Source: Escherichia coli (GTDB lineage: Bacteria; Pseudomonadota; Gammaproteobacteria; Enterobacterales; Enterobacteriaceae). Taken from it: 64,000 nt of DNA. The position numbers and the translations under genes are program-made. The stretch lies in NCBI RefSeq assembly GCF_041886205.1, contig NZ_CP169029.1; one strand, 5' to 3'. A model generated the notes under the pieces. The model saw nothing but the letters and a program-made list of their open reading frames with translations. It did no database searches and was not told the origin of the DNA. How positions within the stretch are numbered: position 1 is the first letter of the stretch; each line of letters begins with the position of its first letter. This document shows positions 1 through 64,000 of the stretch, one piece after another.

Positions 1-102
1 GGCTTCTCGCCGGTGTTGACGGTTAATATGCGTGCTGCCAGTAAGTCTGAACCGCAAACCGTGGTGGATGCCAGCTATAGCGTGACAGGATTCAACCTGT
101 GA
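1..102 (+). CDS. ppdB: prepilin-type protein PpdB, C-terminal fragment (5' end lies outside window)
   Basis: Frame 1 is open from the window start to TGA at 100-102; it sits immediately upstream of ygdB-ppdC-recC as in the conserved ppdA-ppdB-ygdB-ppdC-recC operon. Assignment is by synteny only. Confidence 0.5.
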
Positions 103-506
103 ACCGCGAAAAAGGTGTTTCGTCACTGGCTCTGGTCCTGATGCTGCTGGTTTTGGGTAGCTTGCTATTGCAAGGAATGAGTCAGCAGGATCGCAGTTTT
201 GCCTCTCGCGTGAGCATGGAAAGTCAGTCATTGCGCCGCCAGGCCATCGTTCAGTCGGCGCTGGCGTGGGGAAAAATGCACTCCTGGCAGACGCAGCCAG
301 CAGTTCAGTGCTCGCAGTACGCTGGAACCGATGCCCAGGTTTGTTTGCGTTTACTGGCAGATAATGAAGCCTTATTGATTGCCGGTTATGAAGGCGTTTC
401 GTTGTGGCGAACAGGCGAAGTCATTGATGGAAAAATTGTTTTTTCGCCACGCGGCTGGAGCGATTTTTGTCCGCTGAAAGAGGGGGCATTATGTCAGCTT
501 CCCTGA
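99..506 (+). CDS. ygdB: DUF2509 family protein YgdB (135 aa), GTG start overlapping ppdB stop
   Basis: ORF track 99..506, 135 aa with hydrophobic N-terminal segment; length and position between ppdB and ppdC match YgdB. Confidence 0.7.
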
Positions 507-814
507 AGAATCAACAAGGCTTTAGCCTGCCGGAGGTAATGGTTGCGATGGTGCTGATGGTGATGATTGTCACTGCGTTATCGGGTATCCAGCGAACATT
601 AATGAACAGTCTCGCCAGCAGAAACCAGTACCAACAGCTCTGGCGGCATGGTTGGCAGCAAACGCAACTGCGCGCGATTTCGCCACCTGCCAACTGGCAG
701 GTCAACCGAATGCAGACATCGCAGGCGGGATGTGTCAGCATCAGCGTTACGCTAGTTTCACCCGGGGGCAGAGAAGGCGAGATGACCCGCCTGCATTGCC
801 CGAATCGTCAGTAG
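491..814 (+). CDS. ppdC: prepilin peptidase-dependent protein C (type IV pilin-like, 107 aa)
   Basis: Internal ATG at 491 of ORF 467..814 gives [23 protein letters not shown]..., a pilin-like N-terminus with hydrophobic helix; directly upstream of recC. Confidence 0.75.
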
Positions 815-826
815 TCAGGAGCCGCT

Positions 827-3800
827 ATGTTAAGGGTCTACCATTCCAATCGTCTGGACGTGCTGGAAGCGTTGATGGAGTTTATTGTCGAACGCGAACG
901 GCTGGACGATCCTTTCGAACCAGAGATGATTCTGGTGCAAAGTACCGGTATGGCGCAGTGGCTGCAAATGACCCTGTCGCAAAAGTTTGGTATTGCGGCA
1001 AACATTGATTTTCCGCTGCCAGCGAGCTTTATCTGGGATATGTTCGTCCGGGTGTTACCGGAGATCCCCAAAGAGAGTGCCTTTAACAAACAGAGCATGA
1101 GCTGGAAACTGATGACTCTGCTGCCGCAATTGCTGGAGCGCGAAGACTTTACCCTGTTGCGGCATTATCTGACTGACGATAGCGACAAGCGAAAACTGTT
1201 CCAGCTTTCCTCAAAAGCGGCGGACCTGTTTGACCAGTATCTGGTCTATCGTCCGGACTGGCTGGCACACTGGGAAACAGGACATTTGGTTGAAGGGCTG
1301 GGAGAGGCACAGGCCTGGCAAGCGCCGTTGTGGAAGGCGCTGGTGGAATATACCCATGAACTCGGACAACCGCGTTGGCACCGCGCCAATCTCTATCAGC
1401 GCTTTATCGAAACGCTGGAGTCCGCGACGACCTGCCCGCCGGGGTTACCTTCGCGCGTCTTTATATGCGGTATTTCCGCGTTACCGCCTGTTTATCTCCA
1501 GGCGCTACAGGCGCTGGGTAAACATATTGAAATCCATCTCCTGTTTACCAACCCCTGCCGTTATTACTGGGGCGATATTAAAGATCCTGCTTATCTGGCG
1601 AAACTGCTGACCCGTCAGCGTCGACACAGTTTTGAAGATCGCGAATTGCCGCTATTTCGTGATAGCGAAAATGCCGGGCAGCTCTTTAACAGCGATGGTG
1701 AACAGGATGTCGGCAACCCGCTGCTGGCTTCATGGGGTAAGCTTGGGCGCGACTACATTTATCTCCTTTCTGACCTGGAGAGCAGCCAGGAGCTGGACGC
1801 CTTTGTCGATGTCACGCCAGATAACCTGCTGCATAACATTCAGTCTGACATTCTGGAACTGGAAAACCGCGCCGTTGCGGGTGTGAACATCGAAGAGTTT
1901 TCCCGTAGCGATAACAAACGCCCGCTTGATCCACTGGATAGCAGTATCACATTCCACGTTTGCCATAGCCCGCAGCGTGAAGTTGAAGTTTTACACGATC
2001 GCTTGCTGGCGATGCTGGAGGAAGACCCGACACTTACTCCGCGCGACATCATCGTGATGGTGGCTGATATCGACAGCTACAGTCCGTTTATTCAGGCAGT
2101 GTTTGGTAGCGCACCTGCGGATCGTTACCTGCCTTACGCCATTTCCGACCGTCGTGCGCGGCAGTCACATCCGGTACTGGAAGCGTTTATCAGCCTGTTA
2201 TCACTGCCTGACAGTCGCTTTGTGTCAGAGGATGTGCTGGCGCTGCTGGATGTGCCGGTGCTGGCGGCGCGGTTTGACATCACCGAAGAAGGGCTGCGTT
2301 ATTTACGCCAGTGGGTCAACGAATCCGGCATTCGTTGGGGGATAGATGACGACAACGTTCGCGAGCTGGAACTCCCCGCCACCGGACAACACACCTGGCG
2401 ATTTGGCCTGACGCGTATGTTGCTGGGCTACGCGATGGAGAGCGCGCAGGGCGAGTGGCAATCGGTTCTACCTTATGATGAATCGAGCGGCTTAATTGCA
2501 GAACTGGTGGGGCATCTGGCTTCACTGCTAATGCAGCTAAACATCTGGCGTCGAGGGCTGGCACAGGAGCGTCCGCTAGAAGAGTGGTTGCCGGTTTGTC
2601 GCGATATGCTCAACGCCTTCTTCCTGCCGGATGCGGAAACCGAAGCGGCGATGACGCTGATCGAACAACAATGGCAGGCGATTATCGCCGAAGGTTTAGG
2701 TGCGCAGTATGGCGACGCGGTGCCGCTGTCACTATTGCGTGATGAACTGGCGCAGCGTCTGGATCAAGAACGTATCAGCCAGCGTTTTCTCGCCGGACCG
2801 GTTAACATTTGTACTCTGATGCCAATGCGTTCAATTCCGTTCAAAGTGGTTTGCCTGCTGGGAATGAACGACGGCGTTTATCCACGTCAGCTTGCGCCAT
2901 TGGGCTTTGACCTGATGAGCCAGAAACCGAAGCGTGGCGACCGTAGCCGTCGCGATGACGACCGCTACCTGTTCCTGGAAGCGTTAATTTCCGCGCAGCA
3001 AAAACTCTATATCAGCTATATCGGGCGTTCCATTCAGGATAACAGTGAACGTTTCCCGTCGGTACTGGTGCAGGAACTGATCGACTACATCGGGCAAAGT
3101 CATTATCTACCGGGCGATGAAGCGCTCAACTGTGATGAAAGCGAGGCAAGGGTAAAAGCGCATCTTACTTGCCTCCATACCCGGATGCCGTTTGATCCAC
3201 AAAACTACCAGCCAGGCGAACGACAAAGCTATGCTCGTGAATGGCTACCTGCGGCCAGCCAGGCTGGTAAAGCACATTCTGAATTTGTTCAGCCGCTGCC
3301 GTTTACCTTACCGGAAACCGTGCCGCTGGAAACGCTACAACGATTCTGGGCACATCCGGTGCGGGCGTTCTTCCAGATGCGTTTGCAGGTGAACTTCCGT
3401 ACTGAAGACAGCGAAATCCCAGACACCGAGCCATTTATTCTGGAAGGACTTAGCCGTTATCAAATCAATCAGCAGTTATTGAATGCACTGGTTGAGCAGG
3501 ATGATGCCGAACGCTTGTTCCGCCGCTTCCGGGCGGCAGGGGATTTACCGTATGGCGCTTTTGGTGAAATTTTCTGGGAAACACAGTGCCAGGAGATGCA
3601 GCAGCTTGCCGACAGAGTCATTGCCTGTCGCCAGCCGGGGCAGAGTATGGAAATTGATCTCGCCTGCAACGGTGTGCAGATAACTGGCTGGTTGCCGCAG
3701 GTGCAGCCGGATGGCCTGTTGCGCTGGCGTCCCTCTTTATTAAGTGTGGCGCAGGGAATGCAACTTTGGCTGGAACACCTTGTCTACTGTGCCAGCGGTG

Positions 3801-4195
3801 GTAATGGCGAAAGTCGCCTTTTTCTACGCAAAGACGGTGAGTGGCGTTTTCCGCCGCTTGCAGCCGAACAGGCTTTGCATTACCTCTCACAACTGATTGA
3901 GGGGTATCGTGAAGGAATGTCCGCGCCATTGCTGGTGTTACCTGAAAGTGGCGGCGCGTGGCTAAAAACCTGTTATGACGCGCAAAACGATGCCATGCTG
4001 GATGACGATTCCACGTTGCAAAAAGCCCGTACGAAATTCCTTCAGGCTTACGAAGGCAACATGATGGTGCGTGGCGAAGGTGATGATATCTGGTATCAAC
4101 GGCTCTGGCGGCAATTAACACCAGAGACAATGGAGGCCATCGTTGAACAGTCGCAACGTTTCCTGTTACCGCTGTTTCGCTTTAATCAGTCATGA
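827..4195 (+). CDS. recC: exodeoxyribonuclease V gamma subunit RecC (1122 aa)
   Basis: ORF track 827..4195, 1122 aa, the same length as E. coli RecC; followed by ptrA-recB-recD in the canonical order. Confidence 0.96.
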   Translation: MLRVYHSNRLDVLEALMEFIVERERLDDPFEPEMILVQSTGMAQWLQMTLSQKFGIAANIDFPLPASFIWDMFVRVLPEIPKESAFNKQSMSWKLMTLLPQLLEREDFTLLRHYLTDDSDKRKLFQLSSKAADLFDQYLVYRPDWLAHWETGHLVEGLGEAQAWQAPLWKALVEYTHELGQPRWHRANLYQRFIETLESATTCPPGLPSRVFICGISALPPVYLQALQALGKHIEIHLLFTNPCRYYWGDIKDPAYLAKLLTRQRRHSFEDRELPLFRDSENAGQLFNSDGEQDVGNPLLASWGKLGRDYIYLLSDLESSQELDAFVDVTPDNLLHNIQSDILELENRAVAGVNIEEFSRSDNKRPLDPLDSSITFHVCHSPQREVEVLHDRLLAMLEEDPTLTPRDIIVMVADIDSYSPFIQAVFGSAPADRYLPYAISDRRARQSHPVLEAFISLLSLPDSRFVSEDVLALLDVPVLAARFDITEEGLRYLRQWVNESGIRWGIDDDNVRELELPATGQHTWRFGLTRMLLGYAMESAQGEWQSVLPYDESSGLIAELVGHLASLLMQLNIWRRGLAQERPLEEWLPVCRDMLNAFFLPDAETEAAMTLIEQQWQAIIAEGLGAQYGDAVPLSLLRDELAQRLDQERISQRFLAGPVNICTLMPMRSIPFKVVCLLGMNDGVYPRQLAPLGFDLMSQKPKRGDRSRRDDDRYLFLEALISAQQKLYISYIGRSIQDNSERFPSVLVQELIDYIGQSHYLPGDEALNCDESEARVKAHLTCLHTRMPFDPQNYQPGERQSYAREWLPAASQAGKAHSEFVQPLPFTLPETVPLETLQRFWAHPVRAFFQMRLQVNFRTEDSEIPDTEPFILEGLSRYQINQQLLNALVEQDDAERLFRRFRAAGDLPYGAFGEIFWETQCQEMQQLADRVIACRQPGQSMEIDLACNGVQITGWLPQVQPDGLLRWRPSLLSVAQGMQLWLEHLVYCASGGNGESRLFLRKDGEWRFPPLAAEQALHYLSQLIEGYREGMSAPLLVLPESGGAWLKTCYDAQNDAMLDDDSTLQKARTKFLQAYEGNMMVRGEGDDIWYQRLWRQLTPETMEAIVEQSQRFLLPLFRFNQS

Positions 4196-4370
4196 GTGCT
4201 GTATAAAAATTGCGCAATTCATTCGCTTACATTATGATGCGCACCAGTCACGGACTGATGGATATATAGACATAGGCTGACTCGTGCAGCACAAGATTAA
4301 ATTCTGGCAGATGATTTGCGTTAACCTGTTGAATCTGGCCAGAAAATAAAGTTGATTATGAGGTCCGTGA

Positions 4371-7259
4371 ATGCCCCGCAGCACCTGGTTCAAAGCATTA
4401 TTGTTGTTTGTTGCCCTTTGGGCACCCTTAAGTCAGGCAGAAACGGGATGGCAGCCGATTCAGGAAACCATCCGTAAAAGTGATAAAGATAACCGCCAGT
4501 ATCAGGCTATACGTCTGGATAACGGTATGGTGGTCTTGCTGGTTTCTGATCCGCAGGCGGTTAAATCGCTCTCGGCGCTGGTGGTGCCCGTTGGGTCGCT
4601 GGAAGATCCCGAGGCGTACCAGGGGCTGGCACATTACCTTGAACATATGAGTCTGATGGGGTCGAAAAAGTACCCGCAGGCTGACAGTCTGGCCGAATAT
4701 CTCAAAATGCACGGCGGCAGTCACAATGCCAGCACGGCACCGTATCGCACGGCTTTCTATCTGGAAGTTGAGAACGACGCCTTGCCCGGTGCGGTAGACC
4801 GCCTGGCGGACGCTATTGCAGAACCCTTGCTCGACAAGAAATACGCCGAACGTGAACGTAATGCAGTGAATGCCGAATTAACCATGGCGCGTACGCGTGA
4901 CGGGATGCGCATGGCGCAGGTCAGCGCAGAAACCATTAACCCGGCACACCCCGGTTCAAAGTTTTCTGGTGGTAACCTCGAAACTTTAAGCGACAAACCT
5001 GGTAATCCGGTGCAGCAGGCGCTGAAAGATTTCCACGAGAAGTACTATTCCGCCAATCTGATGAAGGCGGTTATTTACAGCAATAAACCGCTGCCGGAGT
5101 TGGCAAAAATGGCGGCGGACACCTTTGGTCGCGTGCCGAACAAAGAGAGCAAAAAACCGGAAATCACCGTGCCGGTAGTCACCGACGCGCAAAAGGGCAT
5201 TATCATTCATTACGTCCCGGCGCTGCCGCGTAAAGTGTTGCGCGTAGAGTTTCGTATTGATAACAACTCGGCGAAATTCCGTAGCAAAACCGATGAATTG
5301 ATTACCTATCTGATTGGTAATCGCAGCCCAGGTACACTTTCCGACTGGCTGCAAAAGCAGGGATTAGTTGAGGGCATTAGCGCCAACTCCGATCCTATCG
5401 TCAACGGCAACAGCGGCGTATTAGCGATCTCTGCGTCTTTAACCGATAAAGGTCTGGCGAATCGCGATCAGGTTGTGGCGGCTATTTTTAGCTACCTCAA
5501 TTTGTTACGTGAAAAAGGGATCGATAAACAATACTTCGATGAACTGGCGAATGTGCTGGATATCGACTTCCGTTATCCGTCAATCACCCGTGATATGGAT
5601 TACGTCGAATGGCTGGCAGATACCATGATTCGCGTTCCTGTTGAGCATACGCTGGATGCAGTCAATATTGCCGATCGGTACGATGCTAAAGCAGTAAAGG
5701 AACGTCTGGCGATGATGACGCCGCAGAATGCGCGTATCTGGTATATCAGCCCGAAAGAGCCGCACAACAAAACGGCTTACTTTGTCGATGCGCCGTATCA
5801 GGTCGATAAAATCAGCGCACAAACTTTCGCCGACTGGCAGAAAAAAGCCGCCGACATTGCGCTCTCTTTGCCAGAGCTTAACCCTTATATTCCTGACGAT
5901 TTCTCGCTGATTAAGTCAGACAAGAAATATGACCATCCAGAGCTGATTGTTGATGAGTCGAATCTGCGCGTGGTGTATGCGCCAAGCCGTTATTTTGCCA
6001 GCGAGCCAAAAGCCGATGTCAGCCTGATTTTGCGTAATCCGAAAGCCATGGACAGCGCCCGCAATCAGGTGATGTTTGCGCTCAATGATTATCTCGCAGG
6101 GCTGGCGCTTGATCAGTTAAGCAACCAGGCGTCGGTTGGTGGCATAAGTTTTTCCACCAACGCTAACAACGGCCTTATGGTTAATGCTAATGGTTACACC
6201 CAGCGTCTGCCGCAGCTGTTCCAGGCATTGCTGGAAGGCTACTTTAGCTATACCGCCACGGAAGATCAGCTTGAGCAGGCGAAGTCCTGGTATAACCAGA
6301 TGATGGATTCCGCAGAAAAGGGTAAAGCGTTTGAGCAGGCGATTATGCCCGCGCAGATGCTCTCGCAAGTGCCGTACTTCTCGCGAGATGAACGGCGTAA
6401 AATTTTGCCCTCCATTACGTTGAAAGAGGTGCTGGCCTATCGCGACGCCTTAAAATCAGGGGCTCGACCAGAGTTTATGGTTATCGGCAACATGACCGAG
6501 GCCCAGGCAACAACGCTGGCACGCGATGTGCAAAAACAGTTGGGCGCTGATGGTTCAGAGTGGTGTCGAAACAAAGATGTAGTGGTCGATAAAAAACAAT
6601 CCGTCATCTTTGAAAAAGCCGGTAACAGCACCGACTCCGCACTGGCAGCGGTATTTGTACCGACTGGCTACGATGAATACACCAGCTCAGCCTATAGCTC
6701 TCTGTTGGGGCAGATCGTACAGCCGTGGTTCTACAATCAGTTGCGTACCGAAGAACAATTGGGCTATGCCGTGTTTGCGTTTCCAATGAGCGTGGGGCGT
6801 CAGTGGGGCATGGGCTTCCTTTTGCAAAGCAATGATAAACAGCCTTCATTCTTGTGGGAGCGTTACAAGGCGTTTTTCCCAACCGCAGAGGCAAAATTGC
6901 GAGCGATGAAGCCAGATGAGTTTGCGCAAATCCAGCAGGCGGTAATTACCCAGATGCTGCAGGCACCGCAAACGCTCGGCGAAGAAGCATCGAAGTTAAG
7001 TAAAGATTTCGATCGCGGCAATATGCGCTTCGATTCGCGTGATAAAATCGTGGCCCAGATAAAACTGCTGACGCCGCAAAAACTTGCTGATTTCTTCCAT
7101 CAGGCGGTGGTCGAGCCGCAAGGCATGGCTATTCTGTCGCAGATTTCCGGTAGCCAAAATGGGAAAGCCGAATATGTGCATCCTGAAGGCTGGAAAGTGT
7201 GGGAGAACGTCAGCGCGTTGCAGCAAACAATGCCCCTGATGAGTGAAAAGAATGAGTGA
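4371..7259 (+). CDS. ptrA: protease III (pitrilysin), periplasmic M16 zinc metalloprotease (962 aa)
   Basis: 962 aa with signal peptide MPRSTWFKALLLFVALWAPLSQA and the inverted zinc motif HYLEH in the N-terminal region; located between recC and recB. Confidence 0.95.
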   Translation: MPRSTWFKALLLFVALWAPLSQAETGWQPIQETIRKSDKDNRQYQAIRLDNGMVVLLVSDPQAVKSLSALVVPVGSLEDPEAYQGLAHYLEHMSLMGSKKYPQADSLAEYLKMHGGSHNASTAPYRTAFYLEVENDALPGAVDRLADAIAEPLLDKKYAERERNAVNAELTMARTRDGMRMAQVSAETINPAHPGSKFSGGNLETLSDKPGNPVQQALKDFHEKYYSANLMKAVIYSNKPLPELAKMAADTFGRVPNKESKKPEITVPVVTDAQKGIIIHYVPALPRKVLRVEFRIDNNSAKFRSKTDELITYLIGNRSPGTLSDWLQKQGLVEGISANSDPIVNGNSGVLAISASLTDKGLANRDQVVAAIFSYLNLLREKGIDKQYFDELANVLDIDFRYPSITRDMDYVEWLADTMIRVPVEHTLDAVNIADRYDAKAVKERLAMMTPQNARIWYISPKEPHNKTAYFVDAPYQVDKISAQTFADWQKKAADIALSLPELNPYIPDDFSLIKSDKKYDHPELIVDESNLRVVYAPSRYFASEPKADVSLILRNPKAMDSARNQVMFALNDYLAGLALDQLSNQASVGGISFSTNANNGLMVNANGYTQRLPQLFQALLEGYFSYTATEDQLEQAKSWYNQMMDSAEKGKAFEQAIMPAQMLSQVPYFSRDERRKILPSITLKEVLAYRDALKSGARPEFMVIGNMTEAQATTLARDVQKQLGADGSEWCRNKDVVVDKKQSVIFEKAGNSTDSALAAVFVPTGYDEYTSSAYSSLLGQIVQPWFYNQLRTEEQLGYAVFAFPMSVGRQWGMGFLLQSNDKQPSFLWERYKAFFPTAEAKLRAMKPDEFAQIQQAVITQMLQAPQTLGEEASKLSKDFDRGNMRFDSRDKIVAQIKLLTPQKLADFFHQAVVEPQGMAILSQISGSQNGKAEYVHPEGWKVWENVSALQQTMPLMSEKNE

Positions 7260-10200
7260 TGTCGCCGAGACACTAGATCCTTTGCGCTTGCCCTTACAGG
7301 GCGAGCGCCTGATTGAAGCCTCTGCCGGCACAGGCAAAACCTTTACGATTGCGGCGCTCTATTTGCGCCTGTTACTTGGACTAGGCGGTTCCGCCGCCTT
7401 TCCCCGCCCGCTGACCGTTGAAGAACTGCTGGTGGTCACCTTTACCGAGGCTGCCACGGCAGAATTGCGCGGTCGTATCCGTAGCAATATCCACGAGTTG
7501 CGCATCGCCTGTCTGCGTGAAACCACCGACAATCCACTGTACGAACGCCTGCTGGAAGAGATCGACGATAAAGCGCAAGCCGCGCAGTGGTTGTTGTTAG
7601 CCGAACGGCAGATGGATGAAGCGGCAGTCTTTACTATTCACGGCTTTTGCCAGCGCATGCTCAACCTGAATGCCTTTGAATCCGGCATGCTGTTTGAGCA
7701 GCAGCTGATTGAAGATGAGTCTCTGCTACGCTACCAGGCCTGCGCCGATTTCTGGCGTCGCCACTGCTACCCGCTGCCGCGTGAAATTGCCCAGGTCGTC
7801 TTTGAAACCTGGAAAGGGCCGCAGGCGTTACTGCGCGATATTAATCGTTATCTGCAAGGCGAAGCGCCGGTTATCAAAGCGCCGCCGCCCGATGATGAAA
7901 CGCTGGCTACCCGCCACGCGCAAATTGTGGCGCGTATTGATACGGTAAAACAGCAGTGGCGCGACGCGGTGGGTGAACTGGATGCGCTGATCGAATCTTC
8001 TGGTATTGATCGACGCAAGTTTAACCGTAGCAATCAGGCTAAATGGATCGACAAGATCAGCGCCTGGGCAGAAGAAGAGACCAACAGTTATCAGTTGCCA
8101 GAGTCGCTGGAAAAATTCTCTCAGCGTTTCTTAGAAGATCGCACGAAAGCCGGGGGGGAAACCCCGCGACATCCACTGTTTGAGGCGATCGATCAACTGC
8201 TTGCAGAACCATTGTCGATCCGCGATCTGGTGATCACCCGCGCATTGGCTGAGATCCGCGAAACAGTAGCGCGTGAAAAACGCCGCCGTGGCGAATTGGG
8301 TTTTGATGACATGTTAAGTCGGCTCGATTCCGCGCTGCGTAGCGAAAGCGGCGAGGTGTTGGCAGCGGCGATCCGTACGCGATTCCCGGTGGCAATGATC
8401 GATGAATTTCAGGATACCGACCCCCAGCAGTACCGAATTTTTCGCCGTATCTGGCACCATCAGCCGGAAACCGCATTGTTGCTTATTGGCGACCCGAAGC
8501 AGGCCATATATGCATTCCGGGGTGCGGATATCTTCACTTATATGAAGGCGCGTAGCGAAGTTCACGCCCACTACACTTTAGACATCAACTGGCGTTCCGC
8601 ACCAGGAATGGTGAACAGTGTGAACAAGCTTTTCAGCCAGACTGATGACGCGTTCATGTTTCGCGAAATACCGTTTATTCCAGTGAAATCAGCCGGGAAA
8701 AATCAGGCGTTACGTTTTGTATTTAGAGGTGAAACGCAGCCTGCGATGAAAATGTGGCTGATGGAAGGCGAAAGCTGCGGCGTTGGCGACTATCAAAGTA
8801 CCATGGCGCAGGTATGTGCTGCGCAAATCCGCGACTGGCTACAAGCCGGACAGCGGGGCGAAGCGTTGCTGATGAACGGCGACGAAGCGCGTTCGGTGCG
8901 TGCTTCGGACATCAGCGTGCTGGTGCGCAGCCGCCAGGAGGCCGCTCAGGTGCGCGATGCCTTAACGCTGCTGGAAATCCCTTCCGTTTACCTTTCGAAC
9001 CGCGACAGTGTTTTTGAAACTCTGGAAGCGCAGGAAATGCTTTGGTTGTTGCAGGCGGTGATGACGCCCGAACGTGAGAACACCCTGCGCAGTGCGCTGG
9101 CAACGTCAATGATGGGGCTGAATGCGCTGGATATTGAAACGCTGAACAATGACGAACATGCGTGGGATGCGGTAGTTGAAGAGTTCGATGGTTATCGGCA
9201 AATCTGGCGCAAACGTGGCGTTATGCCGATGCTGCGGGCGCTGATGTCGGCGCGTAACATTGCAGAAAACTTGCTGGCAACGGCAGGCGGTGAGCGGCGT
9301 CTTACCGATATCTTGCATATCAGCGAACTGCTTCAAGAAGCCGGAACGCAGCTGGAAAGTGAACATGCGCTGGTACGCTGGTTATCGCAACATATCCTCG
9401 AGCCAGACAGTAATGCCTCCAGCCAACAAATGCGCCTCGAAAGTGATAAACATCTGGTGCAGATTGTCACGATCCATAAATCGAAAGGGCTGGAATATCC
9501 GCTTGTCTGGTTGCCATTTATTACCAATTTCCGCGTCCAGGATCAGGCGTTTTATCACGATCGCCACTCGTTTGAGGCTGTTCTGGATCTTAACGCTGCG
9601 CCAGAAAGTGTCGATCTCGCGGAGGCCGAACGTCTGGCGGAAGATCTGCGTTTGCTTTACGTGGCGCTGACGCGTTCGGTTTGGCATTGCAGTCTCGGCG
9701 TTGCACCGCTGGTGCGCCGTCGTGGCGATAAAAAAGGTGACACCGACGTCCACCAAAGTGCGCTCGGGCGTTTGCTGCAAAAAGGGGAACCGCAAGATGC
9801 GGCAGGGCTTCGCACCTGTATTGAAGCGTTATGCGATGATGATATTGCCTGGCAAACGGCACAAACTGGTGATAACCAGCCCTGGCAGGTTAATGATGCT
9901 TTAACTGCAGAACTGAATGCGAGGACGCTACAACGATTGCCCGGCGATAACTGGCGTGTCACCAGCTACTCCGGATTGCAGCAGCGTGGTCACGGTATCG
10001 CTCAGGATCTGATGCCACGGCTGGATGTTGATGCCGCAGGCGTGGTCAGCGTCGTTGAAGAACCGACGTTAACACCACATCAGTTTCCGCGCGGTGCGTC
10101 ACCGGGGACGTTCTTGCACAGTTTGTTTGAAGACCTGGATTTTACCCAGCCGGTTGACCCGAACTGGGTGCGGGAAAAACTGGAACTCGGCGGCTTTGAA

Positions 10201-10794
10201 TCGCAGTGGGAACCGGTATTGACCGAGTGGATCACGGCTGTCCTCCAGGCACCTCTCAATGGAACGGGTGTTAGCCTGAGTCAGCTTTCCGACCGCGATA
10301 AACAGGTGGAGATGGAGTTTTACCTGCCGATTAGCGAACCGCTCATCGCCAGCCAGCTTGATGCACTAATTCGCCAGTTTGACCCGCTATCTGCTGGCTG
10401 CCCGCCGCTGGAGTTCATGCAGGTACGTGGCATGTTAAAAGGCTTTATCGACCTGGTGTTCCGCCACGAAGGGCGTTATTACCTGCTCGACTATAAATCC
10501 AACTGGTTGGGTGAAGACAGTTCGGCTTACACCCAACAGGCTATGGCGGCGGCGATGCAGGCACACCGCTATGATTTGCAATATCAGCTTTATACCCTGG
10601 CGCTACACCGTTATCTGCGCCATCGCATTGCTGATTACGACTATGATCGTCACTTTGGCGGCGTTATCTATCTGTTCCTGCGTGGCGTTGATAAAGAACA
10701 TCCGCAACAAGGGATTTACACAACCCGACCCAACGCCGGGTTGATTGCCCTGATGGATGAGATGTTTGCCGGTATGACCCTGGAGGAGGCGTAA
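7252..10794 (+). CDS. recB: exodeoxyribonuclease V beta subunit RecB (helicase-nuclease, 1180 aa)
   Basis: Internal ATG at 7252 gives [31 protein letters not shown] with Walker A GTGKT; overlaps the ptrA stop; length matches RecB. Confidence 0.96.
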
Positions 10795-12620
10795 TGAAAT
10801 TGCAAAAGCAATTACTGGAAGCTGTGGAGCACAAACAGCTACGCCCGCTGGATGTGCAATTTGCCCTGACCGTGGCGGGAGATGAACATCCTGCCGTCAC
10901 CCTCGCGGCGGCACTGTTAAGTCATGATGCCGGAGAGGGACACGTCTGTTTGCCGCTTTCACGACTGGAAAATAACGAGGCGTCGCATCCGCTGTTGGCG
11001 ACCTGTGTCAGTGAAATCGGTGAGCTACAAAATTGGGAAGAATGCTTGCTGGCTTCTCAAGCGGTCAGCAGGGGAGATGAACCCACGCCGATGATCCTCT
11101 GTGGCGATCGTCTTTATTTGAATCGCATGTGGTGTAACGAGCGGACGGTAGCGCGCTTCTTCAATGAGGTGAATCATGCCATTGAGGTTGATGAAGCTCT
11201 ACTGGCGCAAACCCTGGACAAACTTTTTCCAGTAAGCGATGAAATTAACTGGCAAAAAGTTGCAGCGGCAGTGGCGCTGACGCGGCGGATCTCGGTGATT
11301 TCCGGCGGCCCAGGCACCGGTAAAACGACCACCGTGGCGAAGTTGCTGGCAGCGTTAATTCAAATGGCCGACGGCGAACGCTGCCGTATCCGTCTGGCTG
11401 CACCAACGGGTAAAGCTGCCGCGCGCTTAACCGAATCTCTCGGCAAGGCTTTGCGACAGTTACCGCTGACCGATGAACAAAAGAAACGCATTCCGGAAGA
11501 TGCCAGCACTTTGCACCGATTGCTGGGCGCGCAGCCGGGTAGCCAGCGTTTACGTCATCATGCCGGTAACCCGCTGCATCTTGATGTGCTGGTGATAGAT
11601 GAAGCGTCAATGATCGATCTGCCTATGATGTCGAGACTGATCGACGCCTTGCCAGATCATGCGCGAGTGATCTTTCTCGGCGATCGTGATCAACTGGCCT
11701 CGGTTGAGGCTGGGGCTGTGCTGGGCGATATCTGCGCTTATGCCAACGCGGGCTTTACCGCCGAGCGTGCCAGGCAGCTAAGCCGCCTGACGGGGACTCA
11801 CGTTCCGGCAGGAACTGGCACAGAAGCGGCATCTTTGCGCGACAGTCTCTGCCTGCTGCAAAAAAGCTATCGTTTCGGCAGCGATTCTGGCATTGGTCAG
11901 TTAGCTGCGGCGATCAACCGTGGTGATAAAACGACAGTGAAAACCGTTTTTCAGCAGGATTTTACTGATATCGAAAAACGACTTTTACAGAGCGGCGAAG
12001 ATTATATTGCGATGCTTGAGGAAGCTCTTGCGGGTTATGGACGTTATCTGGATCTGCTGCAAGCGCGTGCCGAGCCGGATTTAATCATTCAGGCGTTCAA
12101 TGAGTACCAACTTTTGTGCGCCCTGCGGGAAGGGCCGTTTGGCGTGGCTGGACTGAATGAGCGAATTGAGCAGTTTATGCAACAGAAGCGCAAAATTCAT
12201 CGTAATCCGCACTCTCGTTGGTACGAAGGCCGACCGGTGATGATTGCCCGTAATGACAGCGCGCTTGGGTTGTTTAATGGCGATATCGGTGTCGCTCTGG
12301 ATCGCGGGCAGGGGACGCGCGTCTGGTTTGCGATGCCGGACGGCAATATTAAGTCTGTGCAACCGAGTCGCTTGCCAGAGCACGAAACTACGTGGGCGAT
12401 GACGGTACATAAATCGCAGGGATCGGAGTTCGACCATGCGGCGTTGATTTTGCCGAGCCAACGCACGCCGGTAGTAACGCGAGAGCTGGTTTATACCGCG
12501 GTGACCCGCGCGCGTCGCCGTCTGTCGCTGTATGCCGATGAGCGCATATTAAGTGCGGCAATCGCCACTCGTACTGAGCGGCGCAGTGGTCTGGCGGCGT
12601 TGTTTAGTTCACGGGAATAA
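10794..12620 (+). CDS. recD: exodeoxyribonuclease V alpha subunit RecD (608 aa)
   Basis: 608 aa, Walker [11 protein letters not shown]; start ATG overlaps the recB stop (TAATG) by 1 nt. Confidence 0.96.
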
Positions 12621-12630
12621 ACGTAATTGC

Positions 12631-12666
12631 CGGATGCGACGTACGAGTGTTACGCATGTCGCATCC
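12631..12666. terminator. inverted repeat (10-bp arms cggatgcgac / gtcgcatccg) between convergent recD and argA; candidate bidirectional terminator or REP-like element
   Basis: Read directly from sequence at 12631-12640 and 12657-12666; lies in the 61-bp gap between the two convergent stops. Confidence 0.45.
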
Positions 12667-12681
12667 GACGATTTTCATCGC

Positions 12682-14013
12682 TTACCCTAAATCCGCCATC
12701 AACACTTTGGATTTACGCTGGTAGTTGTACAACTGCTTTTTGCTCTCGGGCAGTAAATCAATATCCACTGGGGTAAATCCACGTTCCTGGAACCAGTGAA
12801 TACTGCGCGTGGTCAGCACAAACAATTTGCTTAAGCCGCTCTGCTTCGCCTGAGCGGCAATGCGTTCCAGCAGAACTTCACCCCTTGATGAACTGCGGTA
12901 ATCCGGGTGAACTGCCACACAGGCCATTTCCCCAATCTTCTCTTCCGGGAACGGATAGAGCGCGGCGCAGGCAATAGTCGTGTTATCGCGCTGAATAATG
13001 GTGAATTTGTCGATTTCCATCTCCAGCTGCTCGCGAGAACGGCGTACCAGAATACCTTGCTGCTCCAGTGGGCGAATCAACTCCAGAATACCGCCAATAT
13101 CGTTGATTGTTGCGCGACGAATCTGCTCGGCGCTTTCCATCACAATCTGCGTACCGATACCGTCGCGTGAGAACAACTCTTGCAACAGCGCGCCATCTTC
13201 CTGATAACTGATTAAATGACAGCGACGCACGCCGCTGCGGCAGGCTTTCACTGCGCCACGCAAAAAGCGCACCGTACCGGAGTTGTAATCGCCTTTCTCT
13301 TCCTGGGCTTCTACCCGCGCTTGCGCTTCGTTAGGGAAAAGTTCGGAGACAATATCACCGTCGTCATTAGTGACGCCCTGGGAAGAGCAAAAACCAATCA
13401 TCTTTTCAGCTTTCAGTTTGATGGCCAGTTGAGTGGCAATCTCTTCCGAGGTCAGGTTAAAGCTCTCGCCAGTGACTGAAACAGCGACCGGCCCCATTAG
13501 CACTATTGCACCGCTGTCCAGTTGACGATGGATCGCGTCTTCATCAATCCGCCGGATACGCCCGCTATGGCAGTAATCCACGCCGTCATCGACGCCCAGC
13601 GGCTGGGCAATAATAAAATTGCCACTGACGACGTTGATATGCGCGCCCTGCAGCGGCGTGTTATTGAGACTCATCGACAGGCGAGCAGTAATATCCAGTT
13701 GCAATGTTCCCGCAGCCTGCTTCACCAGTTCCAGTGTTTTGGCGTCGGTCACACGTATATTCTTGTGATACAGCGGTTCGTGGTGATGCGCAGCCAGATT
13801 TGCGTCGATCTGCGGACGTGCGCCATAGACCACCACCAGACGGATGCCGAGGCTGTGCAACAACCCGATATCATTAACGATACTGGAGAAATTCTCATGC
13901 TCAATGGCTTCACCGCCGAGCATGATGACAAACGTTTTTCCCCGGTGGGTATTGATATAGGGAACCGAATGGCGGAATCCCTCGACCAGCTCGGTTTTAC
14001 GTTCCTTTACCAC
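12682..14013 (-). CDS. argA: amino-acid N-acetyltransferase (N-acetylglutamate synthase), 443 aa, GTG start
   Basis: Minus-strand ORF 12682..14079; trimmed to the GTG at 14011-14013 to give [36 protein letters not shown], the known ArgA N-terminus. Confidence 0.94.
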
Positions 14014-14023
14014 GGCACACCTC

Positions 14024-14062
14024 TTTGCATGATTATTCGAAATTATTGTATTTTTATTCTGT
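14024..14062 (-). promoter_or_regulatory. candidate ArgR operator (tandem ARG-box-like sequence) at the argA promoter
   Basis: Minus-strand reading acagaataaaaatacaataatttcgaataatcatgcaaag directly upstream of the argA start resembles tandem 18-bp ARG boxes; argA is a known ArgR regulon member. Confidence 0.4.
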
Positions 14063-14244
14063 TTTTTCGCAGGGTGCAAGTGTAAATTTTATGCGAGAGC
14101 GACTTTTTTATCAGTAATGCCGTGAATATAAAAAGAATGTTTACCGTTTATTAGATGACAGATTATGCGTCTTTCGCTAAAGTTTCCGGTCAAATTAGTC
14201 GTTTACTTGTTACACAGCTTAGATTTCTTTTGCTCGGGAGAGGC

Positions 14245-15498
14245 ATGTCAGGATCCAACACTGCAATCAGCCGTCGTCGTTTACTGCAAGGCGCGGGTGC
14301 CATGTGGCTATTGAGCGTAAGTCAGGTCAGTCTGGCTGCGGTCAGCCAGGTCGTGGCGGTGCGCGTCTGGCCTGCGTCCAGCTACACCCGCGTGACGGTA
14401 GAATCAAATCGTCAGCTGAAATATAAGCAGTTCGCGTTGAGTAACCCGGAACGCGTGGTGGTGGATATCGAAGATGTAAACCTGAACTCGGTACTCAAGG
14501 GGATGGCGGCACAAATTCGTGCAGACGACCCGTTCATCAAGTCGGCGCGCGTCGGGCAATTTGACCCGCAAACCGTACGGATGGTTTTTGAATTAAAGCA
14601 AAACGTAAAACCGCAGCTGTTTGCCCTTGCGCCGGTCGCCGGGTTTAAAGAGCGTCTGGTGATGGACCTCTATCCGGCCAATGCACAGGATATGCAGGAC
14701 CCGCTGCTGGCGCTGCTGGAGGATTACAACAAAGGCGACCTCGAAAAGCAGGTGCCGCCAGCGCAAAGTGGTCCACAACCAGGTAAAGCAGGGCGCGATC
14801 GTCCGATTGTCATTATGCTTGACCCTGGCCACGGTGGCGAAGACTCCGGTGCGGTGGGGAAATACAAAACGCGCGAAAAAGACGTGGTATTGCAAATAGC
14901 TCGCCGTCTGCGCTCTCTGATCGAGAAAGAGGGCAATATGAAGGTGTACATGACGCGCAATGAAGACATCTTCATTCCGTTGCAAGTGCGCGTAGCAAAA
15001 GCCCAGAAACAGCGTGCTGACCTGTTTGTCTCTATCCATGCCGACGCCTTTACCAGTCGTCAGCCGAGCGGTTCCTCTGTGTTTGCGCTCTCAACCAAAG
15101 GTGCAACCAGTACTGCGGCAAAATATCTGGCACAAACCCAGAACGCCTCGGACTTGATTGGTGGCGTGAGCAAAAGCGGTGACCGCTATGTCGACCACAC
15201 CATGTTCGATATGGTGCAGTCGCTGACCATTGCTGACAGCCTTAAGTTTGGTAAAGCGGTACTGAATAAGCTCGGTAAAATCAACAAGCTGCATAAAAAT
15301 CAGGTTGAACAGGCCGGGTTTGCCGTACTAAAGGCACCAGATATTCCCTCCATTCTGGTCGAAACGGCGTTTATCAGTAACGTTGAGGAAGAGCGTAAAC
15401 TGAAAACGGCGACTTTCCAGCAGGAAGTTGCGGAGTCTATTCTTGCGGGAATTAAAGCGTATTTTGCCGATGGGGCGACGCTGGCGAGAAGGGGATGA
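14245..15498 (+). CDS. amiC: N-acetylmuramoyl-L-alanine amidase AmiC (417 aa, Tat signal)
   Basis: Internal ATG at 14245 (RBS gggagagg) gives [24 protein letters not shown]..., a twin-arginine signal; amidase_3 family; divergent from argA as in E. coli. Confidence 0.93.
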
Positions 15499-15507
15499 TG
15501 TTTTTAA

Positions 15508-15540
15508 TTTATTCAATGAATTTATGTTTCATTGAATAAA
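15508..15540. repeat. perfect 13-bp AT-rich inverted repeat (tttattcaatgaa / ttcattgaataaa, 7-nt loop) 10 bp after the amiC stop
   Basis: Read directly from sequence; lies at the left edge of the accessory island. Confidence 0.5.
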
Positions 15541-15689
15541 TATTATTTACATAAATGTTGAACGATGGTTTTGTGACTGCTGTCGAATATTTGAATATCG
15601 GCTTAAAAAATAAGCCTGTCATCTCTTTTATTAAGCACAATTCCGTGTAAGGTATACGCATTAGTTAATTATCTTGTAACTGTTAAATC

Positions 15690-15744
15690 AGGCAAGGCAA
15701 TGTTTGAAGTAATTATTACTTCTGACATGCCTTGCCTTTTTTTT
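15690..15744 (+). terminator. leader stem-loop plus U8 tract upstream of the antiterminator gene; candidate conditional (RAT-associated) terminator
   Basis: Outer stem aggcaaggca (15690-15699) pairs with tgccttgcct (15728-15737); inner palindrome gaagtaat-t-attacttc (15706-15722); followed by 8 T (15737-15744); ends 12 nt before RBS gggag and ATG 15757. Confidence 0.6.
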
Positions 15745-15756
15745 GGGAGCCATGGA

Positions 15757-16581
15757 ATGATCATCGAAAAAGTCATGAACAATAATTGTGTACAGGCATC
15801 GGTGAACGGACAGGAGGTTATCATTTCTGGGCCTGGCGTTGGTTACAATAAAAAATATGGTATGTCGGTCCCTGAGCATCCTGCAAACCGGATTTTTTAT
15901 GTCAGAAATGAGCAAAAAAATAAACTCTACAAATTGATTGAGCATGTGGGTATTGAGTATATTTTTGTTGCCGAAAAGATAGTGCATTATGCGGAGAGTA
16001 ATCTCGAAAAAAAACTCAATCCATCGCTACTACTGATTCTTGCTGATCACATTTCGAATGCAATATCCCGAGTCGTCTCAGGCATACAAATTAATAATGT
16101 TTTCCTTGAGGAAATCAAAGCGTTGTACAAAGCAGAGTATGCAATAAGTCGTGATGCATTAACAATCATTAATGAGCAATTTAGCGTTCAACTACCGGAT
16201 GATGAGATTGGTTTTATAGCATTGCATATTTTAAATAATTATGAAAATTCAGTTGATTATGAATCAGTAAGGATCATTGAGCTGTCTCAAAAAATCACGG
16301 AGCTTATTGAAGTTGTTTATAACAGAAGGGTGGACAGAAGTTCATTTAACTACTCCAGATTTATGATGCACCTTAAATATTTTTCTAGTCGTGTGTTATG
16401 TAATGAAAAAATAAAACAGAAAAATATTGGTGATATCTATGAGCAGTTTCTTGAAAAAGATTTTCAGTTACAACGTGCCATTCATGAAATTGAAAGATAT
16501 CTGTACGCAACTTTTAAATATGATTTGATTCTGGAAGAGAAACTATATCTTTCTATTCGCATCAAAGTATTAATGGACTAA
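15757..16581 (+). CDS. BglG/LicT-family transcriptional antiterminator (CAT RNA-binding domain + PRD domains), ~274 aa
   Basis: N-terminus MIIEKVMNNNCVQASVNGQEVIISGPGVGYNKK is the typical CAT-domain start; ATG 15757 is preferred over the track start 15700 because of RBS gggag and because 15700 lies inside the leader hairpin. Confidence 0.85.
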   Translation: MIIEKVMNNNCVQASVNGQEVIISGPGVGYNKKYGMSVPEHPANRIFYVRNEQKNKLYKLIEHVGIEYIFVAEKIVHYAESNLEKKLNPSLLLILADHISNAISRVVSGIQINNVFLEEIKALYKAEYAISRDALTIINEQFSVQLPDDEIGFIALHILNNYENSVDYESVRIIELSQKITELIEVVYNRRVDRSSFNYSRFMMHLKYFSSRVLCNEKIKQKNIGDIYEQFLEKDFQLQRAIHEIERYLYATFKYDLILEEKLYLSIRIKVLMD

Positions 16582-16612
16582 TTATACATAACATTTTCAT
16601 GAGATAACCAGT

Positions 16613-18193
16613 ATGAAACAAAAGAAAGCCTGGAGTTTTTTTCAGAGCCTGGGGAAGGCATTTATGTATCCCATCGCTCTGTTAAGTGTATGTGGTATGA
16701 TGTTAGGGCTGGGAAGTGGTTTAGCCAGCGATGATATGGGAAAATTCATTCCAGTGTTGGCTATTCCGTTAATTAAAACCATACTTGATTTTATTGTTAG
16801 CCTTGGTTTGTTTGCCTTCGTTAATTTACCTGTATTGTTTGCGATAGCTATACCTTTGGGATTATTAAAAGAGAAAGATGATAAAGCCTATGGCGCTTTT
16901 TCTGGCTTAATTGGCTTTATGGCGATGCATCTTGGAACGAACTTTTATCTTAAACAGCACGACTTATTGGTAGCTGCTGACCAAATGTCGACACATGGGC
17001 AAACCATCATACTCGGGATCCAGTCCTACAATACCAGCGTGTTGGGTGGGATTGTGGCAGGGTTATTAGTCGCCAGCATGTATAAAAAGATCGTTAACTT
17101 ACGTATTCCTGAATCATTAGGGTTTTATAGTGGCCCACGCCTTGTGCCTATCATTACACTGATTGTGATGAGTGGATTTGGTCTGTTCATTCCTTTTATC
17201 TGGCCGCCATTTTTCAATCTTTTCATGCTCATTGGTCACTGGATTTCAACTTCCGGTCCTGTTGGTTATTTCTTCTATGCTGTTGCCGAACGCGTGACGA
17301 TACCTTTTGGCTTAAATCACTTGGTGACATCAGTTTTCCGCTTTACCCCAATCGGCGGATCGGCAGTGATTGGCGGTGAAGAGTATTACGGCACCCTGAA
17401 CATGTTTATGGCATACGTCAAAGAGAATGCGGTCATTCCGCTGGATTTGGCGGGGAAAATGGAGCAGGGCAAACTGATGATTCAGTATGGTCTGGCTGGA
17501 GCCGCGCTGGCGATGTATCGCACTGCTCATGCTCAAAACAGAAGGGCTATCAAAGCATTGCTGATTTCCGGTGTGCTCACGGTAATTATTGGCGGCGTCA
17601 GCGAGCCGATTGAATTTCTGTTCTTATTTGTCAGCCCGCTGTTGTTTGTCTTCCATGCCTTTATGAATGGATTGGCTAACATGGTTCTGCCATATATGGG
17701 CGTGAAGATGGGCTTTACTGGCGATCTGATTCAATTTATTAGCTTTGGTGTCTTACGTGGCACAAGAACGGGATGGCCATTAGCGGTATGTGTTGAAGTG
17801 GCTTATTTCTTCATTTATTACTTTGTGTTCCGTTGGACCATTCTCAAATTTAACCTGATGACTGTAGGCCGTGAAGAGTCCAGTCCTGTCACGCTGAACG
17901 CTCACGAAGAAACTGCAATAGCTAACATCCCAGTTCATGATAAATCAGAGTTGCAGGCAGCGGAGCAAATGGTTAAGGCTCTGGGTGGTAAAGAAAATAT
18001 TAAATCACTGGATAATTGTGTAACTCGTTTGCGTTTAACTATCGCGGATATGGGATTGATAGATGAGGCTGCAATAAAAAGGGCCGGAGGAATTGCGGTT
18101 GTGAAACTTGATCAAAATACCTTACAAGTCATTATCGGTACAAAAGTCATCGCCCTACGTCGGGATATGGATAATTACATGGGGATATGTTGA
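16613..18193 (+). CDS. PTS system glucose-family EIICB component (MalX/PtsG-like), 526 aa, no EIIA domain
   Basis: Multi-span membrane domain followed by C-terminal EIIB with the cysteine motif NCVTRLRLTIADMG; N-terminus MKQKKAWSFFQSLGKAFMYPIALL resembles PtsG/MalX. Confidence 0.9.
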   Translation: MKQKKAWSFFQSLGKAFMYPIALLSVCGMMLGLGSGLASDDMGKFIPVLAIPLIKTILDFIVSLGLFAFVNLPVLFAIAIPLGLLKEKDDKAYGAFSGLIGFMAMHLGTNFYLKQHDLLVAADQMSTHGQTIILGIQSYNTSVLGGIVAGLLVASMYKKIVNLRIPESLGFYSGPRLVPIITLIVMSGFGLFIPFIWPPFFNLFMLIGHWISTSGPVGYFFYAVAERVTIPFGLNHLVTSVFRFTPIGGSAVIGGEEYYGTLNMFMAYVKENAVIPLDLAGKMEQGKLMIQYGLAGAALAMYRTAHAQNRRAIKALLISGVLTVIIGGVSEPIEFLFLFVSPLLFVFHAFMNGLANMVLPYMGVKMGFTGDLIQFISFGVLRGTRTGWPLAVCVEVAYFFIYYFVFRWTILKFNLMTVGREESSPVTLNAHEETAIANIPVHDKSELQAAEQMVKALGGKENIKSLDNCVTRLRLTIADMGLIDEAAIKRAGGIAVVKLDQNTLQVIIGTKVIALRRDMDNYMGIC

Positions 18194-19401
18194 TGGATAT
18201 TTTTAATACCTCAATTTCTCGTAAAGGAACATATTGCACACAATGGGACTTTTGTGAAGACAGATTTGGTGTAAAAGATGTATTACCATTCTCTATTTCA
18301 GATATGGATCTTCCGATACCGGAAGCTATCATCAGAACATTAAAAAAACGTCTGGAACACCCGATTTTAGGGTACAGTCGTTGGCAGCATGATGACTATC
18401 TGAATTCGATAGTCAATTGGTATCATCAACAATATAAAACAGAGATTCAACCAGAATGGATCACCTATAGCCCAAGCGTGATGTATTCAATATCTAAGGC
18501 AATAGAAATATTGACATTGAATGGAGATAATATTCTCATTTTCACGCCTGTTTATAACGCATTTTTTGATGTGATTAAGCATAATGGTCGAAACATGCTA
18601 ACAACCTCTTTGATGAAAGAAAATGGGAGAGGCTACGTTATCAACTGGCAAGACTTTGAGCTTAAAATTAAAAGCGCGAAGATGGTGTTATTATGTAATC
18701 CTCATAACCCGACAGGAACGGTCTGGTCGGAAGACGATCTTCACAGAATCGCAGCATGCTGTGCAAGGCATAATATTTGGTTATGTTCAGATGAAATACA
18801 TAGTGATTTTGTTTTTAATCATAGTTTCACGTCAGCGCTAACAATAAAAGATGACAAAGTGGTGGTGTTTAATTCGATTTCGAAAACATTTAATGTTCCT
18901 GCGCTAACCGGATCATATATGATTTCAACTGACGATAATTTTAATCATAAGTTCAGAACGATATCGAGGTATCGCGATTTCGTAAACTCCCCATCAGTAC
19001 TGAATGTAATTGCGACCATTGTTGCCTATAATGAATGTGAAGAATGGTTAAAGTCGTTAAAGGTACATATTGCCTCTAACATTCAATTTACTTTGCAGTA
19101 TTTAAATGAAAATATTCCGGAATTGATCGTATGGCCAGCTGAGGGCTGCTATTTTTCGTGGGTTGATTGCTCGGCCCTTGGTTATCCCTTTGATAAATTT
19201 TACCGTCGATTAATTAACGAAGGGAGAGTAGGTATTATGGCGGGGCATGTTTATGGTACTGAAGGAGAGGGCTATCTGCGTCTTAATCTGGCCTGCAGTC
19301 GAGAAAAATTATATATGGGGCTTGCGCGCCTTGCGAGTGTAATTAAAAATATTAATCAGGAAAAAGAAAATGAACAATACGGATCTTATCCATCTTATTA
19401 A
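18187..19401 (+). CDS. PLP-dependent aminotransferase class I/II fold protein, MalY/PatB-like cystathionine beta-lyase (C-S lyase), 404 aa
   Basis: N-terminal RKGTYCTQWDF...FGVKDVLPFSISDMDLP and the SISKTFN lysine motif are typical of MalY/PatB; start overlaps the PTS stop. Confidence 0.85.
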   Translation: MLMDIFNTSISRKGTYCTQWDFCEDRFGVKDVLPFSISDMDLPIPEAIIRTLKKRLEHPILGYSRWQHDDYLNSIVNWYHQQYKTEIQPEWITYSPSVMYSISKAIEILTLNGDNILIFTPVYNAFFDVIKHNGRNMLTTSLMKENGRGYVINWQDFELKIKSAKMVLLCNPHNPTGTVWSEDDLHRIAACCARHNIWLCSDEIHSDFVFNHSFTSALTIKDDKVVVFNSISKTFNVPALTGSYMISTDDNFNHKFRTISRYRDFVNSPSVLNVIATIVAYNECEEWLKSLKVHIASNIQFTLQYLNENIPELIVWPAEGCYFSWVDCSALGYPFDKFYRRLINEGRVGIMAGHVYGTEGEGYLRLNLACSREKLYMGLARLASVIKNINQEKENEQYGSYPSY

Positions 19402-19966
19402 ACGTTTTATGCGTAACGAACATAAAGCAGTAGAAGAGGTTATTGATTCCCCCCTTTCGGAAGTCGCGAATTTAATTAAAATATTACAATCTTGCCAGGG
19501 AAAAGTTGTTTTTATTGGTGTTGGGAAATCTGGCATTATTGCCAGAAAACTTGCTGCAACATTTGCCAGCACCGGAACTCCCTCGTTTTTTGTTCACGGT
19601 ACGGAAGCGGTACACGGCGACCTTGGGATGGTGGCGAAAGACGATGTTGTTATTCTTATTTCAAACAGTGGTGAGACGGCGGAAATCCTGGCGACACTGC
19701 CTAGTTTGAAAAAAATGGGTAATTATTTGATCTCTTTTACCCGCAGTCATCACTCATCGCTTGCGATAAGTTGTGATTTATCTGTTGAAATCCCCGTCAA
19801 AAGTGAGGCGGATAATTTAGGTTTAGCACCGTCATGCTCGTCTACTGTTGTTCTGGTTGTTGGTGATGCGGTGGCGCTTGCACTCTCTGAATTGAAAAAA
19901 TTTACTCGTGCTGATTTCGGCTTATATCATCCAGGAGGTGCACTCGGCATTAAAGCAAATTCATAA
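19370..19966 (+). CDS. single SIS-domain sugar-phosphate isomerase, KpsF/GutQ-like but lacking CBS domains (198 aa)
   Basis: VVFIGVGKSGIIARKLAATFASTGTPSFFVHGTEAVHGDLGMV...ILISNSGET matches the arabinose-5-phosphate isomerase SIS domain; overlaps the preceding gene by about 30 nt. Confidence 0.8.
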   Translation: MNNTDLIHLIKRFMRNEHKAVEEVIDSPLSEVANLIKILQSCQGKVVFIGVGKSGIIARKLAATFASTGTPSFFVHGTEAVHGDLGMVAKDDVVILISNSGETAEILATLPSLKKMGNYLISFTRSHHSSLAISCDLSVEIPVKSEADNLGLAPSCSSTVVLVVGDAVALALSELKKFTRADFGLYHPGGALGIKANS

Positions 19967-20037
19967 TTTCAAAGTATAAATACAGTAACCGGTCACGCCA
20001 TCTTTTGGGGTGGCGTTCATTGAAGTGAGTGTCAGCT

Positions 20038-20985
20038 ATGAAAAATGTTCTGGTCACCGTCCCCAACTTTTCAGCACGCTGTGTTTCCGCCAGCAAGTTG
20101 CTAAGAGAGAATAATTTTAATCTTATTATTAAGAATAATGTGGAGCATCTGCTTAAATCAGAATCCACTGCATTACGAGAATCTATTTGCGCGGTCATCG
20201 CCGGAAAAGATTGTTATCAGGCGGACACGCTATCATTGCTGCCTGGTGTGAAAATAATATCAAGATTCGGGACGGGGATAGATAATATTGATCTTCGTGC
20301 AGCACAACAATCCGGTATTGTAGTCAATAATGCGGTTGGGATTAATTCAAATGCTGTCGCGGAATTTATCATTGGACTTATCTTCGCGAGCATGAGAAAT
20401 ATTCCAGGCAGCTATCATGCGATGCAAAATGGCTACTGGGGTGAGTCGCATGGCTATGAATTACAAGGCAAACGGATTGGCATGGTTGGCTACGGCAATA
20501 TAGGTAAAACCCTGGCAAAAAGGTTATCCGGTTTTGATGTTGAGCTTTTAGCTTATGACAAACAACCCGATTATCAGGTTGCTGACAAAGTTGGAGTTCA
20601 GTTTGTATCAATTGAAGATATCTTTATGCAGTCGCATGTCATCATTGTTCTTTTGCCTTTTTCTCCTGAGCTGGAGAACTTCATTAGTCATAAATATTTG
20701 TCGATGATGCGCAATGGTGCTCTAATCATCAATGCCGCAAGGGGAAAGTTGCTGGATGAGGGCGCTTTACTACAGGTGATTGAAGAACGAAATGTGTTTG
20801 CGGCGCTGGATGTGTTTAGCTCTGAACCGTTGGCGCAATTTAGCCCACTGCTACATGCCAAAAATATCATTACAACGCCGCATATTGCGGCCGCCACCGT
20901 TGAGTCATACCAGCAAACCGGTACACACGTTGCCCAGTCGATAATTGATTACTTCGCAGGAAGGGAGATAAAAAACGTGTTGTGA
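20038..20985 (+). CDS. D-isomer-specific 2-hydroxyacid dehydrogenase family NAD-binding protein (~315 aa)
   Basis: Rossmann motif GKRIGMVGYGNIGKTLAKRL and the family pattern ...LLPFSPELENFIS...; ATG 20038 preferred over the GTG at 20029 (uncertain). Confidence 0.8.
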   Translation: MKNVLVTVPNFSARCVSASKLLRENNFNLIIKNNVEHLLKSESTALRESICAVIAGKDCYQADTLSLLPGVKIISRFGTGIDNIDLRAAQQSGIVVNNAVGINSNAVAEFIIGLIFASMRNIPGSYHAMQNGYWGESHGYELQGKRIGMVGYGNIGKTLAKRLSGFDVELLAYDKQPDYQVADKVGVQFVSIEDIFMQSHVIIVLLPFSPELENFISHKYLSMMRNGALIINAARGKLLDEGALLQVIEERNVFAALDVFSSEPLAQFSPLLHAKNIITTPHIAAATVESYQQTGTHVAQSIIDYFAGREIKNVL

Positions 20986-21011
20986 GTTCAGCGAACGAAG
21001 TTTTTAAATAC

Positions 21012-21047
21012 AAAAAAACCGCAATTTGTGGAACACATTGCGGTTTA
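21012..21047 (-). terminator. rho-independent terminator of the tRNA-fMet operon (8-bp GC-containing stem followed by U7 on the minus strand)
   Basis: Stem accgcaat (21018-21025) pairs with attgcggt (21037-21044); the plus-strand A7 at 21012-21018 reads as U7 after the hairpin on the minus strand; 17 bp from the metV 3' end. Confidence 0.7.
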
Positions 21048-21063
21048 TCAGCATTCTAAGTAT

Positions 21064-21140
<77 letters not shown>

Positions 21141-21172
21141 TCACCGTACTGCTTTATTTCATCAAATTTGAT

Positions 21173-21249
<77 letters not shown>

Positions 21250-21282
21250 TCACCGTACTGCTTTACTTCATCAAATTTTAAT

Positions 21283-21359
<77 letters not shown>

Positions 21360-21365
21360 TCCGTG

Positions 21366-21400
21366 GATGCGCACTATACTCCGCTCGCGTTTTCATGCAA
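21366..21400 (-). promoter_or_regulatory. candidate sigma70 promoter of the metZWV operon (TTGCAT-N16-TATAGT with GC-rich discriminator)
   Basis: Minus-strand reading ggTTGCATgaaaacgcgagcggagTATAGTgcgcatcc immediately upstream of the first tRNA 5' end; the GCGC discriminator is typical of stringently controlled stable-RNA promoters. Confidence 0.55.
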
Positions 21401-21567
21401 CCTTTTTTTTACCCCGATCACGGATTTGGCATGATTTTGAACAAAAACAAATCAGTAAAGCCTATTTTTTGTGCAAAATTTGCGTCAGGGAGAGGCTGCT
21501 CATTTCATTAAACGCGGCGGTTTGTTATCTTCGTTGCGCCTTATTTTTTAACCTGAAGAAGAGAACA

Positions 21568-22665
21568 ATGAAAGGACGTTGGGTAAAGTACCTTCTTATG
21601 GGCACGGTTGTGGCAATGCTTGCCGCCTGCTCTTCCAAACCAACCGATCGCGGACAGCAATATAAAGACGGGAAATTTACCCAGCCTTTCTCTCTGGTGA
21701 ACCAGCCAGATGCCGTTGGCGCGCCGATTAACGCCGGTGATTTTGCCGAGCAAATTAACCATATCCGTAATTCGTCACCGCGTCTGTATGGCAACCAGAG
21801 TAATGTTTATAACGCGGTGCAAGAGTGGCTGCGCGCAGGCGGTGATACCCGCAATATGCGCCAGTTCGGCATTGATGCCTGGCAGATGGAAGGTGCCGAC
21901 AACTATGGTAACGTGCAGTTTACAGGCTATTACACGCCGGTAATTCAGGCGCGCCATACCCGCCAGGGCGAGTTCCAGTATCCTATTTACCGTATGCCGC
22001 CAAAACGTGGTCGTCTGCCGTCTCGTGCGGAGATCTACGCGGGGGCATTGAGTGATAAATATATTCTCGCTTACAGTAACTCCCTGATGGATAACTTCAT
22101 TATGGATGTGCAGGGTAGTGGGTATATCGACTTTGGTGATGGCAGTCCGCTTAACTTTTTCAGCTATGCAGGGAAAAACGGTCATGCCTATCGCAGCATT
22201 GGTAAGGTGCTGATCGACCGTGGCGAAGTGAAAAAAGAAGATATGTCGATGCAGGCGATTCGTCACTGGGGCGAAACACACAGTGAAGCCGAGGTTCGCG
22301 AGCTGCTGGAACAGAACCCGTCTTTCGTTTTCTTTAAACCGCAATCTTTTGCACCGGTGAAAGGGGCAAGTGCGGTGCCGCTGGTTGGCCGTGCTTCTGT
22401 TGCCTCCGATCGTTCAATTATTCCGCCAGGTACAACCTTGCTGGCAGAAGTGCCGCTGCTGGATAATAACGGCAAATTTAACGGTCAGTACGAATTGCGT
22501 CTGATGGTGGCGCTGGATGTCGGTGGCGCAATCAAAGGCCAACACTTCGATATCTATCAAGGGATCGGGCCGGAAGCCGGGCACCGCGCAGGTTGGTACA
22601 ACCACTATGGACGTGTCTGGGTGCTGAAAACCGCCCCGGGCGCAGGTAACGTCTTTAGCGGCTGA
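21568..22665 (+). CDS. mltA: membrane-bound lytic murein transglycosylase A (lipoprotein, 365 aa)
   Basis: Internal ATG at 21568 gives MKGRWVKYLLMGTVVAMLAACSS, a lipoprotein signal with lipobox LAAC; the track ORF is artificially extended upstream into the tRNA genes. Confidence 0.94.
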   Translation: MKGRWVKYLLMGTVVAMLAACSSKPTDRGQQYKDGKFTQPFSLVNQPDAVGAPINAGDFAEQINHIRNSSPRLYGNQSNVYNAVQEWLRAGGDTRNMRQFGIDAWQMEGADNYGNVQFTGYYTPVIQARHTRQGEFQYPIYRMPPKRGRLPSRAEIYAGALSDKYILAYSNSLMDNFIMDVQGSGYIDFGDGSPLNFFSYAGKNGHAYRSIGKVLIDRGEVKKEDMSMQAIRHWGETHSEAEVRELLEQNPSFVFFKPQSFAPVKGASAVPLVGRASVASDRSIIPPGTTLLAEVPLLDNNGKFNGQYELRLMVALDVGGAIKGQHFDIYQGIGPEAGHRAGWYNHYGRVWVLKTAPGAGNVFSG

Positions 22666-22741
22666 TGTGATATTCTGTATACCGTTTTGACGGATACGAT
22701 AGGGTGAGGGATAACCTCGCCCTTTTTAATTCTGAGGTGCT

Positions 22742-23548
22742 ATGTCTGTGGTAATTAGTGATGCATGGCGTCAGCGTTTTGGTGGCACAGCGCGTCTGTA
22801 TGGTGAAAAAGCGTTGCAACTGTTTGCTGACGCGCATATTTGTGTGGTTGGTATCGGTGGTGTCGGTTCCTGGGCGGCGGAAGCGCTGGCGCGCACGGGG
22901 ATTGGCGCAATCACGCTTATCGATATGGATGATGTGTGCGTCACCAATACCAATCGGCAAATTCACGCTCTGCGCGATAACGTCGGGCTGGCAAAAGCGG
23001 AAGTCATGGCGGAGCGTATTCGCCAGATTAACCCGGAGTGCCGTGTAACGGTGGTGGATGATTTCGTGACGCCGGATAACGTAGCGCAATATATGAGTGC
23101 CGGTTATTCGTACGTGATTGATGCCATTGATAGTGTACGGCCCAAAGCGGCGCTGATTGCTTATTGTCGGCGCAATAAAATCCCGCTGGTCACGACCGGT
23201 GGCGCGGGTGGGCAGATTGATCCGACGCAGATTCAGGTTACCGATCTGGCGAAAACGATTCAGGACCCGCTGGCGGCGAAGTTGCGCGAGCGCCTGAAAA
23301 GCGATTTTGGCGTAGTGAAAAACAGTAAAGGTAAGCTCGGCGTGGATTGCGTGTTTTCTACTGAAGCGCTGGTGTACCCGCAGTCAGACGGTACGGTGTG
23401 CGCGATGAAAGCCACGGCAGAAGGGCCGAAGCGGATGGATTGTGCATCTGGATTTGGCGCGGCAACGATGGTGACCGCCACCTTTGGGTTTGTTGCGGTT
23501 TCTCATGCGCTGAAGAAGATGATGGCGAAAGCGGCGCGTCAGGGTTAA
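22742..23548 (+). CDS. tcdA: tRNA threonylcarbamoyladenosine dehydratase (E1-like, 268 aa)
   Basis: 268 aa with nucleotide-binding GIGGVGSW motif of the ThiF/MoeB fold; adjacent to csdE-csdA as in E. coli. Confidence 0.93.
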   Translation: MSVVISDAWRQRFGGTARLYGEKALQLFADAHICVVGIGGVGSWAAEALARTGIGAITLIDMDDVCVTNTNRQIHALRDNVGLAKAEVMAERIRQINPECRVTVVDDFVTPDNVAQYMSAGYSYVIDAIDSVRPKAALIAYCRRNKIPLVTTGGAGGQIDPTQIQVTDLAKTIQDPLAAKLRERLKSDFGVVKNSKGKLGVDCVFSTEALVYPQSDGTVCAMKATAEGPKRMDCASGFGAATMVTATFGFVAVSHALKKMMAKAARQG

Positions 23549-23555
23549 ACAATCA

Positions 23556-23587
23556 GGTCGGATGAGACGCGAACGTCTTATCCGACC
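23556..23587. terminator. 14-bp-arm inverted repeat (ggtcggatgagacg / cgtcttatccgacc, 1 mismatch) between convergent tcdA and csdE; bidirectional terminator or REP-like
   Basis: Read directly from sequence between the two convergent stop codons. Confidence 0.5.
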
Positions 23588-23598
23588 CGGTTCTGTGC

Positions 23599-24042
23599 TT
23601 AAACCTGCTTCGTCGCAGCGATAATCGCCTCGCTTAACGCATTTAACCCCTGGCTGCGTGAGGCGCTAAGTTGCGCACGCAATCCCAGCTCATCAAACAA
23701 TGCCAGCGGCGACTGTGCCTGCAATTCGGCGGCGGTTTTCCCCTCAACGGCAGTCAACAGCACCGCCAGCAGGCCGCGCACAATGCGCCCTTCGCTGTCG
23801 CCAAAGAAGTGCATTTTACCGTTTTCAGTCACGGTATATCCCAGCCAGACGCGGTTTTCGCATCCGGCAATCTCTTTAGCCTGCGCTTTTAACTCGTCTG
23901 GCAAAGCCGGAAGCTGTTTCCCCAGCATGATCAACTGGCGATATTTATCTTCCCATTGCGACAACGGAGCGAAGGTATTGCGTAACGTTTCTGCGGTTAC
24001 GGTTGTGCCGAACGGATGTCCGGCGAATTGCGGGTTCGTCAT
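23599..24042 (-). CDS. csdE: sulfur acceptor protein CsdE (SufE-like, 147 aa)
   Basis: 147 aa minus-strand ORF immediately downstream of csdA, start overlapping the csdA stop. Confidence 0.92.
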
Positions 24043-25247
24043 TAATCCACCAATAATTCCAGCGCGCGGTCAACGGCATTCACCAGCGCATCCACATCAC
24101 TCTTTGTATTATATGGCGCAAATGAGGCGCGCAGTGTGCCGGTTACGCCTAATTCTGCCAGTAGCGGCTGAGCGCAATGTTGCCCGGCCCGCAAGGCAAT
24201 ACCGTACTCCGCCAGTAGCGTCACCATATCGCTGTGATGAACGCCAGCAAAATCAAAGGCCAGCAGGCTGGAATCCTGGCAGCGGAATGAACGAAAGCCT
24301 GGACGTTTCGCCAGCGCTTCTTCTGCAAGCGTTGCTAAGCTACGGCTCCAGCTTTCGGCCTGGTTGATATCGTAATCTGCCAGCCATTCCAGCGCCGCGC
24401 TTAATCCTATGACGCCAGCGACATTTGGCGTTCCTGCTTCCAGTTTCCACGGCGCAGATTGAGTGGTGAAACCGTCAAAACTCACTTCGTGAATCATTTT
24501 GCCGCCACCCAGCCAGGGCGACATCGCTTCCAGCAGTTCTGATTTGCCATACAGCACGCCGATACCCGTCGGGCCATACAGTTTGTGACCAGAGAAAGCA
24601 TAGAAATCGATATCCAGTTGCTGAACATCTGCGGGGAAATGCACCGCCCCCTGAGCACCATCAACCATCACCACCATCCCGGCTGAATGAGCAAAGGTAA
24701 TCGCTCGCGCCAGATCCGGGCAACCGCCAGTAACGTTCGACATCTGACCCAACGCCAGAATCCGACTACGGGGAGTAATCAGTTCTGGCAACAAATCGAC
24801 ACCCGGCAGTCGCTGCGCATTAAGCGGCAATTTAACCACTTTGGCTCCAGTTTGTTGGGCGACCATCAGCCAGGGGACGAGGTTGGCGTGGTGTTCTGCC
24901 ACGCTGACAATAATCTCATCGCCCGGTTGCAGACGCGGACGCGCATAGCATTGTGCAACCATGTTGATGGATTCAGTGGTGCCGCGCGTCCAGACGATAG
25001 TTTTATCATCCGGTGCATTCAGTAATTGCGCCACTTTCTCTCGTGCAGCTTCATAACGCGCGGTCAGGCGTTGGGCTTCGGCAAACTGGCTGCGATGGAC
25101 GTTTCCGGCGCTCAGGCTGTAAAACTGTCGGGTGGCTTCAACCACGGCTTCAGGTTTAAGCGCGGTCGCGGCGCTGTCGAGATAGACGCCCGCATCCTGT
25201 AGAGCGGGAAACTGGGCGCGAAACTGCGCGGGATTAAAAACGTTCAT
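24042..25247 (-). CDS. csdA: cysteine sulfinate desulfinase / cysteine desulfurase CsdA (PLP-dependent, 401 aa)
   Basis: Trimmed to the ATG at 25245-25247 (RBS aggag) giving [32 protein letters not shown], the known CsdA N-terminus. Confidence 0.94.
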
Positions 25248-25438
25248 GGTACTCCTCGGCTTGATGCACCGATCGTGACGCAAAATTCACTTTGATACAA
25301 GGAGAGTGCTAACCATCAGAATTATCTGGATATCCTGGCGAAGCCGCGTAAGTAACATATGCTGAATAGTGTTAGGCGTTAATTTTAGCCTGTTAATCAA
25401 TACTATTAAGATTTATTAATCGCTTTAAGGAGAAGATG

Positions 25439-25666
25439 ATGAAAAAGACTGCCGCAATTATTTCTGCCTGTATGCTGACTTTTGCCCTGAGCGCCTGTTC
25501 CGGTTCGAACTATGTGATGCACACCAATGACGGACGTACCATCGTCTCTGACGGCAAACCACAGACTGATAACGATACCGGTATGATTTCGTATAAAGAC
25601 GCTAATGGCAACAAACAGCAGATCAACCGTACTGACGTGAAAGAGATGGTCGAACTGGATCAGTAA
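25439..25666 (+). CDS. ygdI: small lipoprotein YgdI (DUF903, 75 aa)
   Basis: [22 protein letters not shown] lipoprotein signal; RBS aaggag; located between csdA and gcvB. Confidence 0.85.
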
Positions 25667-25682
25667 TTCACGATCGCAAGGT

Positions 25683-25888
25683 AAAAAAAAGCACCGCAAT
25701 TAGGCGGTGCTACATTAATCACTATGGACAGACAGGGTAAATGTACAGGAAGTGAAAAAAGGTAGCTTTGCTACCATGGTCTGAATCGCAGACCAATTGC
25801 AAACACAACAACACAACATCACAACCGTAAGCCAAAAGTTCACCAGAACACGCATTCCGATAAAACTTTTCGTTCCGGCTCAGGAAGT
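25683..25888 (-). ncRNA. gcvB: GcvB small regulatory RNA (~206 nt), divergent from gcvA
   Basis: Minus-strand reading starts ACTTCCTGAGCCGGAACGAAAAGTTTTATCGGAATG, contains the GU-rich TGTGATGTTGTGTTGTGTTTGCAATTGGTCTG region, and ends with hairpin GCACCGCCTAATTGCGGTGC plus U8. Confidence 0.9.
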
Positions 25889-26016
25889 GCCGCCACTATA
25901 GGTATTTGCTGGTAGAAGCTCAACGGACAATTTATAATGGCTCAGATTAAAAAAACTAATAGGTTACATAGTGTGATCTAATTGTTAAATTCATTTAACA
26001 TCAAAGTTTAAAAGCC

Positions 26017-26934
26017 ATGTCTAAACGATTACCACCGCTAAATGCCTTACGAGTTTTTGATGCCGCAGCACGCCATTTAAGTTTCACTCGCGCAGCAGAA
26101 GAGCTTTTTGTGACCCAGGCCGCAGTAAGTCATCAAATCAAGTCTCTTGAGGATTTTCTGGGGCTAAAACTGTTCCGCCGCCGTAATCGTTCACTCCTGC
26201 TGACCGAGGAAGGTCAAAGCTATTTCCTCGATATCAAAGAGATATTTTCGCAATTAACCGAAGCGACGCGTAAACTCCAGGCCCGTAGCGCCAAGGGGGC
26301 GTTGACGGTCAGTTTACTCCCCAGTTTCGCCATTCATTGGTTGGTTCCGCGACTTTCCAGCTTTAATTCAGCTTATCCGGGAATTGACGTTCGAATCCAG
26401 GCGGTTGACCGTCAGGAAGATAAGCTGGCGGATGATGTTGATGTGGCGATATTTTATGGTCGGGGCAACTGGCCGGGGCTACGGGTGGAAAAACTGTACG
26501 CCGAATATTTATTGCCGGTGTGTTCGCCGCTACTGCTGACAGGCGAAAAACCCTTGAAGACCCCGGAAGATCTGGCTAAACATACGTTATTACATGATGC
26601 GTCACGCCGTGACTGGCAGACATATACCCGACAGTTGGGGTTAAATCATATCAACGTTCAGCAAGGGCCAATTTTTAGTCATAGCGCCATGGTGCTGCAA
26701 GCGGCTATTCACGGGCAGGGAGTGGCGCTGGCAAATAACGTGATGGCGCAATCTGAAATCGAGGCCGGACGTCTTGTTTGCCCGTTTAATGATGTTCTGG
26801 TCAGTAAAAACGCTTTTTATCTGGTTTGTCATGACAGCCAGGCAGAACTGGGTAAAATAGCCGCCTTTCGCCAATGGATCCTGGCGAAAGCCGCTGCTGA
26901 ACAAGAAAAATTCCGCTTTCGTTATGAACAATAA
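26017..26934 (+). CDS. gcvA: LysR-family transcriptional regulator of the glycine cleavage system (305 aa)
   Basis: 305 aa; N-terminal HTH LNALRVFDAAARHLSFTRAAEELFVTQAAVSHQIKSLE; divergent from gcvB. Confidence 0.95.
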   Translation: MSKRLPPLNALRVFDAAARHLSFTRAAEELFVTQAAVSHQIKSLEDFLGLKLFRRRNRSLLLTEEGQSYFLDIKEIFSQLTEATRKLQARSAKGALTVSLLPSFAIHWLVPRLSSFNSAYPGIDVRIQAVDRQEDKLADDVDVAIFYGRGNWPGLRVEKLYAEYLLPVCSPLLLTGEKPLKTPEDLAKHTLLHDASRRDWQTYTRQLGLNHINVQQGPIFSHSAMVLQAAIHGQGVALANNVMAQSEIEAGRLVCPFNDVLVSKNAFYLVCHDSQAELGKIAAFRQWILAKAAAEQEKFRFRYEQ

Positions 26935-26952
26935 TTTACGTAGGGTACGACC

Positions 26953-27348
26953 ATGACCAGCCGTTTTATGCTGATTTTCGCCGCCATTAGCGGCTTCATT
27001 TTTGTGGCTCTGGGCGCTTTTGGCGCGCATGTGTTAAGTAAAACCATGGGGGCCGTTGAGATGGGCTGGATCCAGACCGGCCTCGAATACCAGGCGTTTC
27101 ATACGCTGGCGATCTTAGGTCTGGCGGTGGCAATGCAGCGTCGCATCAGTATCTGGTTTTACTGGAGTAGCGTTTTCCTCGCGTTAGGCACGGTGTTATT
27201 CAGCGGCAGCCTTTATTGCCTGGCGCTGTCCCATCTGCGTTTGTGGGCGTTTGTCACTCCGGTTGGCGGCGTGAGCTTCCTCGCGGGCTGGGCGTTAATG
27301 TTAGTTGGTGCTATCCGTTTAAAGCGCAAGGGCGTAAGTCATGAATAA
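26953..27348 (+). CDS. ygdD: DUF423 inner membrane protein YgdD (131 aa)
   Basis: 131 aa hydrophobic protein between gcvA and rlmM. Confidence 0.88.
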
Positions 27349-28441
27349 GGTTGTATTGCTGTGCCGTCCGGGCTTTGAAAAAGAGTGCGCCGCAGAAATT
27401 ACCGATAAAGCCGGCCAGCGGGAAATTTTCGGTTTTGCCCGCGTGAAAGAGAATGCGGGTTATGTCATTTATGAATGTTATCAACCTGATGATGGCGATA
27501 AGTTAATCCGTGAGCTGCCGTTCAGTTCATTAATTTTTGCCCGCCAGTGGTTTGTGGTGGGGGAACTCCTGCAGCACTTGCCGCCAGAAGATCGTATTAC
27601 CCCCATTGTCGGCATGTTACAGGGCGTAGTAGAGAAGGGCGGTGAACTGCGTGTTGAAGTTGCCGATACCAACGAAAGCAAAGAGTTGCTGAAATTCTGC
27701 CGTAAATTTACTGTTCCGCTACGCGCTGCCTTGCGCGATGCCGGGGTGCTGGCGAACTATGAAACGCCGAAGCGTCCGGTTGTGCATGTATTCTTTATTG
27801 CACCAGGCTGCTGCTATACCGGTTACTCATACAGCAACAATAATTCGCCGTTCTATATGGGCATTCCGCGCCTGAAATTTCCGGCAGATGCGCCGAGTCG
27901 TTCCACGCTCAAACTGGAAGAGGCATTTCATGTGTTTATTCCTGCGGATGAGTGGGATGAACGCCTGGCGAACGGGATGTGGGCGGTGGATTTAGGCGCT
28001 TGCCCTGGCGGCTGGACCTACCAACTGGTGAAGCGCAACATGTGGGTTTATTCCGTCGACAACGGCCCGATGGCGCAAAGTCTGATGGATACCGGACAGG
28101 TGACGTGGCTGCGGGAAGACGGTTTCAAATTCCGTCCGACGCGCAGCAATATCTCCTGGATGGTATGCGATATGGTTGAAAAACCGGCGAAAGTTGCGGC
28201 ATTGATGGCGCAGTGGCTGGTTAATGGCTGGTGTCGTGAAACCATTTTCAACCTCAAACTGCCGATGAAAAAACGCTACGAAGAAGTGTCACACAATCTG
28301 GCGTATATTCAGGCACAGCTTGATGAACATGGCATAAATGCTCAGATTCAGGCGCGGCAGTTGTATCACGATCGCGAAGAAGTGACGGTGCACGTCCGCC
28401 GCATCTGGGCTGCGGTGGGTGGTCGTCGCGACGAGCGATAA
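27341..28441 (+). CDS. rlmM: 23S rRNA (cytidine2498-2'-O)-methyltransferase RlmM (366 aa)
   Basis: 366 aa; N-terminus [20 protein letters not shown]; overlaps the ygdD stop. Confidence 0.93.
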
Positions 28442-28447
28442 CAGGCA

Positions 28448-28471
28448 AGGCCGGGGCGTCGTCTCCGGCCT
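28448..28471. terminator. GC-rich hairpin (aggccgg / ccggcct, 10-nt loop) between convergent rlmM and fucR
   Basis: Read directly from sequence, 7 nt after the rlmM stop. Confidence 0.5.
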
Positions 28472-28484
28472 GCTACCCTTTCCG

Positions 28485-29216
28485 TCAGGCTGTTACCAAA
28501 GAAGTTGCAACCTGGCGCTCATCAGAAATAATGTGCGTTACCTCATCCAGATGCCCGATGCGGGCTTCCCCTGAACGATTAAATTTACTTTTATCAATCA
28601 ATAACAACGATTGCGCGGCACGTTTTAATAGCATCGATTTGTAATCAGCGTTGATGGCATTGGAGTCCCACAGTGCGCCGCTGCTATCGATCCCTTCACA
28701 AGAAAAAATAAACAGATCGATTTCCAGCGATTTAAGTTGGGAAATCAGCGAGGGATTGACGTAACAGCCATATTTGCGCTCAAGTGTGCCGCCGGAACTG
28801 ATCAGTTGAATGCGTTCGCGTTTACCGAGTTCATGGCAAATCGGATGGCTATTGGTGAAGACCTGAATGTTGATGTCAGGCAACTGGCGTGCCAGATACC
28901 AGCAAGTTGAACTGGCGTCTAAGGCTATCACCATCCCTTCTTCAATCCACGCGAGCGCCTCGCGCGCGATATCTGCTTTATGCGCATAATGGCTTTTCAG
29001 CCGGATGTGAAAGGGATCGCCACTGTCTTGATTTTGACGGTGGATATATTTAGCGCGTCCATGATTGCGCAGAATTTTACCCTGCGTCTGTAATTCATTG
29101 AGATCGCGACGAATGGTTTCTTTACTGACCTTTAGCTGTTCAGAGAGAGCTTCCGTGGTCAGGCTGGTATGGTTCAGCAGCAGGTCGACTATCGCTTGCT
29201 GGCGTGCCGCTTTCAT
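28485..29216 (-). CDS. fucR: L-fucose operon activator FucR (DeoR family, 243 aa)
   Basis: ATG at 29214-29216 gives MKAARQQAIVDLLLNHTSLTTEALSEQLKVSKETIRRDLNEL, a DeoR-type HTH. Confidence 0.94.
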   Translation of the reverse strand: MKAARQQAIVDLLLNHTSLTTEALSEQLKVSKETIRRDLNELQTQGKILRNHGRAKYIHRQNQDSGDPFHIRLKSHYAHKADIAREALAWIEEGMVIALDASSTCWYLARQLPDINIQVFTNSHPICHELGKRERIQLISSGGTLERKYGCYVNPSLISQLKSLEIDLFIFSCEGIDSSGALWDSNAINADYKSMLLKRAAQSLLLIDKSKFNRSGEARIGHLDEVTHIISDERQVATSLVTA

Positions 29217-29273
29217 ATTTTTCACCCCATCATTCGATAACCGCCCGCGTCATGCGGGCGTACCGGTATGAGA

Positions 29274-29696
29274 TTACGGTGTTACCCCTTTTTTTAAAAG
29301 AATATTCCCGTACTTCGCTCGTTCGCCTGTGATAACGATCGCAAAGGCTTTTTGCGCCCGTTCATAAAACGCAAAACGATTGATGCGGATGATGTCAGGA
29401 CACGGGGCTTGTAGTGAAAGCGCATTACGGTAACGTCGTTCTACTTCAGGATCGAGAGTATCACCTTCTACCGCTGCCATCATCACCAGCGGCGGTGCAT
29501 AACTGTCCAGTTCAAATAACGGGATAATCGCCTGGAGCAAGTCGCTCACCAACAGGCCATCAGCGCGGATCACCTGCGGTCCCATCGAATGGGCGGGAAA
29601 GTGAGCATCGGAAAAAATAATTTCATCTCCATGTCCCATCTCTGCCAGCACTTTCAATAGTTCGGGAGAAATTAACGGCGAAATTGTTTTCAGCAT
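29274..29696 (-). CDS. fucU: L-fucose mutarotase FucU (RbsD/FucU family, 140 aa)
   Basis: 140 aa; N-terminus [35 protein letters not shown]. Confidence 0.94.
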
Positions 29697-29697
29697 T

Positions 29698-31116
29698 TCA
29701 CACTTCCTCTATAAATTCAGGTTCAGTTTGCGGGTAGAAATAACGGTACTGATAATGAATCTGTGCACGGGCTTCTTCCGGGCTGTTAAATTCCCCTACG
29801 CCATACCAACCGAACAGCGCAGCTCCTGCGACGGTCGTTTCGGCATCGTCGAGAACTTTTACCGGAATATCAAGCATATTGGCTTTAATCTGATTCCACA
29901 ATGTGTTGCGACTTCCTCCGCCGACTAACAATAATTCAGAGGCTTTAAAGTGCCCGATTTTTTCCAGCATCTGTAGATTGCGCTGTAATTGCGCGGTTAA
30001 CCCTTCCAGCGCCGCGCGATAGAAATGCCCCCGCGTAGTATTAAGCGTCACTCCTTGCCAGCCAGCGTTCTGACACGACAATAAATCACACTGCATTTTC
30101 ACGCCATCCGCGCCAGGTGCGATCAGACGAGCTTCTTCAATCAACATTTGCCAGGGTGTTTCAGCCGTCCAGAACAGTTTTCTCACCCATTCCAGCACGC
30201 CGGATGCCAGCCATTGCATACCTGGGTTATACAACCCTGCCTGGCTATCCAGTTCGCAGGTGGAACCGGCGTACTGACTTAACAGCGAAGTATCAACCTG
30301 GGCGCTACGGACCATTAAAATTTCCCATGTACCGGAGGAGAGCACTGGTTCATTTTGTTCGGCACCAGCGCCAAAAAGGGCGAACTGGGTATCGTGACCT
30401 GCGGAAATCACCGGTATGCCAACGGGTAAGCCGAGCATTGCTGCGGCGCTGTTCTGTAGCGTACCAATCTGTTCACCCGCTTCCACCAGACGAGGGAAGA
30501 GTCGGCATGGAATACCGGTGGCTTGTAAAATTTGCGGACTGAAATCGCGTTGCTGGATATCCAGCATCTGGCTGGTTCCGGCCATCGTGATATCAGTAGT
30601 GAATTCGCCGGTTAAACGGTGGTTAATCAGCGACGAAATGAAGAGCCAGGCGTGCGCGCGTTCCAGCAGTTGTGGATGATTTTCTTTCAACCACACCAAC
30701 TTATATAACGTATTGAAACTAAAGGCTCCGACGCCAGAAATAGCCTGCAACCGCTGTGCGGAGATTAACCGTTTAATATTGTCCATAACCGCTGCTGTTC
30801 GCGGACATTTCCAGCTAATGATCGGATAGAGCAGATTGCCTTGCTTATCTACCAGAGCGCCATCCACACCAAAGGTGGTGACGGCGATACCGCGGATGTG
30901 GCATTCAGTCAGTTCACTATTGATTTGCCGACAGCAATCAGCAAAGCGTTGCAAAATGGCGTCTAAAGACCACTGGTGCCAGGTGTTGTTTTCCATCGCG
31001 ATATCGCTGGCATTAGGCGTTGAGGCGCGGGCAACAATTTTTCCCTGCCGATTAACCGCGATGGCCCTGACATTGGTCGCGCCACAGTCGAGTACCAGGA
31101 TAACTTCTTGTTTCAT
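29698..31116 (-). CDS. fucK: L-fuculokinase FucK (FGGY family, 472 aa)
   Basis: ATG at 31114-31116 with RBS aggag gives [21 protein letters not shown]; an alternative upstream start at 31146 would give 482 aa. Confidence 0.93.
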
Positions 31117-31224
31117 AATCGCTCCTGCAATATAGCCGGATAACATTGCTTATCCGGCTAACCACTCTTGCTTGTTCAGGCCCGGTAGCCGGAGCGACCG
31201 GGCATCACATCAGGGAGTAATGTA

Positions 31225-33000
31225 TTAACGCTTGTACAACGGACCGTAGTTCTGGCAAGCGCGGTAATCCTGGCCTTCAATATCCATGCCGTGCGCAGCC
31301 CAGGCAGAAGGACGATACACTTTGGTCTCTTCAACGTTGTGCATACATACCGGGATACGCAGCATGGAGGCGAGAGTGATAAAGTCTGCGCCAACGTGGC
31401 CGATGGTCAGAACCCCATGGTTAGCGCCCCAGTTCGCCATTACCGAGTACACATCCGTAAACGGCCCTTTACCGGTGAGGCGCGGTGCAAACCAGGTGGT
31501 TGGCCAGGTTGAGTTGGTGCGTTTGTTGAGGATGTCATGCACATCCTTCGGCAATTCCACGCTCCAGCCTTCCGCGATTTGCAGTACCGGTCCCAGGCCT
31601 TTGATGATATTGACACGGGTCATGGTGAACGGGACGCCGCCTTCGGTAAGGAAGCGGGAAGAGTAACCGCCGCCACGGAAGTATTCGTGGATCGCCGGGC
31701 ACCATTCGGTAGCGGCGAGGCAAGCGTCAGCCTCTTGCTGAGAGATTTTCCAGTGCGGCTTCATCGTCGGGTTACCTTCGCTGTCGCGTTGTTTACAGGA
31801 ACCGTCCAGCGCAGCAGAACCTGAGTTGATCAAATGGATGATGCCGTGTTCTGCCAGTCCGTCGAGTTTATGCCCCGTTACACGCTCAATTGCTTCTGGT
31901 GACCAGTAGGTACGCACATCGGCAAATACCTGAGCGGTGCCGGTGAGCTGGTGACCCATTAGCATTGCCACGCCGTTAAGACTGTCGTTTTCGGTCGCCA
32001 CGACAAAGGGTTCGCGCACGCCATTCCAGTCAAATGAACTGTTGAGGATCGCTTCGGCAGTGTCACCATTGGGATATTGATCGGTCCAGTGGCGTTGTCC
32101 CTGGAAGCCCGCAGCGATGGCGTTGTAGCCAAGTGATTCTTCCACGCGACCAATATCGGCCAGTTTGCTGTTGCCTTGCATCATGTCGCGGATACACATC
32201 GCCATCAGTAAACTTTCGCGCAGAACTGCGCGGCTTTGCTCGGCATTGCGTTGATACTGTTTGTTATTTTCATCTTCGCCGTAGCGGAAGTTTTTATCAG
32301 CCCAGGCCAGCGCCATTTCCAGTTCGGCTTCGTCGTAAATCTTCTGATCGATACGGCGACGCAGTTCGGTCATATCCACCGCCTGGACTTTCATTCCCAG
32401 CCAGGATTCAAAGAAGTTGTGATCAACGATGGAACCAGCGATACCCATCGAAACGCCGCCCAGCGACAGATAGCTTTTACCTTTCATGCTGGCGACTGCC
32501 AAACCGGCGCGGGCAAAGCGCAGCAGTTTTTCTTCAACATCGGCTGGAATCGATGTGTCATCGGCATCCTGAACGTCATGACCGTAAATGGAGAATGCCG
32601 GGATGCCTTTCTGGCTGTGAGCTGCCAGAGCCGCTGCCAGGTAAACAGCGCCGGGACGTTCAGTGCCGTTAAAGCCCCAAATGGCTTTCGGGCGGGTTGG
32701 ATCCATGTCGATGGTTTCACTGCCATAGCACCAGCAAGGCGTTACCGTAATGGTGAGGCCTACATTCTGGCTGCTGAATTTTTCTTCGCAAGCAGCGGCT
32801 TCAGCCATACCCGCGATACAGGTATCGGAAATGACACACTCGACGGCAGCTCCGCAGGCATGGCGCAGTTTCTCGGTCAGCAGTGTGGCCGTGGCTTTCG
32901 CCATATTCATTGTTTGTTCTTCAAGCGACTCACGAACACCCATGCGACGACCGTCAATAACCGGGCGGATACCAATTTTCGGTAACGTATTAATTTTCAT
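31225..33000 (-). CDS. fucI: L-fucose isomerase FucI (591 aa)
   Basis: 591 aa; N-terminus [34 protein letters not shown]; RBS gagga. Confidence 0.95.
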
Positions 33001-33082
33001 CAGGATTCCTCATCTCGCTTTATTGGCGCTCTGCTAAGGCGGAGAAAGGAAACCACCGAAGCAGTAGTATTGGTCATTATTT

Positions 33083-33098
33083 GCTAACTCGAGTTAGC
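33083..33098. promoter_or_regulatory. perfect 16-bp palindrome GCTAACTCGAGTTAGC (copy 1), candidate LacI-family operator, about 83 bp upstream of the fucI start
   Basis: Read directly from sequence; the central CG and the 16-bp twofold symmetry are typical of LacI/GalR-family operators. Confidence 0.55.
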
Positions 33099-33321
33099 TT
33101 AGGTTTGTAGGCTTTTTATGCACAACTTTTTTGTTGTTGAAATGTGAGGGGCTTCACGAGAAGTGGTTAAAATACGATCTCTGTCAAATTATTATTTAGC
33201 GGGAGAAAAATAAATTTTACGTATAATCATATGGTTATTAGATTTTAATGGTTATGCATCACAGTTTTAACTCAAATGATTTGGCTAATTTGTATACCTA
33301 AAATAGCTTTAAAAGGCGATC

Positions 33322-33337
33322 GCTAACTCGAGTTAGC
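33322..33337. promoter_or_regulatory. perfect 16-bp palindrome GCTAACTCGAGTTAGC (copy 2), candidate operator about 133 bp upstream of the ABC transporter ATG
   Basis: Identical to copy 1, 239 bp away; a consensus TATAAT hexamer lies at 33222-33227 on the plus strand between the two copies. Confidence 0.55.
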
Positions 33338-33469
33338 AAAATGCGAAGAATAGATTGATGCGATGAATATTTATTCAAAGGTTATTCGTATCACAGTGGA
33401 GATGGCTTTAGTAGCGACGTTTATGCCGTACTTCACATTTTCAGTTTCTGATTATTGAGGAAAGCTGCA

Positions 33470-34969
33470 ATGTCCGAAACATTTTTGCAAATGAAGCATA
33501 TCACCAAACGCTTTCCTGGAGTGTTGGCGCTTAATGACGTGCAATTTTCCCTACGCCGGGGCGAGGTTCATGCATTATTAGGTGAAAATGGTGCAGGAAA
33601 ATCTACCTTAATGAAAATTTTGTCGGGGGTTTATCAACCTGATGAAGGCGAAATAATTTTTGAAGATAAACCAGTCTCATTTTCTGATCCGTTAAGTGCG
33701 CAAAACGTAGGTATTACTATTATTCACCAGGAATTTAATTTATTTCCCGAGCTTACAGTAGAAGAAAATATTTTTATCGGCAGGGAGTTTTGTAAAAAAA
33801 ATCGCTGGCGTCTGGATGAAAAACAGCAACGCCAGGCGACGATTGAAATTTTGCAAAAATTAAATTTGGCGATCAAACCAGATACTCTGGTTGCCGACCT
33901 TACGGTAGCTCAGCAGCAGATGGTAGAAATTGCCAAGGCCATTTCAGTTAACGCCAGGATTCTCATTATGGATGAACCTACTGCGGCGTTAACAGAAACT
34001 GAAATTGAAAGCTTATTTCGCGTCACCCGGTTATTGAAAGAGCAGGGGACCGGCATTGTTTATATCTCCCACCGTCTGGAAGAGTTGGCGCTAATTGCCG
34101 ACCGTGCGACTGTAATGCGTGATGGTCAGTACATCAGCACGGTGGATTATGAGTGCGTAAAAATCAGCGATCTGATTGCCATGATGGTTGGTCGCGATTT
34201 AGGGAATATCTATCCCCGCCGCGAGGCCTTGCAGCAGCGGATTCCGGTTCTGGAGGTAAACGGACTGACGCGCAAAGGCGTCCTGAACGATATTAATTTT
34301 ACGCTTTATCGTGGCGAGATCCTCGGCTTTGCCGGACTGATGGGCGCGGGGCGTACTGAACTTGCGCGTGCGATTTTTGGTGCGGATTCTATTGACAGCG
34401 GAACGCTAAAATTAAATGGTAAGGAAACCGTTATTAAAGATATTTCGGATGCTATTCAGCAGGGAATTAGTTACCTGACGGAAGACCGCAAAAAAGAAGG
34501 GCTGGCGCTGAATTTATCTGTTGAACGAAATATTATGTTAGGAAACTACCCTGAATATTCCGATCGTTTTGGGAATGTCGATTCGCGTCGTTGCCAACAA
34601 ACCAGTGAGGAACAGGTAAAAGCGTTAAGGATTAAAACGCCAAATCTTGAACAGGCGGCATTAAATCTAAGTGGAGGAAACCAGCAGAAAATTATAATTG
34701 CACGTTGGGTGTGTAAAGATACTGATATTTTAATCTTCGATGAACCCACTCGCGGCATTGATGTTGGCGCCAAACTGGAAATCTATGAGTTAATGAATCG
34801 CCTGGTGGCAAAAGGGAAATCAATCATCATGATCTCCTCTGAATTGCCTGAGGTGTTAGGAATGTGCGACCGTATTTTAGTGATGCGCAGTGGTCGAATT
34901 ACCGGCGAACTTAGCGCAAAAGAAGCGACACAAGAAAAAATTATGCAATACGCGACGTTAGAGGATTAA
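33470..34969 (+). CDS. sugar ABC transporter ATP-binding protein with two fused ABC domains (CUT2 family, RbsA/MglA-like), ~499 aa
   Basis: ATG 33470 preferred over TTG 33455 (RBS gaggaaag); Walker A GENGAGKST, signature LSGGNQQK in the second half, and total length indicate a duplicated ABC ATPase. Confidence 0.9.
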   Translation: MSETFLQMKHITKRFPGVLALNDVQFSLRRGEVHALLGENGAGKSTLMKILSGVYQPDEGEIIFEDKPVSFSDPLSAQNVGITIIHQEFNLFPELTVEENIFIGREFCKKNRWRLDEKQQRQATIEILQKLNLAIKPDTLVADLTVAQQQMVEIAKAISVNARILIMDEPTAALTETEIESLFRVTRLLKEQGTGIVYISHRLEELALIADRATVMRDGQYISTVDYECVKISDLIAMMVGRDLGNIYPRREALQQRIPVLEVNGLTRKGVLNDINFTLYRGEILGFAGLMGAGRTELARAIFGADSIDSGTLKLNGKETVIKDISDAIQQGISYLTEDRKKEGLALNLSVERNIMLGNYPEYSDRFGNVDSRRCQQTSEEQVKALRIKTPNLEQAALNLSGGNQQKIIIARWVCKDTDILIFDEPTRGIDVGAKLEIYELMNRLVAKGKSIIMISSELPEVLGMCDRILVMRSGRITGELSAKEATQEKIMQYATLED

Positions 34970-34972
34970 ATT

Positions 34973-35956
34973 ATGACTATCTCTGTAACCTCTCCAGACA
35001 GTAATAATAAGAAAATAAAGATAAATAAAGAACTTTTGATGCGTCTTGCGCCTCTTTTTAGCTTAATTATATTAGTGCTGTTTTTTAGTTTCAGCTCTCC
35101 CTTTTTCTTTAATACCGAAAATATCATGACGATTGCTCTGCAAACGTCGGTTATCGGCATTATGGCCATTGGGGTAACTTTCGTCATTATTACCGCGGGC
35201 ATCGATCTTTCATTGGGCTCCGTGGTGGCTTTTTCTGGTGTCGCCGTGGGGATTTGCGCCACACTGGGCCTGCCGCTGCCAGTGTGTATTATTGCCGGTG
35301 TTTTAGCCGGTGGAATGTGCGGCTATGTGAATGGTTTGTTGGTCACTAAAATGACCATTCCACCATTTATCGCTACCTTGGGCCTGATGATGTCCGTCAG
35401 AGGTATCAATATGGTGATGACCGACGGGCGCGCCATCTATTTTGCCGATTACCCGATGTTCAAAACGCTCGCTCAGGGACGCTTATTTGATGTGCTGCCT
35501 TATCCTGTTTTCTACCTTGTCATTGTAGCGCTTGTCGGCGCTTACATCCTGAAGAAAACCGTCATTGGTCGCTATGTCTATGCCGTAGGCAGTAATGAAG
35601 TTGCTGCTCATCTTTCTGGTATTAAAGTTCAGCGCGTGAAAATTTTCGTCTATGCCTTCTGTGGATTATTAACGGGGATTGCAGGTGTCATTCTGGCATC
35701 TCGTCTCAACTCCGGACAACCGACGGTAGGTGTGGGTTATGAACTGGAAGCTATTGCCGCGGTAGTGATTGGCGGAACCAGCTTAATGGGCGGTATTGGC
35801 ACTATTGGCGGCACAATCATTGGCGCTTTCATTATGAGTGTACTGAAAAATGGCCTCAATTTAATGGGCGTCTCCCAGTTCTGGCAAATGGTCGCGATGG
35901 GCGTCGTTGTGGTCGCTGCCGTTTACCTCGATACATTACGCAAAAAGATTCGTTGA
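34973..35956 (+). CDS. sugar ABC transporter permease (RbsC/AraH-like, 327 aa)
   Basis: Polytopic membrane protein; ATG 4 nt after the ATPase stop with RBS gagga. Confidence 0.88.
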   Translation: MTISVTSPDSNNKKIKINKELLMRLAPLFSLIILVLFFSFSSPFFFNTENIMTIALQTSVIGIMAIGVTFVIITAGIDLSLGSVVAFSGVAVGICATLGLPLPVCIIAGVLAGGMCGYVNGLLVTKMTIPPFIATLGLMMSVRGINMVMTDGRAIYFADYPMFKTLAQGRLFDVLPYPVFYLVIVALVGAYILKKTVIGRYVYAVGSNEVAAHLSGIKVQRVKIFVYAFCGLLTGIAGVILASRLNSGQPTVGVGYELEAIAAVVIGGTSLMGGIGTIGGTIIGAFIMSVLKNGLNLMGVSQFWQMVAMGVVVVAAVYLDTLRKKIR

Positions 35957-36029
35957 CTTAGGCTCCCTGTTTTATCGGGAAACAACTGCCCTGACGTTAA
36001 GGGTGATTCACTCAGAACGGAGTACAACA

Positions 36030-36980
36030 ATGAAAACCAGGCATTTTATCTATGCGTTATCTCTGCTGGCTTGCGTAAGTTCCAGCGCACTGGCGAAGGA
36101 TTTAAATCTTCCGGTTGTTAGTAAAGGTTTCCAACATGAATTCTGGCAAACCGTAAAAATGGGGACTGAAGCTGCGGCTAAAGAGTTGGGGGATAAAACC
36201 AGCTATGTTGGCCCGGCTGATGAAACGCAAATAGCCGAGCAAATTCAGTTAGTCGAAAATGCGATGGCGCAGAAACCGAATGGCTTGCTTCTGGCAGCCC
36301 TCGACGCGAATGCGCTCGCCCCACTGGTAGAAACGGCAAATTCACGCGGTATCAAAGTGGTGACCTTTGATTCAGGCATCAATTCAGACATTCCGGTGAG
36401 TTTTGTCGCCACCAATAACCGTAAAGCAGGTGCTCAGGCAGCTGATGCCTTAGCCTCGCAGGTAAATAATAAAGGGAAAGTTGGGATTATCGCGCACGTT
36501 GCAGGAACATCTTCCGCTATTGAACGCTCGGAAGGCTTCATGGAGCGTATGAAAGAAAAATATCCTGACATTAAAGTCTTACCCGTTCAGTACAGCGATG
36601 GTGACCCGCAAAAAGCGATGGATAAAACTATCGATATGATTCAGGCCAATCCCGATCTTGCTGGGATCTATGGCACCAATGAAGGTTCAACGCTCGGGGT
36701 GGCGAATGCCATTGATAGCCAGAATCTGAAAGGTAAGGTGAAGGTCATTGGTTTTGATAGTACGGAAGCGATTATTAACTTCCTGAAGAACGGCGTCATT
36801 CAGGGCTTTGTTGTTCAGGATGCATACCAGATTGGCTATCAAGGGATCAAAACGTTGAACGCGGCCCTTTCGGGGCAAGCCGTTGAAAAAGAGATCGATA
36901 TTCCCGTGAAATTTGTTAATGCCGAGAATATTAACACGCCAGAAATCGACAAACTCCTGCACCCATTCGGTAAGAAATAA
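36030..36980 (+). CDS. periplasmic sugar-binding protein (RbsB-like, type I PBP fold), ~316 aa
   Basis: Internal ATG at 36030 gives MKTRHFIYALSLLACVSSSALA, a signal peptide; the track ORF upstream extension overlaps the permease and lacks signal-peptide character. Confidence 0.88.
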   Translation: MKTRHFIYALSLLACVSSSALAKDLNLPVVSKGFQHEFWQTVKMGTEAAAKELGDKTSYVGPADETQIAEQIQLVENAMAQKPNGLLLAALDANALAPLVETANSRGIKVVTFDSGINSDIPVSFVATNNRKAGAQAADALASQVNNKGKVGIIAHVAGTSSAIERSEGFMERMKEKYPDIKVLPVQYSDGDPQKAMDKTIDMIQANPDLAGIYGTNEGSTLGVANAIDSQNLKGKVKVIGFDSTEAIINFLKNGVIQGFVVQDAYQIGYQGIKTLNAALSGQAVEKEIDIPVKFVNAENINTPEIDKLLHPFGKK

Positions 36981-37032
36981 AAAATTGGGGATGAATTTTC
37001 ATCCCCGTTATCTCCAGCGTCAGGGAGGCTTT

Positions 37033-38613
37033 ATGCACAACGGTTATTTTCTCGGTGTCGATGTCGGATCGGCCAGTGTCAGGGCAGGCGTTTACAGTGC
37101 CAGTGGCCACAGGCTGGCATTCGCTACTGCGCCCGTCTCCCAGTTTCGCCCTGGCGGCGAGCGTGTCGAACAGTCTTCGGCAGAGATCTGGCAACAAGTT
37201 TGTAAAACGGTGAAAGAGGCGACAGCTTTGGCAGGCATCCCCATTTCCGCAATTCGCTCACTGGGTTTTGACGCTACCTGCTCGCTGGTTGTTCTTGATG
37301 AACAAGGCCAGGGTTTAGCGGTTTCGTCCGGTGGATCTGCGAATCACGACATTATTATGTGGATGGATCATCGTGCAACTGTCGAGACGGCGCAGATTAA
37401 CGCAATGAAGGATCCCGCATTGCGCTACGTTGGCGGCGAAGTGAGCGTCGAGATGGAGTTACCAAAGTTACGTTGGTTGAAGACGCATCTACCGCAAACC
37501 TGGCAGGCCGCTCATCGCTTTTTCGATCTGGCGGATTTTCTGGTCTGGAAAGCAACAGGGCGAGACGTCGCGGGATTATGCACGCTAACGTGTAAATGGA
37601 ATTATCTAGCTCATGAGCAACGCTTTAGCCATAGCTTACTGGAATCGATAGACCTGACCGATATGCTTGAAAGAATTCCTGCCAACATTCTTCCGCCTGG
37701 CGCTGCCGTGGGAACGTTAACCGCCACAGCTGCTGAAGAGTTAGGATTAACGACTAATGTTATCGTGGCCAGTGGCTTGATTGATGCCCATGCCGGTGGC
37801 GTGGCGCTGGCTGGCGCTCACCCATCAGGAACGCTGGCATTGATAAGCGGAACGTCGAACTGCCATATGCTGTGTAGTGAAAAAGAGATATTCACCCCTG
37901 GCGTCTGGGGGCCATACTGGTCGGCCATGTTGCCAAATTACTGGCTAACCGAAGGCGGGCAAAGCGCCGCAGGGGCGCTGGTGGAGTGGACGCTTCAGGA
38001 GTCAGGGGCAAGCGCAAATCTTTTTCACAAGGCGCAGCAACGCGGATGTCATCCGATTCAACTGATTAATGAATGGGTAGCAGCCCTTGAAGCTAACGAG
38101 TCAGAACCCACACGAAATTTACATGTGCTTGCCGATCATCACGGCAACCGTTCGCCACGAGCGCGGCCCGATGCCAGAGGCAGTGTTTATGGCTTAACAC
38201 TGGAGCGTGGTGAAAATCAGCTCGCGCGACTTTATCTTGCGACTTTACAGGCAATAGCCTTTGGCACCAGACATATTATTGAAACTCTGCGGGAAAATGG
38301 GCATACCATTACCCGATTAACATTATGTGGTGGTGCAACGCACAACCCTTTATGGCTACGCGAATATGCAGACGTGACAGGTTGCGATATCCACCTGATG
38401 CAAGAAGAAGATGCCGTTACGTTGGGCGCAGCAATTAGCGGCGCTGTTGCCAGCGGAGCATGGGGGGATTTTACATCTGCGTGTAAAGCAATGGTTGAAG
38501 CCGGAGAGATTATTCAGGTAAATCCACAACGCCGTGAATTTTTAGAGCGTAAATACCGGGTTTACCTGACGCTTTGGGAGCAACAACAGGCGGTTAACCA
38601 ACTGATGCAATAA
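37033..38613 (+). CDS. FGGY-family carbohydrate kinase, pentulose-kinase-like subgroup (~526 aa)
   Basis: Internal ATG at 37033 (RBS cagggagg) gives MHNGYFLGVDVGSASVRAGVY, the FGGY N-terminal motif; GTSNCHM motif mid-protein; the track ORF start at 36913 overlaps the binding-protein gene. Confidence 0.87.
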   Translation: MHNGYFLGVDVGSASVRAGVYSASGHRLAFATAPVSQFRPGGERVEQSSAEIWQQVCKTVKEATALAGIPISAIRSLGFDATCSLVVLDEQGQGLAVSSGGSANHDIIMWMDHRATVETAQINAMKDPALRYVGGEVSVEMELPKLRWLKTHLPQTWQAAHRFFDLADFLVWKATGRDVAGLCTLTCKWNYLAHEQRFSHSLLESIDLTDMLERIPANILPPGAAVGTLTATAAEELGLTTNVIVASGLIDAHAGGVALAGAHPSGTLALISGTSNCHMLCSEKEIFTPGVWGPYWSAMLPNYWLTEGGQSAAGALVEWTLQESGASANLFHKAQQRGCHPIQLINEWVAALEANESEPTRNLHVLADHHGNRSPRARPDARGSVYGLTLERGENQLARLYLATLQAIAFGTRHIIETLRENGHTITRLTLCGGATHNPLWLREYADVTGCDIHLMQEEDAVTLGAAISGAVASGAWGDFTSACKAMVEAGEIIQVNPQRREFLERKYRVYLTLWEQQQAVNQLMQ

Positions 38614-38677
38614 GACAAAAGTTGAAAATACTTTTATGATTGTGATTTGACGTCTGGATGTTAACTGGGAAATACCT

Positions 38678-39676
38678 ATGGCTAAAACAGTAGAGCAGAT
38701 AGCCAGCGACCTGAATTTATCGGTTACGACCGTGCGACTGGTGCTAAATGGAAAAGCGGAACAATATCGAATCAGCGTCAAAACCCAAACGCGTATCAAT
38801 GAATATGTTGAACGCTATGGTTATATCATTAATCATTCCGCTCGCAGCCTTAAGCTTAACAAAACTGATACATTAGGGTTGATTGTTCCCAACATATCCA
38901 ACGTCTTTTTTGCTACGCTGGCAGAAAAACTCGAACAACGCTGTCGACGTTCCGGATATCAACTTACAATCAGTTGCACTTATGATGATGTTGACTATGA
39001 AAATAAATTGACGAAAGCATTTATCGCACGAAATGTAGATGGTCTTTTTATTGTTCCTTCGACGCTGGAAAATCAGCAGCATCATTTACGCAAAATTCGT
39101 AAGCCCATGGTTTTACTCGATCGTGATTTTAAATATACCGATAACGCATTGGTAGAGAGTAATAATATTTCTGGCGGAGAAAAGCTGACGCAAAATATTC
39201 TTGAGGCCGGGCAGACTCCAGTATGGTTTTTGCTGGGAGATGCCGGTTTGCCGAGTATCAGCGATCGTCTGACAGGTTATTTGAATGCGTTGGCAAAAAA
39301 AGGGATTACCCATCGCGATTGGGTGCGGGAAGGTCCGGTAAATACTCCGGAAGGCGGCTATGTCATTATGGAAAAACTCATTGAAGAGCAGGGATGTCCG
39401 CAGGCATTTATCGCCTCGTCTTTGCCTGTGCTTGAAGGCGCTGTCCGCGCGATTCGCGACCGTCTTGGCGCTGTACCGCCAGAAATCAATATTGGCACTT
39501 TCGATGAACATCCTATGCTGGGATTTCTCGCCAACAATGTCTGGTCAATGCAGCAGGATGAAAATGCCTGGGCAGAAAAAGCGTTCGAAATGATGTTAAG
39601 CGCGATCGAAGAAAGACCAGTCAAAAAAACAGTTAAAGTAGAAATGAAATTAATTAAGCGCATAAGAAAAAAATAA
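38678..39676 (+). CDS. LacI/GalR-family transcriptional regulator (332 aa)
   Basis: N-terminal HTH region followed by a periplasmic-binding-protein-like sugar-binding fold (LGLIVPNISNVFFATLAEKLE). Confidence 0.88.
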   Translation: MAKTVEQIASDLNLSVTTVRLVLNGKAEQYRISVKTQTRINEYVERYGYIINHSARSLKLNKTDTLGLIVPNISNVFFATLAEKLEQRCRRSGYQLTISCTYDDVDYENKLTKAFIARNVDGLFIVPSTLENQQHHLRKIRKPMVLLDRDFKYTDNALVESNNISGGEKLTQNILEAGQTPVWFLLGDAGLPSISDRLTGYLNALAKKGITHRDWVREGPVNTPEGGYVIMEKLIEEQGCPQAFIASSLPVLEGAVRAIRDRLGAVPPEINIGTFDEHPMLGFLANNVWSMQQDENAWAEKAFEMMLSAIEERPVKKTVKVEMKLIKRIRKK

Positions 39677-39808
39677 TAATCGCCAAAAGATATCAGGCTA
39701 CTGAACAATGATATTCAGTGGCCTCCCCTTACTAAAAATAACCCCGTCTTCATTTGCGGTGCTGTTTTACGCAACAAGGCGAGCTGAAACTGTATCTGGA
39801 GAATAGAA

Positions 39809-40456
39809 ATGGAAAGAACACGTTTATCCCGTGAAATAATTGAAACCTGTCTGGAAATGACGCGCCTTGGGTTAAATCAGGGGACAGCGGGGAATGTCAG
39901 CACACGTTTTGAAAACGGCATGTTGATTACTCCCAGCGGTATTCCTTATGAAAGAATGACGGAGAATATGATTGTCTATGTTGATGGCAACGGCAAATAC
40001 GAAGAAGGTAAGATTCCTTCCAGCGAGTGGCGTTTCCATATGGCAGCCTATCAAAGCAGACCGGATGCCAACGCGGTTGTTCACAATCATGCCGTTCATT
40101 GCACGGCAGTTTCCATTCTTAACCGACCGATCCCCGCTATTCACTACATGATTGCGGCGGCGGGCGGTAATTCTATTCCTTGCGCGCCTTATGCGACCTT
40201 TGGAACACGTGAACTTTCTGAACATGTTGCGCTGGCTCTCAAAAATCGTAAGGCAACTTTGTTACAACATCATGGGCTTATCGCTTGTGAGGTGAATCTG
40301 GAAAAAGCGTTATGGCTGGCGCATGAAGTTGAAGTGCTGGCGCAACTTTACCTGACGACCCTGGCGATTACGGACCCGGTGCCAGTGCTGAGCGATGAAG
40401 AGATTGCCGTAGTGCTGGAGAAATTCAAAACCTATGGGTTACGGATTGAAGAGTAA
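39809..40456 (+). CDS. fucA: L-fuculose-phosphate aldolase (class II aldolase, 215 aa); N-terminal ~70 residues appear divergent from the K-12 allele
   Basis: 215 aa; residues from about 75 onward (SSEWRFHMAAYQSRPDANAVVHNHAVHCTAVSIL...KFKTYGLRIEE) match E. coli FucA as recalled; the N-terminal part carries many substitutions. Confidence 0.9.
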   Translation: MERTRLSREIIETCLEMTRLGLNQGTAGNVSTRFENGMLITPSGIPYERMTENMIVYVDGNGKYEEGKIPSSEWRFHMAAYQSRPDANAVVHNHAVHCTAVSILNRPIPAIHYMIAAAGGNSIPCAPYATFGTRELSEHVALALKNRKATLLQHHGLIACEVNLEKALWLAHEVEVLAQLYLTTLAITDPVPVLSDEEIAVVLEKFKTYGLRIEE

Positions 40457-40483
40457 TTTCGTAAAGCAACAAGGAGAAGGATG

Positions 40484-41632
40484 ATGGCTAACAGAATGAT
40501 TCTGAACGAAACGGCATGGTTTGGTCGGGGTGCTGTTGGGGCTTTAACCGATGAGGTGAAACGCCGTGGTTATCAGAAGGCGCTGATCGTCACCGATAAA
40601 ACGCTGGTGCAATGCGGCGTGGTGGCGAAAGTGACCGATAAGATGGATGCGGCAGGGCTGGCATGGGCGATTTACGACGGCGTAGTGCCCAACCCAACAA
40701 TTACTGTCGTCAAAGAAGGGCTCGGTGTATTCCAGAATAGCGGCGCGGATTACCTGATTGCTATTGGTGGTGGTTCTCCACAGGATACTTGTAAAGCGAT
40801 TGGTATTATCAGCAACAACCCGGAATTTGCCGATGTGCGTAGCCTGGAAGGACTTTCCCCGACCAATAAACCCAGTGTACCGATTCTGGCAATTCCCACC
40901 ACAGCAGGCACTGCGGCAGAAGTGACCATTAACTACGTGATCACTGACGAAGAAAAACGGCGCAAGTTTGTTTGCGTTGATCCGCATGATATCCCGCAGG
41001 TGGCGTTTATTGACGCTGACATGATGGATGGTATGCCTCCAGCGCTGAAAGCTGCGACGGGTGTCGATGCGCTCACTCATGCTATTGAGGGGTATATTAC
41101 CCGTGGCGCGTGGGCGCTAACCGATGCGCTGCACATTAAAGCGATTGAAATCATTGCTGGGGCGCTGCGAGGATCGGTTGCTGGTGATAAGGATGCCGGA
41201 GAAGAAATGGCGCTCGGGCAGTATGTTGCGGGTATGGGCTTCTCGAATGTTGGCTTAGGGTTGGTGCATGGTATGGCGCATCCACTGGGCGCGTTTTACA
41301 ACACTCCACACGGTGTTGCGAACGCCATCCTGTTACCGCATGTCATGCGCTATAACGCTGACTTTACCGGTGAGAAGTACCGCGATATCGCGCGCGTTAT
41401 GGGCGTGAAAGTGGAAGGTATGAGCCTGGAAGAGGCGCGTAATGCCGCTGTTGAAGCGGTGTTTGCTCTCAACCGTGATGTCGGTATTCCGCCACATTTG
41501 CGTGATGTTGGGGTACGCAAGGAAGACATTCCGGCACTGGCGCAGGCGGCACTGGATGATGTTTGTACCGGTGGCAACCCGCGTGAAGCAACGCTTGAGG
41601 ATATTGTAGAGCTTTACCATACCGCCTGGTAA
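40484..41632 (+). CDS. fucO: L-1,2-propanediol oxidoreductase / lactaldehyde reductase (iron-containing alcohol dehydrogenase, 382 aa)
   Basis: MANRMILNETAWFGRGAVGALTDEVKRRGYQKALIVTDK; RBS aaggaga; second of two adjacent ATGs preferred. Confidence 0.94.
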   Translation: MANRMILNETAWFGRGAVGALTDEVKRRGYQKALIVTDKTLVQCGVVAKVTDKMDAAGLAWAIYDGVVPNPTITVVKEGLGVFQNSGADYLIAIGGGSPQDTCKAIGIISNNPEFADVRSLEGLSPTNKPSVPILAIPTTAGTAAEVTINYVITDEEKRRKFVCVDPHDIPQVAFIDADMMDGMPPALKAATGVDALTHAIEGYITRGAWALTDALHIKAIEIIAGALRGSVAGDKDAGEEMALGQYVAGMGFSNVGLGLVHGMAHPLGAFYNTPHGVANAILLPHVMRYNADFTGEKYRDIARVMGVKVEGMSLEEARNAAVEAVFALNRDVGIPPHLRDVGVRKEDIPALAQAALDDVCTGGNPREATLEDIVELYHTAW

Positions 41633-41650
41633 ATGCGCTGATGTGATAAT

Positions 41651-41683
41651 GCCGGATACGACGCTAGCCGCGTCTTATCCGGC
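41651..41683. repeat. REP-like palindromic element (gccggatacgacg / cgtcttatccggc) downstream of fucO
   Basis: Read directly from sequence between convergent fucO and xni; matches the E. coli REP family pattern GCCGGATA...TATCCGGC. Confidence 0.6.
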
Positions 41684-41736
41684 ATATAAGTGCATTAAAT
41701 TCAATGTGTTGATAATCGTTTGCATACGGCACGTCG

Positions 41737-42603
<867 letters not shown>

Positions 42604-43971
42604 TTAATCGCAGGCAACGATCTTCATTGCCAGGCCGCCGCGAGAGGTTTCGCGGTACTTGGCGTTCATATCTTTACCTGTTTCGTACATGGTTTCGATA
42701 ACTTTATCGAGGCAGACGCGCGGCTCGCTGGTACGGCGCAGCGCCATACGTGCGGCGTTCACCGCTTTTACTGCCGCAATGGCGTTACGCTCGATGCATG
42801 GCACCTGGACCTGTCCGGCGACCGGGTCACACGTCAGACCGAGGTTGTGCTCCATGGCGATTTCCGCCGCGATGCACACCTGCGCCGGGCTTGCGCCTAA
42901 TAGTTCTGCCAGACCAGCCGCCGCCATTGAGCACGCCACGCCAACTTCACCCTGGCAACCCACTTCAGCACCAGAAATCGACGCGTTCATCTTATAAAGA
43001 GAACCAATGGCGCTGGCTACCAGCAGGTAACGAGCCAGTGAGTTAGCGTTCACTTCGCGGATAAACTTATCGTAGTACGCCAGCACAGCCGGGATAATCC
43101 CGCACGCACCGTTAGTCGGCGCAGTCACCACGCGACCGCCAGCGGCGTTCTCTTCGTTCACTGCCAGTGCAAACATGTTGATCCAGTCAACAACCGCCAT
43201 CGGGTCAGTGGTGGTTTTATCCTGGCTGACCAGCATCCGGCGTAGTGCCGCAGCACGGCGTGGAACGCGCAGTTTGCCAGGCAACACGCCTTCGGTGGAA
43301 ATACCGCGCTCAATACCGCCACGCATGACTTCCCAGACGTTCGCCAGGTGCTGTTCCAGCTCTTCTTTGCTGTGCAGCGCCAGCTCGTTTTTCATCATCA
43401 GGCCAGAGAGTGACAGCCCGGTTTCCTGACAATGTTTTTGCAGATCGGCTGCTGAACTGTACGGATAAGGAACTTCAACCGGTGCGCTATCCTGCTGGCC
43501 AAAATGCTCTTCATCAACGATAAAGCCACCGCCAATAGAGTAGTAAGTCTGGCTGTAAACGACTTTATCGCCCGCCAGCGCGGTAATGCGCATACCGTTT
43601 TCATGCAGAGAAAGGTTGTCTGCATGGAAGTTCATGCACTGATCAACCGGGAACTCCACTTCATGCTGACCGTTTGCCAGCATCAGGCGACCATGAGTAT
43701 TCACATCCTGAATAAAACCGGGGATGGAATCGATATCCACGGTATCCGGCAGGTTACCCGCCAGGCCCATAATAATGGCGATATCAGTGTGGTGGCCTTT
43801 ACCAGTCAGAGAGAGCGAGCCGTACACGTCAACCACCACGCGGGTCACGTCTTTAAGCAGGTTACGGGCAATCAGATCGTCGGTAAATTGTTTACCCGCT
43901 TTCATTGGTCCAACGGTATGAGAACTGGAAGGGCCAATGCCGATTTTGAAAATATCGAATACGCTAATCAT
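42604..43971 (-). CDS. sdaB: L-serine dehydratase 2 (iron-sulfur, 455 aa)
   Basis: 455 aa; N-terminus MISVFDIFKIGIGPSSSHTVGPMKAG; downstream of sdaC as in E. coli. Confidence 0.95.
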   Translation of the reverse strand: MISVFDIFKIGIGPSSSHTVGPMKAGKQFTDDLIARNLLKDVTRVVVDVYGSLSLTGKGHHTDIAIIMGLAGNLPDTVDIDSIPGFIQDVNTHGRLMLANGQHEVEFPVDQCMNFHADNLSLHENGMRITALAGDKVVYSQTYYSIGGGFIVDEEHFGQQDSAPVEVPYPYSSAADLQKHCQETGLSLSGLMMKNELALHSKEELEQHLANVWEVMRGGIERGISTEGVLPGKLRVPRRAAALRRMLVSQDKTTTDPMAVVDWINMFALAVNEENAAGGRVVTAPTNGACGIIPAVLAYYDKFIREVNANSLARYLLVASAIGSLYKMNASISGAEVGCQGEVGVACSMAAAGLAELLGASPAQVCIAAEIAMEHNLGLTCDPVAGQVQVPCIERNAIAAVKAVNAARMALRRTSEPRVCLDKVIETMYETGKDMNAKYRETSRGGLAMKIVACD

Positions 43972-44028
43972 AGGAAATACATCGCGTTAAAACGGAGGAA
44001 GCGCCGCCCGAAAGCGGCGCGAAAGGAC

Positions 44029-45318
44029 TTAGCTGAACAGAGAGTAGAAGATTGCGGAGATTGCAATCAGACCCATCACGACAACGAATACGTTGCTGAT
44101 GTGACCGCTGTACTTACGCATTGCCGGTACTTTCTGAATTGCGTACATCGGCATCAGGAACAGGATCATCGCGATGATTGGGCCGCCCAGGGTTTCAATC
44201 ATACCCAGGATGCTCGGGTTCAGGGTGGCAACAATCCAGGTCGTTACCAGCATGAACAGCGCAGTGATACGGTTCAGCTTGTTGATTTCGATAGACTTAC
44301 CTTTACCACGCAGAGATTTAATCACCATACCGTTGAAGCCTTCACGTGCGCCCAGGTAGTGGCCGAGGAAGGATTTGGTGATAGCGATAATCGCGATAAT
44401 CGGAGCCATCCACGCGATAACCGGTGCGTTAAAGTGGTTAGCCAGGTAAGACAGAATCGAGATGTTCTGCTCTTTAGCCGCAGCCAGGTCCGCCGGAGTC
44501 AGGCTCAGTACGCAGCTGAAGACGAAGAACATTACGGTCAGCACCATCATGATGTGTGCGAATGCCAGGATCTTCGAGCATTTCTGTTCTGCCATATCGC
44601 CGTACTCTTCACGCTTCGCAACGGCGAAAGAAGAGATGATCGGAGAGTGGTTGAACGAGAACACCATTACCGGAATTGCCAGCCACAGGGTCATCCACAG
44701 ACCGTTTCCGGTTGCAGATGCAGTGTCCAGAGACAGCGTTTCCAGTGCTGCGCCGTTCCACTGCGGGATGAGGTACAGAGCCAGCAGCATCAGTACGCCA
44801 ACAAACGGGAATACCAGAATACTCATCGCTTTAACGATCATCTGCTCACCGAAGCGAACGATGGTCATCATACCCACGATCAGGATCAGCGACAGAATCG
44901 CACGCGGCGGTGGCGTCATACCCAGCTGGTGAGACATGAAGCTTTCAACGGTATTGGTGATTGCCACGCTATAAACCAGCAGGATCGGGTAGATAGCGAA
45001 GAAGTAGAGCAGGGTAATCAGTTTACCTGCGCCAATACCAAAGTGTTCTTCTACAACCTCGGTGATGTCTTCGCCCGGGTTTTTACCAGACAGTACGAAG
45101 CGAGTCAGGCCGCGGTGAGCAAAAAACGTCATCGGGAACGCAAGGATAGCCATGATGATCAGCGGGATCATACCGCCAACACCGGCGTTGATTGGCAGGA
45201 ACAGCACGCCCGCGCCGATTGCCGTGCCGTAAAGGCCCAGCATCCACATGGTGTCTGTCTTGCGCCAGGCACTACGAGAGTCTTTCGACGCAATCGTGCT
45301 GGTTTGAGTCGTTTCCAT
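44029..45318 (-). CDS. sdaC: serine:H+ symporter SdaC (HAAAP family, 429 aa)
   Basis: 429 aa polytopic membrane protein; [46 protein letters not shown]. Confidence 0.95.
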
Positions 45319-45874
45319 CTATTTCTCCTGGAGGAATGCAAATAATTCAGCTTTTAGCCAGTTCAGCCCGGGAAGGTGCCTGACCGTAAAAATGAAATCT
45401 GTCTATCGGCGATGGCTTAATCATTTACCGCCGTAATAATTTGAGGGCGGAAAGATACACACAAGTTATGTATCTATCAGTGATCTTGATCCCAAATACA
45501 ATAATCTACTTGGAAGATAGATTATCCCAACGCTTTACTCTGTAAATCAAAAGTAAAAGAGAATTTAAGGGCAATATTTGCCCATTAAACGACATCTGAC
45601 TTCTTCCGGGGCGCGCAATATATGTAGGTTGAACTGAAAAAATCAATACTTTTAGTTAATCATGGCGATAATTTCTTTTTCATAGCGATAAAATACGGTT
45701 TATGAAAATAGGGAAACGTTTGCGTTGCAATATAAATTGTATGACATATTAACTATGATGATATTTGTCGCGTGAGGGTGGTAAGAAACATTTATATAAC
45801 AAATGAAATGAGTTGATGAGTAAGTGACCAAAAACGAGAAAACCCGGCAACAAACGTCACCGGGGGAGGGGAGA

Positions 45875-47239
45875 TTACGTGCAGATTTCGTAGCAAGGGA
45901 TGTAGGCTGAGCCTGGCAACTTCATACGATGCTGGGCAACAAAACCCTGTAGCAGGTCGTCCATACGACGCATAATCTCTTTATCGCCGTTGATTTTGTA
46001 AGGACCAAACTCTTCAATGGCGCGAATACCGACTTCTTTTACGTTACCCGCCACAATACCGGAGAACGCACGGCGCAGGTCGGCAGCCAGCACTTCAACA
46101 GGTTGATCCGGGTAAAGCTTCAGATTAGCCATATTCTCGTGAGACGGCTCAAACGGCATTTGCAAATCTGGCGCAATGCGCATTGACCAGTTAAAGCTGT
46201 AGGCATCGCCTGTATCACGGCGATTTTCTTTCACCAGCGGCATCGATTTTTTCATCTGACGAGCGACTTCAGCGGCGTCATCAATGATGATGCGGTAATG
46301 GCGGCGCGCGTTTTCGCCCAGCGTATGTACGACAAACTCGTCCAGTACGCGGAAGTAGTCGGCGCTCTCTTTCGGGCCGGTGAGGATCAATGGTAAAACC
46401 TGATCTTTGTTGGCCGGGTTCATTAAAATTCCCAGCAAATACAGCAACTCTTCTGCCGTACCCACACCGCCAGGGAAGATAATGATGCCGTGAGCGATAC
46501 GGACAAACGCTTCCAGACGTTTTTCGATATCCGGCATGATGATCAATTCGTTGACCAGCGGGTTAGGCGGTTCAGCGGCGATAATCGACGGCTCTGTCAT
46601 ACCAATAAAACGACTGTCTTTGTAACGCTGCTGCGCGTGTCCGACCGCAGCACCTTTCATCGGCGCTTCCATCGCTCCCGGACCACAGCCGGTGCAGATA
46701 TTCAGCTCACGCAGGCCCAGCTGGTTTCCGACGCGACGGGCATACAAATACTCATTTTCGTTAATTGAGTGACCGCCCCAGCAGACCACCATATTTGGCG
46801 CTTCACCCACATGCAGCGCGCGAGCGTTACGCAAGATGGAAAAGACCAGGTTAGTGATGTGGACGGAGTTGTCGAGATTCAGGTTGGGAAAACGAACGGT
46901 ATTATGGATTTGCCCGTAAACGAAGAGAATGTCTCGCAGAACCGCGAACAAGTTGGCCTGCAAAGCGCGAATAATTCGCCCATCGACAAAAGCCTCTTCC
47001 GGGGGATTAATCAGTTCCAGCTTTACGCCGCGTTCACGGCGCAGGACGTTAATATCGAAATTTTCAAAACGAGACAGCAATTCTTTGCTGTTATCGGTCA
47101 AACTACCGGAGTTCAGTACGGCAAGTGAACAGTTGCGAAACAGTTGATAGAGGTCGCTGCTGGCGGTGCGTTTAAGCATATCCACTTCCAGCTGCGACAA
47201 CATATCCATGGAGCCAAGCGGGCTAATATGTGTAATCAA
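45875..47239 (-). CDS. ppnN: pyrimidine/purine nucleotide 5'-monophosphate nucleosidase PpnN (LOG family, 454 aa)
   Basis: 454 aa; order queF-ppnN-sdaC-sdaB on one strand matches E. coli. Confidence 0.93.
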
Positions 47240-47350
47240 GAAAAACTCCTTATGGGACGAATATCGTCATTCCCTTTGATTACAATAGCCCTGCCTGATG
47301 ACCTTTCACAACCTTCTGCGTGAATCCAGCACGCAAAATTGAGAAAAAAT

Positions 47351-48199
47351 TTATTGCCGAACCAGTCTTGTGGTCGATGGGACAAAATCGCTATTACTGC
47401 GCCACGGGTTAATGTCCAGACCGCCACGACGGGTATAACGTGCGTAAACGCTTAATTTCTCTGGCTGGCAGAAGCGTAACAGGTCATTAAAGATGCGTTC
47501 CACGCACTGTTCGTGGAACTCGTTGTGATGACGGAATGAGACCAGGTAACGCAGCAGTTTTTCTCTGTCAATTTGGCGTCCACGATACTGAATTTGGATC
47601 GAACCCCAATCTGGTTGATGGGTGATCAGGCAGTTTGATTTCAGCAGGTGGCTGACAAGCGTCTCTTCCACTACTTTTTCACCGCTGGTGGCATTCTCCA
47701 GATAGTCAGTAGTGAATTCATAGTTATCGATAGTGATATCCTGGTCATCAATGCAGGTGCCATTGAAATGACCTATCGGCTGGCCTTCCAGTTCATCAAG
47801 ACGATATAACGCCACGCTAACCTTACCCTGGGCGCAAGTGCTTAAGTCGCGCTCCAGCGTCTGGCGCACCTCATCCCAGTTATTAAAACGCGTCTGGTTA
47901 AAACTGTTGAGATAGAGCTTAAAACTCTTCGACTCAATCAGATTTGCGCTGGTGTAATCAAGTTCAACGTGACCGACGGCAACCTGCGGCAAACCTTTCG
48001 CATTCAGCCAGGAAAGTTCATACAGCGTCCAGATATCCGTACCGTGAAAAGGCAGGTTACCCGCTTTCAGACCCAGCGGGTCGCGATTCAGGCTGCGTGG
48101 AACGCCTTGCAGTAGGCTGGCGTCATAGGTATCCCGGTAATCGGTTGATTTTCCAAGAGTCAGGCCCGCAAGTGCCTGATGGTTTGCATAAGAAGACAT
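47351..48199 (-). CDS. queF: NADPH-dependent 7-cyano-7-deazaguanine reductase QueF (282 aa)
   Basis: 282 aa two-domain QueF type; [35 protein letters not shown]. Confidence 0.94.
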
Positions 48200-48266
48200 G
48201 TTTCACCGTCATAAACCAGATAAACTAAACGACAAGTGTATCTGGTTTAAGTGAAGAGAAAAATTA

Positions 48267-48812
48267 GTGGACGATTTGACCGCACAAGCCCTGAAAGATT
48301 TTACTGCACGCTACTGCGATGCGTGGCATGAAGAGCATAAAAGCTGGCCGTTAAGTGAGGAACTGTACGGTGTTCCTTCACCGTGCATTATTTCAACTAC
48401 CGAAGATGCCGTATACTGGCAACCCCAGCCGTTTACCGGGGAACAAAATGTAAACGCGGTTGAACGCGCTTTTGATATTGTGATACAACCCACAATTCAT
48501 ACCTTTTATACGACTCAGTTTGCCGGGGATATGCACGCGCAGTTTGGCGATATCAAACTGACATTGCTGCAAACCTGGAGTGAAGACGACTTCCGTCGGG
48601 TGCAGGAAAATCTGATTGGTCATCTGGTGACTCAGAAAAGGCTAAAACTGCCGCCCACGCTATTTATCGCGACGCTGGAAGAAGAGTTAGAGGTCATCTC
48701 GGTGTGTAATCTCTCCGGTGAAGTGTGCAAAGAGACGCTGGGAACACGTAAACGGACGCATTTAGCCTCAAATCTTGCGGAATTCCTTAATCAACTTAAG
48801 CCTCTTCTGTAA
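48267..48812 (+). CDS. syd: SecY-interacting protein Syd (181 aa)
   Basis: 181 aa; located immediately upstream of csrB as in E. coli. Confidence 0.92.
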
Positions 48813-48831
48813 TCCAAATACCCCATCTGGT

Positions 48832-48849
48832 TGTGAGAGATCTCTTACA
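48832..48849. promoter_or_regulatory. UvrY/SirA response-regulator binding box TGTGAGAGATCTCTTACA upstream of csrB
   Basis: 18-bp near-perfect palindrome read directly from sequence about 180 bp upstream of the csrB 5' end; matches the known BarA-UvrY target site of csrB. Confidence 0.65.
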
Positions 48850-49031
48850 GACTCTGTAGGAGATCGCCAGGAAATAAGCGAATACTTAAAAAGATAAGAA
48901 TCGTTATTTTCATTTAAAATCAAAATGTTGATTGTTAATTCTTAACTTTCATATGAAATTTTCCTTAAGGCATTGTCTGTAAGCGCCTTGTAAGACTTCG
49001 CGAAAAAGACGATTCTATCTTCGTCGACAGG

Positions 49032-49388
49032 GAGTCAGACAACGAAGTGAACATCAGGATGATGACACTTCTGCAGGACACACCAGGATGGTGTTTCAGG
49101 GAAAGGCTTCTGGATGAAGCGAAGAGGATGACGCAGGACGCGTTAAAGGACACCTCCAGGATGGAGAATGAGAACCGGTCAGGATGATTCGGTGGGTCAG
49201 GAAGGCCAGGGACACTTCAGGATGAAGTATCACATCGGGGTGGTGTGAGCAGGAAGCAATAGTTCAGGATGAACGATTGGCCGCAAGGCCAGAGGAAAAG
49301 TTGTCAAGGATGAGCAGGGAGCAACAAAAGTAGCTGGAATGCTGCGAAACGAACCGGGAGCACTGTGAATACAGTGCTCCCTTTTTTT
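49032..49388 (+). ncRNA. csrB: CsrB small RNA (CsrA-sequestering sRNA with repeated GGA motifs)
   Basis: Starts GAGTCAGACAACGAAGTGAACATCAGGATGATGACAC; carries about 16-18 GGA motifs, many as CAGGATG; ends with hairpin GGGAGCACTGTGAATACAGTGCTCCC plus U7 (49356-49388). Confidence 0.92.
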
Positions 49389-49433
49389 ATTCCTGCTATC
49401 CTTCGCGGCAGTTTTTCTTATTGAGGTTGCTTT

Positions 49434-49763
49434 ATGACCACTCATGACCGCGTTCGTCTCCAGTTGCAGACGCTTGAAGCGTTACTGCGTGAACATCAGC
49501 ACTGGCGAAACGATGAACCCCAGCCGCATCAATTTAATAGTACCCAACCGTTCTTTATGGACACCATGGAACCACTGGAGTGGTTGCAGTGGGTGCTGAT
49601 CCCGCGAATGCACAATTTGTTAAATAACAACCAGCCGTTACCGGGTGCTTTTGCCGTTGCACCCTATTATGAAATGGCGCTGGCGACGGACCATCCGCAA
49701 CGCGCGCTTATTCTGGCTGAGCTGGAAAAACTGGATGCTCTTTTTGCGGATGATGCGAGCTAA
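49434..49763 (+). CDS. yqcC: DUF446 protein YqcC (109 aa)
   Basis: 109 aa; position between csrB and truC matches E. coli. Confidence 0.9.
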   Translation: MTTHDRVRLQLQTLEALLREHQHWRNDEPQPHQFNSTQPFFMDTMEPLEWLQWVLIPRMHNLLNNNQPLPGAFAVAPYYEMALATDHPQRALILAELEKLDALFADDAS

Positions 49764-50545
49764 TGCTGGAAATACTCTATCAGGATGAATGGCTGGTTGC
49801 GGTAAATAAACCCTCCGGCTGGCTGGTTCACCGTAGCTGGCTGGATCGCGACGAGAAAGTAGTGGTCATGCAAACCGTGCGTGACCAGATAGGCCAGCAT
49901 GTTTTTACTGCTCATCGTCTGGACCGACCAACTTCTGGTGTGTTGTTGATGGGATTATCCAGCGAGGCCGGACGGCTGCTGGCACAACAGTTTGAACAGC
50001 ACCAAATCCAGAAACGTTACCATGCGATTGTGCGCGGCTGGTTGATGGAAGAAGCGGTGCTGGATTATCCACTGGTGGAAGAACTGGACAAAATCGCTGA
50101 TAAATTTGCCCGCGAAGATAAAGGCCCGCAGCCAGCAGTGACGCATTATCGCGGTCTGGCGACCGTAGAAATGCCGGTAGCGACCGGACGTTACCCGACC
50201 ACGCGCTACGGCCTGGTGGAACTGGAGCCGAAAACCGGACGCAAACATCAGCTTCGCCGACATCTTGCCCATCTGCGTCATCCGATTATTGGCGATAGCA
50301 AACATGGCGATTTACGCCAGAATCGCAGCGGTGCTGAGCATTTTGGCCTTCAGCGGTTAATGCTACATGCCAGTCAGTTGTCATTGACGCATCCTTTTAC
50401 TGGCGAGCCGCTGACTATTCATGCGGGTCTGGACGATATCTGGATGCAGGCGTTATCACAATTTGGCTGGCGCGGTCTGCTTCCTGAAAATGAAAGGGTT
50501 GAGTTCAGTACGCCATCGGGTCAGGATGGAGAGATAAGTTCCTAA
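49763..50545 (+). CDS. truC: tRNA pseudouridine(65) synthase TruC (260 aa)
   Basis: 260 aa RluA-family pseudouridine synthase; start overlaps the yqcC stop. Confidence 0.93.
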
Positions 50546-50562
50546 TCCAGGGAGAAAACGGT

Positions 50563-51012
50563 ATGGCGGAAATTGGTATTTTTGTCGGCACCATGTACGG
50601 AAATTCGCTGTTAGTGGCGGAAGAAGCAGAAGCAATTCTGACCGCACAGGGCCACAAAGCAACGGTATTTGAAGATCCTGAATTAAGCGACTGGCTGCCC
50701 TATCAGGATAAGTATGTTCTGGTGGTTACGTCCACGACCGGGCAGGGCGACCTTCCTGATAGCATTGTGCCGCTCTTTCAGGGAATCAAAGATAGTCTGG
50801 GCTTCCAGCCGAATCTGCGTTATGGCGTGATTGCGCTCGGCGACAGCAGTTATGTAAATTTCTGCAATGGCGGCAAACAGTTCGATGCCTTGTTGCAGGA
50901 ACAGAGCGCTCAGCGGGTTGGCGAAATGCTGTTGATTGACGCCAGTGAGAACCCGGAACCGGAAACGGAATCAAATCCGTGGGTCGAACAGTGGGGCACG
51001 CTGTTGTCCTGA
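50563..51012 (+). CDS. yqcA: flavodoxin YqcA (149 aa)
   Basis: 149 aa short-chain flavodoxin; [26 protein letters not shown]. Confidence 0.9.
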
Positions 51013-51064
51013 TATGTTCAGCGAGCGGTAAATGCCGTTTTAGCGGTGCTGAATCGAATCTTTT

Positions 51065-51121
51065 CAGGCAAATGCCAGTAAAAACTGCTTCATAGCGCGG
51101 ATTTTTACTGGCGTTTGCCTG
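51065..51121. repeat. 20-bp-arm inverted repeat (caggcaaatgccagtaaaaa / tttttactggcgtttgcctg, 1 mismatch, 17-nt loop) downstream of yqcA
   Basis: Read directly from sequence; about 50 bp after the yqcA stop. Confidence 0.5.
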
Positions 51122-51446
51122 GAGTCAAGCGATCCATTTCATACTCTTCTTTATTTCTTCGTTTTTACCCTTCCTTTCTTGTTCTTGTTTTCATTTCCGT
51201 GAAGTGGATTCCACCGTCCAGGGCTAATGCCAAAATCGGGCCTCATTGAACGCATTAATGTTGTGTTGTTGCACGGTGAGCCGCTATGGCGCGCTTTTTA
51301 TACTGCTATTGCCAGATATAAACACGCGCCGTATTCGGCGAACGACCTATAAAAACGGCAAAAAACACCCTACGTCACCTCTGATTTCCTGGCGATGTCG
51401 CAGTCCAGAGTGAGCGTGGCTAACGCGAATTTTCAGGAGTGCAACA

Positions 51447-52799
51447 ATGAGTTCTTTAAGTCAGGCTGCGAGCAGTGTGGAAAAACGCACGAATGCTCGT
51501 TACTGGATAGTGGTGATGTTGTTTATCGTCACATCCTTCAACTACGGCGACCGCGCTACGCTTTCTATTGCCGGTTCGGAAATGGCCAAAGATATCGGCC
51601 TTGATCCCGTGGGAATGGGCTATGTGTTCTCTGCCTTCTCATGGGCTTATGTTATCGGGCAGATCCCTGGTGGTTGGTTGCTGGATCGTTTTGGTTCAAA
51701 ACGCGTCTATTTCTGGTCGATCTTTATCTGGTCGATGTTTACCTTGCTGCAAGGCTTCGTCGATATCTTTAGTGGATTCGGCATTATCGTTGCCCTGTTT
51801 ACGCTGCGCTTCCTGGTCGGGCTTGCTGAAGCGCCATCTTTCCCCGGCAACAGTCGCATTGTTGCGGCCTGGTTTCCGGCGCAGGAAAGGGGAACGGCGG
51901 TGTCGATTTTTAACTCCGCTCAATACTTCGCAACGGTGATCTTCGCGCCGATTATGGGCTGGCTGACGCATGAAGTGGGCTGGTCACACGTCTTCTTCTT
52001 TATGGGCGGTCTGGGCATTGTCATCAGCTTTATCTGGTTGAAAGTCATCCACGAGCCAAATCAACATCCGGGGGTAAATCAGAAAGAGCTGGAGTATATC
52101 GCCGCGGGTGGCGCGCTGATCAATATGGATCAGCAAAACACCAAAGTTAAAGTGCCATTCAGCGTGAAGTGGGGACAGATCAAACAACTGCTCGGGTCAC
52201 GGATGATGATCGGCGTTTATATTGGTCAGTACTGTATCAACGCCCTGACTTACTTTTTCATTACCTGGTTCCCGGTTTATCTGGTGCAGGCGCGTGGGAT
52301 GTCGATTCTGAAAGCGGGCTTTGTGGCTTCCGTTCCGGCGGTTTGCGGTTTTATCGGCGGTGTCCTGGGTGGGATTATTTCCGACTGGCTGATGCGCCGC
52401 ACGGGATCGCTGAACATTGCGCGTAAAACACCGATCGTAATGGGCATGTTGCTGTCGATGGTGATGGTGTTCTGCAACTACGTCAACGTTGAGTGGATGA
52501 TCATCGGCTTTATGGCGCTGGCCTTCTTCGGTAAGGGCATCGGGGCGCTGGGTTGGGCAGTAATGGCAGATACCGCGCCAAAAGAGATCAGCGGTCTTTC
52601 CGGTGGCCTGTTCAACATGTTCGGTAACATTTCTGGCATCGTCACGCCAATCGCAATTGGTTATATCGTTGGCACGACTGGCTCCTTTAATGGGGCGCTG
52701 ATTTATGTTGGTGTTCATGCCTTAATCGCGGTACTGAGCTACCTGGTGCTGGTGGGCGATATCAAGCGTATCGAGCTGAAACCTGTCGCGGGGCAATAA
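51447..52799 (+). CDS. gudP: glucarate/galactarate MFS transporter GudP (450 aa)
   Basis: 450 aa MFS permease upstream of gudX-gudD. Confidence 0.92.
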
Positions 52800-52800
52800 G

Positions 52801-54141
52801 ATGACGACACAATCCAGTCCTGTTATTACTGATATGAAAGTCATTCCGGTCGCCGGACATGACAGCATGTTGCTCAATATTGGTGGTGCGCATAACGCAT
52901 ACTTCACCCGCAATATCGTGGTACTCACCGATAACGCCGGGCATACCGGCATTGGTGAAGCGCCAGGCGGAGAGGTGATTTATCAAACACTGGTCGATGC
53001 TATTCCGATGGTTCTGGGCCAGGAAGTTGCGCGACTGAATAAAGTGGTCCAGCAGGTGCATAAAGGTAATCAGGCGGCCGATTTTGATACCTTCGGTAAA
53101 GGGGCCTGGACTTTTGAATTGCGCGTTAATGCCGTGGCGGCGCTGGAAGCCGCCTTGCTTGACCTGCTAGGTAAGGCGTTGAATGTTCCGGTCTGCGAAC
53201 TGTTAGGGCCAGGCAAGCAACGCGATGCTATTACCGTCCTCGGTTATCTGTTTTATATCGGTGATCGGACCAAAACCGATCTTCCTTATCTGGACAATAC
53301 GCCGGGCAACCATGAGTGGTATCAGTTGCGGCATCAGAAAGCGATGAACAGCGAAGCCGTTGTGCGTCTGGCGGAAGCCTCACAGGATCGCTATGGCTTT
53401 AAAGATTTCAAACTTAAGGGCGGGGTGTTACCTGGCGAGCAAGAAATCGACACTGTTCGTGCATTGAAGAAAAGCTTCCCGGATGCGCGGATTACCGGTG
53501 ATCCCAATGGTGCCTGGCTGCTTGATGAAGCCATTTCTCTGTGCAAAGGGCTGAATGATGTTCTTACCTATGCCGAAGATCCATGCGGCGCAGAACAGGG
53601 CTTCTCCGGACGTGAAGTGATGGCGGAGTTTCGGCGGGCGACCGGCTTGCCCGTCGCGACTAACATGATCGCCACCAACTGGCGCGAAATGGGTCATGCG
53701 GTGATGCTCAATGCGGTAGATATTCCACTTGCCGATCCGCACTTCTGGACGCTTTCCGGTGCAGTCCGCGTGGCGCAGCTTTGCGACGACTGGGGGCTGA
53801 CCTGGGGCTGCCATTCTAATAACCATTTCGATATCTCTCTGGCGATGTTTACCCATGTGGGCGCGGCGGCACCGGGTAATCCTACCGCTATCGATACCCA
53901 CTGGATTTGGCAGGAGGGCGATTGTCGCCTGACCAAAAATCCGCTGGAGATTAAAAACGGAAAAATTGCCGTTCCTGATGCGCCCGGTCTGGGCGTGGAA
54001 CTGGACTGGGAACAGGTACAAAAGGCACATGAGGCCTATAAACGTCTGCCTGGCGGTGCGCGTAACGACGCAGGTCCGATGCAGTACCTGATCCCCGGCT
54101 GGACCTTTGACCGTAAACGTCCCGTTTTCGGCCGTCATTGA
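52801..54141 (+). CDS. gudX: glucarate dehydratase-related protein GudX (enolase superfamily, 446 aa)
   Basis: 446 aa paralog of the downstream gudD with the same motif architecture. Confidence 0.92.
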
Positions 54142-54161
54142 TTCTGAAAAAGGACATAAAT

Positions 54162-55502
54162 ATGAGTTCTCAATTTACGACGCCTGTTGTTACTGAAATG
54201 CAGGTCATCCCGGTGGCGGGTCATGACAGTATGCTGATGAATCTGAGTGGTGCACACGCACCGTTCTTTACGCGTAATATTGTGATTATCAAAGATAATT
54301 CTGGTCACACTGGCGTAGGGGAAATTCCCGGCGGCGAGAAAATCCGTAAAACGCTGGAAGATGCGATTCCGCTGGTGGTAGGTAAAACGCTGGGTGAATA
54401 CAAAAACGTTCTGACGCTGGTGCGTAATACTTTTGCCGATCGTGATGCTGGTGGGCGCGGTTTGCAGACATTTGATTTGCGTACCACTATTCATGTAGTT
54501 ACCGGGATAGAAGCGGCAATGCTGGATCTGCTGGGGCAGCATCTGGGGGTAAACGTGGCATCCCTGCTGGGCGATGGTCAACAGCGTAGCGAAGTCGAAA
54601 TGCTCGGTTATCTGTTCTTCGTCGGTAATCGCAAAGCCACACCGCTGCCGTATCAAAGCCAGCCGGATGACTCATGCGACTGGTATCGCCTGCGTCATGA
54701 AGAAGCGATGACGCCGGATGCGGTGGTGCGCCTGGCGGAAGCGGCGTATGAAAAATATGGCTTCAACGATTTCAAACTGAAAGGCGGTGTACTGGCCGGG
54801 GAAGAAGAAGCCGAGTCTATTGTGGCACTGGCGAAACGTTTCCCGCAGGCGCGTATTACGCTCGATCCTAACGGTGCCTGGTCGCTGAACGAAGCGATTA
54901 AAATTGGTAAATACCTGAAAGGGTCGCTGGCTTATGCAGAAGATCCGTGTGGTGCGGAGCAAGGTTTCTCCGGGCGTGAAGTGATGGCAGAGTTCCGTCG
55001 CGCGACTGGCCTGCCGACTGCAACCAATATGATCGCCACCGACTGGCGGCAGATGGGCCATACACTCTCGTTACAATCCGTTGATATCCCGCTGGCGGAT
55101 CCGCATTTCTGGACGATGCAAGGTTCGGTACGTGTGGCGCAAATGTGCCATGAATTTGGCCTGACCTGGGGTTCACACTCAAACAACCACTTCGATATTT
55201 CCCTGGCGATGTTTACCCATGTTGCCGCCGCTGCACCGGGTAAAATTACTGCTATTGATACGCACTGGATCTGGCAGGAAGGTAATCAGCGCCTGACCAA
55301 AGAACCGTTTGAGATCAAAGGCGGGCTGGTACAGGTGCCAGAAAAACCGGGGCTGGGTGTAGAAATCGATATGGATCAAGTGATGAAAGCCCATGAGCTG
55401 TATCAGAAACACGGGCTTGGCGCGCGTGACGATGCGATGGGAATGCAGTATCTGATTCCTGGCTGGACGTTCGATAACAAGCGCCCGTGCATGGTGCGTT
55501 AA
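54162..55502 (+). CDS. gudD: D-glucarate dehydratase GudD (enolase superfamily, 446 aa)
   Basis: Internal ATG at 54162 gives [32 protein letters not shown]; overlaps the gudX stop region. Confidence 0.94.
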
Positions 55503-55514
55503 GACAGAAAACCA

Positions 55515-55540
55515 AAACCGGCTCTGTCAGGAGCCGGTTT
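55515..55540 (+). terminator. hairpin aaaccggctc / gagccggttt (6-nt loop) 13 nt after the gudD stop; candidate gudPXD terminator
   Basis: Perfect 10-bp inverted repeat read from sequence; followed by ttt. Confidence 0.55.
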
Positions 55541-55564
55541 GAGACTGATGCCAAACACAAAATT

Positions 55565-55593
55565 GCCTGATGCGCTACGCTTATCAGGCCTAC
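55565..55593. repeat. REP element (GCCTGATGCGCTACGCTTATCAGGCCTAC)
   Basis: Classical E. coli REP consensus read directly from sequence in the gudD-barA convergent intergenic region. Confidence 0.8.
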
Positions 55594-55626
55594 ATGCTTT
55601 TTAATTTATTGAATTTAATTGGTTTT

Positions 55627-55661
55627 GTAGGCCGGATAAGGCGTTAACGCCGCATCCGGCA
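55627..55661. repeat. REP element (GTAGGCCGGATAAGGCGTTAACGCCGCATCCGGCA); forms a BIME-like pair with the preceding REP
   Basis: Second REP in inverted orientation 33 bp from the first. Confidence 0.8.
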
Positions 55662-55734
55662 TAAACACAGGCACTTTGTCACCAATCTGAAACCAGCGTC
55701 ATAAAAAGCCGATTGCTACTCGACAAGACGTCCG

Positions 55735-58491
55735 TTACCCGAGAATTTTGCTGGCTTCGCGCGCGACATTATCCATCTCGTCCAACAGTTCCAGCAGCTC
55801 CGGCTCCAAATCTTCTTCTTTAGTACCGCTACGTAGCTGTTGTTCGATCAGTTGGCAGAGATTCTTCATACGCGGCACACCGCTATAGCCGCAACTGCCA
55901 TGCAGTTTATGAATCAAATCAACCAGGCCTTCTGGGTTTTCTCCAACCAGCTGTTCCTCAACTTTGTTGCGAACTTCAGGCAGGAAATCGAGTAACATTT
56001 GCAGCATATCGCGCGCTAAATCGGTTTTTCCTGCTGCCTGGCGTAGTGCCAGTTGCCAGTCGAGGGTCGCATTCGGGTTCACCACAATTTCGTTGACTTC
56101 GGGCGTCACGACGCGAGACGAAATACCGCTGCCAGGCTTGTAGCGCAACAACAAATTATGCAATCGCTCTTCTTCAATCGGTTTCGCCAGATAATCGCTC
56201 ATCCCTGCGCCAAGCAGCTTCTCTTTTTGCCCGGCCATTGCATGCGCCGTTACCGCGATAACCGGCGTTTGTTGCTGATGGGGGAGCTGGTGGATGAGCT
56301 CGCAGGCCCGAATGCCATCCATGTCAGGCATTTGAATATCCATTAAGATCAAATCGAACGGCATCTGTTTCGCCCGTTCAACCGCCTGATGCCCGCTATC
56401 GCAAAGTTCCACATGTTGCACCATATCTTCCAGCAATGCGCCGATAAGTTTCAGGTTAGCGGGGTTGTCATCAACTGCCATGACTGTCATTGCCAGCTTG
56501 CTTTCATCGGTTACAGGCAAAAGCGTGTTTTGTTTGTGATGACAAAATTCCGTCAGGGCAGGCAACAGGCGTGTAGGTGTTAATGGTTTCAGCAGACACG
56601 CGCCGATACCATCTTGCTTGAGTTTTTCAGCATTGACTTGTGCATGGCAAGGAAGTGCCAGCATCAGGAAATCGGTCATCGATACCGCTTTCGCTAATCG
56701 CTCATGTTGCATTGTTAGCGGCTCGCGGAAGGTCACCGCGATGCCTAACAACATCATGTCGTAATGCGCGGGAGGCAGCGCGGAGAACGTTGGGCTATAA
56801 ACCACTTCCAGCGGCGTTTCACTTAAAATATCCAGCGTGCATTGCGCTGCTGCGGAGTTTGGTTCGACATAGGCCAGGCGCTTACCTGCGAGGCACTGGG
56901 TGGATGGCCCTTCGATAATAATGTTCGGGTTCAGATCGAGATTAATGTGGAACCAGAAAGTTGAACCGCGATTCGGCTGGCTATGGAACGAAATATCGCC
57001 GCCCATTTCATTAACCAGTTTTTGTGTAATCACCAGCCCCAGCCCGGTGCCACCATGACGGCGGGAAATACTGGCATCAGCCTGTCGGAAGGCCTGGAAT
57101 AAGCGCGATTGATCGCGTTCAGGAATACCAATGCCGGTATCCCGAATCTGCACTTCAATCTGCACTTTGGTATTACTCAGCGCACGTTTTTCTACCAGAA
57201 TATCAATGTTGCCATTCTCGGTGAATTTAATTGCATTCCCCACCAGGTTAGTGATGATTTGCTGTAATCGCAGCGGGTCGCCGATCACGTTATCAGGCAC
57301 GTCGCTTTTAATATTGAGCGTCAGTTCCAACCCTTTATCGTGAGAAGAATGTGCCAGCAGAGTAACGACTTCATCCAGCGTGCTGCGTAGTGGGAATGGA
57401 ATACTTTCCAGAATCAGCTTACCTGCTTCCAGTTTCGAGAAGTCGAGAACATCATTAATAATTGCCAGCAAATTATTTGCCGAACGTTCAATCGTATTCA
57501 GGTGATCGCGCTGCGTTGGTGTTAATTCTGTTTTCAGCGTCAGGCGGGTAAAGCCAATAACACCATTCAGTGGTGTACGCAGCTCGTGTGACATATTTGC
57601 CAGAAACTCGGATTTAATACGCGCCGCTTCCTGGGCGCGCTTTTTCGCCAGATCCAACTCAACGTTCTGAATTTCCATCTGCTCCAGCGTTTCACGCAGA
57701 TCGGACGTCGCCTGGTCGATATTGTGCTGCATCTCTTCGTGATAAGCAGCCAGCGACATTGCCATCGAGTTGATACCGTTTTTCAGCATATCCAGCTCGC
57801 CGAGCATAAATCCTTCCACCCGGCTGTCGAGTTGCCCGCGACGGATGCGGTCGACGGTATTCACCATGTTGCGAATCGGACCGGTTACATCGCGCATTAA
57901 GCGCCAGCCAAAAATAAGCGCAATACCGATACAAAACAGCATCATCACGCTGGAAATAAAGATCTCTTTATATTGCTGCAAGCGAACCGATTTAAGATCC
58001 AGCTCAAGCGCAATATATCCCAACATATTTTGACTATTTTTGGCATCGCTACTGGGCGATTCGTCGGGGGAGTAACTCTCAGAAATAATCGGCGTGCGGA
58101 GGATCATAATATCGCCGTCACGAGTGACAGTGAGCTGGCGAGGAAAAGGCACGTTGCTGCCGAGCTGCATCGATGAGGGATCAAGATGAAAATTGGAGGT
58201 GACAAAGAGTCGGTTATTTTCATCATAAACCGAAATCGCGCGAACAATATCGGAATGGCGACGATGCAGTACGCTTATTAACTGACCGATAGATTCGCGA
58301 TTTTGCAGGCTCATGCCATATTCAGTAGAAACTGCAAGCGGCTCAATAATGCTGGCACCGGCATCTTCCAGTTGACGCTGCAAGTCGTTATAGCGATGCA
58401 CGACGAAAAAGATACTCAGCAATAAACCAATAAGGACGGTCGGTGCCAGGATCAGAATCATCATGCGTGCGCGCAGGCTGTAGTTGGTCAT
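55735..58491 (-). CDS. barA: hybrid sensor histidine kinase BarA (tripartite HK-REC-HPt, 918 aa)
   Basis: 918 aa; HisKA motif [15 protein letters not shown], receiver domain and C-terminal HPt; partner of UvrY, which controls csrB present in this window. Confidence 0.95.
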
Positions 58492-58547
58492 GGAGTTCCG
58501 TTATGGGACAATTAAGGTCACACTGTTAAATTGAGAAAGTCTCGCCA

Positions 58548-59849
58548 ATGGCGCAATTCTACTCTGCAAAACGACGCACGACGACGCGTCAGATCATAAC
58601 CGTTTCAGTCAACGACCTCGACTCTTTTGGTCAGGGCGTGGCGCGACATAACGGCAAAACGCTATTTATCCCCGGATTATTGCCGCAGGAAAACGCGGAA
58701 GTTACTGTTACTGAAGATAAAAAACAGTATGCCCGCGCTAAAGTCGTACGCCGGTTAAGCGATAGCCCGGAACGCGAAACGCCACGCTGTCCTCATTTTG
58801 GCGTATGCGGCGGCTGTCAGCAACAACACGCCAGCGTGGATTTACAGCAGCGAAGCAAAAGTGCGGCACTCGCCCGATTAATGAAACACGAAGTCTCTGA
58901 AGTGATCGCCGATGTTCCCTGGGGCTATCGCCGTCGCGCGCGTTTAAGTCTGAACTACTTACCGAAAACACAGCAACTTCAGATGGGGTTTCGCAAAGCG
59001 GGCTCCAGTGACATTGTCGACGTTAAACAATGTCCCATTTTAGTGCCCCAACTTGAAGCATTGCTGCCCAAAGTCAGGGCATGCCTGGGCAGCTTACAAG
59101 CTATGCGCCATCTTGGTCATGTTGAACTGGTACAGGCAACCAGCGGCACGCTGATGATTTTGCGCCATACCGCACCGCTAAGTTCGGTAGATCGCGAAAA
59201 ACTGGAACGCTTTTCGCATTCTGAAGGCCTGGATCTGTATCTCGCCCCCGATAGTGAGATACTCGAAACCGTCTCTGGTGAGATGCCCTGGTATGACTCA
59301 AACGGGTTGCGCTTAACTTTTAGCCCGCGCGATTTTATTCAGGTCAATGCGGGTGTGAACCAAAAAATGGTAGCGCGTGCGTTGGAATGGCTGGATGTTC
59401 AACCTGAAGATCGCGTACTGGATCTGTTCTGCGGTATGGGCAACTTTACACTGCCATTGGCGACACAAGCTGCCAGTGTGGTCGGTGTAGAAGGTGTTCC
59501 GGCGCTGGTGGAAAAAGGCCAGCAGAATGCGCGTCTTAATGGCTTACAGAATGTGACGTTTTATCACGAAAATCTTGAAGAAGATGTCACAAAGCAGCCG
59601 TGGGCGAAAAACGGCTTCGATAAAGTGTTGCTGGACCCGGCGCGAGCAGGTGCCGCAGGTGTTATGCAGCAAATTATAAAACTGGAACCTATTCGTATAG
59701 TTTATGTATCCTGTAACCCTGCAACGCTGGCTCGGGATAGCGAAGCGTTATTAAAAGCAGGATATACCATTGCGCGACTGGCGATGCTGGATATGTTCCC
59801 ACACACGGGACATCTGGAATCGATGGTACTTTTCTCGCGCGTTAAATAG
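58548..59849 (+). CDS. rlmD: 23S rRNA (uracil1939-C5)-methyltransferase RlmD (RumA, 433 aa)
   Basis: 433 aa; TRAM domain plus Fe-S cysteine cluster [11 protein letters not shown] and SAM methyltransferase fold. Confidence 0.94.
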
Positions 59850-59896
59850 TTACGATTTGCCGATTTCGGCAGGTCTGGTCCCTAAAGGAGAGGACA

Positions 59897-62131
59897 ATGG
59901 TTGCGGTAAGAAGTGCACATATCAATAAGGCTGGTGAATTTGATCCGGAAAAATGGATCGCAAGTCTGGGTATTACCAGCCAGAAGTCGTGTGAGTGCTT
60001 AGCCGAAACCTGGGCGTATTGTCTGCAGCAGACGCAGGGGCATCCGGATGCCAGTCTGTTATTGTGGCGTGGTGTTGAGATGGTGGAGATCCTCTCGACA
60101 TTAAGTATGGACATTGACACGCTGCGGGCGGCGCTGCTGTTCCCTCTGGCCGATGCCAACGTAGTCAGCGAAGATGTGCTGCGTGAGAGCGTCGGTAAGT
60201 CTGTCGTTAACCTTATTCACGGCGTGCGTGATATGGCGGCGATCCGCCAGCTGAAAGCGACGCACACTGATTCTGTTTCCTCCGAACAGGTCGATAACGT
60301 TCGCCGGATGTTATTGGCGATGGTCGATGATTTTCGCTGCGTGGTCATCAAACTGGCGGAGCGTATTGCTCATCTGCGCGAAGTAAAAGATGCGCCGGAA
60401 GATGAACGCGTACTGGCGGCAAAAGAGTGCACCAATATCTACGCGCCGTTGGCGAACCGTCTTGGGATTGGGCAACTGAAATGGGAGCTGGAAGATTACT
60501 GCTTCCGTTATCTGCACCCGACCGAATACAAACGCATCGCAAAACTGCTGCATGAACGCCGTCTCGACCGCGAACACTATATCGAAGACTTTGTCGGTCA
60601 TCTGCGCGCTGAGATGAAAGCTGAAGGCGTTAAAGCTGAAGTGTATGGCCGTCCGAAACACATCTACAGCATCTGGCGCAAAATGCAGAAAAAGAACCTC
60701 GCCTTCGATGAGCTGTTTGATGTGCGTGCGGTACGTATTGTCGCCGAGCGTTTACAGGATTGTTATGCCGCACTGGGGATAGTGCACACTCACTATCGCC
60801 ACCTGCCGGATGAGTTTGACGATTATGTCGCTAACCCGAAACCAAACGGTTATCAGTCTATTCATACCGTGGTTCTGGGGCCAGGTGGCAAAACCGTTGA
60901 GATCCAAATCCGCACCAAACAGATGCATGAAGATGCAGAGTTGGGTGTTGCTGCGCACTGGAAATATAAAGAGGGCGCGGCAGCTGGCGGCGCACGTTCG
61001 GGACATGAAGACCGGATTGCCTGGCTGCGTAAACTGATTGCGTGGCAGGAAGAGATGGCTGATTCCGGCGAAATGCTCGACGAAGTACGCAGCCAGGTCT
61101 TTGACGACCGGGTGTATGTCTTTACGCCGAAAGGTGATGTCGTTGATTTACCTGCGGGATCAACGCCGCTGGACTTCGCTTACCACATCCACAGTGATGT
61201 CGGACACCGCTGCATCGGGGCAAAAATTGGCGGGCGCATTGTGCCGTTCACCTACCAGCTGCAGATGGGCGACCAGATTGAAATTATCACCCAGAAACAG
61301 CCGAACCCCAGCCGTGACTGGTTAAACCCAAACCTCGGTTACGTCACAACCAGCCGTGGGCGTTCGAAAATTCACGCCTGGTTCCGTAAACAGGACCGTG
61401 ACAAAAACATTCTGGCTGGGCGGCAAATCCTTGACGACGAGCTGGAACATCTGGGGATCAGCCTGAAAGAAGCAGAAAAACATCTGCTGCCGCGTTACAA
61501 CTTTAATGATGTCGACGAGTTGCTGGCGGCGATTGGTGGCGGGGATATCCGTCTCAATCAGATGGTGAACTTCCTGCAATCGCAATTTAATAAGCCGAGT
61601 GCCGAAGAGCAGGACGCCGCCGCGCTGAAGCAACTTCAGCAAAAAAGCTACACGCCGCAAAACCGCAGTAAAGATAACGGTCGCGTGGTAGTCGAAGGTG
61701 TTGGCAACCTGATGCACCACATCGCGCGCTGCTGCCAGCCGATTCCTGGAGATGAGATTGTCGGCTTCATTACCCAGGGGCGCGGTATTTCAGTACACCG
61801 CGCCGATTGCGAACAACTGGCGGAACTGCGCTCCCATGCGCCAGAACGCATTGTTGACGCGGTATGGGGTGAGAGCTACTCCGCCGGATATTCGCTGGTG
61901 GTCCGCGTGGTGGCTAATGATCGTAGTGGGTTGTTACGTGATATCACGACCATTCTCGCCAACGAGAAGGTGAACGTGCTTGGCGTTGCCAGCCGTAGCG
62001 ACACCAAACAGCAACTGGCGACCATCGACATGACCATTGAGATTTACAACCTGCAAGTGCTGGGGCGCGTGCTGGGTAAACTCAACCAGGTGCCGGATGT
62101 TATCGACGCGCGTCGGTTGCACGGGAGTTAG
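59897..62131 (+). CDS. relA: GTP pyrophosphokinase RelA ((p)ppGpp synthetase I, 744 aa)
   Basis: 744 aa; MVAVRSAHINKAGEFDPEKWIASLG; followed by mazEFG. Confidence 0.96.
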   Translation: MVAVRSAHINKAGEFDPEKWIASLGITSQKSCECLAETWAYCLQQTQGHPDASLLLWRGVEMVEILSTLSMDIDTLRAALLFPLADANVVSEDVLRESVGKSVVNLIHGVRDMAAIRQLKATHTDSVSSEQVDNVRRMLLAMVDDFRCVVIKLAERIAHLREVKDAPEDERVLAAKECTNIYAPLANRLGIGQLKWELEDYCFRYLHPTEYKRIAKLLHERRLDREHYIEDFVGHLRAEMKAEGVKAEVYGRPKHIYSIWRKMQKKNLAFDELFDVRAVRIVAERLQDCYAALGIVHTHYRHLPDEFDDYVANPKPNGYQSIHTVVLGPGGKTVEIQIRTKQMHEDAELGVAAHWKYKEGAAAGGARSGHEDRIAWLRKLIAWQEEMADSGEMLDEVRSQVFDDRVYVFTPKGDVVDLPAGSTPLDFAYHIHSDVGHRCIGAKIGGRIVPFTYQLQMGDQIEIITQKQPNPSRDWLNPNLGYVTTSRGRSKIHAWFRKQDRDKNILAGRQILDDELEHLGISLKEAEKHLLPRYNFNDVDELLAAIGGGDIRLNQMVNFLQSQFNKPSAEEQDAAALKQLQQKSYTPQNRSKDNGRVVVEGVGNLMHHIARCCQPIPGDEIVGFITQGRGISVHRADCEQLAELRSHAPERIVDAVWGESYSAGYSLVVRVVANDRSGLLRDITTILANEKVNVLGVASRSDTKQQLATIDMTIEIYNLQVLGRVLGKLNQVPDVIDARRLHGS

Positions 62132-62208
62132 GCCGAAATTTGCTCGTATCTACAATGTAGATTGATATATACTGTATCTACATATGATAGCGGTTTGAGG
62201 AAAGGGTT

Positions 62209-62457
62209 ATGATCCACAGTAGCGTAAAGCGTTGGGGAAATTCACCGGCGGTGCGGATCCCGGCTACGTTAATGCAGGCGCTCAATCTGAATATTGATGA
62301 TGAAGTGAAGATTGACCTGGTGGATGGCAAATTAATTATTGAGCCAGTGCGTAAAGAGCCCGTATTTACGCTTGCTGAACTGGTCAACGACATCACGCCG
62401 GAAAACCTCCACGAGAATATCGACTGGGGAGAGCCGAAAGATAAGGAAGTCTGGTAA
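62209..62457 (+). CDS. mazE: antitoxin MazE (82 aa)
   Basis: [47 protein letters not shown], an AbrB/SpoVT-type fold. Confidence 0.95.
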
Positions 62458-62792
62458 TGGTAAGCCGATACGTACCCGATATGGGCGATCTGATTTGGGT
62501 TGATTTTGACCCGACAAAAGGTAGCGAGCAAGCCGGACATCGTCCGGCTGTTGTCCTGAGTCCGTTCATGTACAACAACAAAACAGGTATGTGTCTGTGT
62601 GTTCCTTGTACAACGCAATCAAAAGGATATCCGTTCGAAGTTGTTTTATCCGGTCAGGAACGTGATGGCGTAGCGTTAGCTGATCAAGTAAAAAGTATCG
62701 CCTGGCGGGCAAGAGGAGCAACGAAGAAAGGAACGGTTGTCCCAGAGGAATTACAACTCATTAAAGCCAAAATTAACGTACTGATTGGGTAG
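62457..62792 (+). CDS. mazF: mRNA interferase toxin MazF (ACA-specific endoribonuclease, 111 aa)
   Basis: [36 protein letters not shown]; start overlaps the mazE stop. Confidence 0.95.
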   Translation: MVSRYVPDMGDLIWVDFDPTKGSEQAGHRPAVVLSPFMYNNKTGMCLCVPCTTQSKGYPFEVVLSGQERDGVALADQVKSIAWRARGATKKGTVVPEELQLIKAKINVLIG

Positions 62793-62862
62793 TGTTACTA
62801 ACTCACTTCTATTCTGGTCACAGGTTTCCACCTGACAGACCCGCAATTTTCAGGACATTCTA

Positions 62863-63654
62863 ATGAATCAAATCGACCGTTTGCTCACTATTATGCAGCG
62901 CCTGCGCGATCCGGAAAACGGCTGCCCGTGGGATAAAGAGCAGACATTTGCCACCATTGCGCCTTACACCCTTGAAGAAACCTACGAAGTGCTGGACGCC
63001 ATCGCCCGTGAAGATTTTGACGATCTGCGCGGTGAACTGGGCGATCTGCTATTCCAGGTGGTGTTTTACGCGCAAATGGCTCAGGAAGAAGGGCGCTTTG
63101 ACTTTAATGATATTTGCGCTGCTATTAGCGATAAATTAGAGCGTCGCCATCCGCATGTTTTTGCTGATAGTTCTGCCGAAAACAGTAGTGAAGTGCTTGC
63201 CCGTTGGGAGCAAATCAAAACCGAAGAGCGCGCGCAGAAAGCGCAGCATTCGGCGCTGGACGATATTCCTCGTAGTTTACCGGCTTTAATGCGGGCGCAA
63301 AAAATCCAGAAACGTTGCGCCAACGTTGGCTTCGACTGGACGACGCTTGGCCCGGTGGTTGATAAAGTCTACGAAGAGATCGACGAGGTGATGTACGAGG
63401 CGCGGCAGGCTGTTGTCGACCAGGCTAAACTGGAGGAGGAAATGGGGGACCTGCTGTTTGCCACGGTTAATCTGGCTCGCCATTTAGGGACGAAAGCAGA
63501 AATCGCATTGCAAAAAGCGAACGAAAAATTCGAGCGTCGTTTTCGCGAAGTGGAGCGTATTGTTGCCGCGCGTGGACTGGAAATGACAGGTGTTGACCTC
63601 GAAACAATGGAAGAAGTCTGGCAACAGGTAAAACGGCAGGAAATTGATCTCTAA
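62863..63654 (+). CDS. mazG: nucleoside triphosphate pyrophosphohydrolase MazG (263 aa)
   Basis: 263 aa with tandem MazG domains; downstream of mazEF. Confidence 0.94.
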   Translation: MNQIDRLLTIMQRLRDPENGCPWDKEQTFATIAPYTLEETYEVLDAIAREDFDDLRGELGDLLFQVVFYAQMAQEEGRFDFNDICAAISDKLERRHPHVFADSSAENSSEVLARWEQIKTEERAQKAQHSALDDIPRSLPALMRAQKIQKRCANVGFDWTTLGPVVDKVYEEIDEVMYEARQAVVDQAKLEEEMGDLLFATVNLARHLGTKAEIALQKANEKFERRFREVERIVAARGLEMTGVDLETMEEVWQQVKRQEIDL

Positions 63655-63881
63655 GGGAATTACGCGGTCAAGCGCCATTTGTGTCATTTTTTAAATGACA
63701 AGCGCTTGATTTGCGTCAAAAACATTTACCCCAAAGGGGCTATTTTCTCACTCCTGATTTCAATAGTGCGCTGGCGAAGAGGAGGGATAATGAAAGTTTG
63801 TGGCACAGGTCATGTTCGGGTATACTGCTTTCCCGTCCTGGTTATTCCATCGTCTTTTCAACCTAACTTCTCAGGTTCAGC

Positions 63882-64000
63882 ATGACAACGAACTATATTT
63901 TTGTGACCGGCGGGGTCGTATCCTCTCTGGGTAAAGGCATTGCCGCAGCCTCCCTCGCAGCCATTCTTGAAGCCCGTGGCCTCAATGTGACCATCATGAA
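63882..64000 (+). CDS. pyrG: CTP synthase PyrG, N-terminal fragment (3' end outside window)
   Basis: ATG at 63882 gives [39 protein letters not shown], the conserved CTP synthase N-terminus. Confidence 0.9.

Follow-up and report, generated by a model that had tools for sequence, protein, structure and literature searches.

Stop/start gene overlaps in a 64,000-nucleotide Escherichia coli window as probable ordinary operon junctions

The stop/start overlaps along a 64,000-nucleotide stretch of the E. coli chromosome that runs from ppdB to pyrG (the window) are most probably ordinary internal junctions of E. coli operons, a reading to which we assign a probability of about 85%. Overlaps of this sort are already known, as is their connection with translational coupling; both are textbook material for bacterial operons. 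An earlier note on this DNA had listed nine overlapping or abutting junctions; measured distances uphold eight of them as true overlaps, whereas gudX and gudD are separated by a 20-nt gap. The importance of the result is low, since every gene concerned was already annotated. Its useful yield lies in corrections, namely that gudX/gudD lacks an overlap and that recB starts at 7252, and in context: an island within the window appears to be a conserved, mobile, antiterminator-controlled five-gene operon, independently of any argument from overlaps.

Gene coordinates were taken from a genome 100% identical to the window, by transfer of its RefSeq annotation, and every gene proved to be an intact ORF. 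The stop-to-start distance was measured for each co-directional neighbour pair in the window, and in-frame ATG, GTG and TTG codons near each junction were scanned, with their anti-SD pairing scored in kcal/mol. Spacings of -8..+6 nt are seen in 11 of the 41 co-directional pairs (27%), compared with 707 of 2,987 pairs (24%) across the E. coli genome (PMC10666635). This is no excess (binomial p = 0.59), and because the overlap rate matches the genome baseline there is nothing unusual about the window. The distances are strongly non-random, with a pile-up at -1, -4 and -8. The listed junctions between core genes were confirmed as follows.

7252..7259, + strand: ptrA stop/recB start overlap ATGAGTGA, -8 class, from intact ORFs and distance
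10792..10796, + strand: recB stop/recD start overlap TAATG, -1 class
24040..24044, - strand: csdA stop/csdE start overlap TAATG, -1 class
27341..27348, + strand: ygdD stop/rlmM start overlap ATGAATAA, -8 class
49761..49765, + strand: yqcC stop/truC start overlap TAATG, -1 class
62455..62459, + strand: mazE stop/mazF start overlap TAATG, -1 class

A canonical motif (TRATG at -1, RTGA at -4 or ATGNNTRA at -8) is present in seven of the nine listed pairs; the two without one are gudX/gudD (+20) and, in the island, the junction between the MalY-like and SIS genes, which at -32 is non-canonical in the window. At the former, the sequence reads:

54139..54164, + strand: gudX stop (54139-54141), a 20-nt spacer with an AAGGA SD, and gudD ATG (54162-54164), no overlap

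An overlap here would require gudD to start at TTG 54138, which was rejected with an SD of -1.7 kcal/mol. The annotated ATG 54162 has the better SD (-5.3 kcal/mol), yields MSSQF..., which is residue 1 of the solved E. coli glucarate dehydratase 1EC7, and lines up with Met1 in the paralogue GudX. The claimed overlap is thereby removed, and with its own SD in the spacer gudD would most likely be initiated independently.

Alternative starts with better support, which the earlier note had named as the finding that would remove the overlaps, did not emerge elsewhere: at the eight true overlaps no downstream start clearly surpasses the annotated one in SD strength. The sole near-tie is recB, where TTG 7282/7288 score -3.0 kcal/mol against -2.5 kcal/mol for ATG 7252, a marginal difference. 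For recD, SIS, csdE, rlmM, truC and mazF the ORF holds no candidate codon ahead of the annotated start (ATG 10794 is the earliest possible start of recD), and the upstream in-frame candidates, GTG 7243 for recB and ATG 18187 and TTG 18190 for MalY-like, would all still overlap. The earlier placement of the recB start at 7243 took the GTG of the longest ORF and was mistaken, as the RecB N-terminus MSDVA in solved structures (PDB 1W36 and 6SJB) maps to ATG 7252. Two errors of this kind, the recB GTG and the gudD TTG, might suggest that the overlaps in general are annotation artefacts, with true starts downstream and genes that do not overlap. This is very improbable for the remaining eight junctions, given the start-site scores, the persistence of the 8-nt ptrA/recB overlap with the structure-based RecB N-terminus, and the fact that the first residues of SIS and MalY-like are conserved, free of indels, in three genera.

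The measurements also brought up junctions absent from the earlier list, the first two of which lie to the left of the range it covered.

99..102, + strand: ppdB stop/ygdB start overlap GTGA, -4 class
491..506, + strand: ygdB/ppdC overlap of 16 nt
29694..29700, - strand: fucK stop/fucU start TGAAATG, +1, abutting
34967..34975, + strand: ABC ATPase stop/permease start TAAATTATG, +3
52797..52803, + strand: gudP stop/gudX start TAAGATG, +1, abutting

Two of the overlaps fall inside the island, whose genes were assigned from the annotation and from Pfam and NCBIfam matches (CAT_RBD and PRD, EIIC and EIIB, PatB, SIS and 2-hydroxyacid dehydrogenase domains).

15757..20985, + strand: five-gene island operon
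15757-16581, + strand: BglG/LicT-type antiterminator
16613-18193, + strand: MalX-like PTS EIICB
18193-19401, + strand: PatB/MalY C-S lyase (MalY-like)
19370-19966, + strand: SIS-only KpsF-like isomerase
20038-20985, + strand: 2-hydroxyacid dehydrogenase
18191..18195, + strand: PTS stop/MalY-like start overlap TGATG, -1 class
19370..19401, + strand: 32 nt shared by the MalY-like 3' end and the SIS 5' end, by lineage-specific stop loss

Conservation outside E. coli was compared for the island junctions and csdA/csdE. The two island junctions fared differently: PTS/MalY-like retains its -1 spacing in 7/7 loci, as TGATG or TAATG, and MalY-like/SIS varies among +2, -8 and -32. At the former, the MalY-like N-terminus MDxFN is conserved; a start at ATG 18187 was rejected as not conserved and too near the GGGGA SD. 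At the latter, about 1288 E. coli genomes carry the +2 allele (TAAAAATG), about 120 the -8 allele (ATGAATAA) and about 260 the -32 allele, and other species have +2 or -8. The window differs from the -8 form by a single T-to-C change, synonymous in SIS, that destroys the MalY-like stop; MalY-like is thus extended by 8 codons and the 32-nt overlap results. The SIS start at 19370 is supported by the conserved N-terminus MNNTDLIxLIK and an SD, and a start at ATG 19409, which lacks an SD (+1.3 kcal/mol), was rejected. These data suggest that the SIS start stays in place and the MalY-like stop shifts, with ATGAATAA (-8) as the likely ancestral state.

The 32-nt overlap lies beyond -8..+6 nt, the range that is common and is treated as indicative of termination-reinitiation (PMC10666635), and SIS in the window probably relies on de novo initiation, from an AGGA SD of its own. 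Because one stop-loss mutation can create a long overlap, such an overlap should not be read as co-evolution, and because this overlap varies among E. coli alleles, overlaps are in themselves weak evidence for a single operon. It is conceivable, if improbable, that the +2, -8 and -32 alleles are non-neutral and set the ratio of SIS isomerase to lyase through reinitiation efficiency. If so, the locus would offer a natural series of alleles showing how translational coupling depends on distance, and a PTS sugar pathway that is itself uncharacterised would have been tuned in a lineage-specific way.

For the junctions at -1 (TAATG/TGATG), -4 (GTGA) and -8 (ATGNNTRA), at which the upstream stop and the downstream start have bases in common, and possibly for those at +1..+3, termination-reinitiation would be the most likely mechanism. 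A ribosome ending the upstream gene would restart at the adjacent start, variably aided by an SD inside the upstream gene. Translational coupling at the -1 and -8 junctions is plausible by analogy with characterised pairs. The window pairs share their motifs, at a similar frequency, with coupled E. coli pairs (Huber et al. 2019, PMC6728339; 2023, PMC10666635), and RecB/RecD, CsdA/CsdE and MazE/MazF encode complex subunits, in keeping with the reported enrichment. They differ in that none is among the pairs tested experimentally in those studies, and MalY-like/SIS (32 nt) and ygdB/ppdC (16 nt) exceed the efficient range of those pairs; coupling drops steeply with distance (PMC10666635). The supplementary files accompanying PMC6728339 were found to contain no E. 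coli rows.

Alternatively, the overlaps could be neutral by-products of stop/start turnover in a compact genome, uncoupled, with each gene using its own SD. Several lines of evidence bear on this account, which we consider unlikely. With respect to spacing, the distances are sharply concentrated at -1, -4 and -8 and not spread out. With respect to conservation, MalY-like/SIS drifts among its three spacings inside E. coli, with purifying selection on both of its genes, and the csdA/csdE junction of Atlantibacter reads TAAATG, at distance 0 and not -1, whereas PTS/MalY-like holds its -1 spacing despite a change of stop from TGA to TAA. The SD scores are very uneven: strong internal SDs upstream of recD (GGAGGAGG, inside recB; -12.1 kcal/mol) and ppdC (-11.1 kcal/mol) could drive de novo initiation, but those of recB (-2.5 kcal/mol) and truC (-3.3 kcal/mol) are weak, so the relative shares of reinitiation and de novo initiation probably differ between pairs. 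Finally, among native pairs tested elsewhere, 13/14 were strictly coupled (9/9 in Haloferax volcanii and 4/5 in E. coli), yet bioBF overlaps and is uncoupled (PMC6728339); geometry alone is therefore no proof of coupling. Ordinary operon junctions, many of them plausibly coupled, remain the preferred reading.

Coupling inside the island had been taken by the earlier note to argue that its genes form a single co-evolved operon. The single operon stands, on synteny, the leader described below and dN/dS; the overlaps contribute little to it. The island occurs in 1689 of 5426 E. coli genomes, and the order PRD antiterminator-EIICB-MalY-like-SIS-dehydrogenase is also found in E. whittamii, in two species of Citrobacter and in Atlantibacter hermannii. 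The copy in HS-02 (assembly GCF_044647545.1) is aberrant, either through misassembly or as genuine sequence. It adjoins tRNA-Met in Escherichia and Atlantibacter and tRNA-Asp/dnaQ-rnhA in Citrobacter, and its occurrence at two different tRNA loci indicates that it moves as a block. All five genes are under purifying selection (dN/dS 0.03-0.18). The complete five-gene unit was seen solely in close enterobacterial relatives: none of 25 distant MalY/PatB loci (archaea, Firmicutes, Bacteroidota and others) has a homologue of the island PTS, SIS, PRD or dehydrogenase genes within 5 kb, and these loci are uninformative on junction conservation. As judged from sequence, the island is a single conserved, inherited operon on grounds of synteny and not of overlaps, and its co-transcription is presumed. 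The overlapping junctions leave no space for a terminator and promoter, and a consensus scan for these elements in the island gave weak intragenic matches, fewer than in shuffled sequence; the long stem-loop of the leader terminator caused the same scan to overlook it. The operon is bounded downstream by the following features.

21016..21046, no strand assigned: hairpin between the last island gene and the convergent tRNA-Met cluster (-14.2 kcal/mol, z = -4.2)
21064-21359, - strand: tRNA-Met genes, directly 3' of the island operon

The hairpin is probably a shared terminator, with a good T-run when read on the minus strand and a short one on the plus strand.

Reading and folding of the sequence upstream of the first gene revealed a structured leader.

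15668..15745, + strand: island leader, with RAT-like hairpin, terminator and U8
about 15672-15697, + strand: RAT-like hairpin
15690-15737, + strand: long terminator hairpin, followed by U8 at 15737-15744

The RAT-like hairpin shares CAGGCAAGGC with the 5' arm of the terminator stem, and its presumed assignment is based on its likeness to the RAT consensus, together with its position and fold. The leader folds at -32.2 kcal/mol (z = -4.7), and its structure is conserved in 7 loci (92.5% pairing, 2 compensatory pairs). It is the single leader of this kind and lies ahead of the first island gene. An Rfam scan returned five matches at gathering score, with no RAT family among them. The antiterminator matches PF03123 over residues 1-55 and PF00874 over residues 73-160, and the LicT model aligns with residues 1-270 at a score of 230.5, below its curated cut-off of 300. 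The operon would thus be switched by a BglG/LicT-type antiterminator acting on a RAT hairpin that overlaps the leader terminator, in keeping with the BglG/SacY/LicT antitermination model (summarised in PMC9981650).

As in operons of that type (E. coli bglGFB, B. subtilis sacXY and licT), the first gene of the island encodes a CAT_RBD and PRD protein, the RAT-like leader hairpin shares bases with an intrinsic terminator, and a PTS EII gene follows the antiterminator gene within the operon. In contrast to them, the island PTS is of the glucose/maltose (MalX-like) class and not a beta-glucoside/sucrose EII, and a fixed 31-nt spacer, without a second terminator, separates the antiterminator and PTS genes.

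The SIS protein has 198 aa and consists of a SIS domain alone, without CBS domains. It matches KdsD/KpsF models over that domain, corresponding to KdsD positions 36-201 of 328, and some database sources call members of its cluster arabinose-5-phosphate isomerase. Mosberg et al. (2011, J Bacteriol 193:2981) reportedly described a CBS-less arabinose-5-phosphate isomerase, c3406, from uropathogenic E. coli CFT073. The window protein would resemble c3406 in being KpsF/KdsD-like and SIS-only. As in the CFT073 metV genomic island, the window module occupies the slot beside the metZWV tRNA-Met cluster. In the common E. coli island allele a type VI secretion gene comes next; unlike the CFT073 island, the window has the five-gene module by itself, free of T6SS genes and with tRNA-Met immediately after it.

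The pairing of a MalX-like EIICB with a PatB/MalY-family PLP lyase directly after it is shared with malX-malY of E. coli K-12. The lyase scores above the cut-off of the PatB/MalY C-S lyase model (TIGR04350, 368.9 against 340), whereas the island PTS falls below the malX cut-offs (TIGR02004, 537.7 against 632.2; NF007509, 522.1 against 665). The island further departs from K-12 malXY in its regulator, an antiterminator in place of the LacI-type MalI, and in its two extra enzymes, the SIS isomerase and the 2-hydroxyacid dehydrogenase.

The genes of the window were obtained by mapping the RefSeq annotation of NZ_AP045833.1 across, and each was confirmed as an uninterrupted ORF with a start and just one stop. 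Over its first 25 kb the window aligns with E. coli chromosomes, with 100% identity to NZ_AP045833.1, and the sole length difference from that sequence is one T in the T-run at 15737-15744. The gene order is ppdB, recC-ptrA-recB-recD, argA, amiC, a five-gene island, three tRNA-Met genes, mltA, tcdA, csdEA, gcvA, ygdD-rlmM, the fuc locus, sdaCB, queF, syd, yqcC-truC-yqcA, gudPXD, barA, rlmD-relA-mazEFG and pyrG. Among 41 co-directional adjacent pairs, 10 overlap.

Overlapping and nearly abutting junctions in the window (negative distance, nt of stop/start overlap; positive, nt of gap)
MalY-like/SIS: overlap, -32
ygdB/ppdC: overlap, -16
ptrA/recB: overlap, ATGAGTGA, -8
ygdD/rlmM: overlap, ATGAATAA, -8
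ppdB/ygdB: overlap, GTGA, -4
recB/recD: overlap, TAATG, -1
csdA/csdE: overlap, TAATG, -1
yqcC/truC: overlap, TAATG, -1
mazE/mazF: overlap, TAATG, -1
PTS/MalY-like: overlap, TGATG, -1
gudP/gudX: nearly abutting, +1
fucK/fucU: nearly abutting, +1
ABC ATPase/permease: nearly abutting, +3

The earlier note had listed nine overlapping or abutting junctions as signs of translational coupling. The measured distances bear out eight as overlaps, and the ninth, gudX/gudD, is a gap of +20 nt without overlap. An overlap there would need TTG 54138 as the gudD start, which has a poor Shine-Dalgarno (SD) sequence (-1.7 kcal/mol by anti-SD pairing score, versus -5.3 for ATG 54162 with its AAGGA motif). ATG 54162 encodes MSSQF..., residue 1 in the solved structures of E. 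coli glucarate dehydratase (1EC7 and others), and this Met1 aligns with Met1 of the paralogue GudX.

The eight real junctions also hold against alternative starts with better ribosome-binding sites. When every in-frame ATG, GTG and TTG near each junction was scored for pairing to the anti-SD, no downstream candidate had a clearly better SD, the sole near-tie being recB TTG 7282/7288 (-3.0 versus -2.5 kcal/mol at ATG 7252). In the ORFs of recD, SIS, csdE, rlmM, truC and mazF no start codon precedes the annotated one, and the upstream in-frame candidates of the other two genes (recB GTG 7243; MalY-like ATG 18187 and TTG 18190) would all overlap too. GTG 7243, which heads the longest recB ORF and formed the left edge of the earlier note, was rejected on the solved RecBCD structures, in which RecB begins at ATG 7252; this start still gives an 8-nt overlap with ptrA. 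MalY-like ATG 18187 is absent from the other E. coli allele and lies just 1 nt off a GGGGA motif; the ATG within TGATG is conserved in all loci compared. The sole SIS alternative without an overlap, ATG 19409 (Met14), has no SD (+1.3 versus -4.3 kcal/mol at the annotated start), and SIS residues 1-13 (MNNTDLIxLIKxF) are conserved free of indels in Escherichia, Citrobacter and Atlantibacter.

In E. coli, the commonest distances between unidirectional pairs are -4, -1 and -8, and 707 of 2,987 such pairs (24%) lie between -8 and +6 nt (PMC10666635). The window has 11 of 41 pairs (27%) in that range (binomial p = 0.59 versus 24%). Its clustering at -1, -4 and -8 is far from random, yet it is the known genome-wide signature; the overlaps are ordinary in kind and frequency and offer nothing new to the field. 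Pairs at such short distances are enriched for subunits of complexes (PMC10666635), with which RecB/RecD, CsdA/CsdE and MazE/MazF are consistent.

Strict coupling via termination-reinitiation was found in four of five native E. coli overlapping pairs, the SD contributing to differing degrees (PMC6728339), and opening a gap with upstream stop codons lowers reinitiation by 40-80% at +14 nt and nearly abolishes it at +38 nt (PMC10666635). Judged by those pairs, the window's junctions at -1 and -8 would be good candidates for translational coupling, gudX/gudD (+20, own SD) a candidate for independent initiation, and the 32-nt MalY-like/SIS overlap a poor candidate for reinitiation. SD strengths spread widely (recD -12.1, ppdC -11.1, recB -2.5 and truC -3.3 kcal/mol).

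Products of the five island genes (15757-20985)
First gene: CAT_RBD + PRD antiterminator, BglG/LicT type
PTS gene: MalX-like PTS EIICB, score under the malX model cut-offs
MalY-like gene: PatB/MalY-family C-S lyase, score over the cut-off
SIS gene: 198 aa, SIS only, predicted KpsF/KdsD-like isomerase without CBS domains
Last gene: D-2-hydroxyacid dehydrogenase

The island occurs in 1689 of 5426 complete E. coli genomes, mainly in two divergence classes (261 genomes at at least 99% identity, 1422 at 90-95%). Its slot is the metV island of the literature; a published paper reportedly concerns a CBS-less arabinose-5-phosphate isomerase from that island. In E. coli E41-1, which carries the common allele, a VasL-domain type VI secretion gene (locus L003, 7287-8561), not tRNA-Met, comes next after the five-gene operon; the window thus has the sugar module but lacks the secretion-system portion of the metV island.

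The coupling within the island had been taken to argue for a single co-evolved operon. The single operon stands, on synteny, a shared leader and purifying selection; among the overlaps, the PTS/MalY-like junction alone adds weight. A synteny scan (MalY-like protein as query, one genome per species) recovered the complete five-gene set, in unchanged order, from E. whittamii, Citrobacter sp. MGH106, Citrobacter sp. FP75, Atlantibacter hermannii and a third E. coli allele. In Escherichia and Atlantibacter the block is flanked by amiC on one side and the tRNA-Met/mltA region on the other; in Citrobacter its neighbours are fadE/yafV-like genes on one side and tRNA-Asp, dnaQ and rnhA on the other. 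Shared gene order, differing sites and a dN/dS of 0.03-0.18 across all five genes together indicate one inherited, transferable operon.

Elements of the island leader
~15672-15697: RAT-like hairpin (RAT, the RNA target of BglG/LicT-type antiterminators) upstream of the first island gene, from folding
15690-15737: long leader terminator hairpin, then eight U

The 3' half of the RAT-like hairpin (CAGGCAAGGC) doubles as the 5' arm of the terminator hairpin, the same canonical RAT/terminator layout as in the BglG/LicT-type antiterminator family (model summarised in PMC9981650). The leader folds at -32.2 kcal/mol (z = -4.7). Comparison of seven loci shows the element conserved: 92.5% of cells are paired, and two pairs are compensatory. 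ATG 15700, which heads the longest antiterminator ORF, sits within the leader hairpin, so the first island gene starts at 15757. The terminator U-tract is T8 in the window versus T9 in the otherwise identical NZ_AP045833.1, a one-base difference that also opens or closes the spurious longer ORF beginning at ATG 15700. At the other end, the operon probably terminates at a hairpin (21016-21046) that it shares with the convergent tRNA-Met cluster.

Conservation differs between the two island overlaps. PTS/MalY-like is -1 in 7/7 loci, TGA-to-TAA changes included, and all seven have a PRD/PTS spacer of exactly 31 nt. MalY-like/SIS varies: Citrobacter and Atlantibacter have the -8 form (ATGAATAA), E. 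whittamii and E. coli E41-1 the +2 form (TAAAAATG), and the window shares -32 with E. coli E69. Junction-specific searches within E. coli found the window-type sequence in ~266 genomes (258 at at least 99%, 8 at 95-99%) and the +2 type in ~1288; ~123 more match the window-type query at 92%, and the sole one inspected (strain E597) has the -8 form. The window differs from the -8 form by a single T-to-C change (ATGAATAAC to ATGAACAAT), synonymous in SIS (Asn), that turns the MalY-like TAA into CAA and adds 8 codons before the next TAA, past the end of the PatB family model (match, residues 4-384 of 402). The 32-nt overlap thus stems from a recent stop-loss and does not signal co-evolution. The feature that is conserved here is the SIS start, together with its proximity to the stop of MalY-like.

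The SIS/dehydrogenase spacer measures 66-73 nt and holds a conserved hairpin. In the window (19985-20032), a conserved GTAACCGGTC box precedes the hairpin at ~19996-20015 (ACGCCAyC...GrTGGCGT); in Citrobacter and Atlantibacter the stem is retained and the loop altered. The hairpin has no U-tract. It may act in processing or stability, or as a weak attenuator.

At the protein level, the MalY-like lyase (18193-19401) evolves two to three times as fast as the products of the neighbouring operon genes: its E. coli alleles are 85% identical in amino acids, versus 96-99% for PTS and SIS, at similar synonymous divergence. Island dS between E. coli alleles, ~0.35-0.5, is as high as that between the window and E. 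whittamii. In Atlantibacter hermannii (locus L007), the dehydrogenase gene (6850-7248) is shortened to 132 codons and is probably a pseudogene, and csdA/csdE (10940-10990) reads TAAATG (distance 0), versus TAATG in the window. E. coli HS-02 (NZ_CP172818.1; locus L004, 3360-7471) carries, in the slot of window 15499-21063, a 4.1-kb island copy that is unannotated, ORF-free and nearly devoid of C on the plus strand (A 1289, T 1697, G 1013, C 113). Against the E41-1 allele, most positions with C in that reference read T or are absent, and the remaining bases also match poorly; the flanking amiC and mltA are perfect. The case is unique among the 1689 island-bearing genomes and is probably an assembly or base-calling artefact, odd as strand-specific C loss is.

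Elsewhere in the window, the fucose locus (33470-39676) lacks fucP; its place, between fucI and fucA, is taken by genes for the ATPase, permease and binding protein of a sugar ABC transporter, for an FGGY pentulose kinase and for a LacI/FruR-like regulator. Of 5426 complete E. coli genomes, 383 share this arrangement. Two small RNAs lie at their expected places.

25683-25888 (-): GcvB, adjoining gcvA
49032-49391 (+): CsrB, between syd and yqcC

What the first reader, a model, noticed from the sequence alone, without database searches (positions are those of the whole stretch)
12629..55661. REP / inverted-repeat elements mark most convergent gene junctions
Palindromic elements occur at recD/argA (12631-12666), tcdA/csdE (23556-23587), rlmM/fucR (28448-28471), fucO/xni (41651-41683) and gudD/barA (55565-55593 and 55627-55661, a BIME-like pair). 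They are consistent with bidirectional terminators and REP sequences typical of E. coli, and support a native enterobacterial core background outside the two accessory modules.
Basis: seen in the sequence. Interest (0 to 1): 0.15.

Follow-up and report, generated by a model that had tools for sequence, protein, structure and literature searches.

The report
Decayed REP repeats between convergent genes
The palindromes between convergent genes in this E. coli stretch are real. Most are ordinary, partly decayed copies of the well-known REP/BIME repeat family, and they more likely cap RNA ends than stop transcription.

Summary
The window is the E. coli recC–mazG region. Five of the six belong to the REP family:
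- gudD/barA holds a textbook y + z-type pair with GTAG/CTAC tails and a 33-nt linker carrying an IHF-like site, i.e. a BIME-1.
- tcdA/csdE and fucO/xni are dispersed REPs (about 24 and at least 36 places per genome) whose CTAC tails have mutated.
- recD/argA is single-copy. Longer alleles and a sister Escherichia lineage suggest it is the outer arms of a collapsed REP pair.

The rlmM/fucR hairpin is single-copy and fails the REP tests (p = 0.04).

"Bidirectional terminator" is not supported for the REPs. None has a U-tract. Published K-12 Term-seq and bicyclomycin data show no strong 3′ end at any REP, and Rho-dependent regions lie 300–560 nt downstream in four directions.

Most likely these are selfish repeats lodged in permissive junctions that act as exonuclease barriers in RNA. 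This is already known biology and of low interest.

The parts
12625..12673 (.). recD/argA palindrome: REP-type arms GCCGGATGCGACG (12629-12641) and GTCGCATCCGAC (12657-12669) around a 15-nt centre. It has no GTAG/CTAC tail and no stem mismatch. It lies 4-8 nt from the recD stop and 8-12 nt from the argA stop.
   Evidence: Sequence. Fold of -25 and -28.4 kcal/mol on the two strands. One place per genome in 5,261 genomes. Strain M25631H has 20 extra bases, and Escherichia-clade locus L010 has a full REP with CTAC plus a second decayed REP at this junction. Gapped alignment to the REP consensus gives p = 0.005.
23551..23592 (+). tcdA/csdE REP (core 23556-23587): GGTCGGATGAGACG-CGAA-CGTCTTATCCGACC. 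The foot pair is T-A instead of C-G. The tail is CCGG, where the common allele has CTGG and the canonical form is CTAC. It lies 2-7 nt from the tcdA stop and 6-11 nt from the csdE stop.
   Evidence: Sequence. Fold of -27.4 and -25 kcal/mol. Median 24 places per genome. Alleles. Alignment p <= 0.001. csdE and tcdA overlap or abut in 40 of 53 other Enterobacteriaceae species.
28444..28474 (.). rlmM/fucR GC-rich hairpin (core stem 28449-28456 / 28463-28470). It is single-copy, is not a demonstrable REP, and has no U-tract.
   Evidence: Sequence. Fold. One place per genome, with 4,178 records at least 99% identical. Alignment p = 0.04. The K-12 Term-seq 3' end of rlmM maps to window 28478, with 32-47 thousand reads in three conditions.
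31135..31158 (.). fucI/fucK mini-palindrome GCCGGATAAC-ATTG-CTTATCCGGC: a REP foot only, with a GTTAG flank on the minus strand. It lies 18 nt upstream of the fucK start.
   Evidence: Pattern hit. Fold z = -3.6. One place per genome, with 4,910 records at least 99% identical. Tail match with 2 mismatches. Alignment p = 0.08.
41649..41685 (+). fucO/xni REP (core 41651-41683): GCCGGATACGACGC-TAGCC-GCGTCTTATCCGGC. The tail is ATAT, decayed from CTAC. It lies 16 nt from the fucO stop.
   Evidence: Sequence. Median 36 places per genome, capped at 40. The strain MS20645 allele keeps ...TTATCCGGCCTAC. Alignment p <= 0.001.
41688..41731 (.). Remainder of a degenerate BIME-1-like unit at fucO/xni. It comprises a linker sharing ATTAAATTCAAT with the gudD/barA linker, an exact IHF consensus TATCAACACATTG (41702-41714, minus strand), and a decayed inverted REP GTTGATAATCGTTTGCATACGGCA (about 41708-41731) ending 5 nt before the xni stop codon.
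   Evidence: IHF scan: 8 exact matches in the whole window on both strands. The comparison of the linker and the decayed REP with the gudD/barA BIME is my direct reading. The long allele is in about 29% of E. coli records and the short K-12-type in about 69%.
55515..55540 (.). Terminator-like hairpin 12 nt after the gudD stop. It has an A-tract on the 5' side and UUUUGGUUUU after it on the minus (barA) strand.
   Evidence: Terminator scan: 10-pair stem with 6 GC pairs. Folds with z = -3.7 and -2.8.
55565..55593 (+). y-type REP GCCTGATGCGCTACGCTTATCAGGC followed by CTAC (55590-55593). It is intact here and decayed in K-12.
   Evidence: Sequence. Comparison with K-12. Exact match to TTATCMGGCCTAC. 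Definition in PMC3333891.
55594..55626 (.). 33-nt L-type linker of the BIME-1, with the IHF-like site ATTCAATAAATTA (55602-55614, minus strand; 12 of 13 consensus positions).
   Evidence: IHF scan. The linker recurs at up to 5 places per genome at about 80% identity. BIME-1 description.
55627..55661 (+). z-type REP in inverse orientation: GTAG (55627-55630) + GCCGGATAAGGCGTTAACGCCGCATCCGGC + A.
   Evidence: Sequence. Scores 63 of 68 against the published consensus, corresponding to 33 of 34 bases by my count. The 601-bp junction matches a median of 22 places per genome by megablast.
25690..25711 (.). gcvB terminator hairpin at the ygdI/gcvB convergent junction. It is a non-REP bidirectional terminator, included for contrast.
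   Evidence: Terminator scan. Rfam GcvB match. K-12 Term-seq 3' ends on both strands: ygdI at 2942869/70 with up to 1.16 million reads, and gcvB at 2942894.
21016..21046 (.). A-tract/hairpin/U-tract structure at the convergent junction between the last gene of accessory module 1 and tRNA-Met metV. It is non-REP and included for contrast.
   Evidence: Sequence. Folds with z = -2.0 and -3.6. No similarity to the REP consensus, p = 0.99.

Best explanation
The elements are members and relics of the E. coli REP/BIME repeat family, plus one hairpin that cannot be shown to be REP.

Shown:
- gudD/barA carries an intact BIME-1: a y REP, a 33-nt L linker with an IHF-like site, and a z-type REP, with the CTAC and GTAG tetranucleotides facing the linker.
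- fucO/xni carries a decayed unit of the same kind.
- tcdA/csdE carries a solo REP with a mutated tail.
- recD/argA is consistent with the two outer arms of a REP pair that lost its middle.
- rlmM/fucR carries a single-copy GC hairpin.

Inferred:
- The repeats were spread by the REP-associated tyrosine transposase. They persist at convergent junctions because insertion there breaks no promoter.
- In RNA they fold on both strands and do not terminate transcription themselves. RNA polymerase reads through into the antisense of the opposite gene, Rho terminates a few hundred nucleotides on, and 3'-to-5' exonucleases trim back to the hairpin. The hairpin therefore sets and protects the steady-state 3' end of both convergent transcripts.
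- Four genes (recD, argA, tcdA, csdE) have the hairpin within 15 nt of the stop codon. At that distance REPs are reported to stall terminating ribosomes and lower translation.
- The two L linkers probably bind IHF in DNA.
For: Identity:
- Exact GTAG/CTAC tails and the y and z-type sequences.
- The REP and BIME-1 definitions in PMC3333891 and the published consensus in PMC12306157.
- Dispersal of 22, 24 and at least 36 places per genome.
- Gapped alignment to the consensus versus 1000 shuffles: p <= 0.001 for three junctions and 0.005 for recD/argA, against 0.5-0.99 for five control hairpins.
- Allele series that restore canonical features: MS20645 keeps CCTAC at fucO/xni, and the common tcdA/csdE allele keeps GATGCGACGC...GCGTCTTATC.
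- At recD/argA, M25631H and the Escherichia-clade locus L010 show one or two fuller REPs.

Not terminators:
- No U-tracts.
- K-12 Rho regions at 2932367(+), 2940539(+), 2939843(-) and 2945321(+), each antisense to the opposite gene.

Barrier model:
- Dar and Sorek 2018 found that Rho-dependent transcripts end at stable stem-loops without U-tracts, and 24% of those are REPs.
- The rlmM 3' end lies 4 nt after the extended stem.

Permissive site:
- csdE and tcdA overlap or abut in 40 of 53 related species.
- Presence/absence and long/short alleles exist within E. coli.

The rule of fewer than 16 nt is from PMC12306157, citing Liang 2015.
Against: - No transcript data exist for this strain. The Term-seq and bicyclomycin data are from K-12. 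K-12 is identical at the rlmM/fucR junction, but it differs from the window at fucO/xni and within the y REP.
- K-12 Term-seq reports no 3' end at three of the four REP junctions, so the barrier role is not demonstrated there. Low expression is an alternative reason.
- The one 3' end at a REP (csdE) lies inside the 5' arm, which the barrier model does not predict.
- Rho regions are located only to within about 800 nt.
- The three decayed REPs lack GTAG and two lack the full stem mismatch. By the in-vitro rules of PMC3333891 they are probably no longer transposase substrates.
- IHF binding was not tested.
- The recD/argA element is single-copy by BLAST, so its REP descent rests on three alleles.
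Confidence: 0.75

Rival explanations
1. The palindromes are bidirectional intrinsic (Rho-independent) terminators that stop both convergent transcripts at the hairpin.
For: - All fold stably on both strands.
- The rlmM/fucR hairpin coincides with the strongest mapped 3' end of the region, 4 nt after the extended stem, in three growth conditions.
- Other convergent junctions in the window do use A-tract/hairpin/U-tract structures.
Against: - No REP, and not the rlmM/fucR hairpin either, is followed by a U-rich tract on either strand.
- Bicyclomycin-sensitive readthrough regions lie beyond four of the hairpins.
- No Term-seq 3' ends were called at recD/argA, fucO/xni or gudD/barA.
- gudD has its own separate terminator-like hairpin.
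Confidence: 0.1
2. The decayed elements are functionless relics of past REP insertions. They drift neutrally in the only intergenic space that tolerates them.
For: - GTAG/CTAC tails are lost, and internal deletions and long/short or present/absent alleles occur within E. coli.
- An IS1414 insertion in the fucO/xni REP is tolerated.
- Most related species have no spacer at all between csdE and tcdA.
- 13 of 77 species have fewer than 20 bp between argA and recD.
Against: - Pairing survives the decay. The tcdA/csdE foot changed C-G to T-A on both arms, and this state is shared with a lineage 92% identical in argA.
- The collapsed recD/argA element keeps 12 complementary pairs.
- 57 of 77 species keep some stable hairpin between argA and recD, although its sequence differs by genus.
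Confidence: 0.3
3. Their main role is at the DNA level, as protein-binding sites (IHF at BIME-1 linkers, gyrase, Pol I) that organise the chromosome.
For: - An IHF consensus lies in both linkers: 12 of 13 positions at 55602-55614, and an exact match at 41702-41714, with only 8 exact matches in 64 kb.
- BIME-1 linkers frequently carry an IHF site.
- Gyrase cleavage is enriched at BIME-2.
Against: - This applies at most to two of the five junctions.
- The window has no BIME-2 (tandem y/z2 repeats).
- Binding was not tested, and no IHF ChIP table could be read.
Confidence: 0.25

Closest known systems
E. coli REP (palindromic unit) sequences, types y, z1 and z2 (Stern 1984; Bachellier 1999; Ton-Hoang 2012, PMC3333891)
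   Same: Extragenic 30-40-nt imperfect palindromes with a GCCKGATG...TATCMGGC core. The gudD/barA pair has the GTAG/CTAC tetranucleotide and the two-base stem mismatch. The tcdA/csdE and fucO/xni elements are dispersed at tens of places per genome.
   Different: Three of the five REP-family elements have lost GTAG/CTAC. The recD/argA element has no stem mismatch, an unusually long centre, and is single-copy. The fucI/fucK element keeps only the foot.
BIME-1 (also called RIP or RIB): z1 + long L linker with an IHF site + y, single copy
   Same: At gudD/barA: a y and a z-type REP in inverse orientation with tails facing a 33-nt linker, an IHF-like site, a single copy, and a linker that recurs elsewhere at about 80% identity. 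At fucO/xni: a REP plus a homologous linker with an exact IHF consensus.
   Different: The fucO/xni unit has a mutated tail and a heavily decayed second REP. The z1-versus-z2 assignment rests on architecture and on my recollection of the type consensus, because the defining figure could not be read.
Protective 3' stem-loops of Rho-dependent transcripts (Dar and Sorek 2018, PMC6061677)
   Same: Stable hairpins without U-tracts just after stop codons, with Rho-dependent regions mapped downstream in K-12.
   Different: Here one hairpin would serve both convergent transcripts. Direct 3'-end evidence exists only for rlmM, which is the non-REP hairpin.
Bidirectional intrinsic terminators at convergent genes
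   Same: Location between convergent genes, and a hairpin that folds on both strands.
   Different: The REPs lack the flanking A-tract and U-tract. The window's real examples are other elements (25690-25711, 21016-21046, 55515-55540).

Membership tests
E. coli REP (y/z1/z2) | Extragenic imperfect palindrome of about 30-40 nt | tested here: met
   Met for 12629-12669 (41 nt), 23556-23587 (32), 41651-41683 (33), 55565-55593 (29) and 55627-55661 (35), all intergenic. The elements at 28448-28471 and 31135-31158 are only 24 nt.
E. coli REP (y/z1/z2) | Conserved GTAG immediately 5' of the palindrome foot (CTAC on the other strand) | tested here: not met
   Present only in the gudD/barA pair (55590-55593 CTAC; 55627-55630 GTAG). 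Absent at recD/argA, tcdA/csdE (CCGG), fucO/xni (ATAT) and rlmM/fucR. Other alleles or lineages keep or approach it: MS20645 has CCTAC at fucO/xni, L010 has CCTAC at argA/recD, and the common tcdA/csdE allele has CCTGG.
E. coli REP (y/z1/z2) | Two-base mismatch in the stem (GC opposite TT), needed for TnpA-REP binding | tested here: inconclusive
   My direct reading against the rule. It is present in the y and z-type REPs. One mismatch remains at fucO/xni (C·T) and at tcdA/csdE (G·T), and the common tcdA/csdE allele has both. It is absent at recD/argA, where both arms are GATGCG-type.
E. coli REP (y/z1/z2) | Many dispersed copies per genome | tested here: inconclusive
   Median places per genome: gudD/barA junction 22, tcdA/csdE 24, fucO/xni 36. 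recD/argA, rlmM/fucR and fucI/fucK each have 1. BLAST needs about 19 matching bases in a row, so elements with unique centres can be missed.
E. coli REP (y/z1/z2) | Similarity to the published consensus GCCGGATGCGGCGTGAACGCCTTATCCGGCCTAC beyond chance | tested here: met
   Gapped local alignment versus 1000 dinucleotide shuffles of each junction: gudD/barA, tcdA/csdE and fucO/xni p <= 0.001; recD/argA 0.005; rlmM/fucR 0.04; fucI/fucK 0.08; five control hairpins 0.5-0.99. With a stricter scoring scheme, only the z-type REP and tcdA/csdE exceed all shuffled windows.
E. coli REP (y/z1/z2) | Recognised and cleaved by the REP-associated transposase (TnpA-REP/RAYT) | not testable with these tools
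   Requires biochemistry. No transposase gene is annotated in the window.
BIME-1 | One y and one z1 REP in inverse orientation | tested here: met
   The y REP at 55565-55593 and the z-type REP at 55627-55661 are on opposite orientations with tails facing inward (I13, 80). The z1 label rather than z2 is inferred from architecture and the consensus.
BIME-1 | Long, conserved L linker that frequently carries an IHF site | tested here: met
   The linker is 33 nt. It recurs at up to 5 places per genome at about 80% identity. ATTCAATAAATTA matches WATCAANNNNTTR at 12 of 13 positions. Binding itself was not tested.
BIME-1 | Single copy at the locus, not a tandem array | tested here: met
   There is one y and one z-type REP in the 232-bp junction.
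Bidirectional intrinsic terminator | Hairpin flanked by an A-tract 5' and a U-tract 3', so that each strand reads hairpin + U-run | tested here: not met
   The terminator scan reports none of the REPs or the rlmM/fucR hairpin as a full hairpin followed by a T-run. Its only match at these sites is a 5-pair sub-stem inside the recD/argA right arm (12657-12670). It does report 55540-55515(-), 25711-25690(-) and 22701-22723(+).
Bidirectional intrinsic terminator | Rho-independent 3' ends mapped just after the hairpin on both strands | tested here: not met
   Published K-12 data only. There is a strong 3' end after the rlmM side of the rlmM/fucR hairpin, a weak 3' end inside the tcdA/csdE REP, and none at the other three junctions. 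Rho regions lie downstream in four directions. These data are not from this strain.

The most novel reading that the evidence does not exclude
The tail-less palindromes wedged into the tightest convergent junctions (recD/argA here, and the short K-12-type allele at fucO/xni) are collapsed REP pairs. Internal deletion removed the facing GTAG/CTAC tails and inner arms, leaving the two outer arms to pair with each other. Such a product would no longer be a substrate for the REP transposase. It would be retained because one hairpin within 15 nt of both stop codons caps both convergent mRNAs and tunes their translation termination.
Probability: 0.3. Interest if true: 0.3.

Novelty: already known. 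Interest (0 to 1): 0.1.

Why it matters
It matters little beyond annotation. REP and BIME elements, their preference for the 3' ends of genes, and their variability between strains have been described since the 1980s and 1990s.

There are two practical points:
- A palindrome between convergent genes should not be annotated as a bidirectional terminator without a U-tract or 3'-end data. Here the genuine terminator-like hairpins are other elements.
- Decayed REPs can fail a consensus search yet be recognised from allele series across genomes. These series also give a small, testable picture of how REP pairs erode into single hairpins.

Tried and rejected
- A fixed-length REP consensus recalled from memory found nothing at up to 6 mismatches. 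It could not absorb the variable loop length, so I replaced it with a two-half pattern and with the consensus as printed in PMC12306157.
- A strict local alignment (+2/-3) to that consensus separated only the z-type REP and tcdA/csdE from shuffled windows. A gapped scheme with per-junction shuffles was more informative.
- The RefSeq K-12 record in the collection lists no REP features in this region, so annotation could not be used as a check.
- Rfam has no matching family. Only CsrB, GcvB and three tRNAs were found.
- Supplement look-ups gave nothing for RepRanger, Dar and Sorek and the IHF ChIP paper. Liang 2015 is not held, so its rule is cited second-hand from PMC12306157.
- I considered calling the rlmM/fucR hairpin a REP relic. 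Its arm GCCGGAGACGACG is one mismatch from the REP arm pattern, and Citrobacter has REP right-arm remnants at the same junction. I rejected this as a claim because p is only 0.04 and the element is single-copy.
- The direction of change between the long and short fucO/xni alleles could not be resolved.

Full report
**What the window is.** The window is the E. coli chromosome from recC to mazG, in reverse orientation relative to K-12 MG1655 coordinates 2.91-2.96 Mb. Gene order and names were checked against K-12 and against strain LHM10-1, which is essentially identical over 25 kb. Their spacers are 61 bp (recD/argA), 50 bp (tcdA/csdE), 43 bp (rlmM/fucR), 104 bp (fucO/xni) and 232 bp (gudD/barA). 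Counting RNA genes there are two more convergent junctions: ygdI/gcvB, and the last gene of accessory module 1 against tRNA-Met metV.

- The palindromes are at the stated positions.
- Four of them are among the six best short-range inverted repeats of the whole window.
- The junctions fold better than dinucleotide shuffles on both strands.
- A two-half REP pattern gives 14 strand-specific matches at 10 distinct sites, against 1.7 matches per shuffle. Six sites are palindromic intergenic elements and four are non-palindromic matches in coding or flanking sequence.
- REP-family elements lie in 4 of 7 convergent junctions and in 1 of 45 other junctions (p = 6e-4).

**Are they REPs?** I used the definition in Ton-Hoang et al. 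2012: a 30-40-nt imperfect palindrome, GTAG 5' of the foot, a two-base stem mismatch, and types y, z1 and z2. I also used the consensus printed in Murashko et al. 2025. The results by junction are as follows.

- **gudD/barA.** The pair is canonical. GCCTGATGCGCTACGCTTATCAGGC+CTAC is a y REP. GTAG+GCCGGATAAGGCGTTAACGCCGCATCCGGC scores 63 of 68 against the consensus, which I count as 33 of 34 bases. The two tails face a 33-nt linker. The linker carries a 12-of-13 match to the IHF consensus and recurs elsewhere in E. coli genomes at about 80% identity. That is the BIME-1 architecture.
- **tcdA/csdE.** The element matches a median of 24 places per genome.
- **recD/argA, rlmM/fucR and fucI/fucK.** Each matches exactly one place per genome.

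Gapped alignment to the consensus against 1000 shuffles gave these results:

| Junction | p |
|---|---|
| gudD/barA | ≤ 0.001 |
| tcdA/csdE | ≤ 0.001 |
| fucO/xni | ≤ 0.001 |
| recD/argA | 0.005 |
| rlmM/fucR | 0.04 |
| fucI/fucK | 0.08 |
| five unrelated hairpins (controls) | 0.5-0.99 |

**Allele series explain the non-canonical features.**

- **fucO/xni.** Strain MS20645 still reads ...TTATCCGGCCTAC, where MLI106K2 has GGCGTAT and the window has GGCATAT. So the tail has simply mutated. The window allele continues with a linker that shares ATTAAATTCAAT with the gudD/barA linker (my reading). It also contains an exact IHF consensus, one of only 8 in 64 kb. After that comes a decayed inverted REP that ends 5 nt before the xni stop codon. 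This makes it a degenerate BIME-1-like unit. The long allele is in about 29% of E. coli records. About 69%, including K-12, have a single 30-nt palindrome in a 54-bp spacer.
- **tcdA/csdE.** The commonest allele keeps the canonical GATGCGACGC...GCGTCTTATC with both stem mismatches. The window has one change that removes a mismatch.
- **recD/argA.** Both arms are of the GATGCG type, there is no stem mismatch and no tail. About 13% of genomes align over less than 80% of the element. One such strain, M25631H, has 20 extra bases that restore a decayed right arm and tail of one REP next to the right arm of a second, inverted REP. A sister Escherichia lineage (locus L010, 92% identical in argA) has a full REP with CCTAC followed by a decayed second REP at this junction. 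The simplest reading is that the window element is the two outer arms of a REP pair that lost its middle. This is an inference from three alleles.

**What the neighbours show.** One scan with ArgA recovered 80 Enterobacteriaceae loci.
- csdE and tcdA overlap or abut in 40 of 53 species. One case checked by eye (Enterobacter cloacae) shows the two stop codons inside a shared TCAGGCCTGA. The REP there is therefore a derived insertion in the Escherichia/Citrobacter group.
- Between argA and recD, 57 of 77 species have a stable hairpin, but its sequence differs from genus to genus. Thirteen species have fewer than 20 bp.
- So hairpins are favoured but dispensable and replaceable at these sites. 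Within E. coli, REPs come and go. K-12 has a BIME-1 between mltA and tcdA where the window has an empty site. K-12 also has a decayed y REP at gudD/barA where the window's is intact.

**Are they terminators?** The evidence says no for the REPs.
- None is followed by a T-run on either strand.
- The structures that do have an A-tract, hairpin and U-tract are different elements: 55515-55540 next to the gudD stop, the gcvB terminator 25690-25711, and 21016-21046 next to metV.
Term-seq calls a strong 3' end for rlmM at 2940106(-), which is window 28478, 4 nt after the extended stem of the non-REP hairpin, in all three conditions.
- It calls a weak 3' end for csdE at 2945008(+), which lies inside the 5' arm of the REP.
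- It calls none at recD/argA, fucO/xni or gudD/barA.
- The bicyclomycin experiment places Rho-dependent regions 300-560 nt beyond the hairpins. They are antisense to fucO (transcripts from xni), rlmM (from fucR), fucR (from rlmM) and tcdA (from csdE).
- These positions are approximate, and the data are from K-12, not this strain.

**Most likely mechanism.** This is inferred.
- Transcription from each side reads through the hairpin into the antisense of the opposite gene. Rho terminates it there, and exonucleases trim back to the hairpin.
- This is the model Dar and Sorek 2018 proposed for U-tract-less stem-loops. In their data 24% of such stem-loops were REPs.
- Because the palindrome folds on both strands, one element can cap both convergent mRNAs.
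- recD, argA, tcdA and csdE have the hairpin 2-12 nt from their stop codons. REPs closer than 16 nt are reported to stall terminating ribosomes and lower translation (citing Liang 2015, which I could not read).
- The two L linkers are candidate IHF sites.
- Gyrase binding is documented for BIME-2, and the window has none.

**Comparison with what is known, and verdict.** Everything here fits described REP/BIME biology, including strain-to-strain polymorphism. It is wrong about bidirectional termination. The only mildly new idea is the collapsed-pair origin of tail-less junction palindromes. It needs a proper phylogeny.

Noticed in passing
window 15500-21061: Accessory module 1 lies between the amiC stop and metV, where K-12 has only 70 bp. 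It encodes a PRD-domain antiterminator, a PTS EIIC, a MalY/PatB-family enzyme, a SIS-domain isomerase and a phosphoglycerate-dehydrogenase-like protein. A perfect 14-nt inverted repeat (15507-15541) sits at its left edge. A hairpin plus T-run (15685-15748) sits just upstream of the PRD gene and looks like an antiterminator-controlled leader.
   Followed up: partly
window 33013-39829: Accessory module 2 (three ABC sugar-transporter genes, an FGGY kinase and a LacI regulator) replaces fucP and the fucA-fucP control region of K-12. The start of the adjoining fucA gene (39830-39997) is only about 76% identical to K-12 at the DNA level. Both modules occur together in only 106 of 5,426 E. coli genomes.
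   Followed up: partly
window 22666-22741; K-12 locus L001 35844-36081: K-12 carries a full BIME-1 (z1, linker, y) between mltA and tcdA, flanked by two copies of the mltA terminator hairpin. The window has the uninterrupted single hairpin, i.e. an empty site. K-12 Term-seq puts a strong 3' end after the hairpin copy nearest tcdA.
   Followed up: partly
locus L006 2620-3960 (strain cS100a): An IS1414 (IS256-like) element is inserted in the right arm of the K-12-type fucO/xni REP, with an 8-bp duplication TATCCGGC.
   Followed up: partly
window 23576 (minus strand): The K-12 Term-seq 3' end for csdE maps inside the 5' arm of the REP, 2-3 nt before the loop, rather than after the hairpin. It has about 1.7 thousand reads in two conditions. 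It might be a ribosome-stall cleavage product or an artefact.
   Followed up: no
window 28444-28478: The rlmM/fucR hairpin has the strongest 3' end of the region although it lacks a U-tract. Its minus-strand arm GCCGGAGACGACG is one mismatch from the REP arm pattern, and Citrobacter has REP right-arm remnants at the same junction. It may be a very old REP relic.
   Followed up: partly
window 51050-51136: The longest short-range inverted repeat of the window has 35-nt arms, 77% complementarity and a 17-nt spacer. It lies in the yqcA-gudP spacer upstream of gudP and is possibly a regulatory site.
   Followed up: no
loci L011-L089, csdE/tcdA junction: In 40 of 53 Enterobacteriaceae species csdE and tcdA overlap or abut. 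In Enterobacter cloacae the two stop codons share the palindrome TCAGGCCTGA.
   Followed up: partly

Follow-up and report, generated by a model that had tools for sequence, protein, structure and literature searches.

The window, a 64,000-nucleotide stretch of an Escherichia coli genome, carries an AT-rich accessory block of 5.6 kb, the paf cassette (15499-21063, plus strand), between amiC and a tRNA array. The block fills the place of the 73-bp spacer that lies between amiC and metV in K-12, and it holds five intact genes of one orientation. Its left edge lies directly after the stop codon of amiC (14245-15498, plus strand), the left core flank. RefSeq annotates this gene in strain wlxctx60, which is 100% identical; identity to K-12 is ~99% up to 15499. 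On the right, the block adjoins the 3' end of the first of three tRNA-fMet(CAU) genes, metV, metW and metZ (21064-21359), which occupy 21064-21140, 21173-21249 and 21283-21359, all on the minus strand. Identity to K-12 is lost at 15499 and regained at 21062. The GC content of the block is 0.398 versus 0.512 for the remaining window, where 189 other 5.5-kb segments have a mean of 0.509 (sd 0.019, minimum 0.468); the drop far exceeds chance. GC at third codon positions is 0.33-0.45 in the genes of the block and 0.56-0.60 in those of the flanks. The genes are closely packed: 31 bp separate pafR from pafP, a 1-nt overlap joins the PTS gene to the lyase gene, and the lyase gene runs 32 nt into the SIS gene. 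The earlier note, made from the sequence alone, had stated that amiC adjoins metV in K-12 and had delimited a low-GC block of five co-oriented, tightly spaced or overlapping genes here; all of this is borne out.

Just 3' of the amiC stop codon lies a perfect 14-nt inverted repeat, ATTTATTCAATGAA N7 TTCATTGAATAAAT (15507-15541, no strand assigned). Other Escherichia alleles have it in somewhat altered form; the leaders of Citrobacter and Atlantibacter lack it. The repeat may stand in for the amiC terminator or serve as a palindrome for protein binding. Between the last gene of the block and metV there is a hairpin terminator, AAAAAAACCGCAAT...ATTGCGGTTT (21012-21047, no strand assigned). This hairpin, distinct from the ancestral metV terminator, shares homology with that end of the metV type VI secretion (T6SS) island which lies nearest the tRNA.

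The five genes

The first gene, pafR (15757-16581, plus strand), encodes a BglG/LicT-family antiterminator comprised of a CAT_RBD domain (residues 1-55) and two PRD domains (73-160 and 178-266), the second being a weak match (E 0.016). PafR matches the LicT model at 2e-68, under the equivalog cutoff. His98, His157 and His205 are conserved, and position 268 is Arg. This replacement of LicT's fourth conserved histidine is found throughout the enterobacterial clade, so HPr may act on PafR otherwise than on LicT. The second gene, pafP (16613-18193, plus strand), encodes a glucose-family, MalX-like PTS EIICB permease (PTS_EIIC 14-353, PTS_EIIB 452-484) without an EIIA domain, which scores 538 bits against the TIGR02004 malX model, under its cutoff of 632.

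The product of the third gene (18193-19401, plus strand) is a PLP-dependent C-S (beta) lyase of the PatB/MalY family (TIGR04350, 369 bits, over the cutoff of 340); no other gene of the cassette is as divergent. The fourth (19370-19966, plus strand) encodes a KpsF-like sugar-phosphate isomerase of 198 residues, an arabinose-5-phosphate isomerase of the c3406 type, which has a SIS domain and no CBS domains. The fifth (20038-20985, plus strand) encodes a D-isomer-specific, phosphoglycerate-dehydrogenase-like 2-hydroxyacid dehydrogenase, called 'phosphoglycerate dehydrogenase' in RefSeq. It is missing from the Firmicute versions of the cassette and from that of homologue L045.

The SIS protein matches the KdsD, KpsF and GutQ models over their SIS part only, and had been read as a truncated KpsF, a sign of decay. 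That reading fails, for the protein is full length: it matches a solved 198-residue phosphosugar isomerase (PDB 5uqi/5vhu) from end to end (E 6e-122), its length is 196-199 residues from E. coli to Clostridioides difficile (the L044 copy was called at 186), and dN/dS of its gene is 0.04-0.08. Mosberg et al. in 2011 reportedly published arabinose-5-phosphate to ribulose-5-phosphate activity for the CFT073 protein, which may not necessarily be its physiological reaction. Over all five genes dN/dS is 0.04-0.21, and the five reading frames are intact in every genome compared; judged by these sequences, all five are under purifying selection. The cargo is intact and constrained, and only the mobility apparatus is missing.

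Leader RNA and a model for its control

Sequence conservation among E. coli, Citrobacter and Atlantibacter begins with a leader block upstream of the antiterminator site (15620-15668, plus strand). The operon promoter presumably lies within it, where TTAAGC-N16-TATACG at ~15631-15658 is a weak candidate; a consensus promoter scan gave no match at this place and found no convincing sigma-70 promoter. The block is followed by a hairpin resembling a ribonucleic antiterminator (RAT), TTGTAACTGTTAAATCAGGCAA (15672-15697, plus strand), where the antiterminator protein presumably binds. The match is unique in the window and was found in none of 100 shuffles. The bulged hairpin folds likewise in all homologues, and in L044 and L045 its stem has undergone a compensatory change from CUG/CAG to CUA/UAG. 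The 3' arm of the RAT overlaps the 5' arm of an intrinsic terminator (15690-15745, plus strand), a hairpin at 15690-15737 with a U8 tract. The terminator has a minimum free energy of -32.2 kcal/mol (z = -4.7; none of 200 shuffles was equally stable), and compensatory changes occur at 8 of its 18 stem pairs in nine homologues. Every Firmicute version of the cassette has RAT-terminator units. In the window there is one only, upstream of pafR, and none between pafR and pafP. The conserved RAT hairpin overlapping a terminator 5' of pafR argues for antitermination control of the Bgl type. The open reading frame listed at 15700-16581 runs through the terminator, and pafR truly starts at 15757.

The steps of the model follow the BglG/LicT paradigm; the domains and the RNA elements are the part observed here. 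Transcription of the operon would begin in the AT-rich leader and would halt at the terminator unless PafR occupied the overlapping RAT. The EIIB domain of PafP would phosphorylate the PRD histidines of PafR and so set its activity. During transport of the substrate the phosphate of PafP would pass to the sugar, and PafR, now dephosphorylated, would antiterminate. Because the sole RAT lies upstream of pafR, this gene and the other four would be induced jointly. Having no EIIA domain, PafP presumably shares the general EIIA-Glc (Crr) with PtsG and MalX. The imported sugar phosphate would then be handled by the lyase, the isomerase and the dehydrogenase, with products that would enter the pentose-phosphate pathway.

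Identity and origin of the block

The block is very probably the paf operon (c3405-c3410 of the uropathogenic strain CFT073), known as the carbohydrate-PTS module of the genomic island at metV, inserted as a low-GC cassette under antitermination control and present here without the T6SS module that uropathogenic strains have beside it. Baum 2014 and Mosberg 2011 are the key papers. In CFT073 the operon likewise adjoins amiC on the metV side, with the five genes in matching order and orientation behind a leader with a RAT and a terminator, and the CFT073-like strain clone D i2 has the same position and gene order at ~92% nucleotide identity. Relative to the CFT073/B2 allele, the leader, pafR, pafP and the lyase gene are 87-93% identical in nucleotides, the SIS and dehydrogenase genes ~96-97%. 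The lyase has 402 residues and its gene overlaps the SIS gene in the window, versus 391 residues without overlap in B2. In B2 strains a T6SS module of ~27 kb, flanked by a 39-bp repeat that contains the tRNA 3' end, separates the cassette from metV, whereas the window has no such module; the B2 metV island is composite, the T6SS island having entered separately between cassette and metV. The block is not new: it has been described as the PTS module of PAI-CFT073-metV (c3405-c3410, pafR/pafP), and Bryant et al. located c3405-c3410, a maltose/glucose-type PTS, within that island (PMC2831201). Another study reports that infection of the mouse urinary tract requires pafR and pafP of the metV island and that the mutants are attenuated (PMC8882828). 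The earlier note had not recognised the block as this published operon.

Among 5426 complete E. coli genomes the cassette is found in 1689 (~31%) and the K-12-type junction in 3734. The cassette thus persists in E. coli as a presence/absence polymorphism; it is accessory, as had been proposed, being absent from K-12 and most strains. The cassette also occupies amiC-metV in Atlantibacter (A. hermannii) and E. whittamii, and in two Citrobacter genomes the cassette stands beside tRNA-Asp instead. Its GC content is ~0.40 in hosts of 0.52-0.58, lower than the flanks in every host examined. The four-gene core (antiterminator, EIICB, lyase, SIS) also occurs in C. difficile and Terrisporobacter, and the nearest non-enterobacterial homologues of the lyase are from Firmicutes, with ~50% identity and this same gene order. 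At the empty site K-12, Salmonella and Cronobacter share the metV terminator CACCCGTNAGGGTG, which indicates that the site was originally empty and received the cassette later. By this comparison of sequences the cassette was apparently inserted exactly at the metV 3' end, displacing the ancestral spacer and the metV terminator.

The element that mobilised the cassette is now gone. The block contains no integrase or transposase ORF, a search at the block for att-like direct repeats found none, and there is no copy of the tRNA 3' end beyond the three tRNAs with up to three mismatches allowed, in agreement with the earlier description of a tRNA hotspot devoid of these features. The amiC side has neither the expected attR, a partial tRNA copy, nor the ancestral spacer, and the mode of insertion can therefore not be reconstructed.

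It is improbable that the Escherichia/Atlantibacter lineage had the five genes at amiC-metV from the outset and that the 69% of E. coli without them, K-12 included, arose by deletion. The matching position in A. hermannii and E. whittamii agrees with this history, and relative to Atlantibacter the divergence of the cassette (67-77% nucleotide identity) roughly scales with that of the flanks (71-82%), so that the cassette could alternatively have resided there since ancient times. However, the spacer and terminator of K-12 have their homologues at the empty site of Salmonella and Cronobacter; the empty state therefore predates the cassette, and a simple deletion cannot recreate it. The low GC content in all hosts examined and the tRNA-Asp site in Citrobacter also speak against ancestral residence. 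Within E. coli, loss by recombination with the empty allele surely happens as well, and gain and loss are compatible. Still harder to credit, and largely refuted, is the view of the block as a non-functional leftover of a larger island in decay, with gene relics and a truncated KpsF. The missing mobility genes, the lack of the CBS domains of KdsD, GutQ and KpsF, and the lyase-SIS fusion ORFs of 550-592 residues in some strains would fit such a remnant, but the intact and constrained reading frames, the conserved length of the SIS protein and its crystal structure, the compensatory changes in the leader and the attenuation of mutants reported in PMC8882828 do not. Of the earlier phrase 'old, decayed insertion', the age is upheld by the ancestral empty site, the deep divergence of the alleles and the Citrobacter copy at tRNA-Asp; the decay is contradicted by the intact genes and their dN/dS.

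A recent gain by this strain or lineage, brought about by homologous exchange between its amiC and metV/mltA flanks and DNA of another Escherichia lineage rather than by site-specific integration, is a possibility we regard as doubtful, though less so than the other two. It agrees with the absence of an integrase and of att repeats, and with the mosaic of synonymous divergence: between the window and B2, dS is 0.34-0.52 in the first three genes (pafR, pafP, lyase), a depth equal to that between E. coli and E. whittamii, and 0.09-0.13 in the SIS and dehydrogenase genes, near the 0.06-0.09 of the flanking core genes. The mosaic indicates recombination inside the cassette. Against a recent event, the flanks are ~99% identical to K-12 and divergence does not climb towards either junction; since no imported tract is visible, the recombination would have to be old or its tract to end very near the junctions. 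Such recombination would bear only on how the cassette travelled within E. coli and does not conflict with its original insertion at metV.

Comparison with known systems

The paf operon shares with E. coli bgl (BglG/BglF) and Bacillus subtilis LicT an antiterminator of CAT_RBD and two PRD domains, a RAT hairpin overlapping an intrinsic terminator, and a neighbouring PTS permease that presumably acts as the sensor. It differs in its glucose/MalX-family permease without EIIA, in the single RAT-terminator upstream of the regulator with none between regulator and permease, in the Arg at the fourth PRD histidine, and in its downstream enzymes, a C-S lyase, a SIS isomerase and a dehydrogenase instead of a phospho-beta-glucosidase. 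As in E. coli malX-malY, a glucose-family EIICB permease is directly followed by a PatB/MalY-family PLP C-S lyase. However, both paf proteins score below the MalX equivalog and subfamily cutoffs, an antiterminator takes the place of the MalI repressor, and paf has SIS and dehydrogenase genes besides.

The C. difficile genes CD630_30270-30310 (antiterminator, malX, malY, phosphosugar isomerase, EIIA), which are co-regulated in vivo (PMC4026244), hold the four-gene core in the paf order, with a lyase ~50% identical. Unlike paf, they include an EIIA-Glc gene of their own and no dehydrogenase, and their antiterminator and PTS genes are separated by four RAT-terminator units in tandem. The paf SIS protein is homologous to the catalytic domain of KdsD, GutQ and KpsF (E 3e-58 to KdsD), but it stops at residue 198 without the tandem CBS domains. 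Its 191.8 bits are below the KpsF-family cutoff of 203.7, and it belongs to the CBS-less c3406 type, represented by structure 5uqi.

Borders, composition and identity of the block

The block at 15499-21063 is located between amiC and the metZWV array of tRNA-fMet(CAU) genes. To its left the window runs through recD (+ strand), argA (- strand) and amiC (14245-15498, + strand); to its right the three tRNA-fMet genes (21064-21140, 21173-21249 and 21283-21359, all on the - strand) are followed by mltA and tcdA. The spacing of metV and amiC in K-12 MG1655 is only 73 bp. Identity with K-12 (~99%) stops at 15499, one base past the amiC TGA, and restarts at the tRNA 3' end (21062). Nothing of the 73-bp K-12 spacer is left in the window, and the block is therefore a replacement rather than a simple insertion into the spacer. 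Its GC content is 0.398 vs 0.512 in the remaining window, where the other 5.5-kb windows (n = 189) have a mean of 0.509, a standard deviation of 0.019 and a minimum of 0.468. GC3 is 0.33-0.45 in the genes of the block vs 0.56-0.60 in recD, argA, amiC, mltA and tcdA. At the 3' end of a tRNA gene, the block combines an atypical composition with presence in some genomes and absence from others.

No integrase or transposase reading frame was found within 15499-21063. A search for the tRNA 3' end with up to three mismatches returned only the three tRNAs themselves, with no copy at the distal border, and a search for direct or inverted repeats spanning the block gave the same three tRNAs and short matches at chance level. 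The density of mismatches to K-12 shows no rise towards either junction; this flat profile neither shows nor excludes import of the block together with its flanks. The earlier note had described an AT-rich accessory block at this position, of lower GC than its flanks and free of integrase, transposase and tRNA-end repeats. All of this holds, the border search for att-like repeats that it proposed having now been run, and its interpretation was essentially right for a locus that is already described.

The same five genes, identical in kind and order, are found beside amiC in the CFT073-like B2 strain clone D i2 at ~92% nucleotide identity. With the cassette as the query, clone D i2 and 1421 other genomes give 100% coverage at ~92% identity. 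Genes c3405-c3410 form the colinear set 'PTS system, maltose/glucose specific' within PAI-CFT073-metV, and are kept in uropathogenic strains, E2348/69 and SMS-3-5 (Bryant et al., PMC2831201); metV is a recognised integration hotspot (PMC7545054). By its sequence the cassette is the paf, or c3405-c3410, module, the link to the CFT073 locus tags being that of PMC2831201. The locus, its accessory status, the link to urinary-tract fitness and the isomerase, unusual in its lack of CBS domains, are all already published, and as a discovery the cassette matters little.

Other features were seen in the region. A perfect 14-nt inverted repeat, present in the Escherichia versions only, occupies 15507-15541, directly after the amiC stop at the left edge of the block. 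About 144 bp of K-12 (2945884-2946028, in the mltA-tcdA interval), probably a repetitive extragenic element, are missing from the window at about 22700-22718. Within the fucI-fucA interval a 6.8-kb cassette (33013-39829) stands in place of K-12 fucP and the fucA-fucP intergenic region (1.9 kb). Its products are an RbsA-like ABC ATPase, a permease, a sugar-binding protein, an FGGY pentulose kinase and a LacI/FruR-type regulator, and 383 of the 5426 complete E. coli genomes carry it.

Ancestral state of the locus and composition of PAI-metV

The presence/absence survey proposed in the earlier note was carried out on 5426 complete E. coli genomes. The cassette is carried by 1689 of them, 261 having at least 99% identity to the allele of the window and 1422 having 90-95%. 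The K-12-type amiC-spacer-metV junction occurs in 3734, and together with the carriers these account for almost every genome.

The empty site could be read as the loss, in K-12, of an ancestral core segment. In Salmonella enterica and Cronobacter dublinensis a short spacer separates amiC from metV, and the metV terminator, AAAAAAACACCCGTNAGGGTGTTCA, is the same as that of K-12. Because this terminator is common to the three at the empty site, loss in K-12 was rejected; the empty state is the ancestral one, and the cassette was gained by insertion. Kluyvera and Klebsiella variicola (comparison loci L039 and L040) have cobalamin/propanediol-type (cob/pdu) genes after amiC in place of metV and mltA. 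With no tRNA-fMet gene inside 4 kb, the locus is rearranged in these genera and is uninformative for the ancestral state.

In cassette-bearing genomes a different terminator, AAAAAAACCGCAAT...ATTGCGGTTT...ATTCTAA, adjoins metV. This terminator shares homology with the tRNA-proximal end of the type VI secretion (T6SS) island, which suggests that the right junction of the cassette derives from an element terminus of the T6SS-island kind. The amiC side has neither the old spacer nor the distal tRNA-end repeat that would be expected there.

A T6SS is located downstream of metV in E. coli W and CFT073 (PMC3032704). The 'dehydrogenase - tRNA-end repeat - T6SS' junction of B2 strains is present in 1087 of the 5426 genomes, and the T6SS side is matched without the cassette in about 253. 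Strain LD91-1 is an example of the latter: its amiC is followed by the K-12 spacer, TTGGTTGCGGGGGCC and the T6SS, in this order. These junction counts define four states of the locus: neither element (~3480), T6SS only (~250), cassette only (~600, the window included) and both (~1090). In B2 strains a 39-bp direct repeat, GCGGTTTGTCAGCATTCTAATAAATTGGTTGCGGGGGCC, flanks the T6SS island and includes 15 nt of the tRNA-fMet 3' end. The repeats are found at 25488-25580 of L002 and 6925-6965 of L004 (both loci of clone D i2), and at 4937-5025 of L035 and 2918-2960 of L037 (both of LD91-1, in which the shared repeat is the tRNA-end part). Since the T6SS is bracketed by tRNA-end repeats with or without the cassette, it was inserted independently at metV. 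The PTS cassette and the T6SS island are therefore separate insertions, and PAI-metV is composite.

Genes of the cassette and their control

The cassette is comprised of five genes, all on the + strand. The first, pafR (15757-16581), encodes a BglG/LicT-family antiterminator with a CAT_RBD domain (residues 1-55), a PRD (73-160) and a second, weakly matched PRD (178-266, E 0.016). A mechanically called reading frame at 15700-16581 crosses the terminator described below; pafR itself starts, as annotated in RefSeq, with the ATG at 15757. Alignment of PafR to the LicT PRD structures 1tlv and 1h99 shows that three of the four LicT regulatory histidines are kept (His98, His157 and His205). The fourth position is Arg268 in the enterobacterial clade only, and His in the homologues from Firmicutes and from comparison locus L045. 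The second gene, pafP (16613-18193), encodes a glucose-family, MalX-like EIICB by family profiles, without an EIIA domain. PafP differs from E. coli MalX itself in scoring below the equivalog and subfamily cutoffs (522 vs 665 bits for NF007509, 538 vs 632 bits for TIGR02004). It is followed by a PatB/MalY-family C-S lyase (18193-19401), which clears the broader PatB-family cutoff (369 vs 340 bits), by a SIS-only protein of 198 aa (19370-19966), and by a member of the D-2-hydroxyacid / phosphoglycerate-dehydrogenase family (20038-20985), assigned by its family profile.

The SIS protein is homologous to the SIS half of KdsD, GutQ and KpsF. Proteins of that family consist of a SIS domain and tandem CBS domains, whereas the cassette protein has no CBS domain and covers positions 36-201 of the 328 of the KdsD profile; it stops at residue 198, and the next gene begins 72 bp downstream. 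End to end it corresponds to a solved 198-aa 'phosphosugar isomerase', PDB 5uqi/5vhu (E 6e-122). Its length is 198 aa in the enterobacterial homologues (comparison loci L005-L009) and 196-199 aa in L042 (Clostridioides difficile), L043 and L045; in L044 it is called at 186 aa. Mosberg et al. are said to have found in 2011 that c3406 is an active isomerase without CBS domains. Some strains of E. coli and Shigella flexneri with the window-type allele have lyase-SIS fusion proteins of 550-592 aa (P0122-P0127), which would arise via a frameshift in the 32-nt overlap of the two genes.

All five genes have dN/dS ratios of 0.04-0.21, and the SIS gene one of 0.04-0.08, which indicates that the cargo is functional and not decayed. 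The description of the SIS gene as a truncated KpsF-like gene was therefore misleading, given its full-length structural match, conserved length and low dN/dS, and the reported activity of c3406. Of the suggested 'old, decayed insertion', the insertion stands, the empty site being ancestral, and the decay does not. Between the window and the B2 allele, dS is 0.34-0.52 for pafR, pafP and the lyase gene (15757-19401), as deep as for core genes of E. coli and E. whittamii (0.33-0.40). For the SIS and dehydrogenase genes (19370-20985) it is 0.09-0.13, close to the values of argA, amiC and mltA in the core flanks (0.06-0.09). This unequal divergence implies that the cassette is a mosaic of deep haplotypes with recombination within it.

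A sequence resembling a ribonucleic antiterminator (RAT), TTGTAACTGTTAAATCAGGCAA, is located at 15674-15695. It is the only one in the window, 0 of 100 shuffles contained a match, and it folds into a bulged hairpin (15672-15697, -6.3 kcal/mol). With its 3' arm it overlaps the 5' arm of a strong terminator, a hairpin at 15690-15737 (-32 kcal/mol, z = -4.7) with eight U residues behind it, which ends 11 nt ahead of the pafR start codon. Among nine homologous leaders, compensatory changes are found at 8 of the 18 pairs of the terminator stem, and covariation (CUG/CAG to CUA/UAG) is seen in the inner RAT stem. The Firmicute versions have canonical RATs, GGATTGTAACTG...CAGGCAAAACC. Rfam recognised the three tRNAs only and gave no match to the RAT leader. 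The promoter may lie in a conserved block at 15620-15668, which holds a weak candidate; a consensus scan gave fewer matches than shuffled sequence and none at a sensible position in the leader.

The single RAT is upstream of pafR, and the gap between pafR and pafP is only 31 bp. The five genes would form an operon of the Bgl type, autoregulated and induced by its substrate, with PafP as the sensor and Crr as the presumed EIIA. Baum et al. reportedly found in 2014 that PafR can act as an antiterminator.

Relatives of the cassette and its possible function

Beyond the window, one genome per species was scanned with exact 8-residue peptides, so that the taxonomic list is a lower bound. The cassette was found in at least five places: another genome labelled E. 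coli, E. whittamii, Atlantibacter hermannii and two Citrobacter genomes. In E. whittamii it occupies the same site as in the window, and in A. hermannii the amiC-metV-mltA site, with 66-85% protein identity. In Citrobacter the five genes and the RAT-terminator leader abut the 3' end of tRNA-Asp(GTC) (6476-11923 of locus L006, 6476-11924 of L009). The neighbouring reading frames have the sizes of K-12 dnaQ (245 aa) and rnhA (155 aa), with one of fadE size (814 aa) upstream; by these sizes and the K-12 gene order, the site is presumably the aspV locus. The GC content of the cassette is 0.39-0.41 in Escherichia and Citrobacter and 0.465 in Atlantibacter, that of the flanks 0.47-0.58. The next-closest homologues of the lyase are from Firmicutes, at ~50% identity, and the order antiterminator, EIICB, lyase, SIS (~197 aa) is kept in C. 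difficile, Terrisporobacter and two contigs, L044 (of uncertain taxon) and L045. L045 has the cassette without the dehydrogenase, and one source names its lyase 'uncultured Enterobacter sp.'. The low GC and the Firmicute relatives would fit a Firmicute-like origin.

The substrate is not deducible from the gene content of the cassette. We consider it rather unlikely that the four-gene core common to E. coli, Citrobacter, Atlantibacter, C. difficile and Terrisporobacter is an undescribed route for the catabolism of sugar-amino-acid conjugates. In such a route the conjugate could be host- or diet-derived, for example an S- or O-glycosylated cysteine or serine or a related thio-sugar, and its product could feed, as arabinose-5-P or ribulose-5-P, into the pentose-phosphate pathway. 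Both a MurQ-like etherase logic and a glycosyl-cysteine substrate are speculation. If the route were true, finding the conjugate would also explain the pairing of malX and malY in E. coli. Possibly useful to workers on the locus are the composite nature of PAI-metV, the ancestral empty site, the tRNA-Asp site in Citrobacter, and the four-gene core and RAT-terminator control common with C. difficile.

The operon of C. difficile, CD630_30270-30310, is co-regulated in vivo (PMC4026244). It has the same four-gene core as the cassette and, in addition, an EIIA gene of its own. Between its antiterminator and PTS genes the RAT-plus-terminator unit is present four times in tandem, one copy every ~104 bp (4999-5400 of L042), which is an unusual multiplication of the control element. 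In Terrisporobacter the same core is accompanied by an EIIA gene and then by transketolase genes.

Follow-up and report, generated by a model that had tools for sequence, protein, structure and literature searches.

The window analysed here, a stretch of 64,000 nucleotides from the Escherichia coli contig NZ_CP169029.1, carries amiC (N-acetylmuramoyl-L-alanine amidase) on the plus strand at 14245-15498, with a TGA stop codon at 15496-15498. This assignment follows from the ORF list, from AmiC homologues and from the RefSeq annotation of the corresponding locus of strain LHM10-1, whose sequence across the junction matches the window at 100% identity. Downstream of amiC lies an island segment of 5.5 kb with a GC content of about 40%, and the GC fraction stays between 0.36 and 0.42 across 15200-15800. 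The segment corresponds to the gene set c3405-c3410 of PAI-CFT073-metV, which is retained in uropathogenic strains (PMC2831201). Its five genes, all on the plus strand and identified by annotation and domain match, encode a BglG/SacY-family antiterminator with CAT_RBD and PRD domains (15757-16581), a PTS EIIC-EIIB protein (16613-18193), a MalY/PatB-type aminotransferase (18187-19401), a SIS-domain isomerase (19370-19966) and a 2-hydroxyacid dehydrogenase (20029-20985). Beyond it come the three tRNA-Met genes metZWV, of which metV, annotated on the minus strand at 21064-21140, forms the right-hand limit of the variable segment. Only the five-gene module is present in the window and in the other short-form strains compared, while in ST131, 372_BP0083 and E166 (loci L004, L005 and L007, about 12930-14410 in each) the PTS module leads into type VI secretion genes, encoding a VasL-domain protein and TssE, and not directly into metV. 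The antiterminator gene is intact in the window and is annotated as frameshifted in LHM10-1 (L001, 9408-10231) and in the bat isolate A3 (L021, 408 onward), which suggests operon decay in some lineages.

The control region of the island operon lies between the amiC stop codon and the antiterminator gene. Comparison of alleles reveals a site, TGTGA-N6-TCGAA at 15572-15587, that resembles the CRP consensus and is called CRP-like here. In Citrobacter and Atlantibacter, a TGTGA (or TGTGT) half-site lies at an equal distance from a conserved CATCTC/GGTATAC promoter-like block. A candidate operon promoter lies at about 15629-15665. The leader of the PTS operon (15672-15745, plus strand) consists of a RAT-like sequence, CTTGTAACTGTTAAATCAGGCAAGGCA, overlapping a strong terminator, in which a hairpin at 15690-15737 is followed by a U8 run (-31.6 kcal/mol). 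Across Escherichia this leader is 93% invariant, and it is kept into Citrobacter and Atlantibacter. The terminator (15690-15745), missed by a simple terminator scan, is by fold comparison the first strong structure at which amiC read-through would stop. As a whole, the CRP-like site and the RAT/terminator leader preceding the antiterminator gene follow the standard layout of an antiterminator-controlled PTS operon.

Between amiC and this control region, positions 15508-15540 read TTTATTCAATGAA-TTTATGT-TTCATTGAATAAA, exactly the perfect 13-bp AT-rich inverted repeat given in a preliminary description of the locus. An extra outer pair extends the complementarity to 14 bp, forming a left (5') arm at 15507-15520 (ATTTATTCAATGAA) and a right (3') arm at 15528-15541 (TTCATTGAATAAAT) of 14 nt each, 100% complementary and separated by a 7-nt loop at 15521-15527 (TTTATGT here, TTTATAT in most other alleles). 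A U-rich spacer, UGUUUUUA (15499-15506, plus strand), connects the amiC stop codon to the hairpin; the distance from the stop codon is 9 nt (15499-15507) for the 13-bp repeat and 8 nt for the 14-bp form. On the 3' side, an interrupted U-rich tail extends over 15542-15552 (AUUAUUUACAU, plus strand).

With loops of 3-10 nt allowed, no perfect hairpin-type repeat in the window is longer, the runners-up reaching 11 bp. First-order Markov simulations never matched it: arms of at least 13 bp arose in 0 of 300 simulations of the 5.6-kb island and in 0 of 40 simulations of the whole window, typical maxima being 7-10 bp. The repeat thus exceeds what AT-richness would produce by chance. The plus-strand RNA folds at -13.8 kcal/mol (z = -3.9 against shuffles), and as DNA the repeat folds at -10.7 kcal/mol on either strand (z = -5 to -6). 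Just two of the 14 stem pairs are G-C, in agreement with the earlier remark that a GC-rich stem is lacking. The U-tract immediately 3' of the stem is AUUAUUUA in the window allele, interrupted and with 5 U in 8 nt, and AACAUUUA in B2-type alleles, with 3 U in 8; the tail of the majority B2-type alleles, AACAUUUACC, is poor. Taken together, the two G-C pairs and the interrupted U-rich flank mean that the repeat is not a canonical terminator. A consensus scan of 15300-15900 requiring at least three G-C pairs called no terminator, returning merely two weak promoter-like sites, both on the minus strand, and a permissive Rfam scan of 15300-16000 gave nothing beyond sub-threshold eukaryotic snoRNA and miRNA noise.

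The amiC-PRD junction is present in 1,686 of 5,426 complete E. coli genomes, and the repeat in about 1,690. In the remaining genomes, homology with the window ends at 15499, one base past the stop codon, which confirms the placement of the repeat at the amiC/island junction. These island-free strains have a 73-bp amiC-metV spacer with two canonical terminators. The one belonging to amiC, AAAAAGGCGCTGAATGGCGCTTTTTT, is GC-rich, occupies the place of the hairpin and has a folding energy of -15.5 kcal/mol, compared with -13.8 kcal/mol for the repeat. The repeat itself is absent there, so that it cannot be regarded as the native amiC terminator, a possibility that the preliminary description had left for comparison with island-free strains. 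Between the K-12 spacer and either island end, we found only low-complexity k-mers in common. As no intergenic sequence is common to both haplotypes, they represent alternative cassettes, not the product of a simple insertion. In the comparison with L002 2650-2722 and L025 3764-3873, the exchanged spacer spans 15499-21063, beginning directly after the amiC stop codon and reaching exactly to the 3' end of metV, and no K-12-type sequence is left on either side of the replaced segment. At about 21010-21045, the island haplotype carries a GC-rich bidirectional terminator of its own. The 8-mer GTTTTTAA, found at 15500-15507 and again at 21000-21007, is the sole direct repeat of at least 8 nt between the island ends and probably a chance occurrence in AT-rich DNA.

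In Salmonella, amiC lies directly beside metV, the metV terminator is homologous to that of K-12, and the AT-rich repeat is missing. Since this is the K-12-type layout, we consider the K-12-type arrangement ancestral and the island haplotype derived. No such repeat follows amiC in Salmonella or in two other enteric contigs, which rules out an ancestral amiC terminator. The suggestion that further copies be sought across the genome was followed up: the repeat occurs at a single place in every carrier genome (about 1,690), and no second copy was found in the window and none at all in a plasmid collection. A repeated or mobile element is rejected on these grounds; for the end of a mobile element, an attachment site or a REP/MITE-type repeat, there is also no matching end and no integrase or transposase among the five island genes. 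Among the roughly 1,690 junction-bearing records, one bears a plasmid label although the search of the plasmid collection was empty; this record may be a mislabelled or misassembled replicon.

A homologous operon is found beside different upstream genes in two Citrobacter genomes (L009 and L011) and in Atlantibacter hermannii (L012). Their similarity to E. coli starts at about 15565-15620, taking in the CRP-like half-site, the promoter region and the RAT/terminator, and in none of the three is the repeat found upstream of the operon. This absence indicates that the repeat is not part of the core regulation of the operon and belongs with the amiC context. The 65 bp that hold the repeat match neither the K-12-type sequence nor the conserved control region of the operon (donor-type), and this segment fills the slot where the terminator of the upstream gene normally sits. 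In Atlantibacter, the upstream gene has its own unrelated, GC-rich 13-bp hairpin 6 nt past its stop codon.

Eight distinct alleles from E. coli lineages, E. whittamii, strain E69 and metagenomes were compared; a metagenome scan yielded five contigs, all with known alleles. When a 47-nt region was used to group the genomes by identity to the window allele, 45 genomes were 100% identical and carry the perfect repeat. Another 217 fall at 95-99% identity, where the sampled sequences are O111-type with a G-to-T change in the stem, 913 at 90-95%, where the sampled B2-type sequences have one or two A-to-G changes, and 515 at 80-90%, where the sampled sequences are B2-type and ST131 adds a T-to-C change. 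Most of the allelic A-to-G changes are located in the right arm, where they become U·G wobbles in plus-strand RNA. Sequence conservation of the arms is modest, with 17 of 28 columns (61%) invariant in the eight alleles, compared with 48-68% in the flanks, 86% in the CRP-like site and 93% in the RAT/terminator.

Pairing is preserved better than sequence, and asymmetrically. Over the eight alleles, 96.4% of the pair cells are still paired in plus-strand RNA against 88.4% on the minus strand, and the plus strand has the better minimum free energy in all eight (for example -15.5 against -6.9 and -11.4 against -4.7 kcal/mol). Five one-sided arm changes give G·U or U·G wobbles. In E69, two adjacent T-A pairs are replaced by C-G pairs through compensatory double changes, and the U·G intermediate is present in B2 strains. 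A neutral simulation with the 13 inferred substitutions predicts 7-8 broken pairs where four are observed, with P about 0.02-0.08 depending on the transition fraction, a statistic drawn, like all pairing statistics here, from only eight alleles and few independent lineages. A column-shuffle control for pairing was not significant (64/500). In the flanks, A-G transitions outnumber C-T transitions by 16 to 9, an excess that inflates the apparent compatibility with wobble pairing. Two common alleles also damage the stem: the O111-type G-to-T change (about 217 genomes) weakens the fold from -14.6 to -8.6 kcal/mol, and the ST131 allele contains an A·C mismatch. Overall, the pattern is suggestive, though no more than that, of a pairing constraint acting on the plus strand. 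Because substitutions mostly keep pairing on the amiC-sense RNA strand only, an RNA hairpin is favoured, and the terminator-like role that the preliminary description put aside appears to have been dismissed too soon.

We tentatively postulate, at somewhat less than even odds and from sequence comparison, that the repeat forms an RNA hairpin at the 3' end of the amiC mRNA, acting as a non-canonical terminator or as a stem-loop that protects the 3' end. This reading best accounts for the position of the repeat, the strand asymmetry, the retention of pairing over sequence, and the absence of the repeat from island-free strains and from the other hosts of the operon. In island strains the whole amiC-metV intergenic region has been exchanged, and the normal GC-rich amiC terminator with it. 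What RNA polymerase then transcribes first past the amiC stop codon, as far as structures go, is this A-U-rich stem of 14 bp, with its 7-nt loop and the interrupted U-rich tail behind it. Such a hairpin could act as a weak, non-canonical intrinsic terminator, could block 3'-to-5' exonucleases, or both, and the 3' end of amiC would thereby be set and stabilised. Transcripts reading through would halt some 200 nt downstream, where the strong terminator linked to the RAT in the PTS leader (15745) would serve as a backstop; no other terminator-like structure was found between amiC and that terminator. Several observations count against the hairpin: the two G-C pairs, the broken U-tract, the borderline pairing statistics, the common stem-breaking alleles and the restriction of the perfect form to 45 genomes. 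In addition, the strong leader terminator downstream could make it dispensable.

Compared with the intrinsic terminator of island-free amiC (AAAAAGGCGCTGAATGGCGCTTTTTT), the repeat is likewise a sense-strand hairpin of similar energy less than 10 nt past the amiC stop codon, with a usual loop size and a U-rich 3' flank. It differs in its stem, which is nearly all A-U, and in its U-tract, which is interrupted (AUUAUUU) and poor in most alleles, and it is not called by the scan. Stem-loops at 3' ends protect mRNAs from 3'-to-5' exonucleases after imprecise or Rho-dependent termination. The repeat resembles these structures as a stable hairpin in a 3' UTR that needs no U-tract and in which pairing is kept over sequence; unlike what Rho would favour, the RNA downstream of it is C-poor when read by eye. 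The feature is most plausibly an ordinary amiC 3' hairpin, unusual in its A-U-rich composition.

The main rival to the RNA hairpin is a functionless relic, a palindrome made at or imported by the amiC-metV replacement event and decaying neutrally since. It could have originated, for example, when synthesis folded back or switched template at the recombination joint, or as a piece of donor flank; we consider a relic of this kind, whichever its route, possible but rather unlikely. The location of the repeat, 8-9 nt from the end of homology with island-free genomes, suits such an origin, and the commonest base at each arm position over the eight alleles restores the perfect repeat, from which the other lineages deviate by one to five changes. 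Decay would also explain why stem-breaking alleles are common and why the perfect allele persists in only 45 of about 1,690 genomes. Neutral decay should, however, have broken 7-8 pairs and not four, and it sits poorly with the two compensatory double changes of E69 and with the steady advantage of the plus strand in folding energy. The structure is, moreover, still recognisable in E. whittamii despite a divergence of about 18% in the flanking intergenic sequence. The conservation of the arms, equal to that of the flanks, and the borderline covariation statistics are again compatible with a relic, as is the ability of the leader terminator to stop amiC transcription anyway.

A second alternative assigns the repeat to the acquired PTS operon as a DNA-level element, namely an H-NS nucleation site or upstream silencer, possibly extruded by supercoiling as a cruciform, as at bgl. 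Drawn from analogy, this appears improbable. At bgl, H-NS is reported to bind inside or close to an AT-rich stretch of easily melted DNA that lies upstream of the promoter (PMC8836124; PMC9678765). The island shares with the bgl silencer (PMC8836124; PMC9678765) an AT-rich segment upstream of a CRP site and a BglG-family RAT/terminator PTS operon, with an unrelated gene further upstream; the order of AT-rich region, CRP-like site, promoter, RAT/terminator leader and BglG-family antiterminator gene is bgl-like. A regulatory cruciform within an H-NS-silenced promoter is reported for Vibrio (PMC10325908), and here a hairpin of -10.7 kcal/mol is possible on each DNA strand. The analogy weakens in that the repeat does not accompany the operon in Citrobacter or Atlantibacter and its substitutions favour RNA pairing over a DNA palindrome. 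Most alleles are imperfect DNA palindromes, in which A-to-G changes lead to C·A mismatches on one strand, and these mismatches disfavour a cruciform. Relative to the repeat, the CRP-like site and the probable -10 are also about 55 bp and about 140 bp downstream, respectively. A bolder version would see the palindrome as a DNA-structural switch (cruciform or H-NS nucleation) at the edge of the acquired, virulence-associated PTS operon, setting its silencing, with allelic decay (45 perfect and about 1,640 imperfect genomes) tuning expression between lineages; we judge this markedly less probable still.

The preliminary description had also raised a protein-binding site, which fits poorly with arms no more invariant than their flanks, the missing repeat beside the operon in Citrobacter and Atlantibacter, and the distance of about 140 bp to the probable promoter. 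Of such sites, an operator for a dimeric transcription factor like KdgR is very improbable. Positions 15515-15533 (AATGAATTTATGTTTCATT) have two mismatches to the degenerate form AATRAAAYRNYRTTTYATT of the KdgR box, where 0.13 such matches are expected per window; the resemblance emerged post hoc, after many motifs had been tried, and at three mismatches it is no better than chance (1.2 expected per window). By our own count, the window allele agrees with the KdgR consensus AAATGAAACAnTGTTTCATTT quoted in PMC5559549 at 15 of 20 positions, including a right half-site that is perfect (TGTTTCATT). The left half-site agrees poorly, most alleles have a degraded match, the resemblance is statistically weak, and no promoter is near. 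In a manual allele comparison, the majority B2-type and E69 alleles show three mismatches and that of E. whittamii four. The site is thus poorly conserved, far from the probable promoter and absent in the other genera, and nothing evident ties the island genes to KDG or pectin metabolism. The motifs of ArgR, Cra, CRP/FNR, NagC/Mlc, IHF and OmpR, compared by eye only, do not appear to fit in spacing.

If the RNA hairpin does end or stabilise the amiC message, it would illustrate how a housekeeping gene of cell division retains a defined 3' end although an island has taken the place of its terminator, and A-U-rich hairpins overlooked by standard terminator predictors would be able to do a terminator's job. 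Read-through from amiC into the island would be of some regulatory interest, because the island is the uropathogen-retained c3405-c3410 set (PMC2831201). The repeat also helps to fix the left limit of the island, as the island DNA common to other genera starts only at about 15565. The overall importance is modest.

Two further features surround the repeat. RNAalifold places an outer helix around the hairpin, pairing 15496-15503, around the amiC stop codon, with 15553-15560 on the 3' side of the hairpin. This predicted helix is 100% paired in the eight alleles, including across a TGA/TAA stop-codon polymorphism. In the window allele it contains no pairs other than A-U and G·U, so that it is weak and may be an artefact; as it was chosen by the predictor itself, we left it out of the evidence for the RNA hairpin. 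On the minus strand, an ORF of 50 codons at 15509-15661 (MRIPYTELCLIKEM...KFIE) overlaps the repeat, and a promoter-like TTGCCT-16-GATAAT lies just upstream of it on the same strand. The repeat cannot serve as the terminator of this antisense ORF, since the minus-strand tail is A-rich and the minus-strand folds are weaker. With a dN/dS of 0.4-0.85, no Pfam match to 15509-15661, and a stop codon that is lost in E69 to give 53 codons, the ORF is probably non-coding. It is nevertheless open in every Escherichia allele examined, and its persistence in AT-rich DNA is mildly odd.

Follow-up and report, generated by a model that had tools for sequence, protein, structure and literature searches.

The paf operon of an Escherichia coli island is probably controlled by a RAT element that overlaps an intrinsic terminator

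Directly upstream of a gene for a BglG/SacY-family antiterminator, in a low-GC segment of an E. coli chromosome, lies a strong hairpin followed by a run of T residues. The arrangement raises the question of whether this hairpin simply ends transcription or acts as a switch that is thrown by the product of the gene behind it. The window analyzed here is a stretch of 64 kb (64,000 nucleotides) of an E. coli contig, and a sequence-only reading of it had predicted that the downstream operon is subject to conditional antitermination and that the antiterminator autoregulates. At a probability of roughly 0.8, positions 15671–15744 act in cis as the switch of the paf operon, in which a BglG/SacY-type RAT and an intrinsic terminator overlap (Table 1).

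Table 1 Coordinates of the leader elements and genes of the paf operon within the window
Feature	Position	Strand	Support or remark
Candidate −10 hexamer TAAGGT	15648–15653	+	Low confidence; T-A-n-n-n-T kept in nine lineages
RAT 29-mer, AUCUUGUAACUGUUAAAUCAGGCAAGGCA	15671–15699	+	Only core-pattern match in the window; pairing as in bgl t1/t2 and Clostridium tertium
Intrinsic terminator hairpin	15690–15737	+	Folding, RNAalifold, full pairing across nine leaders
T (U) tract of the terminator	15737–15744	+	8 T here, 9 in most other alleles; kept in all orthologs
Shine-Dalgarno sequence GGGAG of pafR	15745–15749	+	Abuts the T tract; GGAG invariant in orthologs, 7 nt before ATG 15757
pafR-type BglG/SacY-family antiterminator gene, 274 aa, CAT-PRD1-PRD2	15757–16581	+	NCBIfam, Pfam, PGAP
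pafP-type PTS EIICB permease gene, glucose/maltose (MalX-like) family	16613–18193	+	TIGR02004 PTS-IIBC-malX, 538 bits, full length
Three distal genes: PatB/MalY-family C-S lyase, SIS-only KpsF/GutQ-like isomerase, 2-hydroxyacid (PGDH-like) dehydrogenase	18187–20985	+	

The region from 15690 to 15737 forms an interrupted hairpin of 21 pairs. Its 10-bp outer stem, composed of AGGCAAGGCA (15690–15699) and TGCCTTGCCT (15728–15737), encloses a second palindrome at 15706–15722 (GAAGTAAT-T-ATTACTTC), and both had been read correctly from the letters alone. An additional 4-bp stem between UGUU (15701–15704) and GACA (15724–15727) had been overlooked. From its base, the hairpin is built of 10 bp, a bulged A, 4 bp, a U/U mismatch, 7 bp and a 3-nt loop. 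The energy calculated by RNAfold for 15690–15745 is −28.0 kcal/mol, compared with −8.7 ± 2.5 kcal/mol for 200 shuffled sequences (z = −7.8), none of which (0/200) is as stable. The same structure dominates when the longer segment 15660–15760 is folded. The description of the T run needs some correction. It was said to place eight T residues after the stem; the run does contain eight (15737–15744), but the first of them closes the stem, so seven are unpaired. It was also said to end 12 nt before the ribosome-binding site. Instead, the tract directly abuts GGGAG, and the 12-nt distance is that to the ATG at 15757.

Neither of two general searches lists this element. A consensus terminator scan, which needs an uninterrupted stem and a loop of 3–8 nt, did not report the hairpin at 15690–15737 because its stem contains a bulge and the U/U mismatch; this outcome reflects the definition used by the scan and is not counter-evidence. 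A search of positions 15000–17000 with Rfam 15 at permissive thresholds returned only chance matches to snoRNA and miRNA families (E > 3) and no RAT-type family.

The 5′ arm of the terminator is shared with a second structure. Positions 15671–15699 match the UUGU(U/A)ACUG...CAGGCAA core of the E. coli bgl and C. tertium RATs, and the 64-kb window contains a single match to the pattern TTGTWACTG-N(3-9)-CAGGCAAR, at 15674–15696, against a chance expectation of 0. The canonical references used for comparison were K-12 bgl t1 (GGAUUGUUACUGCAUUCGCAGGCAAAACC), bgl t2 and three RATs of a C. tertium licT-PTS locus, all read from DNA. In the paf 29-mer, pairs 4-25, 5-24, 6-23, 7-22, 10-21, 11-20 and 12-19 are possible, with A8 and A9 bulged. 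The central stem, the upper internal loop (positions 7–9 opposite 22) and the top stem can therefore all form, with the same pair types as in bgl t1/t2 and C. tertium. Folded on its own, the 29-mer takes the expected RAT fold at −6.3 kcal/mol (RNAfold). Its positions 20–29 double as the 5′ strand of the terminator's outer stem (15690–15699), so that the predicted overlap is indeed present and extends over 10 nt.

The lower half of the element departs from the references. A basal stem cannot form: A1/A29 and U2/C28 are unpairable in every ortholog, and the G1G2/C28C29 clamp is missing. Loop 1, in which A3 lies opposite A26/A27, is replaced by C3, G26 and R27 (G or A). Two alternative lower pairings are available, either C3-G26 together with U2-R27, which gives a continuous stem, or C3-G27 with G26 bulged. 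The paf element is a variant RAT and not the textbook form. LicT touches both internal loops of its RAT (PMC3105407), and the binding mode at the paf RAT may therefore differ. No further copy of the paf RAT core is found in the 64-kb window with 3 mismatches allowed, and a metagenome scan for the exact core found none outside pafR leaders.

The consequence of RAT formation for the terminator was calculated by enforcing the RAT pairs. In the resulting fold, no stem abuts the U tract, and the total energy rises from −32.2 to −21.5 kcal/mol. Only the inner hairpin remains near the U tract, and it ends 9 nt before the U residues. Because the RAT fold removes the stem adjacent to the U tract, RAT and terminator cannot form together, and by default the terminator prevails. 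A default terminator that is mutually exclusive with a RAT is the canonical logic of the BglG/SacY family (PMC3575810).

The leader was then compared among orthologous loci, which were located by protein search (76–94% protein identity) and hence independently of the RNA. They represent E. whittamii, a divergent E. coli, two species of Citrobacter, Atlantibacter hermannii and several contigs from metagenomes. RAT, terminator and U tract lie 83–85 nt before the start codon in five of five species-representative genomes and in all ortholog contigs, and each of the seven exact RAT-core occurrences in the metagenome collection (7/7) precedes a pafR-type gene. On the Citrobacter-type contigs, the cassette occupies another chromosomal site, near dnaQ/rnhA and beside a gene of the LTXXQ family, and the element is retained. 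Since the RAT/terminator unit moves with the operon to this other locus, the hairpin has to be assigned to the operon rather than to amiC, the gene upstream of it in the window.

The pattern of substitutions differs between the parts of the leader. Over nine lineages, the RAT core (15673–15696) is variable at 1 of 24 sites, the single change being A8 to C in Atlantibacter. Among the nine leaders, 30 of 54 sites vary just upstream of the RAT and 12 of 28 in the terminator interior. For nine distinct leaders, RNAalifold yields 17 consensus pairs, of which none is broken and two show compensatory G-C to A-U changes. All 153 terminator pairing cells are paired (100%), compared with 34–57% when the 3′ partners are slid by 1–3 columns. 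One of the compensatory pairs combines a G to A change at RAT position 27 with C to U in the 3′ arm, and the changed base is still compatible with U2. The Atlantibacter terminator forms a continuous 21-bp stem in place of the interrupted one, at similar energy. The RAT itself hardly varies, and its fold therefore gains no support from covariation. The lineages are few and the statistics modest, but the pattern is the one predicted for a protein-bound RAT and a structural terminator.

The protein encoded behind the leader has the features expected of its family. Precomputed Pfam domains of PafR are PF03123 (CAT_RBD) and PF00874 (PRD), and the protein aligns to the LicT structures 1TLV (PRD1-PRD2), 6TWR (CAT-PRD1) and 1L1C. 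Its scores against the NCBIfam models remain below the equivalog cut-offs throughout: 230.5 bits versus 300 for LicT (over residues 1–270), 181.8 versus 320 for GlcT and 104.7 versus 322 for BglG. By these scores, PafR is a member of the family yet an ortholog of no named member among the three. The nearest relatives beyond the enterobacterial clade are clostridial LicT-like proteins at ~36% identity. The alignment shows no variation at histidines H98, H157 and H205, the counterparts of H100, H159 and H207 of LicT; the fourth histidine (LicT H269) is Arg in PafR and Asn in BglG. In the CAT domain of LicT, RNA contacts are made by residues 5–10, G26, R27, F31 and Q32 (PMC3105407). The basic N-terminal stretch K5–N10 and G25 are conserved in PafR. 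At the specificity positions, LicT R27 corresponds to P26, as in SacT, and LicT Q32 to N31, as in SacY, and Y30 replaces the Phe that is strictly conserved in the family (LicT F31). The CAT residues appear compatible with RNA binding but with an altered specificity.

Several other explanations of the leader can be weighed against these results. The hairpin might be a plain, unregulated terminator or insulator that ends amiC read-through at the island boundary, with the RAT-like sequence a vestige. In its favor, the island follows directly on the amiC stop codon and stands in place of the K-12 amiC-metV spacer and the terminator of that spacer, amiC transcripts probably reach the hairpin, and the paf RAT is without the canonical basal stem. 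This explanation does not fit the Citrobacter-like contigs, where the same RAT and terminator precede the operon although the upstream gene is the unrelated LTXXQ-family gene and not amiC; nor would a vestige stay so conserved as a core that varies at 1/24 sites between flanks that vary at more than half. We consider it very unlikely. An explanation by which the hairpin lies inside coding sequence has hardly any chance of being correct. Translation would then start at the ATG at 15700, the product would be a protein of 293 aa or a leader peptide, and regulation would act on translation. That ATG is in frame with the gene with no stop between, and AAGG sits 2 nt 5′ of it. However, Atlantibacter, two leaders of the Citrobacter type and the leader L009 have ACG or AGG at this codon. 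Moreover, all PafR homologues are 274 aa long and begin with MIIEKVMNNN in alignment with the N terminus of the family, the conserved GGAG precedes the ATG at 15757 by 7 nt, and PGAP places the start of the coding sequence at the position equivalent to 15757. An N-terminal extension from 15700 is ruled out by the orthologs, the homologue starts and PGAP, and the earlier remark that this ATG is not the real start holds.

It may also be asked whether the RAT is served mainly by another antiterminator, for example through cross-talk with BglG, or whether PafR acts chiefly on other RATs. Cross-talk of BglG/SacY-family proteins with non-cognate RATs is documented (PMC1635312, PMC3105407), and the upper half of the paf RAT pairs identically to the bgl RATs. 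The specificity positions 3, 8, 26 and 27 argue the other way, being C, A, G and G/A in paf versus A, U, A and A in bgl. In addition, the linkage of RAT and pafR is strict in every genome and metagenome contig examined, including all seven exact-core metagenome matches, and bgl is cryptic in K-12-like strains. Recognition mainly by a different protein, or a PafR directed mainly elsewhere, therefore seems unlikely, and a switch operated by PafR on its own leader is preferred. Taken together, the differences from bgl at RAT positions 3, 8, 26 and 27 and the CAT residues P26, Y30 and N31 suggest a private specificity. A further step would be to regard the paf RAT as a structurally distinct subclass, with a C3-G26/U2-R27 stem in place of the GG/CC clamp, that is read by the divergent CAT domain (P26, Y30, N31) and has PafR's own leader as its primary target; this proposal is tentative, and we hold it to be possible but doubtful.

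Several known systems resemble the paf leader. In bgl t1 of E. coli K-12, a 29-nt RAT likewise lies over an intrinsic terminator before the antiterminator gene, and the PTS permease gene comes next. The upper halves of the bgl and paf RATs pair identically, including the bulge at 8-9, and BglG and PafR are both CAT-PRD1-PRD2 proteins with the three conserved histidines and without the fourth. Both operons have AT-rich surroundings; H-NS keeps bgl silent (PMC12591593), and the paf operon is probably silent as well. The two systems differ in that a second RAT/terminator, t2, separates bglG from bglF, whereas the 31-nt pafR-pafP gap contains none. PafR shares 26% identity with BglG and scores higher on the LicT and GlcT models. 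In the lower part of the RAT, paf is without the GG/CC stem and has C3/G26/R27 where bgl has A3/A26/A27, and position 8 is A in paf and U in bgl. The permease is a glucose/maltose-family EIICB in paf and a beta-glucoside EIIBCA in bgl, and the enzymes are a C-S lyase, a SIS isomerase and a dehydrogenase as opposed to a phospho-beta-glucosidase.

The nagY-nagE locus of Enterococcus faecalis is organized in the same way, with a single RAT over a rho-independent terminator, followed by the antiterminator gene and then the PTS permease gene, and it is autoregulated (PMC9981650). As in paf, compensatory changes preserve the nagY terminator among orthologs, and the nagY RAT has in part low similarity to the consensus (PMC9981650). 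For NagY, the transcription start, RNA binding (Kd ~4 nM) and induction have been measured (PMC9981650), whereas the paf switch is a prediction from sequence and comparison. NagY also controls a second, unlinked target, hylA; in paf, by contrast, no second RAT core appears in the window or in the metagenome scan.

The RATs of the Bacillus subtilis systems SacY/sacB, SacT/sacPA and LicT/licS-bglPH, whose sequences were reconstructed from statements in the literature and not read from a sequence record, have the same core, upper loop and top stem as paf. The top loop of the paf RAT, UUAAAU, consists of a UAAA tetraloop between U13 and U18, and a UAAA tetraloop is found in sacB and sacPA (Schilling et al.). 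In these reconstructed sequences, position 26 is G in sacB as in paf, and the C at position 3 of paf contrasts with U in sacB and with A in licS and sacPA. At position 8, paf-type RATs have A or C and the reconstructed B. subtilis RATs have U or G, and the paf RAT has no G-C basal stem, unlike the reconstructed SacY, SacT and LicT RATs. The 10-nt overlap in paf compares with 5–9 nt for LicT/SacY targets and 9–15 nt for GlcT targets (PMC3575810). GlcT/ptsG of B. subtilis resembles paf in its glucose-family PTS partner and its long RAT/terminator overlap, and the GlcT model is the second-best NCBIfam match to PafR. The B. subtilis RAT/terminator is situated behind glcT and before ptsG, an arrangement that is not known to autoregulate glcT, in contrast to the autoregulation proposed for pafR. 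The GlcT RAT requires two symmetrical triple-base loops (PMC1635312). Neither PafR nor its RAT is included in a 2025 review of RNA-binding antiterminators.

From these observations, a mechanism can be proposed for the paf leader. We infer that transcription starts upstream of 15671, that termination occurs at the hairpin, that PafR binds the RAT RNA and that the phosphorylation logic described here applies. Transcription would start somewhere upstream of 15671, with the hexamer at 15648–15653 as the candidate −10. By default, the nascent RNA would fold into the hairpin of −28 kcal/mol, and RNA polymerase would release in the U tract, before the pafR ribosome-binding site is reached. PafP is presumed to be the sensor that phosphorylates PRD1 of PafR. 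When this MalX-like EIICB transports its substrate, PRD1 would no longer be phosphorylated, PafR would dimerize, and its CAT domain would clamp the weak RAT hairpin (−6 kcal/mol). The clamped RAT would sequester positions 20–29 and with them the entire 5′ strand of the outer terminator stem. The inner hairpin (15701–15727) would then form alone, 9 nt from the U tract, where it could not terminate transcription, and polymerase would read through into pafR, pafP and the three enzyme genes. The start of pafP lies 31 nt past the pafR stop codon with no RAT between. Because the sole RAT/terminator of the operon precedes pafR, and because this gap is so short, read-through would also raise the level of the regulator, which amounts to positive autoregulation. 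A circuit of this kind would need some basal read-through to begin. Conditional antitermination with positive autoregulation is thus the reading that the leader supports: the overlap of RAT and terminator, their conservation in the comparison and the position of the only RAT 5′ of the regulator gene all agree with what the sequence-only reading had predicted on both counts.

The promoter of the operon is less well defined. Upstream of the RAT, no match to the sigma-70 consensus of at least 9/12 is present on the + strand, which indicates that the promoter is weak or activator-dependent. The hexamer at 15648–15653 reads TAAGGT, TAATGT, TAGGGT or TACAGT over the nine lineages, whereas the adjacent TATACG is not kept; that this TAnnnT hexamer could be the promoter −10 is a guess. 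A CRP-like sequence, TGTGA-N6-TCGAA (15572–15587), appeared promising in three lineages but is only partly conserved in nine, with TGTGG or TGAGG in Citrobacter and a variable right half, and it was rejected.

The operon lies in a genomic setting linked to virulence. The gene order in the window is recB-recD/argA/amiC, and a 5.5-kb segment of low GC (0.29–0.47, compared with ~0.53 in the flanks) begins directly after the amiC stop codon. This segment replaces the short K-12 amiC-metV spacer and ends at three initiator tRNA-Met genes. The operon corresponds to the c3405-c3410 cluster of PAI-CFT073-metV in UPEC CFT073 (PMC2831201). Its regulator and permease genes have been named pafR and pafP in the literature, and without them UPEC CFT073 is reported not to reach full fitness in the urinary tract of mice (Baum et al. 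2014, as cited in PMC8882828). Judged by its sequence, the paf leader is a sugar-operon switch of the ordinary BglG/SacY type, carried by an accessory E. coli island with a link to urinary-tract virulence, and beyond the variant lower half of the RAT it offers nothing mechanistically new for antitermination. What the cis switch provides is a concrete account of how the paf operon may be held off and turned on. In reporter constructs, bases 15690–15744 would have to be removed for the promoter to show, and the RAT would serve as a defined RNA ligand in seeking the inducing sugar and the specificity of PafR. Were the distinct RAT subclass real, E. coli would possess an antitermination channel that is insulated from BglG.

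The switch may also bear on the earlier description of the regulator. The 2014 study reportedly states that PafR can antiterminate, that its targets in UPEC are unknown and that the paf promoter is silent in vitro. A leader terminator inside a positive-feedback loop could explain both this silence and the reportedly unknown PafR target. If so, the paf leader would be the obvious first target of PafR, and its terminator would be a likely contributor to the silence of the promoter, alongside probable H-NS silencing of the AT-rich DNA.

The five-gene order is common to the ST131 strain EC958, to Atlantibacter and to the Citrobacter-like contigs. Of 5426 complete E. coli genomes, 1676–1685 (~31%) carry the segment. 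Two leader alleles are found: 261 genomes have a leader with at least 99% identity to the one described here, and 1415 genomes, including ST131 EC958, have one with ~93% identity.

The paf cassette, which comprises the genes for the antiterminator PafR, the PTS EIICB protein PafP, a C-S lyase, an SIS isomerase and a dehydrogenase, is not confined to one genomic setting. In Citrobacter-type contigs (L005:8001-13240 and L008), the same five genes and leader are found at a different chromosomal site, flanked by an LTXXQ-family gene and dnaQ/rnhA, with no integrase or IS element nearby in either contig. The nearest non-enterobacterial relatives of the cassette are clostridial, which is consistent with its low GC content. 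In the ST131 strain EC958 (L007:12725-14209), type VI secretion genes (for a VasL-domain protein, and tssE) come after the cassette, whereas in the window the tRNA-Met genes lie directly after it. Given these different downstream neighbors, the paf cassette forms a module that is separable from the rest of the larger metV island. At the right edge of the island, the hairpin listed in the table below reads, on the minus strand, as an intrinsic terminator of the metZWV tRNA operon, and it may also terminate the paf operon. The equivalent place in K-12 has the same A7 but a different hairpin (CACCC-GTTA-GGGTG).

Two of the encoded proteins differ from their relatives. Codon 267 of the antiterminator (16555-16557) corresponds to the second PRD2 histidine of LicT (H269). 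At this position all PafR orthologs have Arg and K-12 BglG has Asn, whereas His is retained in the clostridial relatives. Because the equivalent of LicT H269 is not His, the PafR sequence suggests an HPr-dependent activation that differs from the LicT scheme. For the SIS protein (19370-19966), the match to KpsF/GutQ/KdsD is confined to the N-terminal SIS half (profile positions ~36-201 of 328), and the CBS pair of these proteins is absent.

Three further features are located upstream of the RAT. The 13-bp inverted repeat has degenerated in the EC958 allele; it might serve as a weak terminator for amiC or as a site bound by a protein, or it may be a remnant of the island end. The small hairpin is present in the Escherichia alleles, with the form GGCTTG...TAAGCC in EC958, and is not kept in the Citrobacter or Atlantibacter leaders compared. 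Escherichia and Atlantibacter share the left half of the CRP-like site, but Citrobacter has TGTGG or TGAGG there. The right half varies, and this pattern points only weakly to a CRP site.

Sequence features upstream of the RAT and at the right edge of the island (window coordinates)
Feature	Sequence	Coordinates	Location
AT-rich inverted repeat, perfect, 13-bp	TTTATTCAATGAA-N7-TTCATTGAATAAA	15508-15540	Island left edge; begins 10 nt past the amiC stop
CRP-like site	TGTGA-N6-TCGAA	15572-15587	~80 nt ahead of the presumed transcription start
Small hairpin	GGCTTA-AAAAA-TAAGCC	15600-15616	Upstream of the candidate promoter
Hairpin with A7 ahead of it	ACCGCAAT...ATTGCGGT	21011-21048	Island right edge

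IS elements are observed within the paf operon or just upstream of its RAT in individual strains. In E. coli strain PT62 (L001:14795-18120), the C-S lyase and SIS genes are broken by two IS1 copies, and thus the distal paf genes are decaying in some lineages. The PT62 leader is 99.9% identical to that of the window. In E. coli strain ES7, an IS5-like element of the ISEc68 family (L027:2300-3510) has inserted at a TTAG target, duplicated as TTAG, that corresponds to window 15661-15664, downstream of the candidate −10 hexamer and 7 nt upstream of the RAT. This insertion, found ahead of the RAT in only one of the 1676 island-positive genomes, brings to mind the activation of the cryptic bgl operon by IS insertion.
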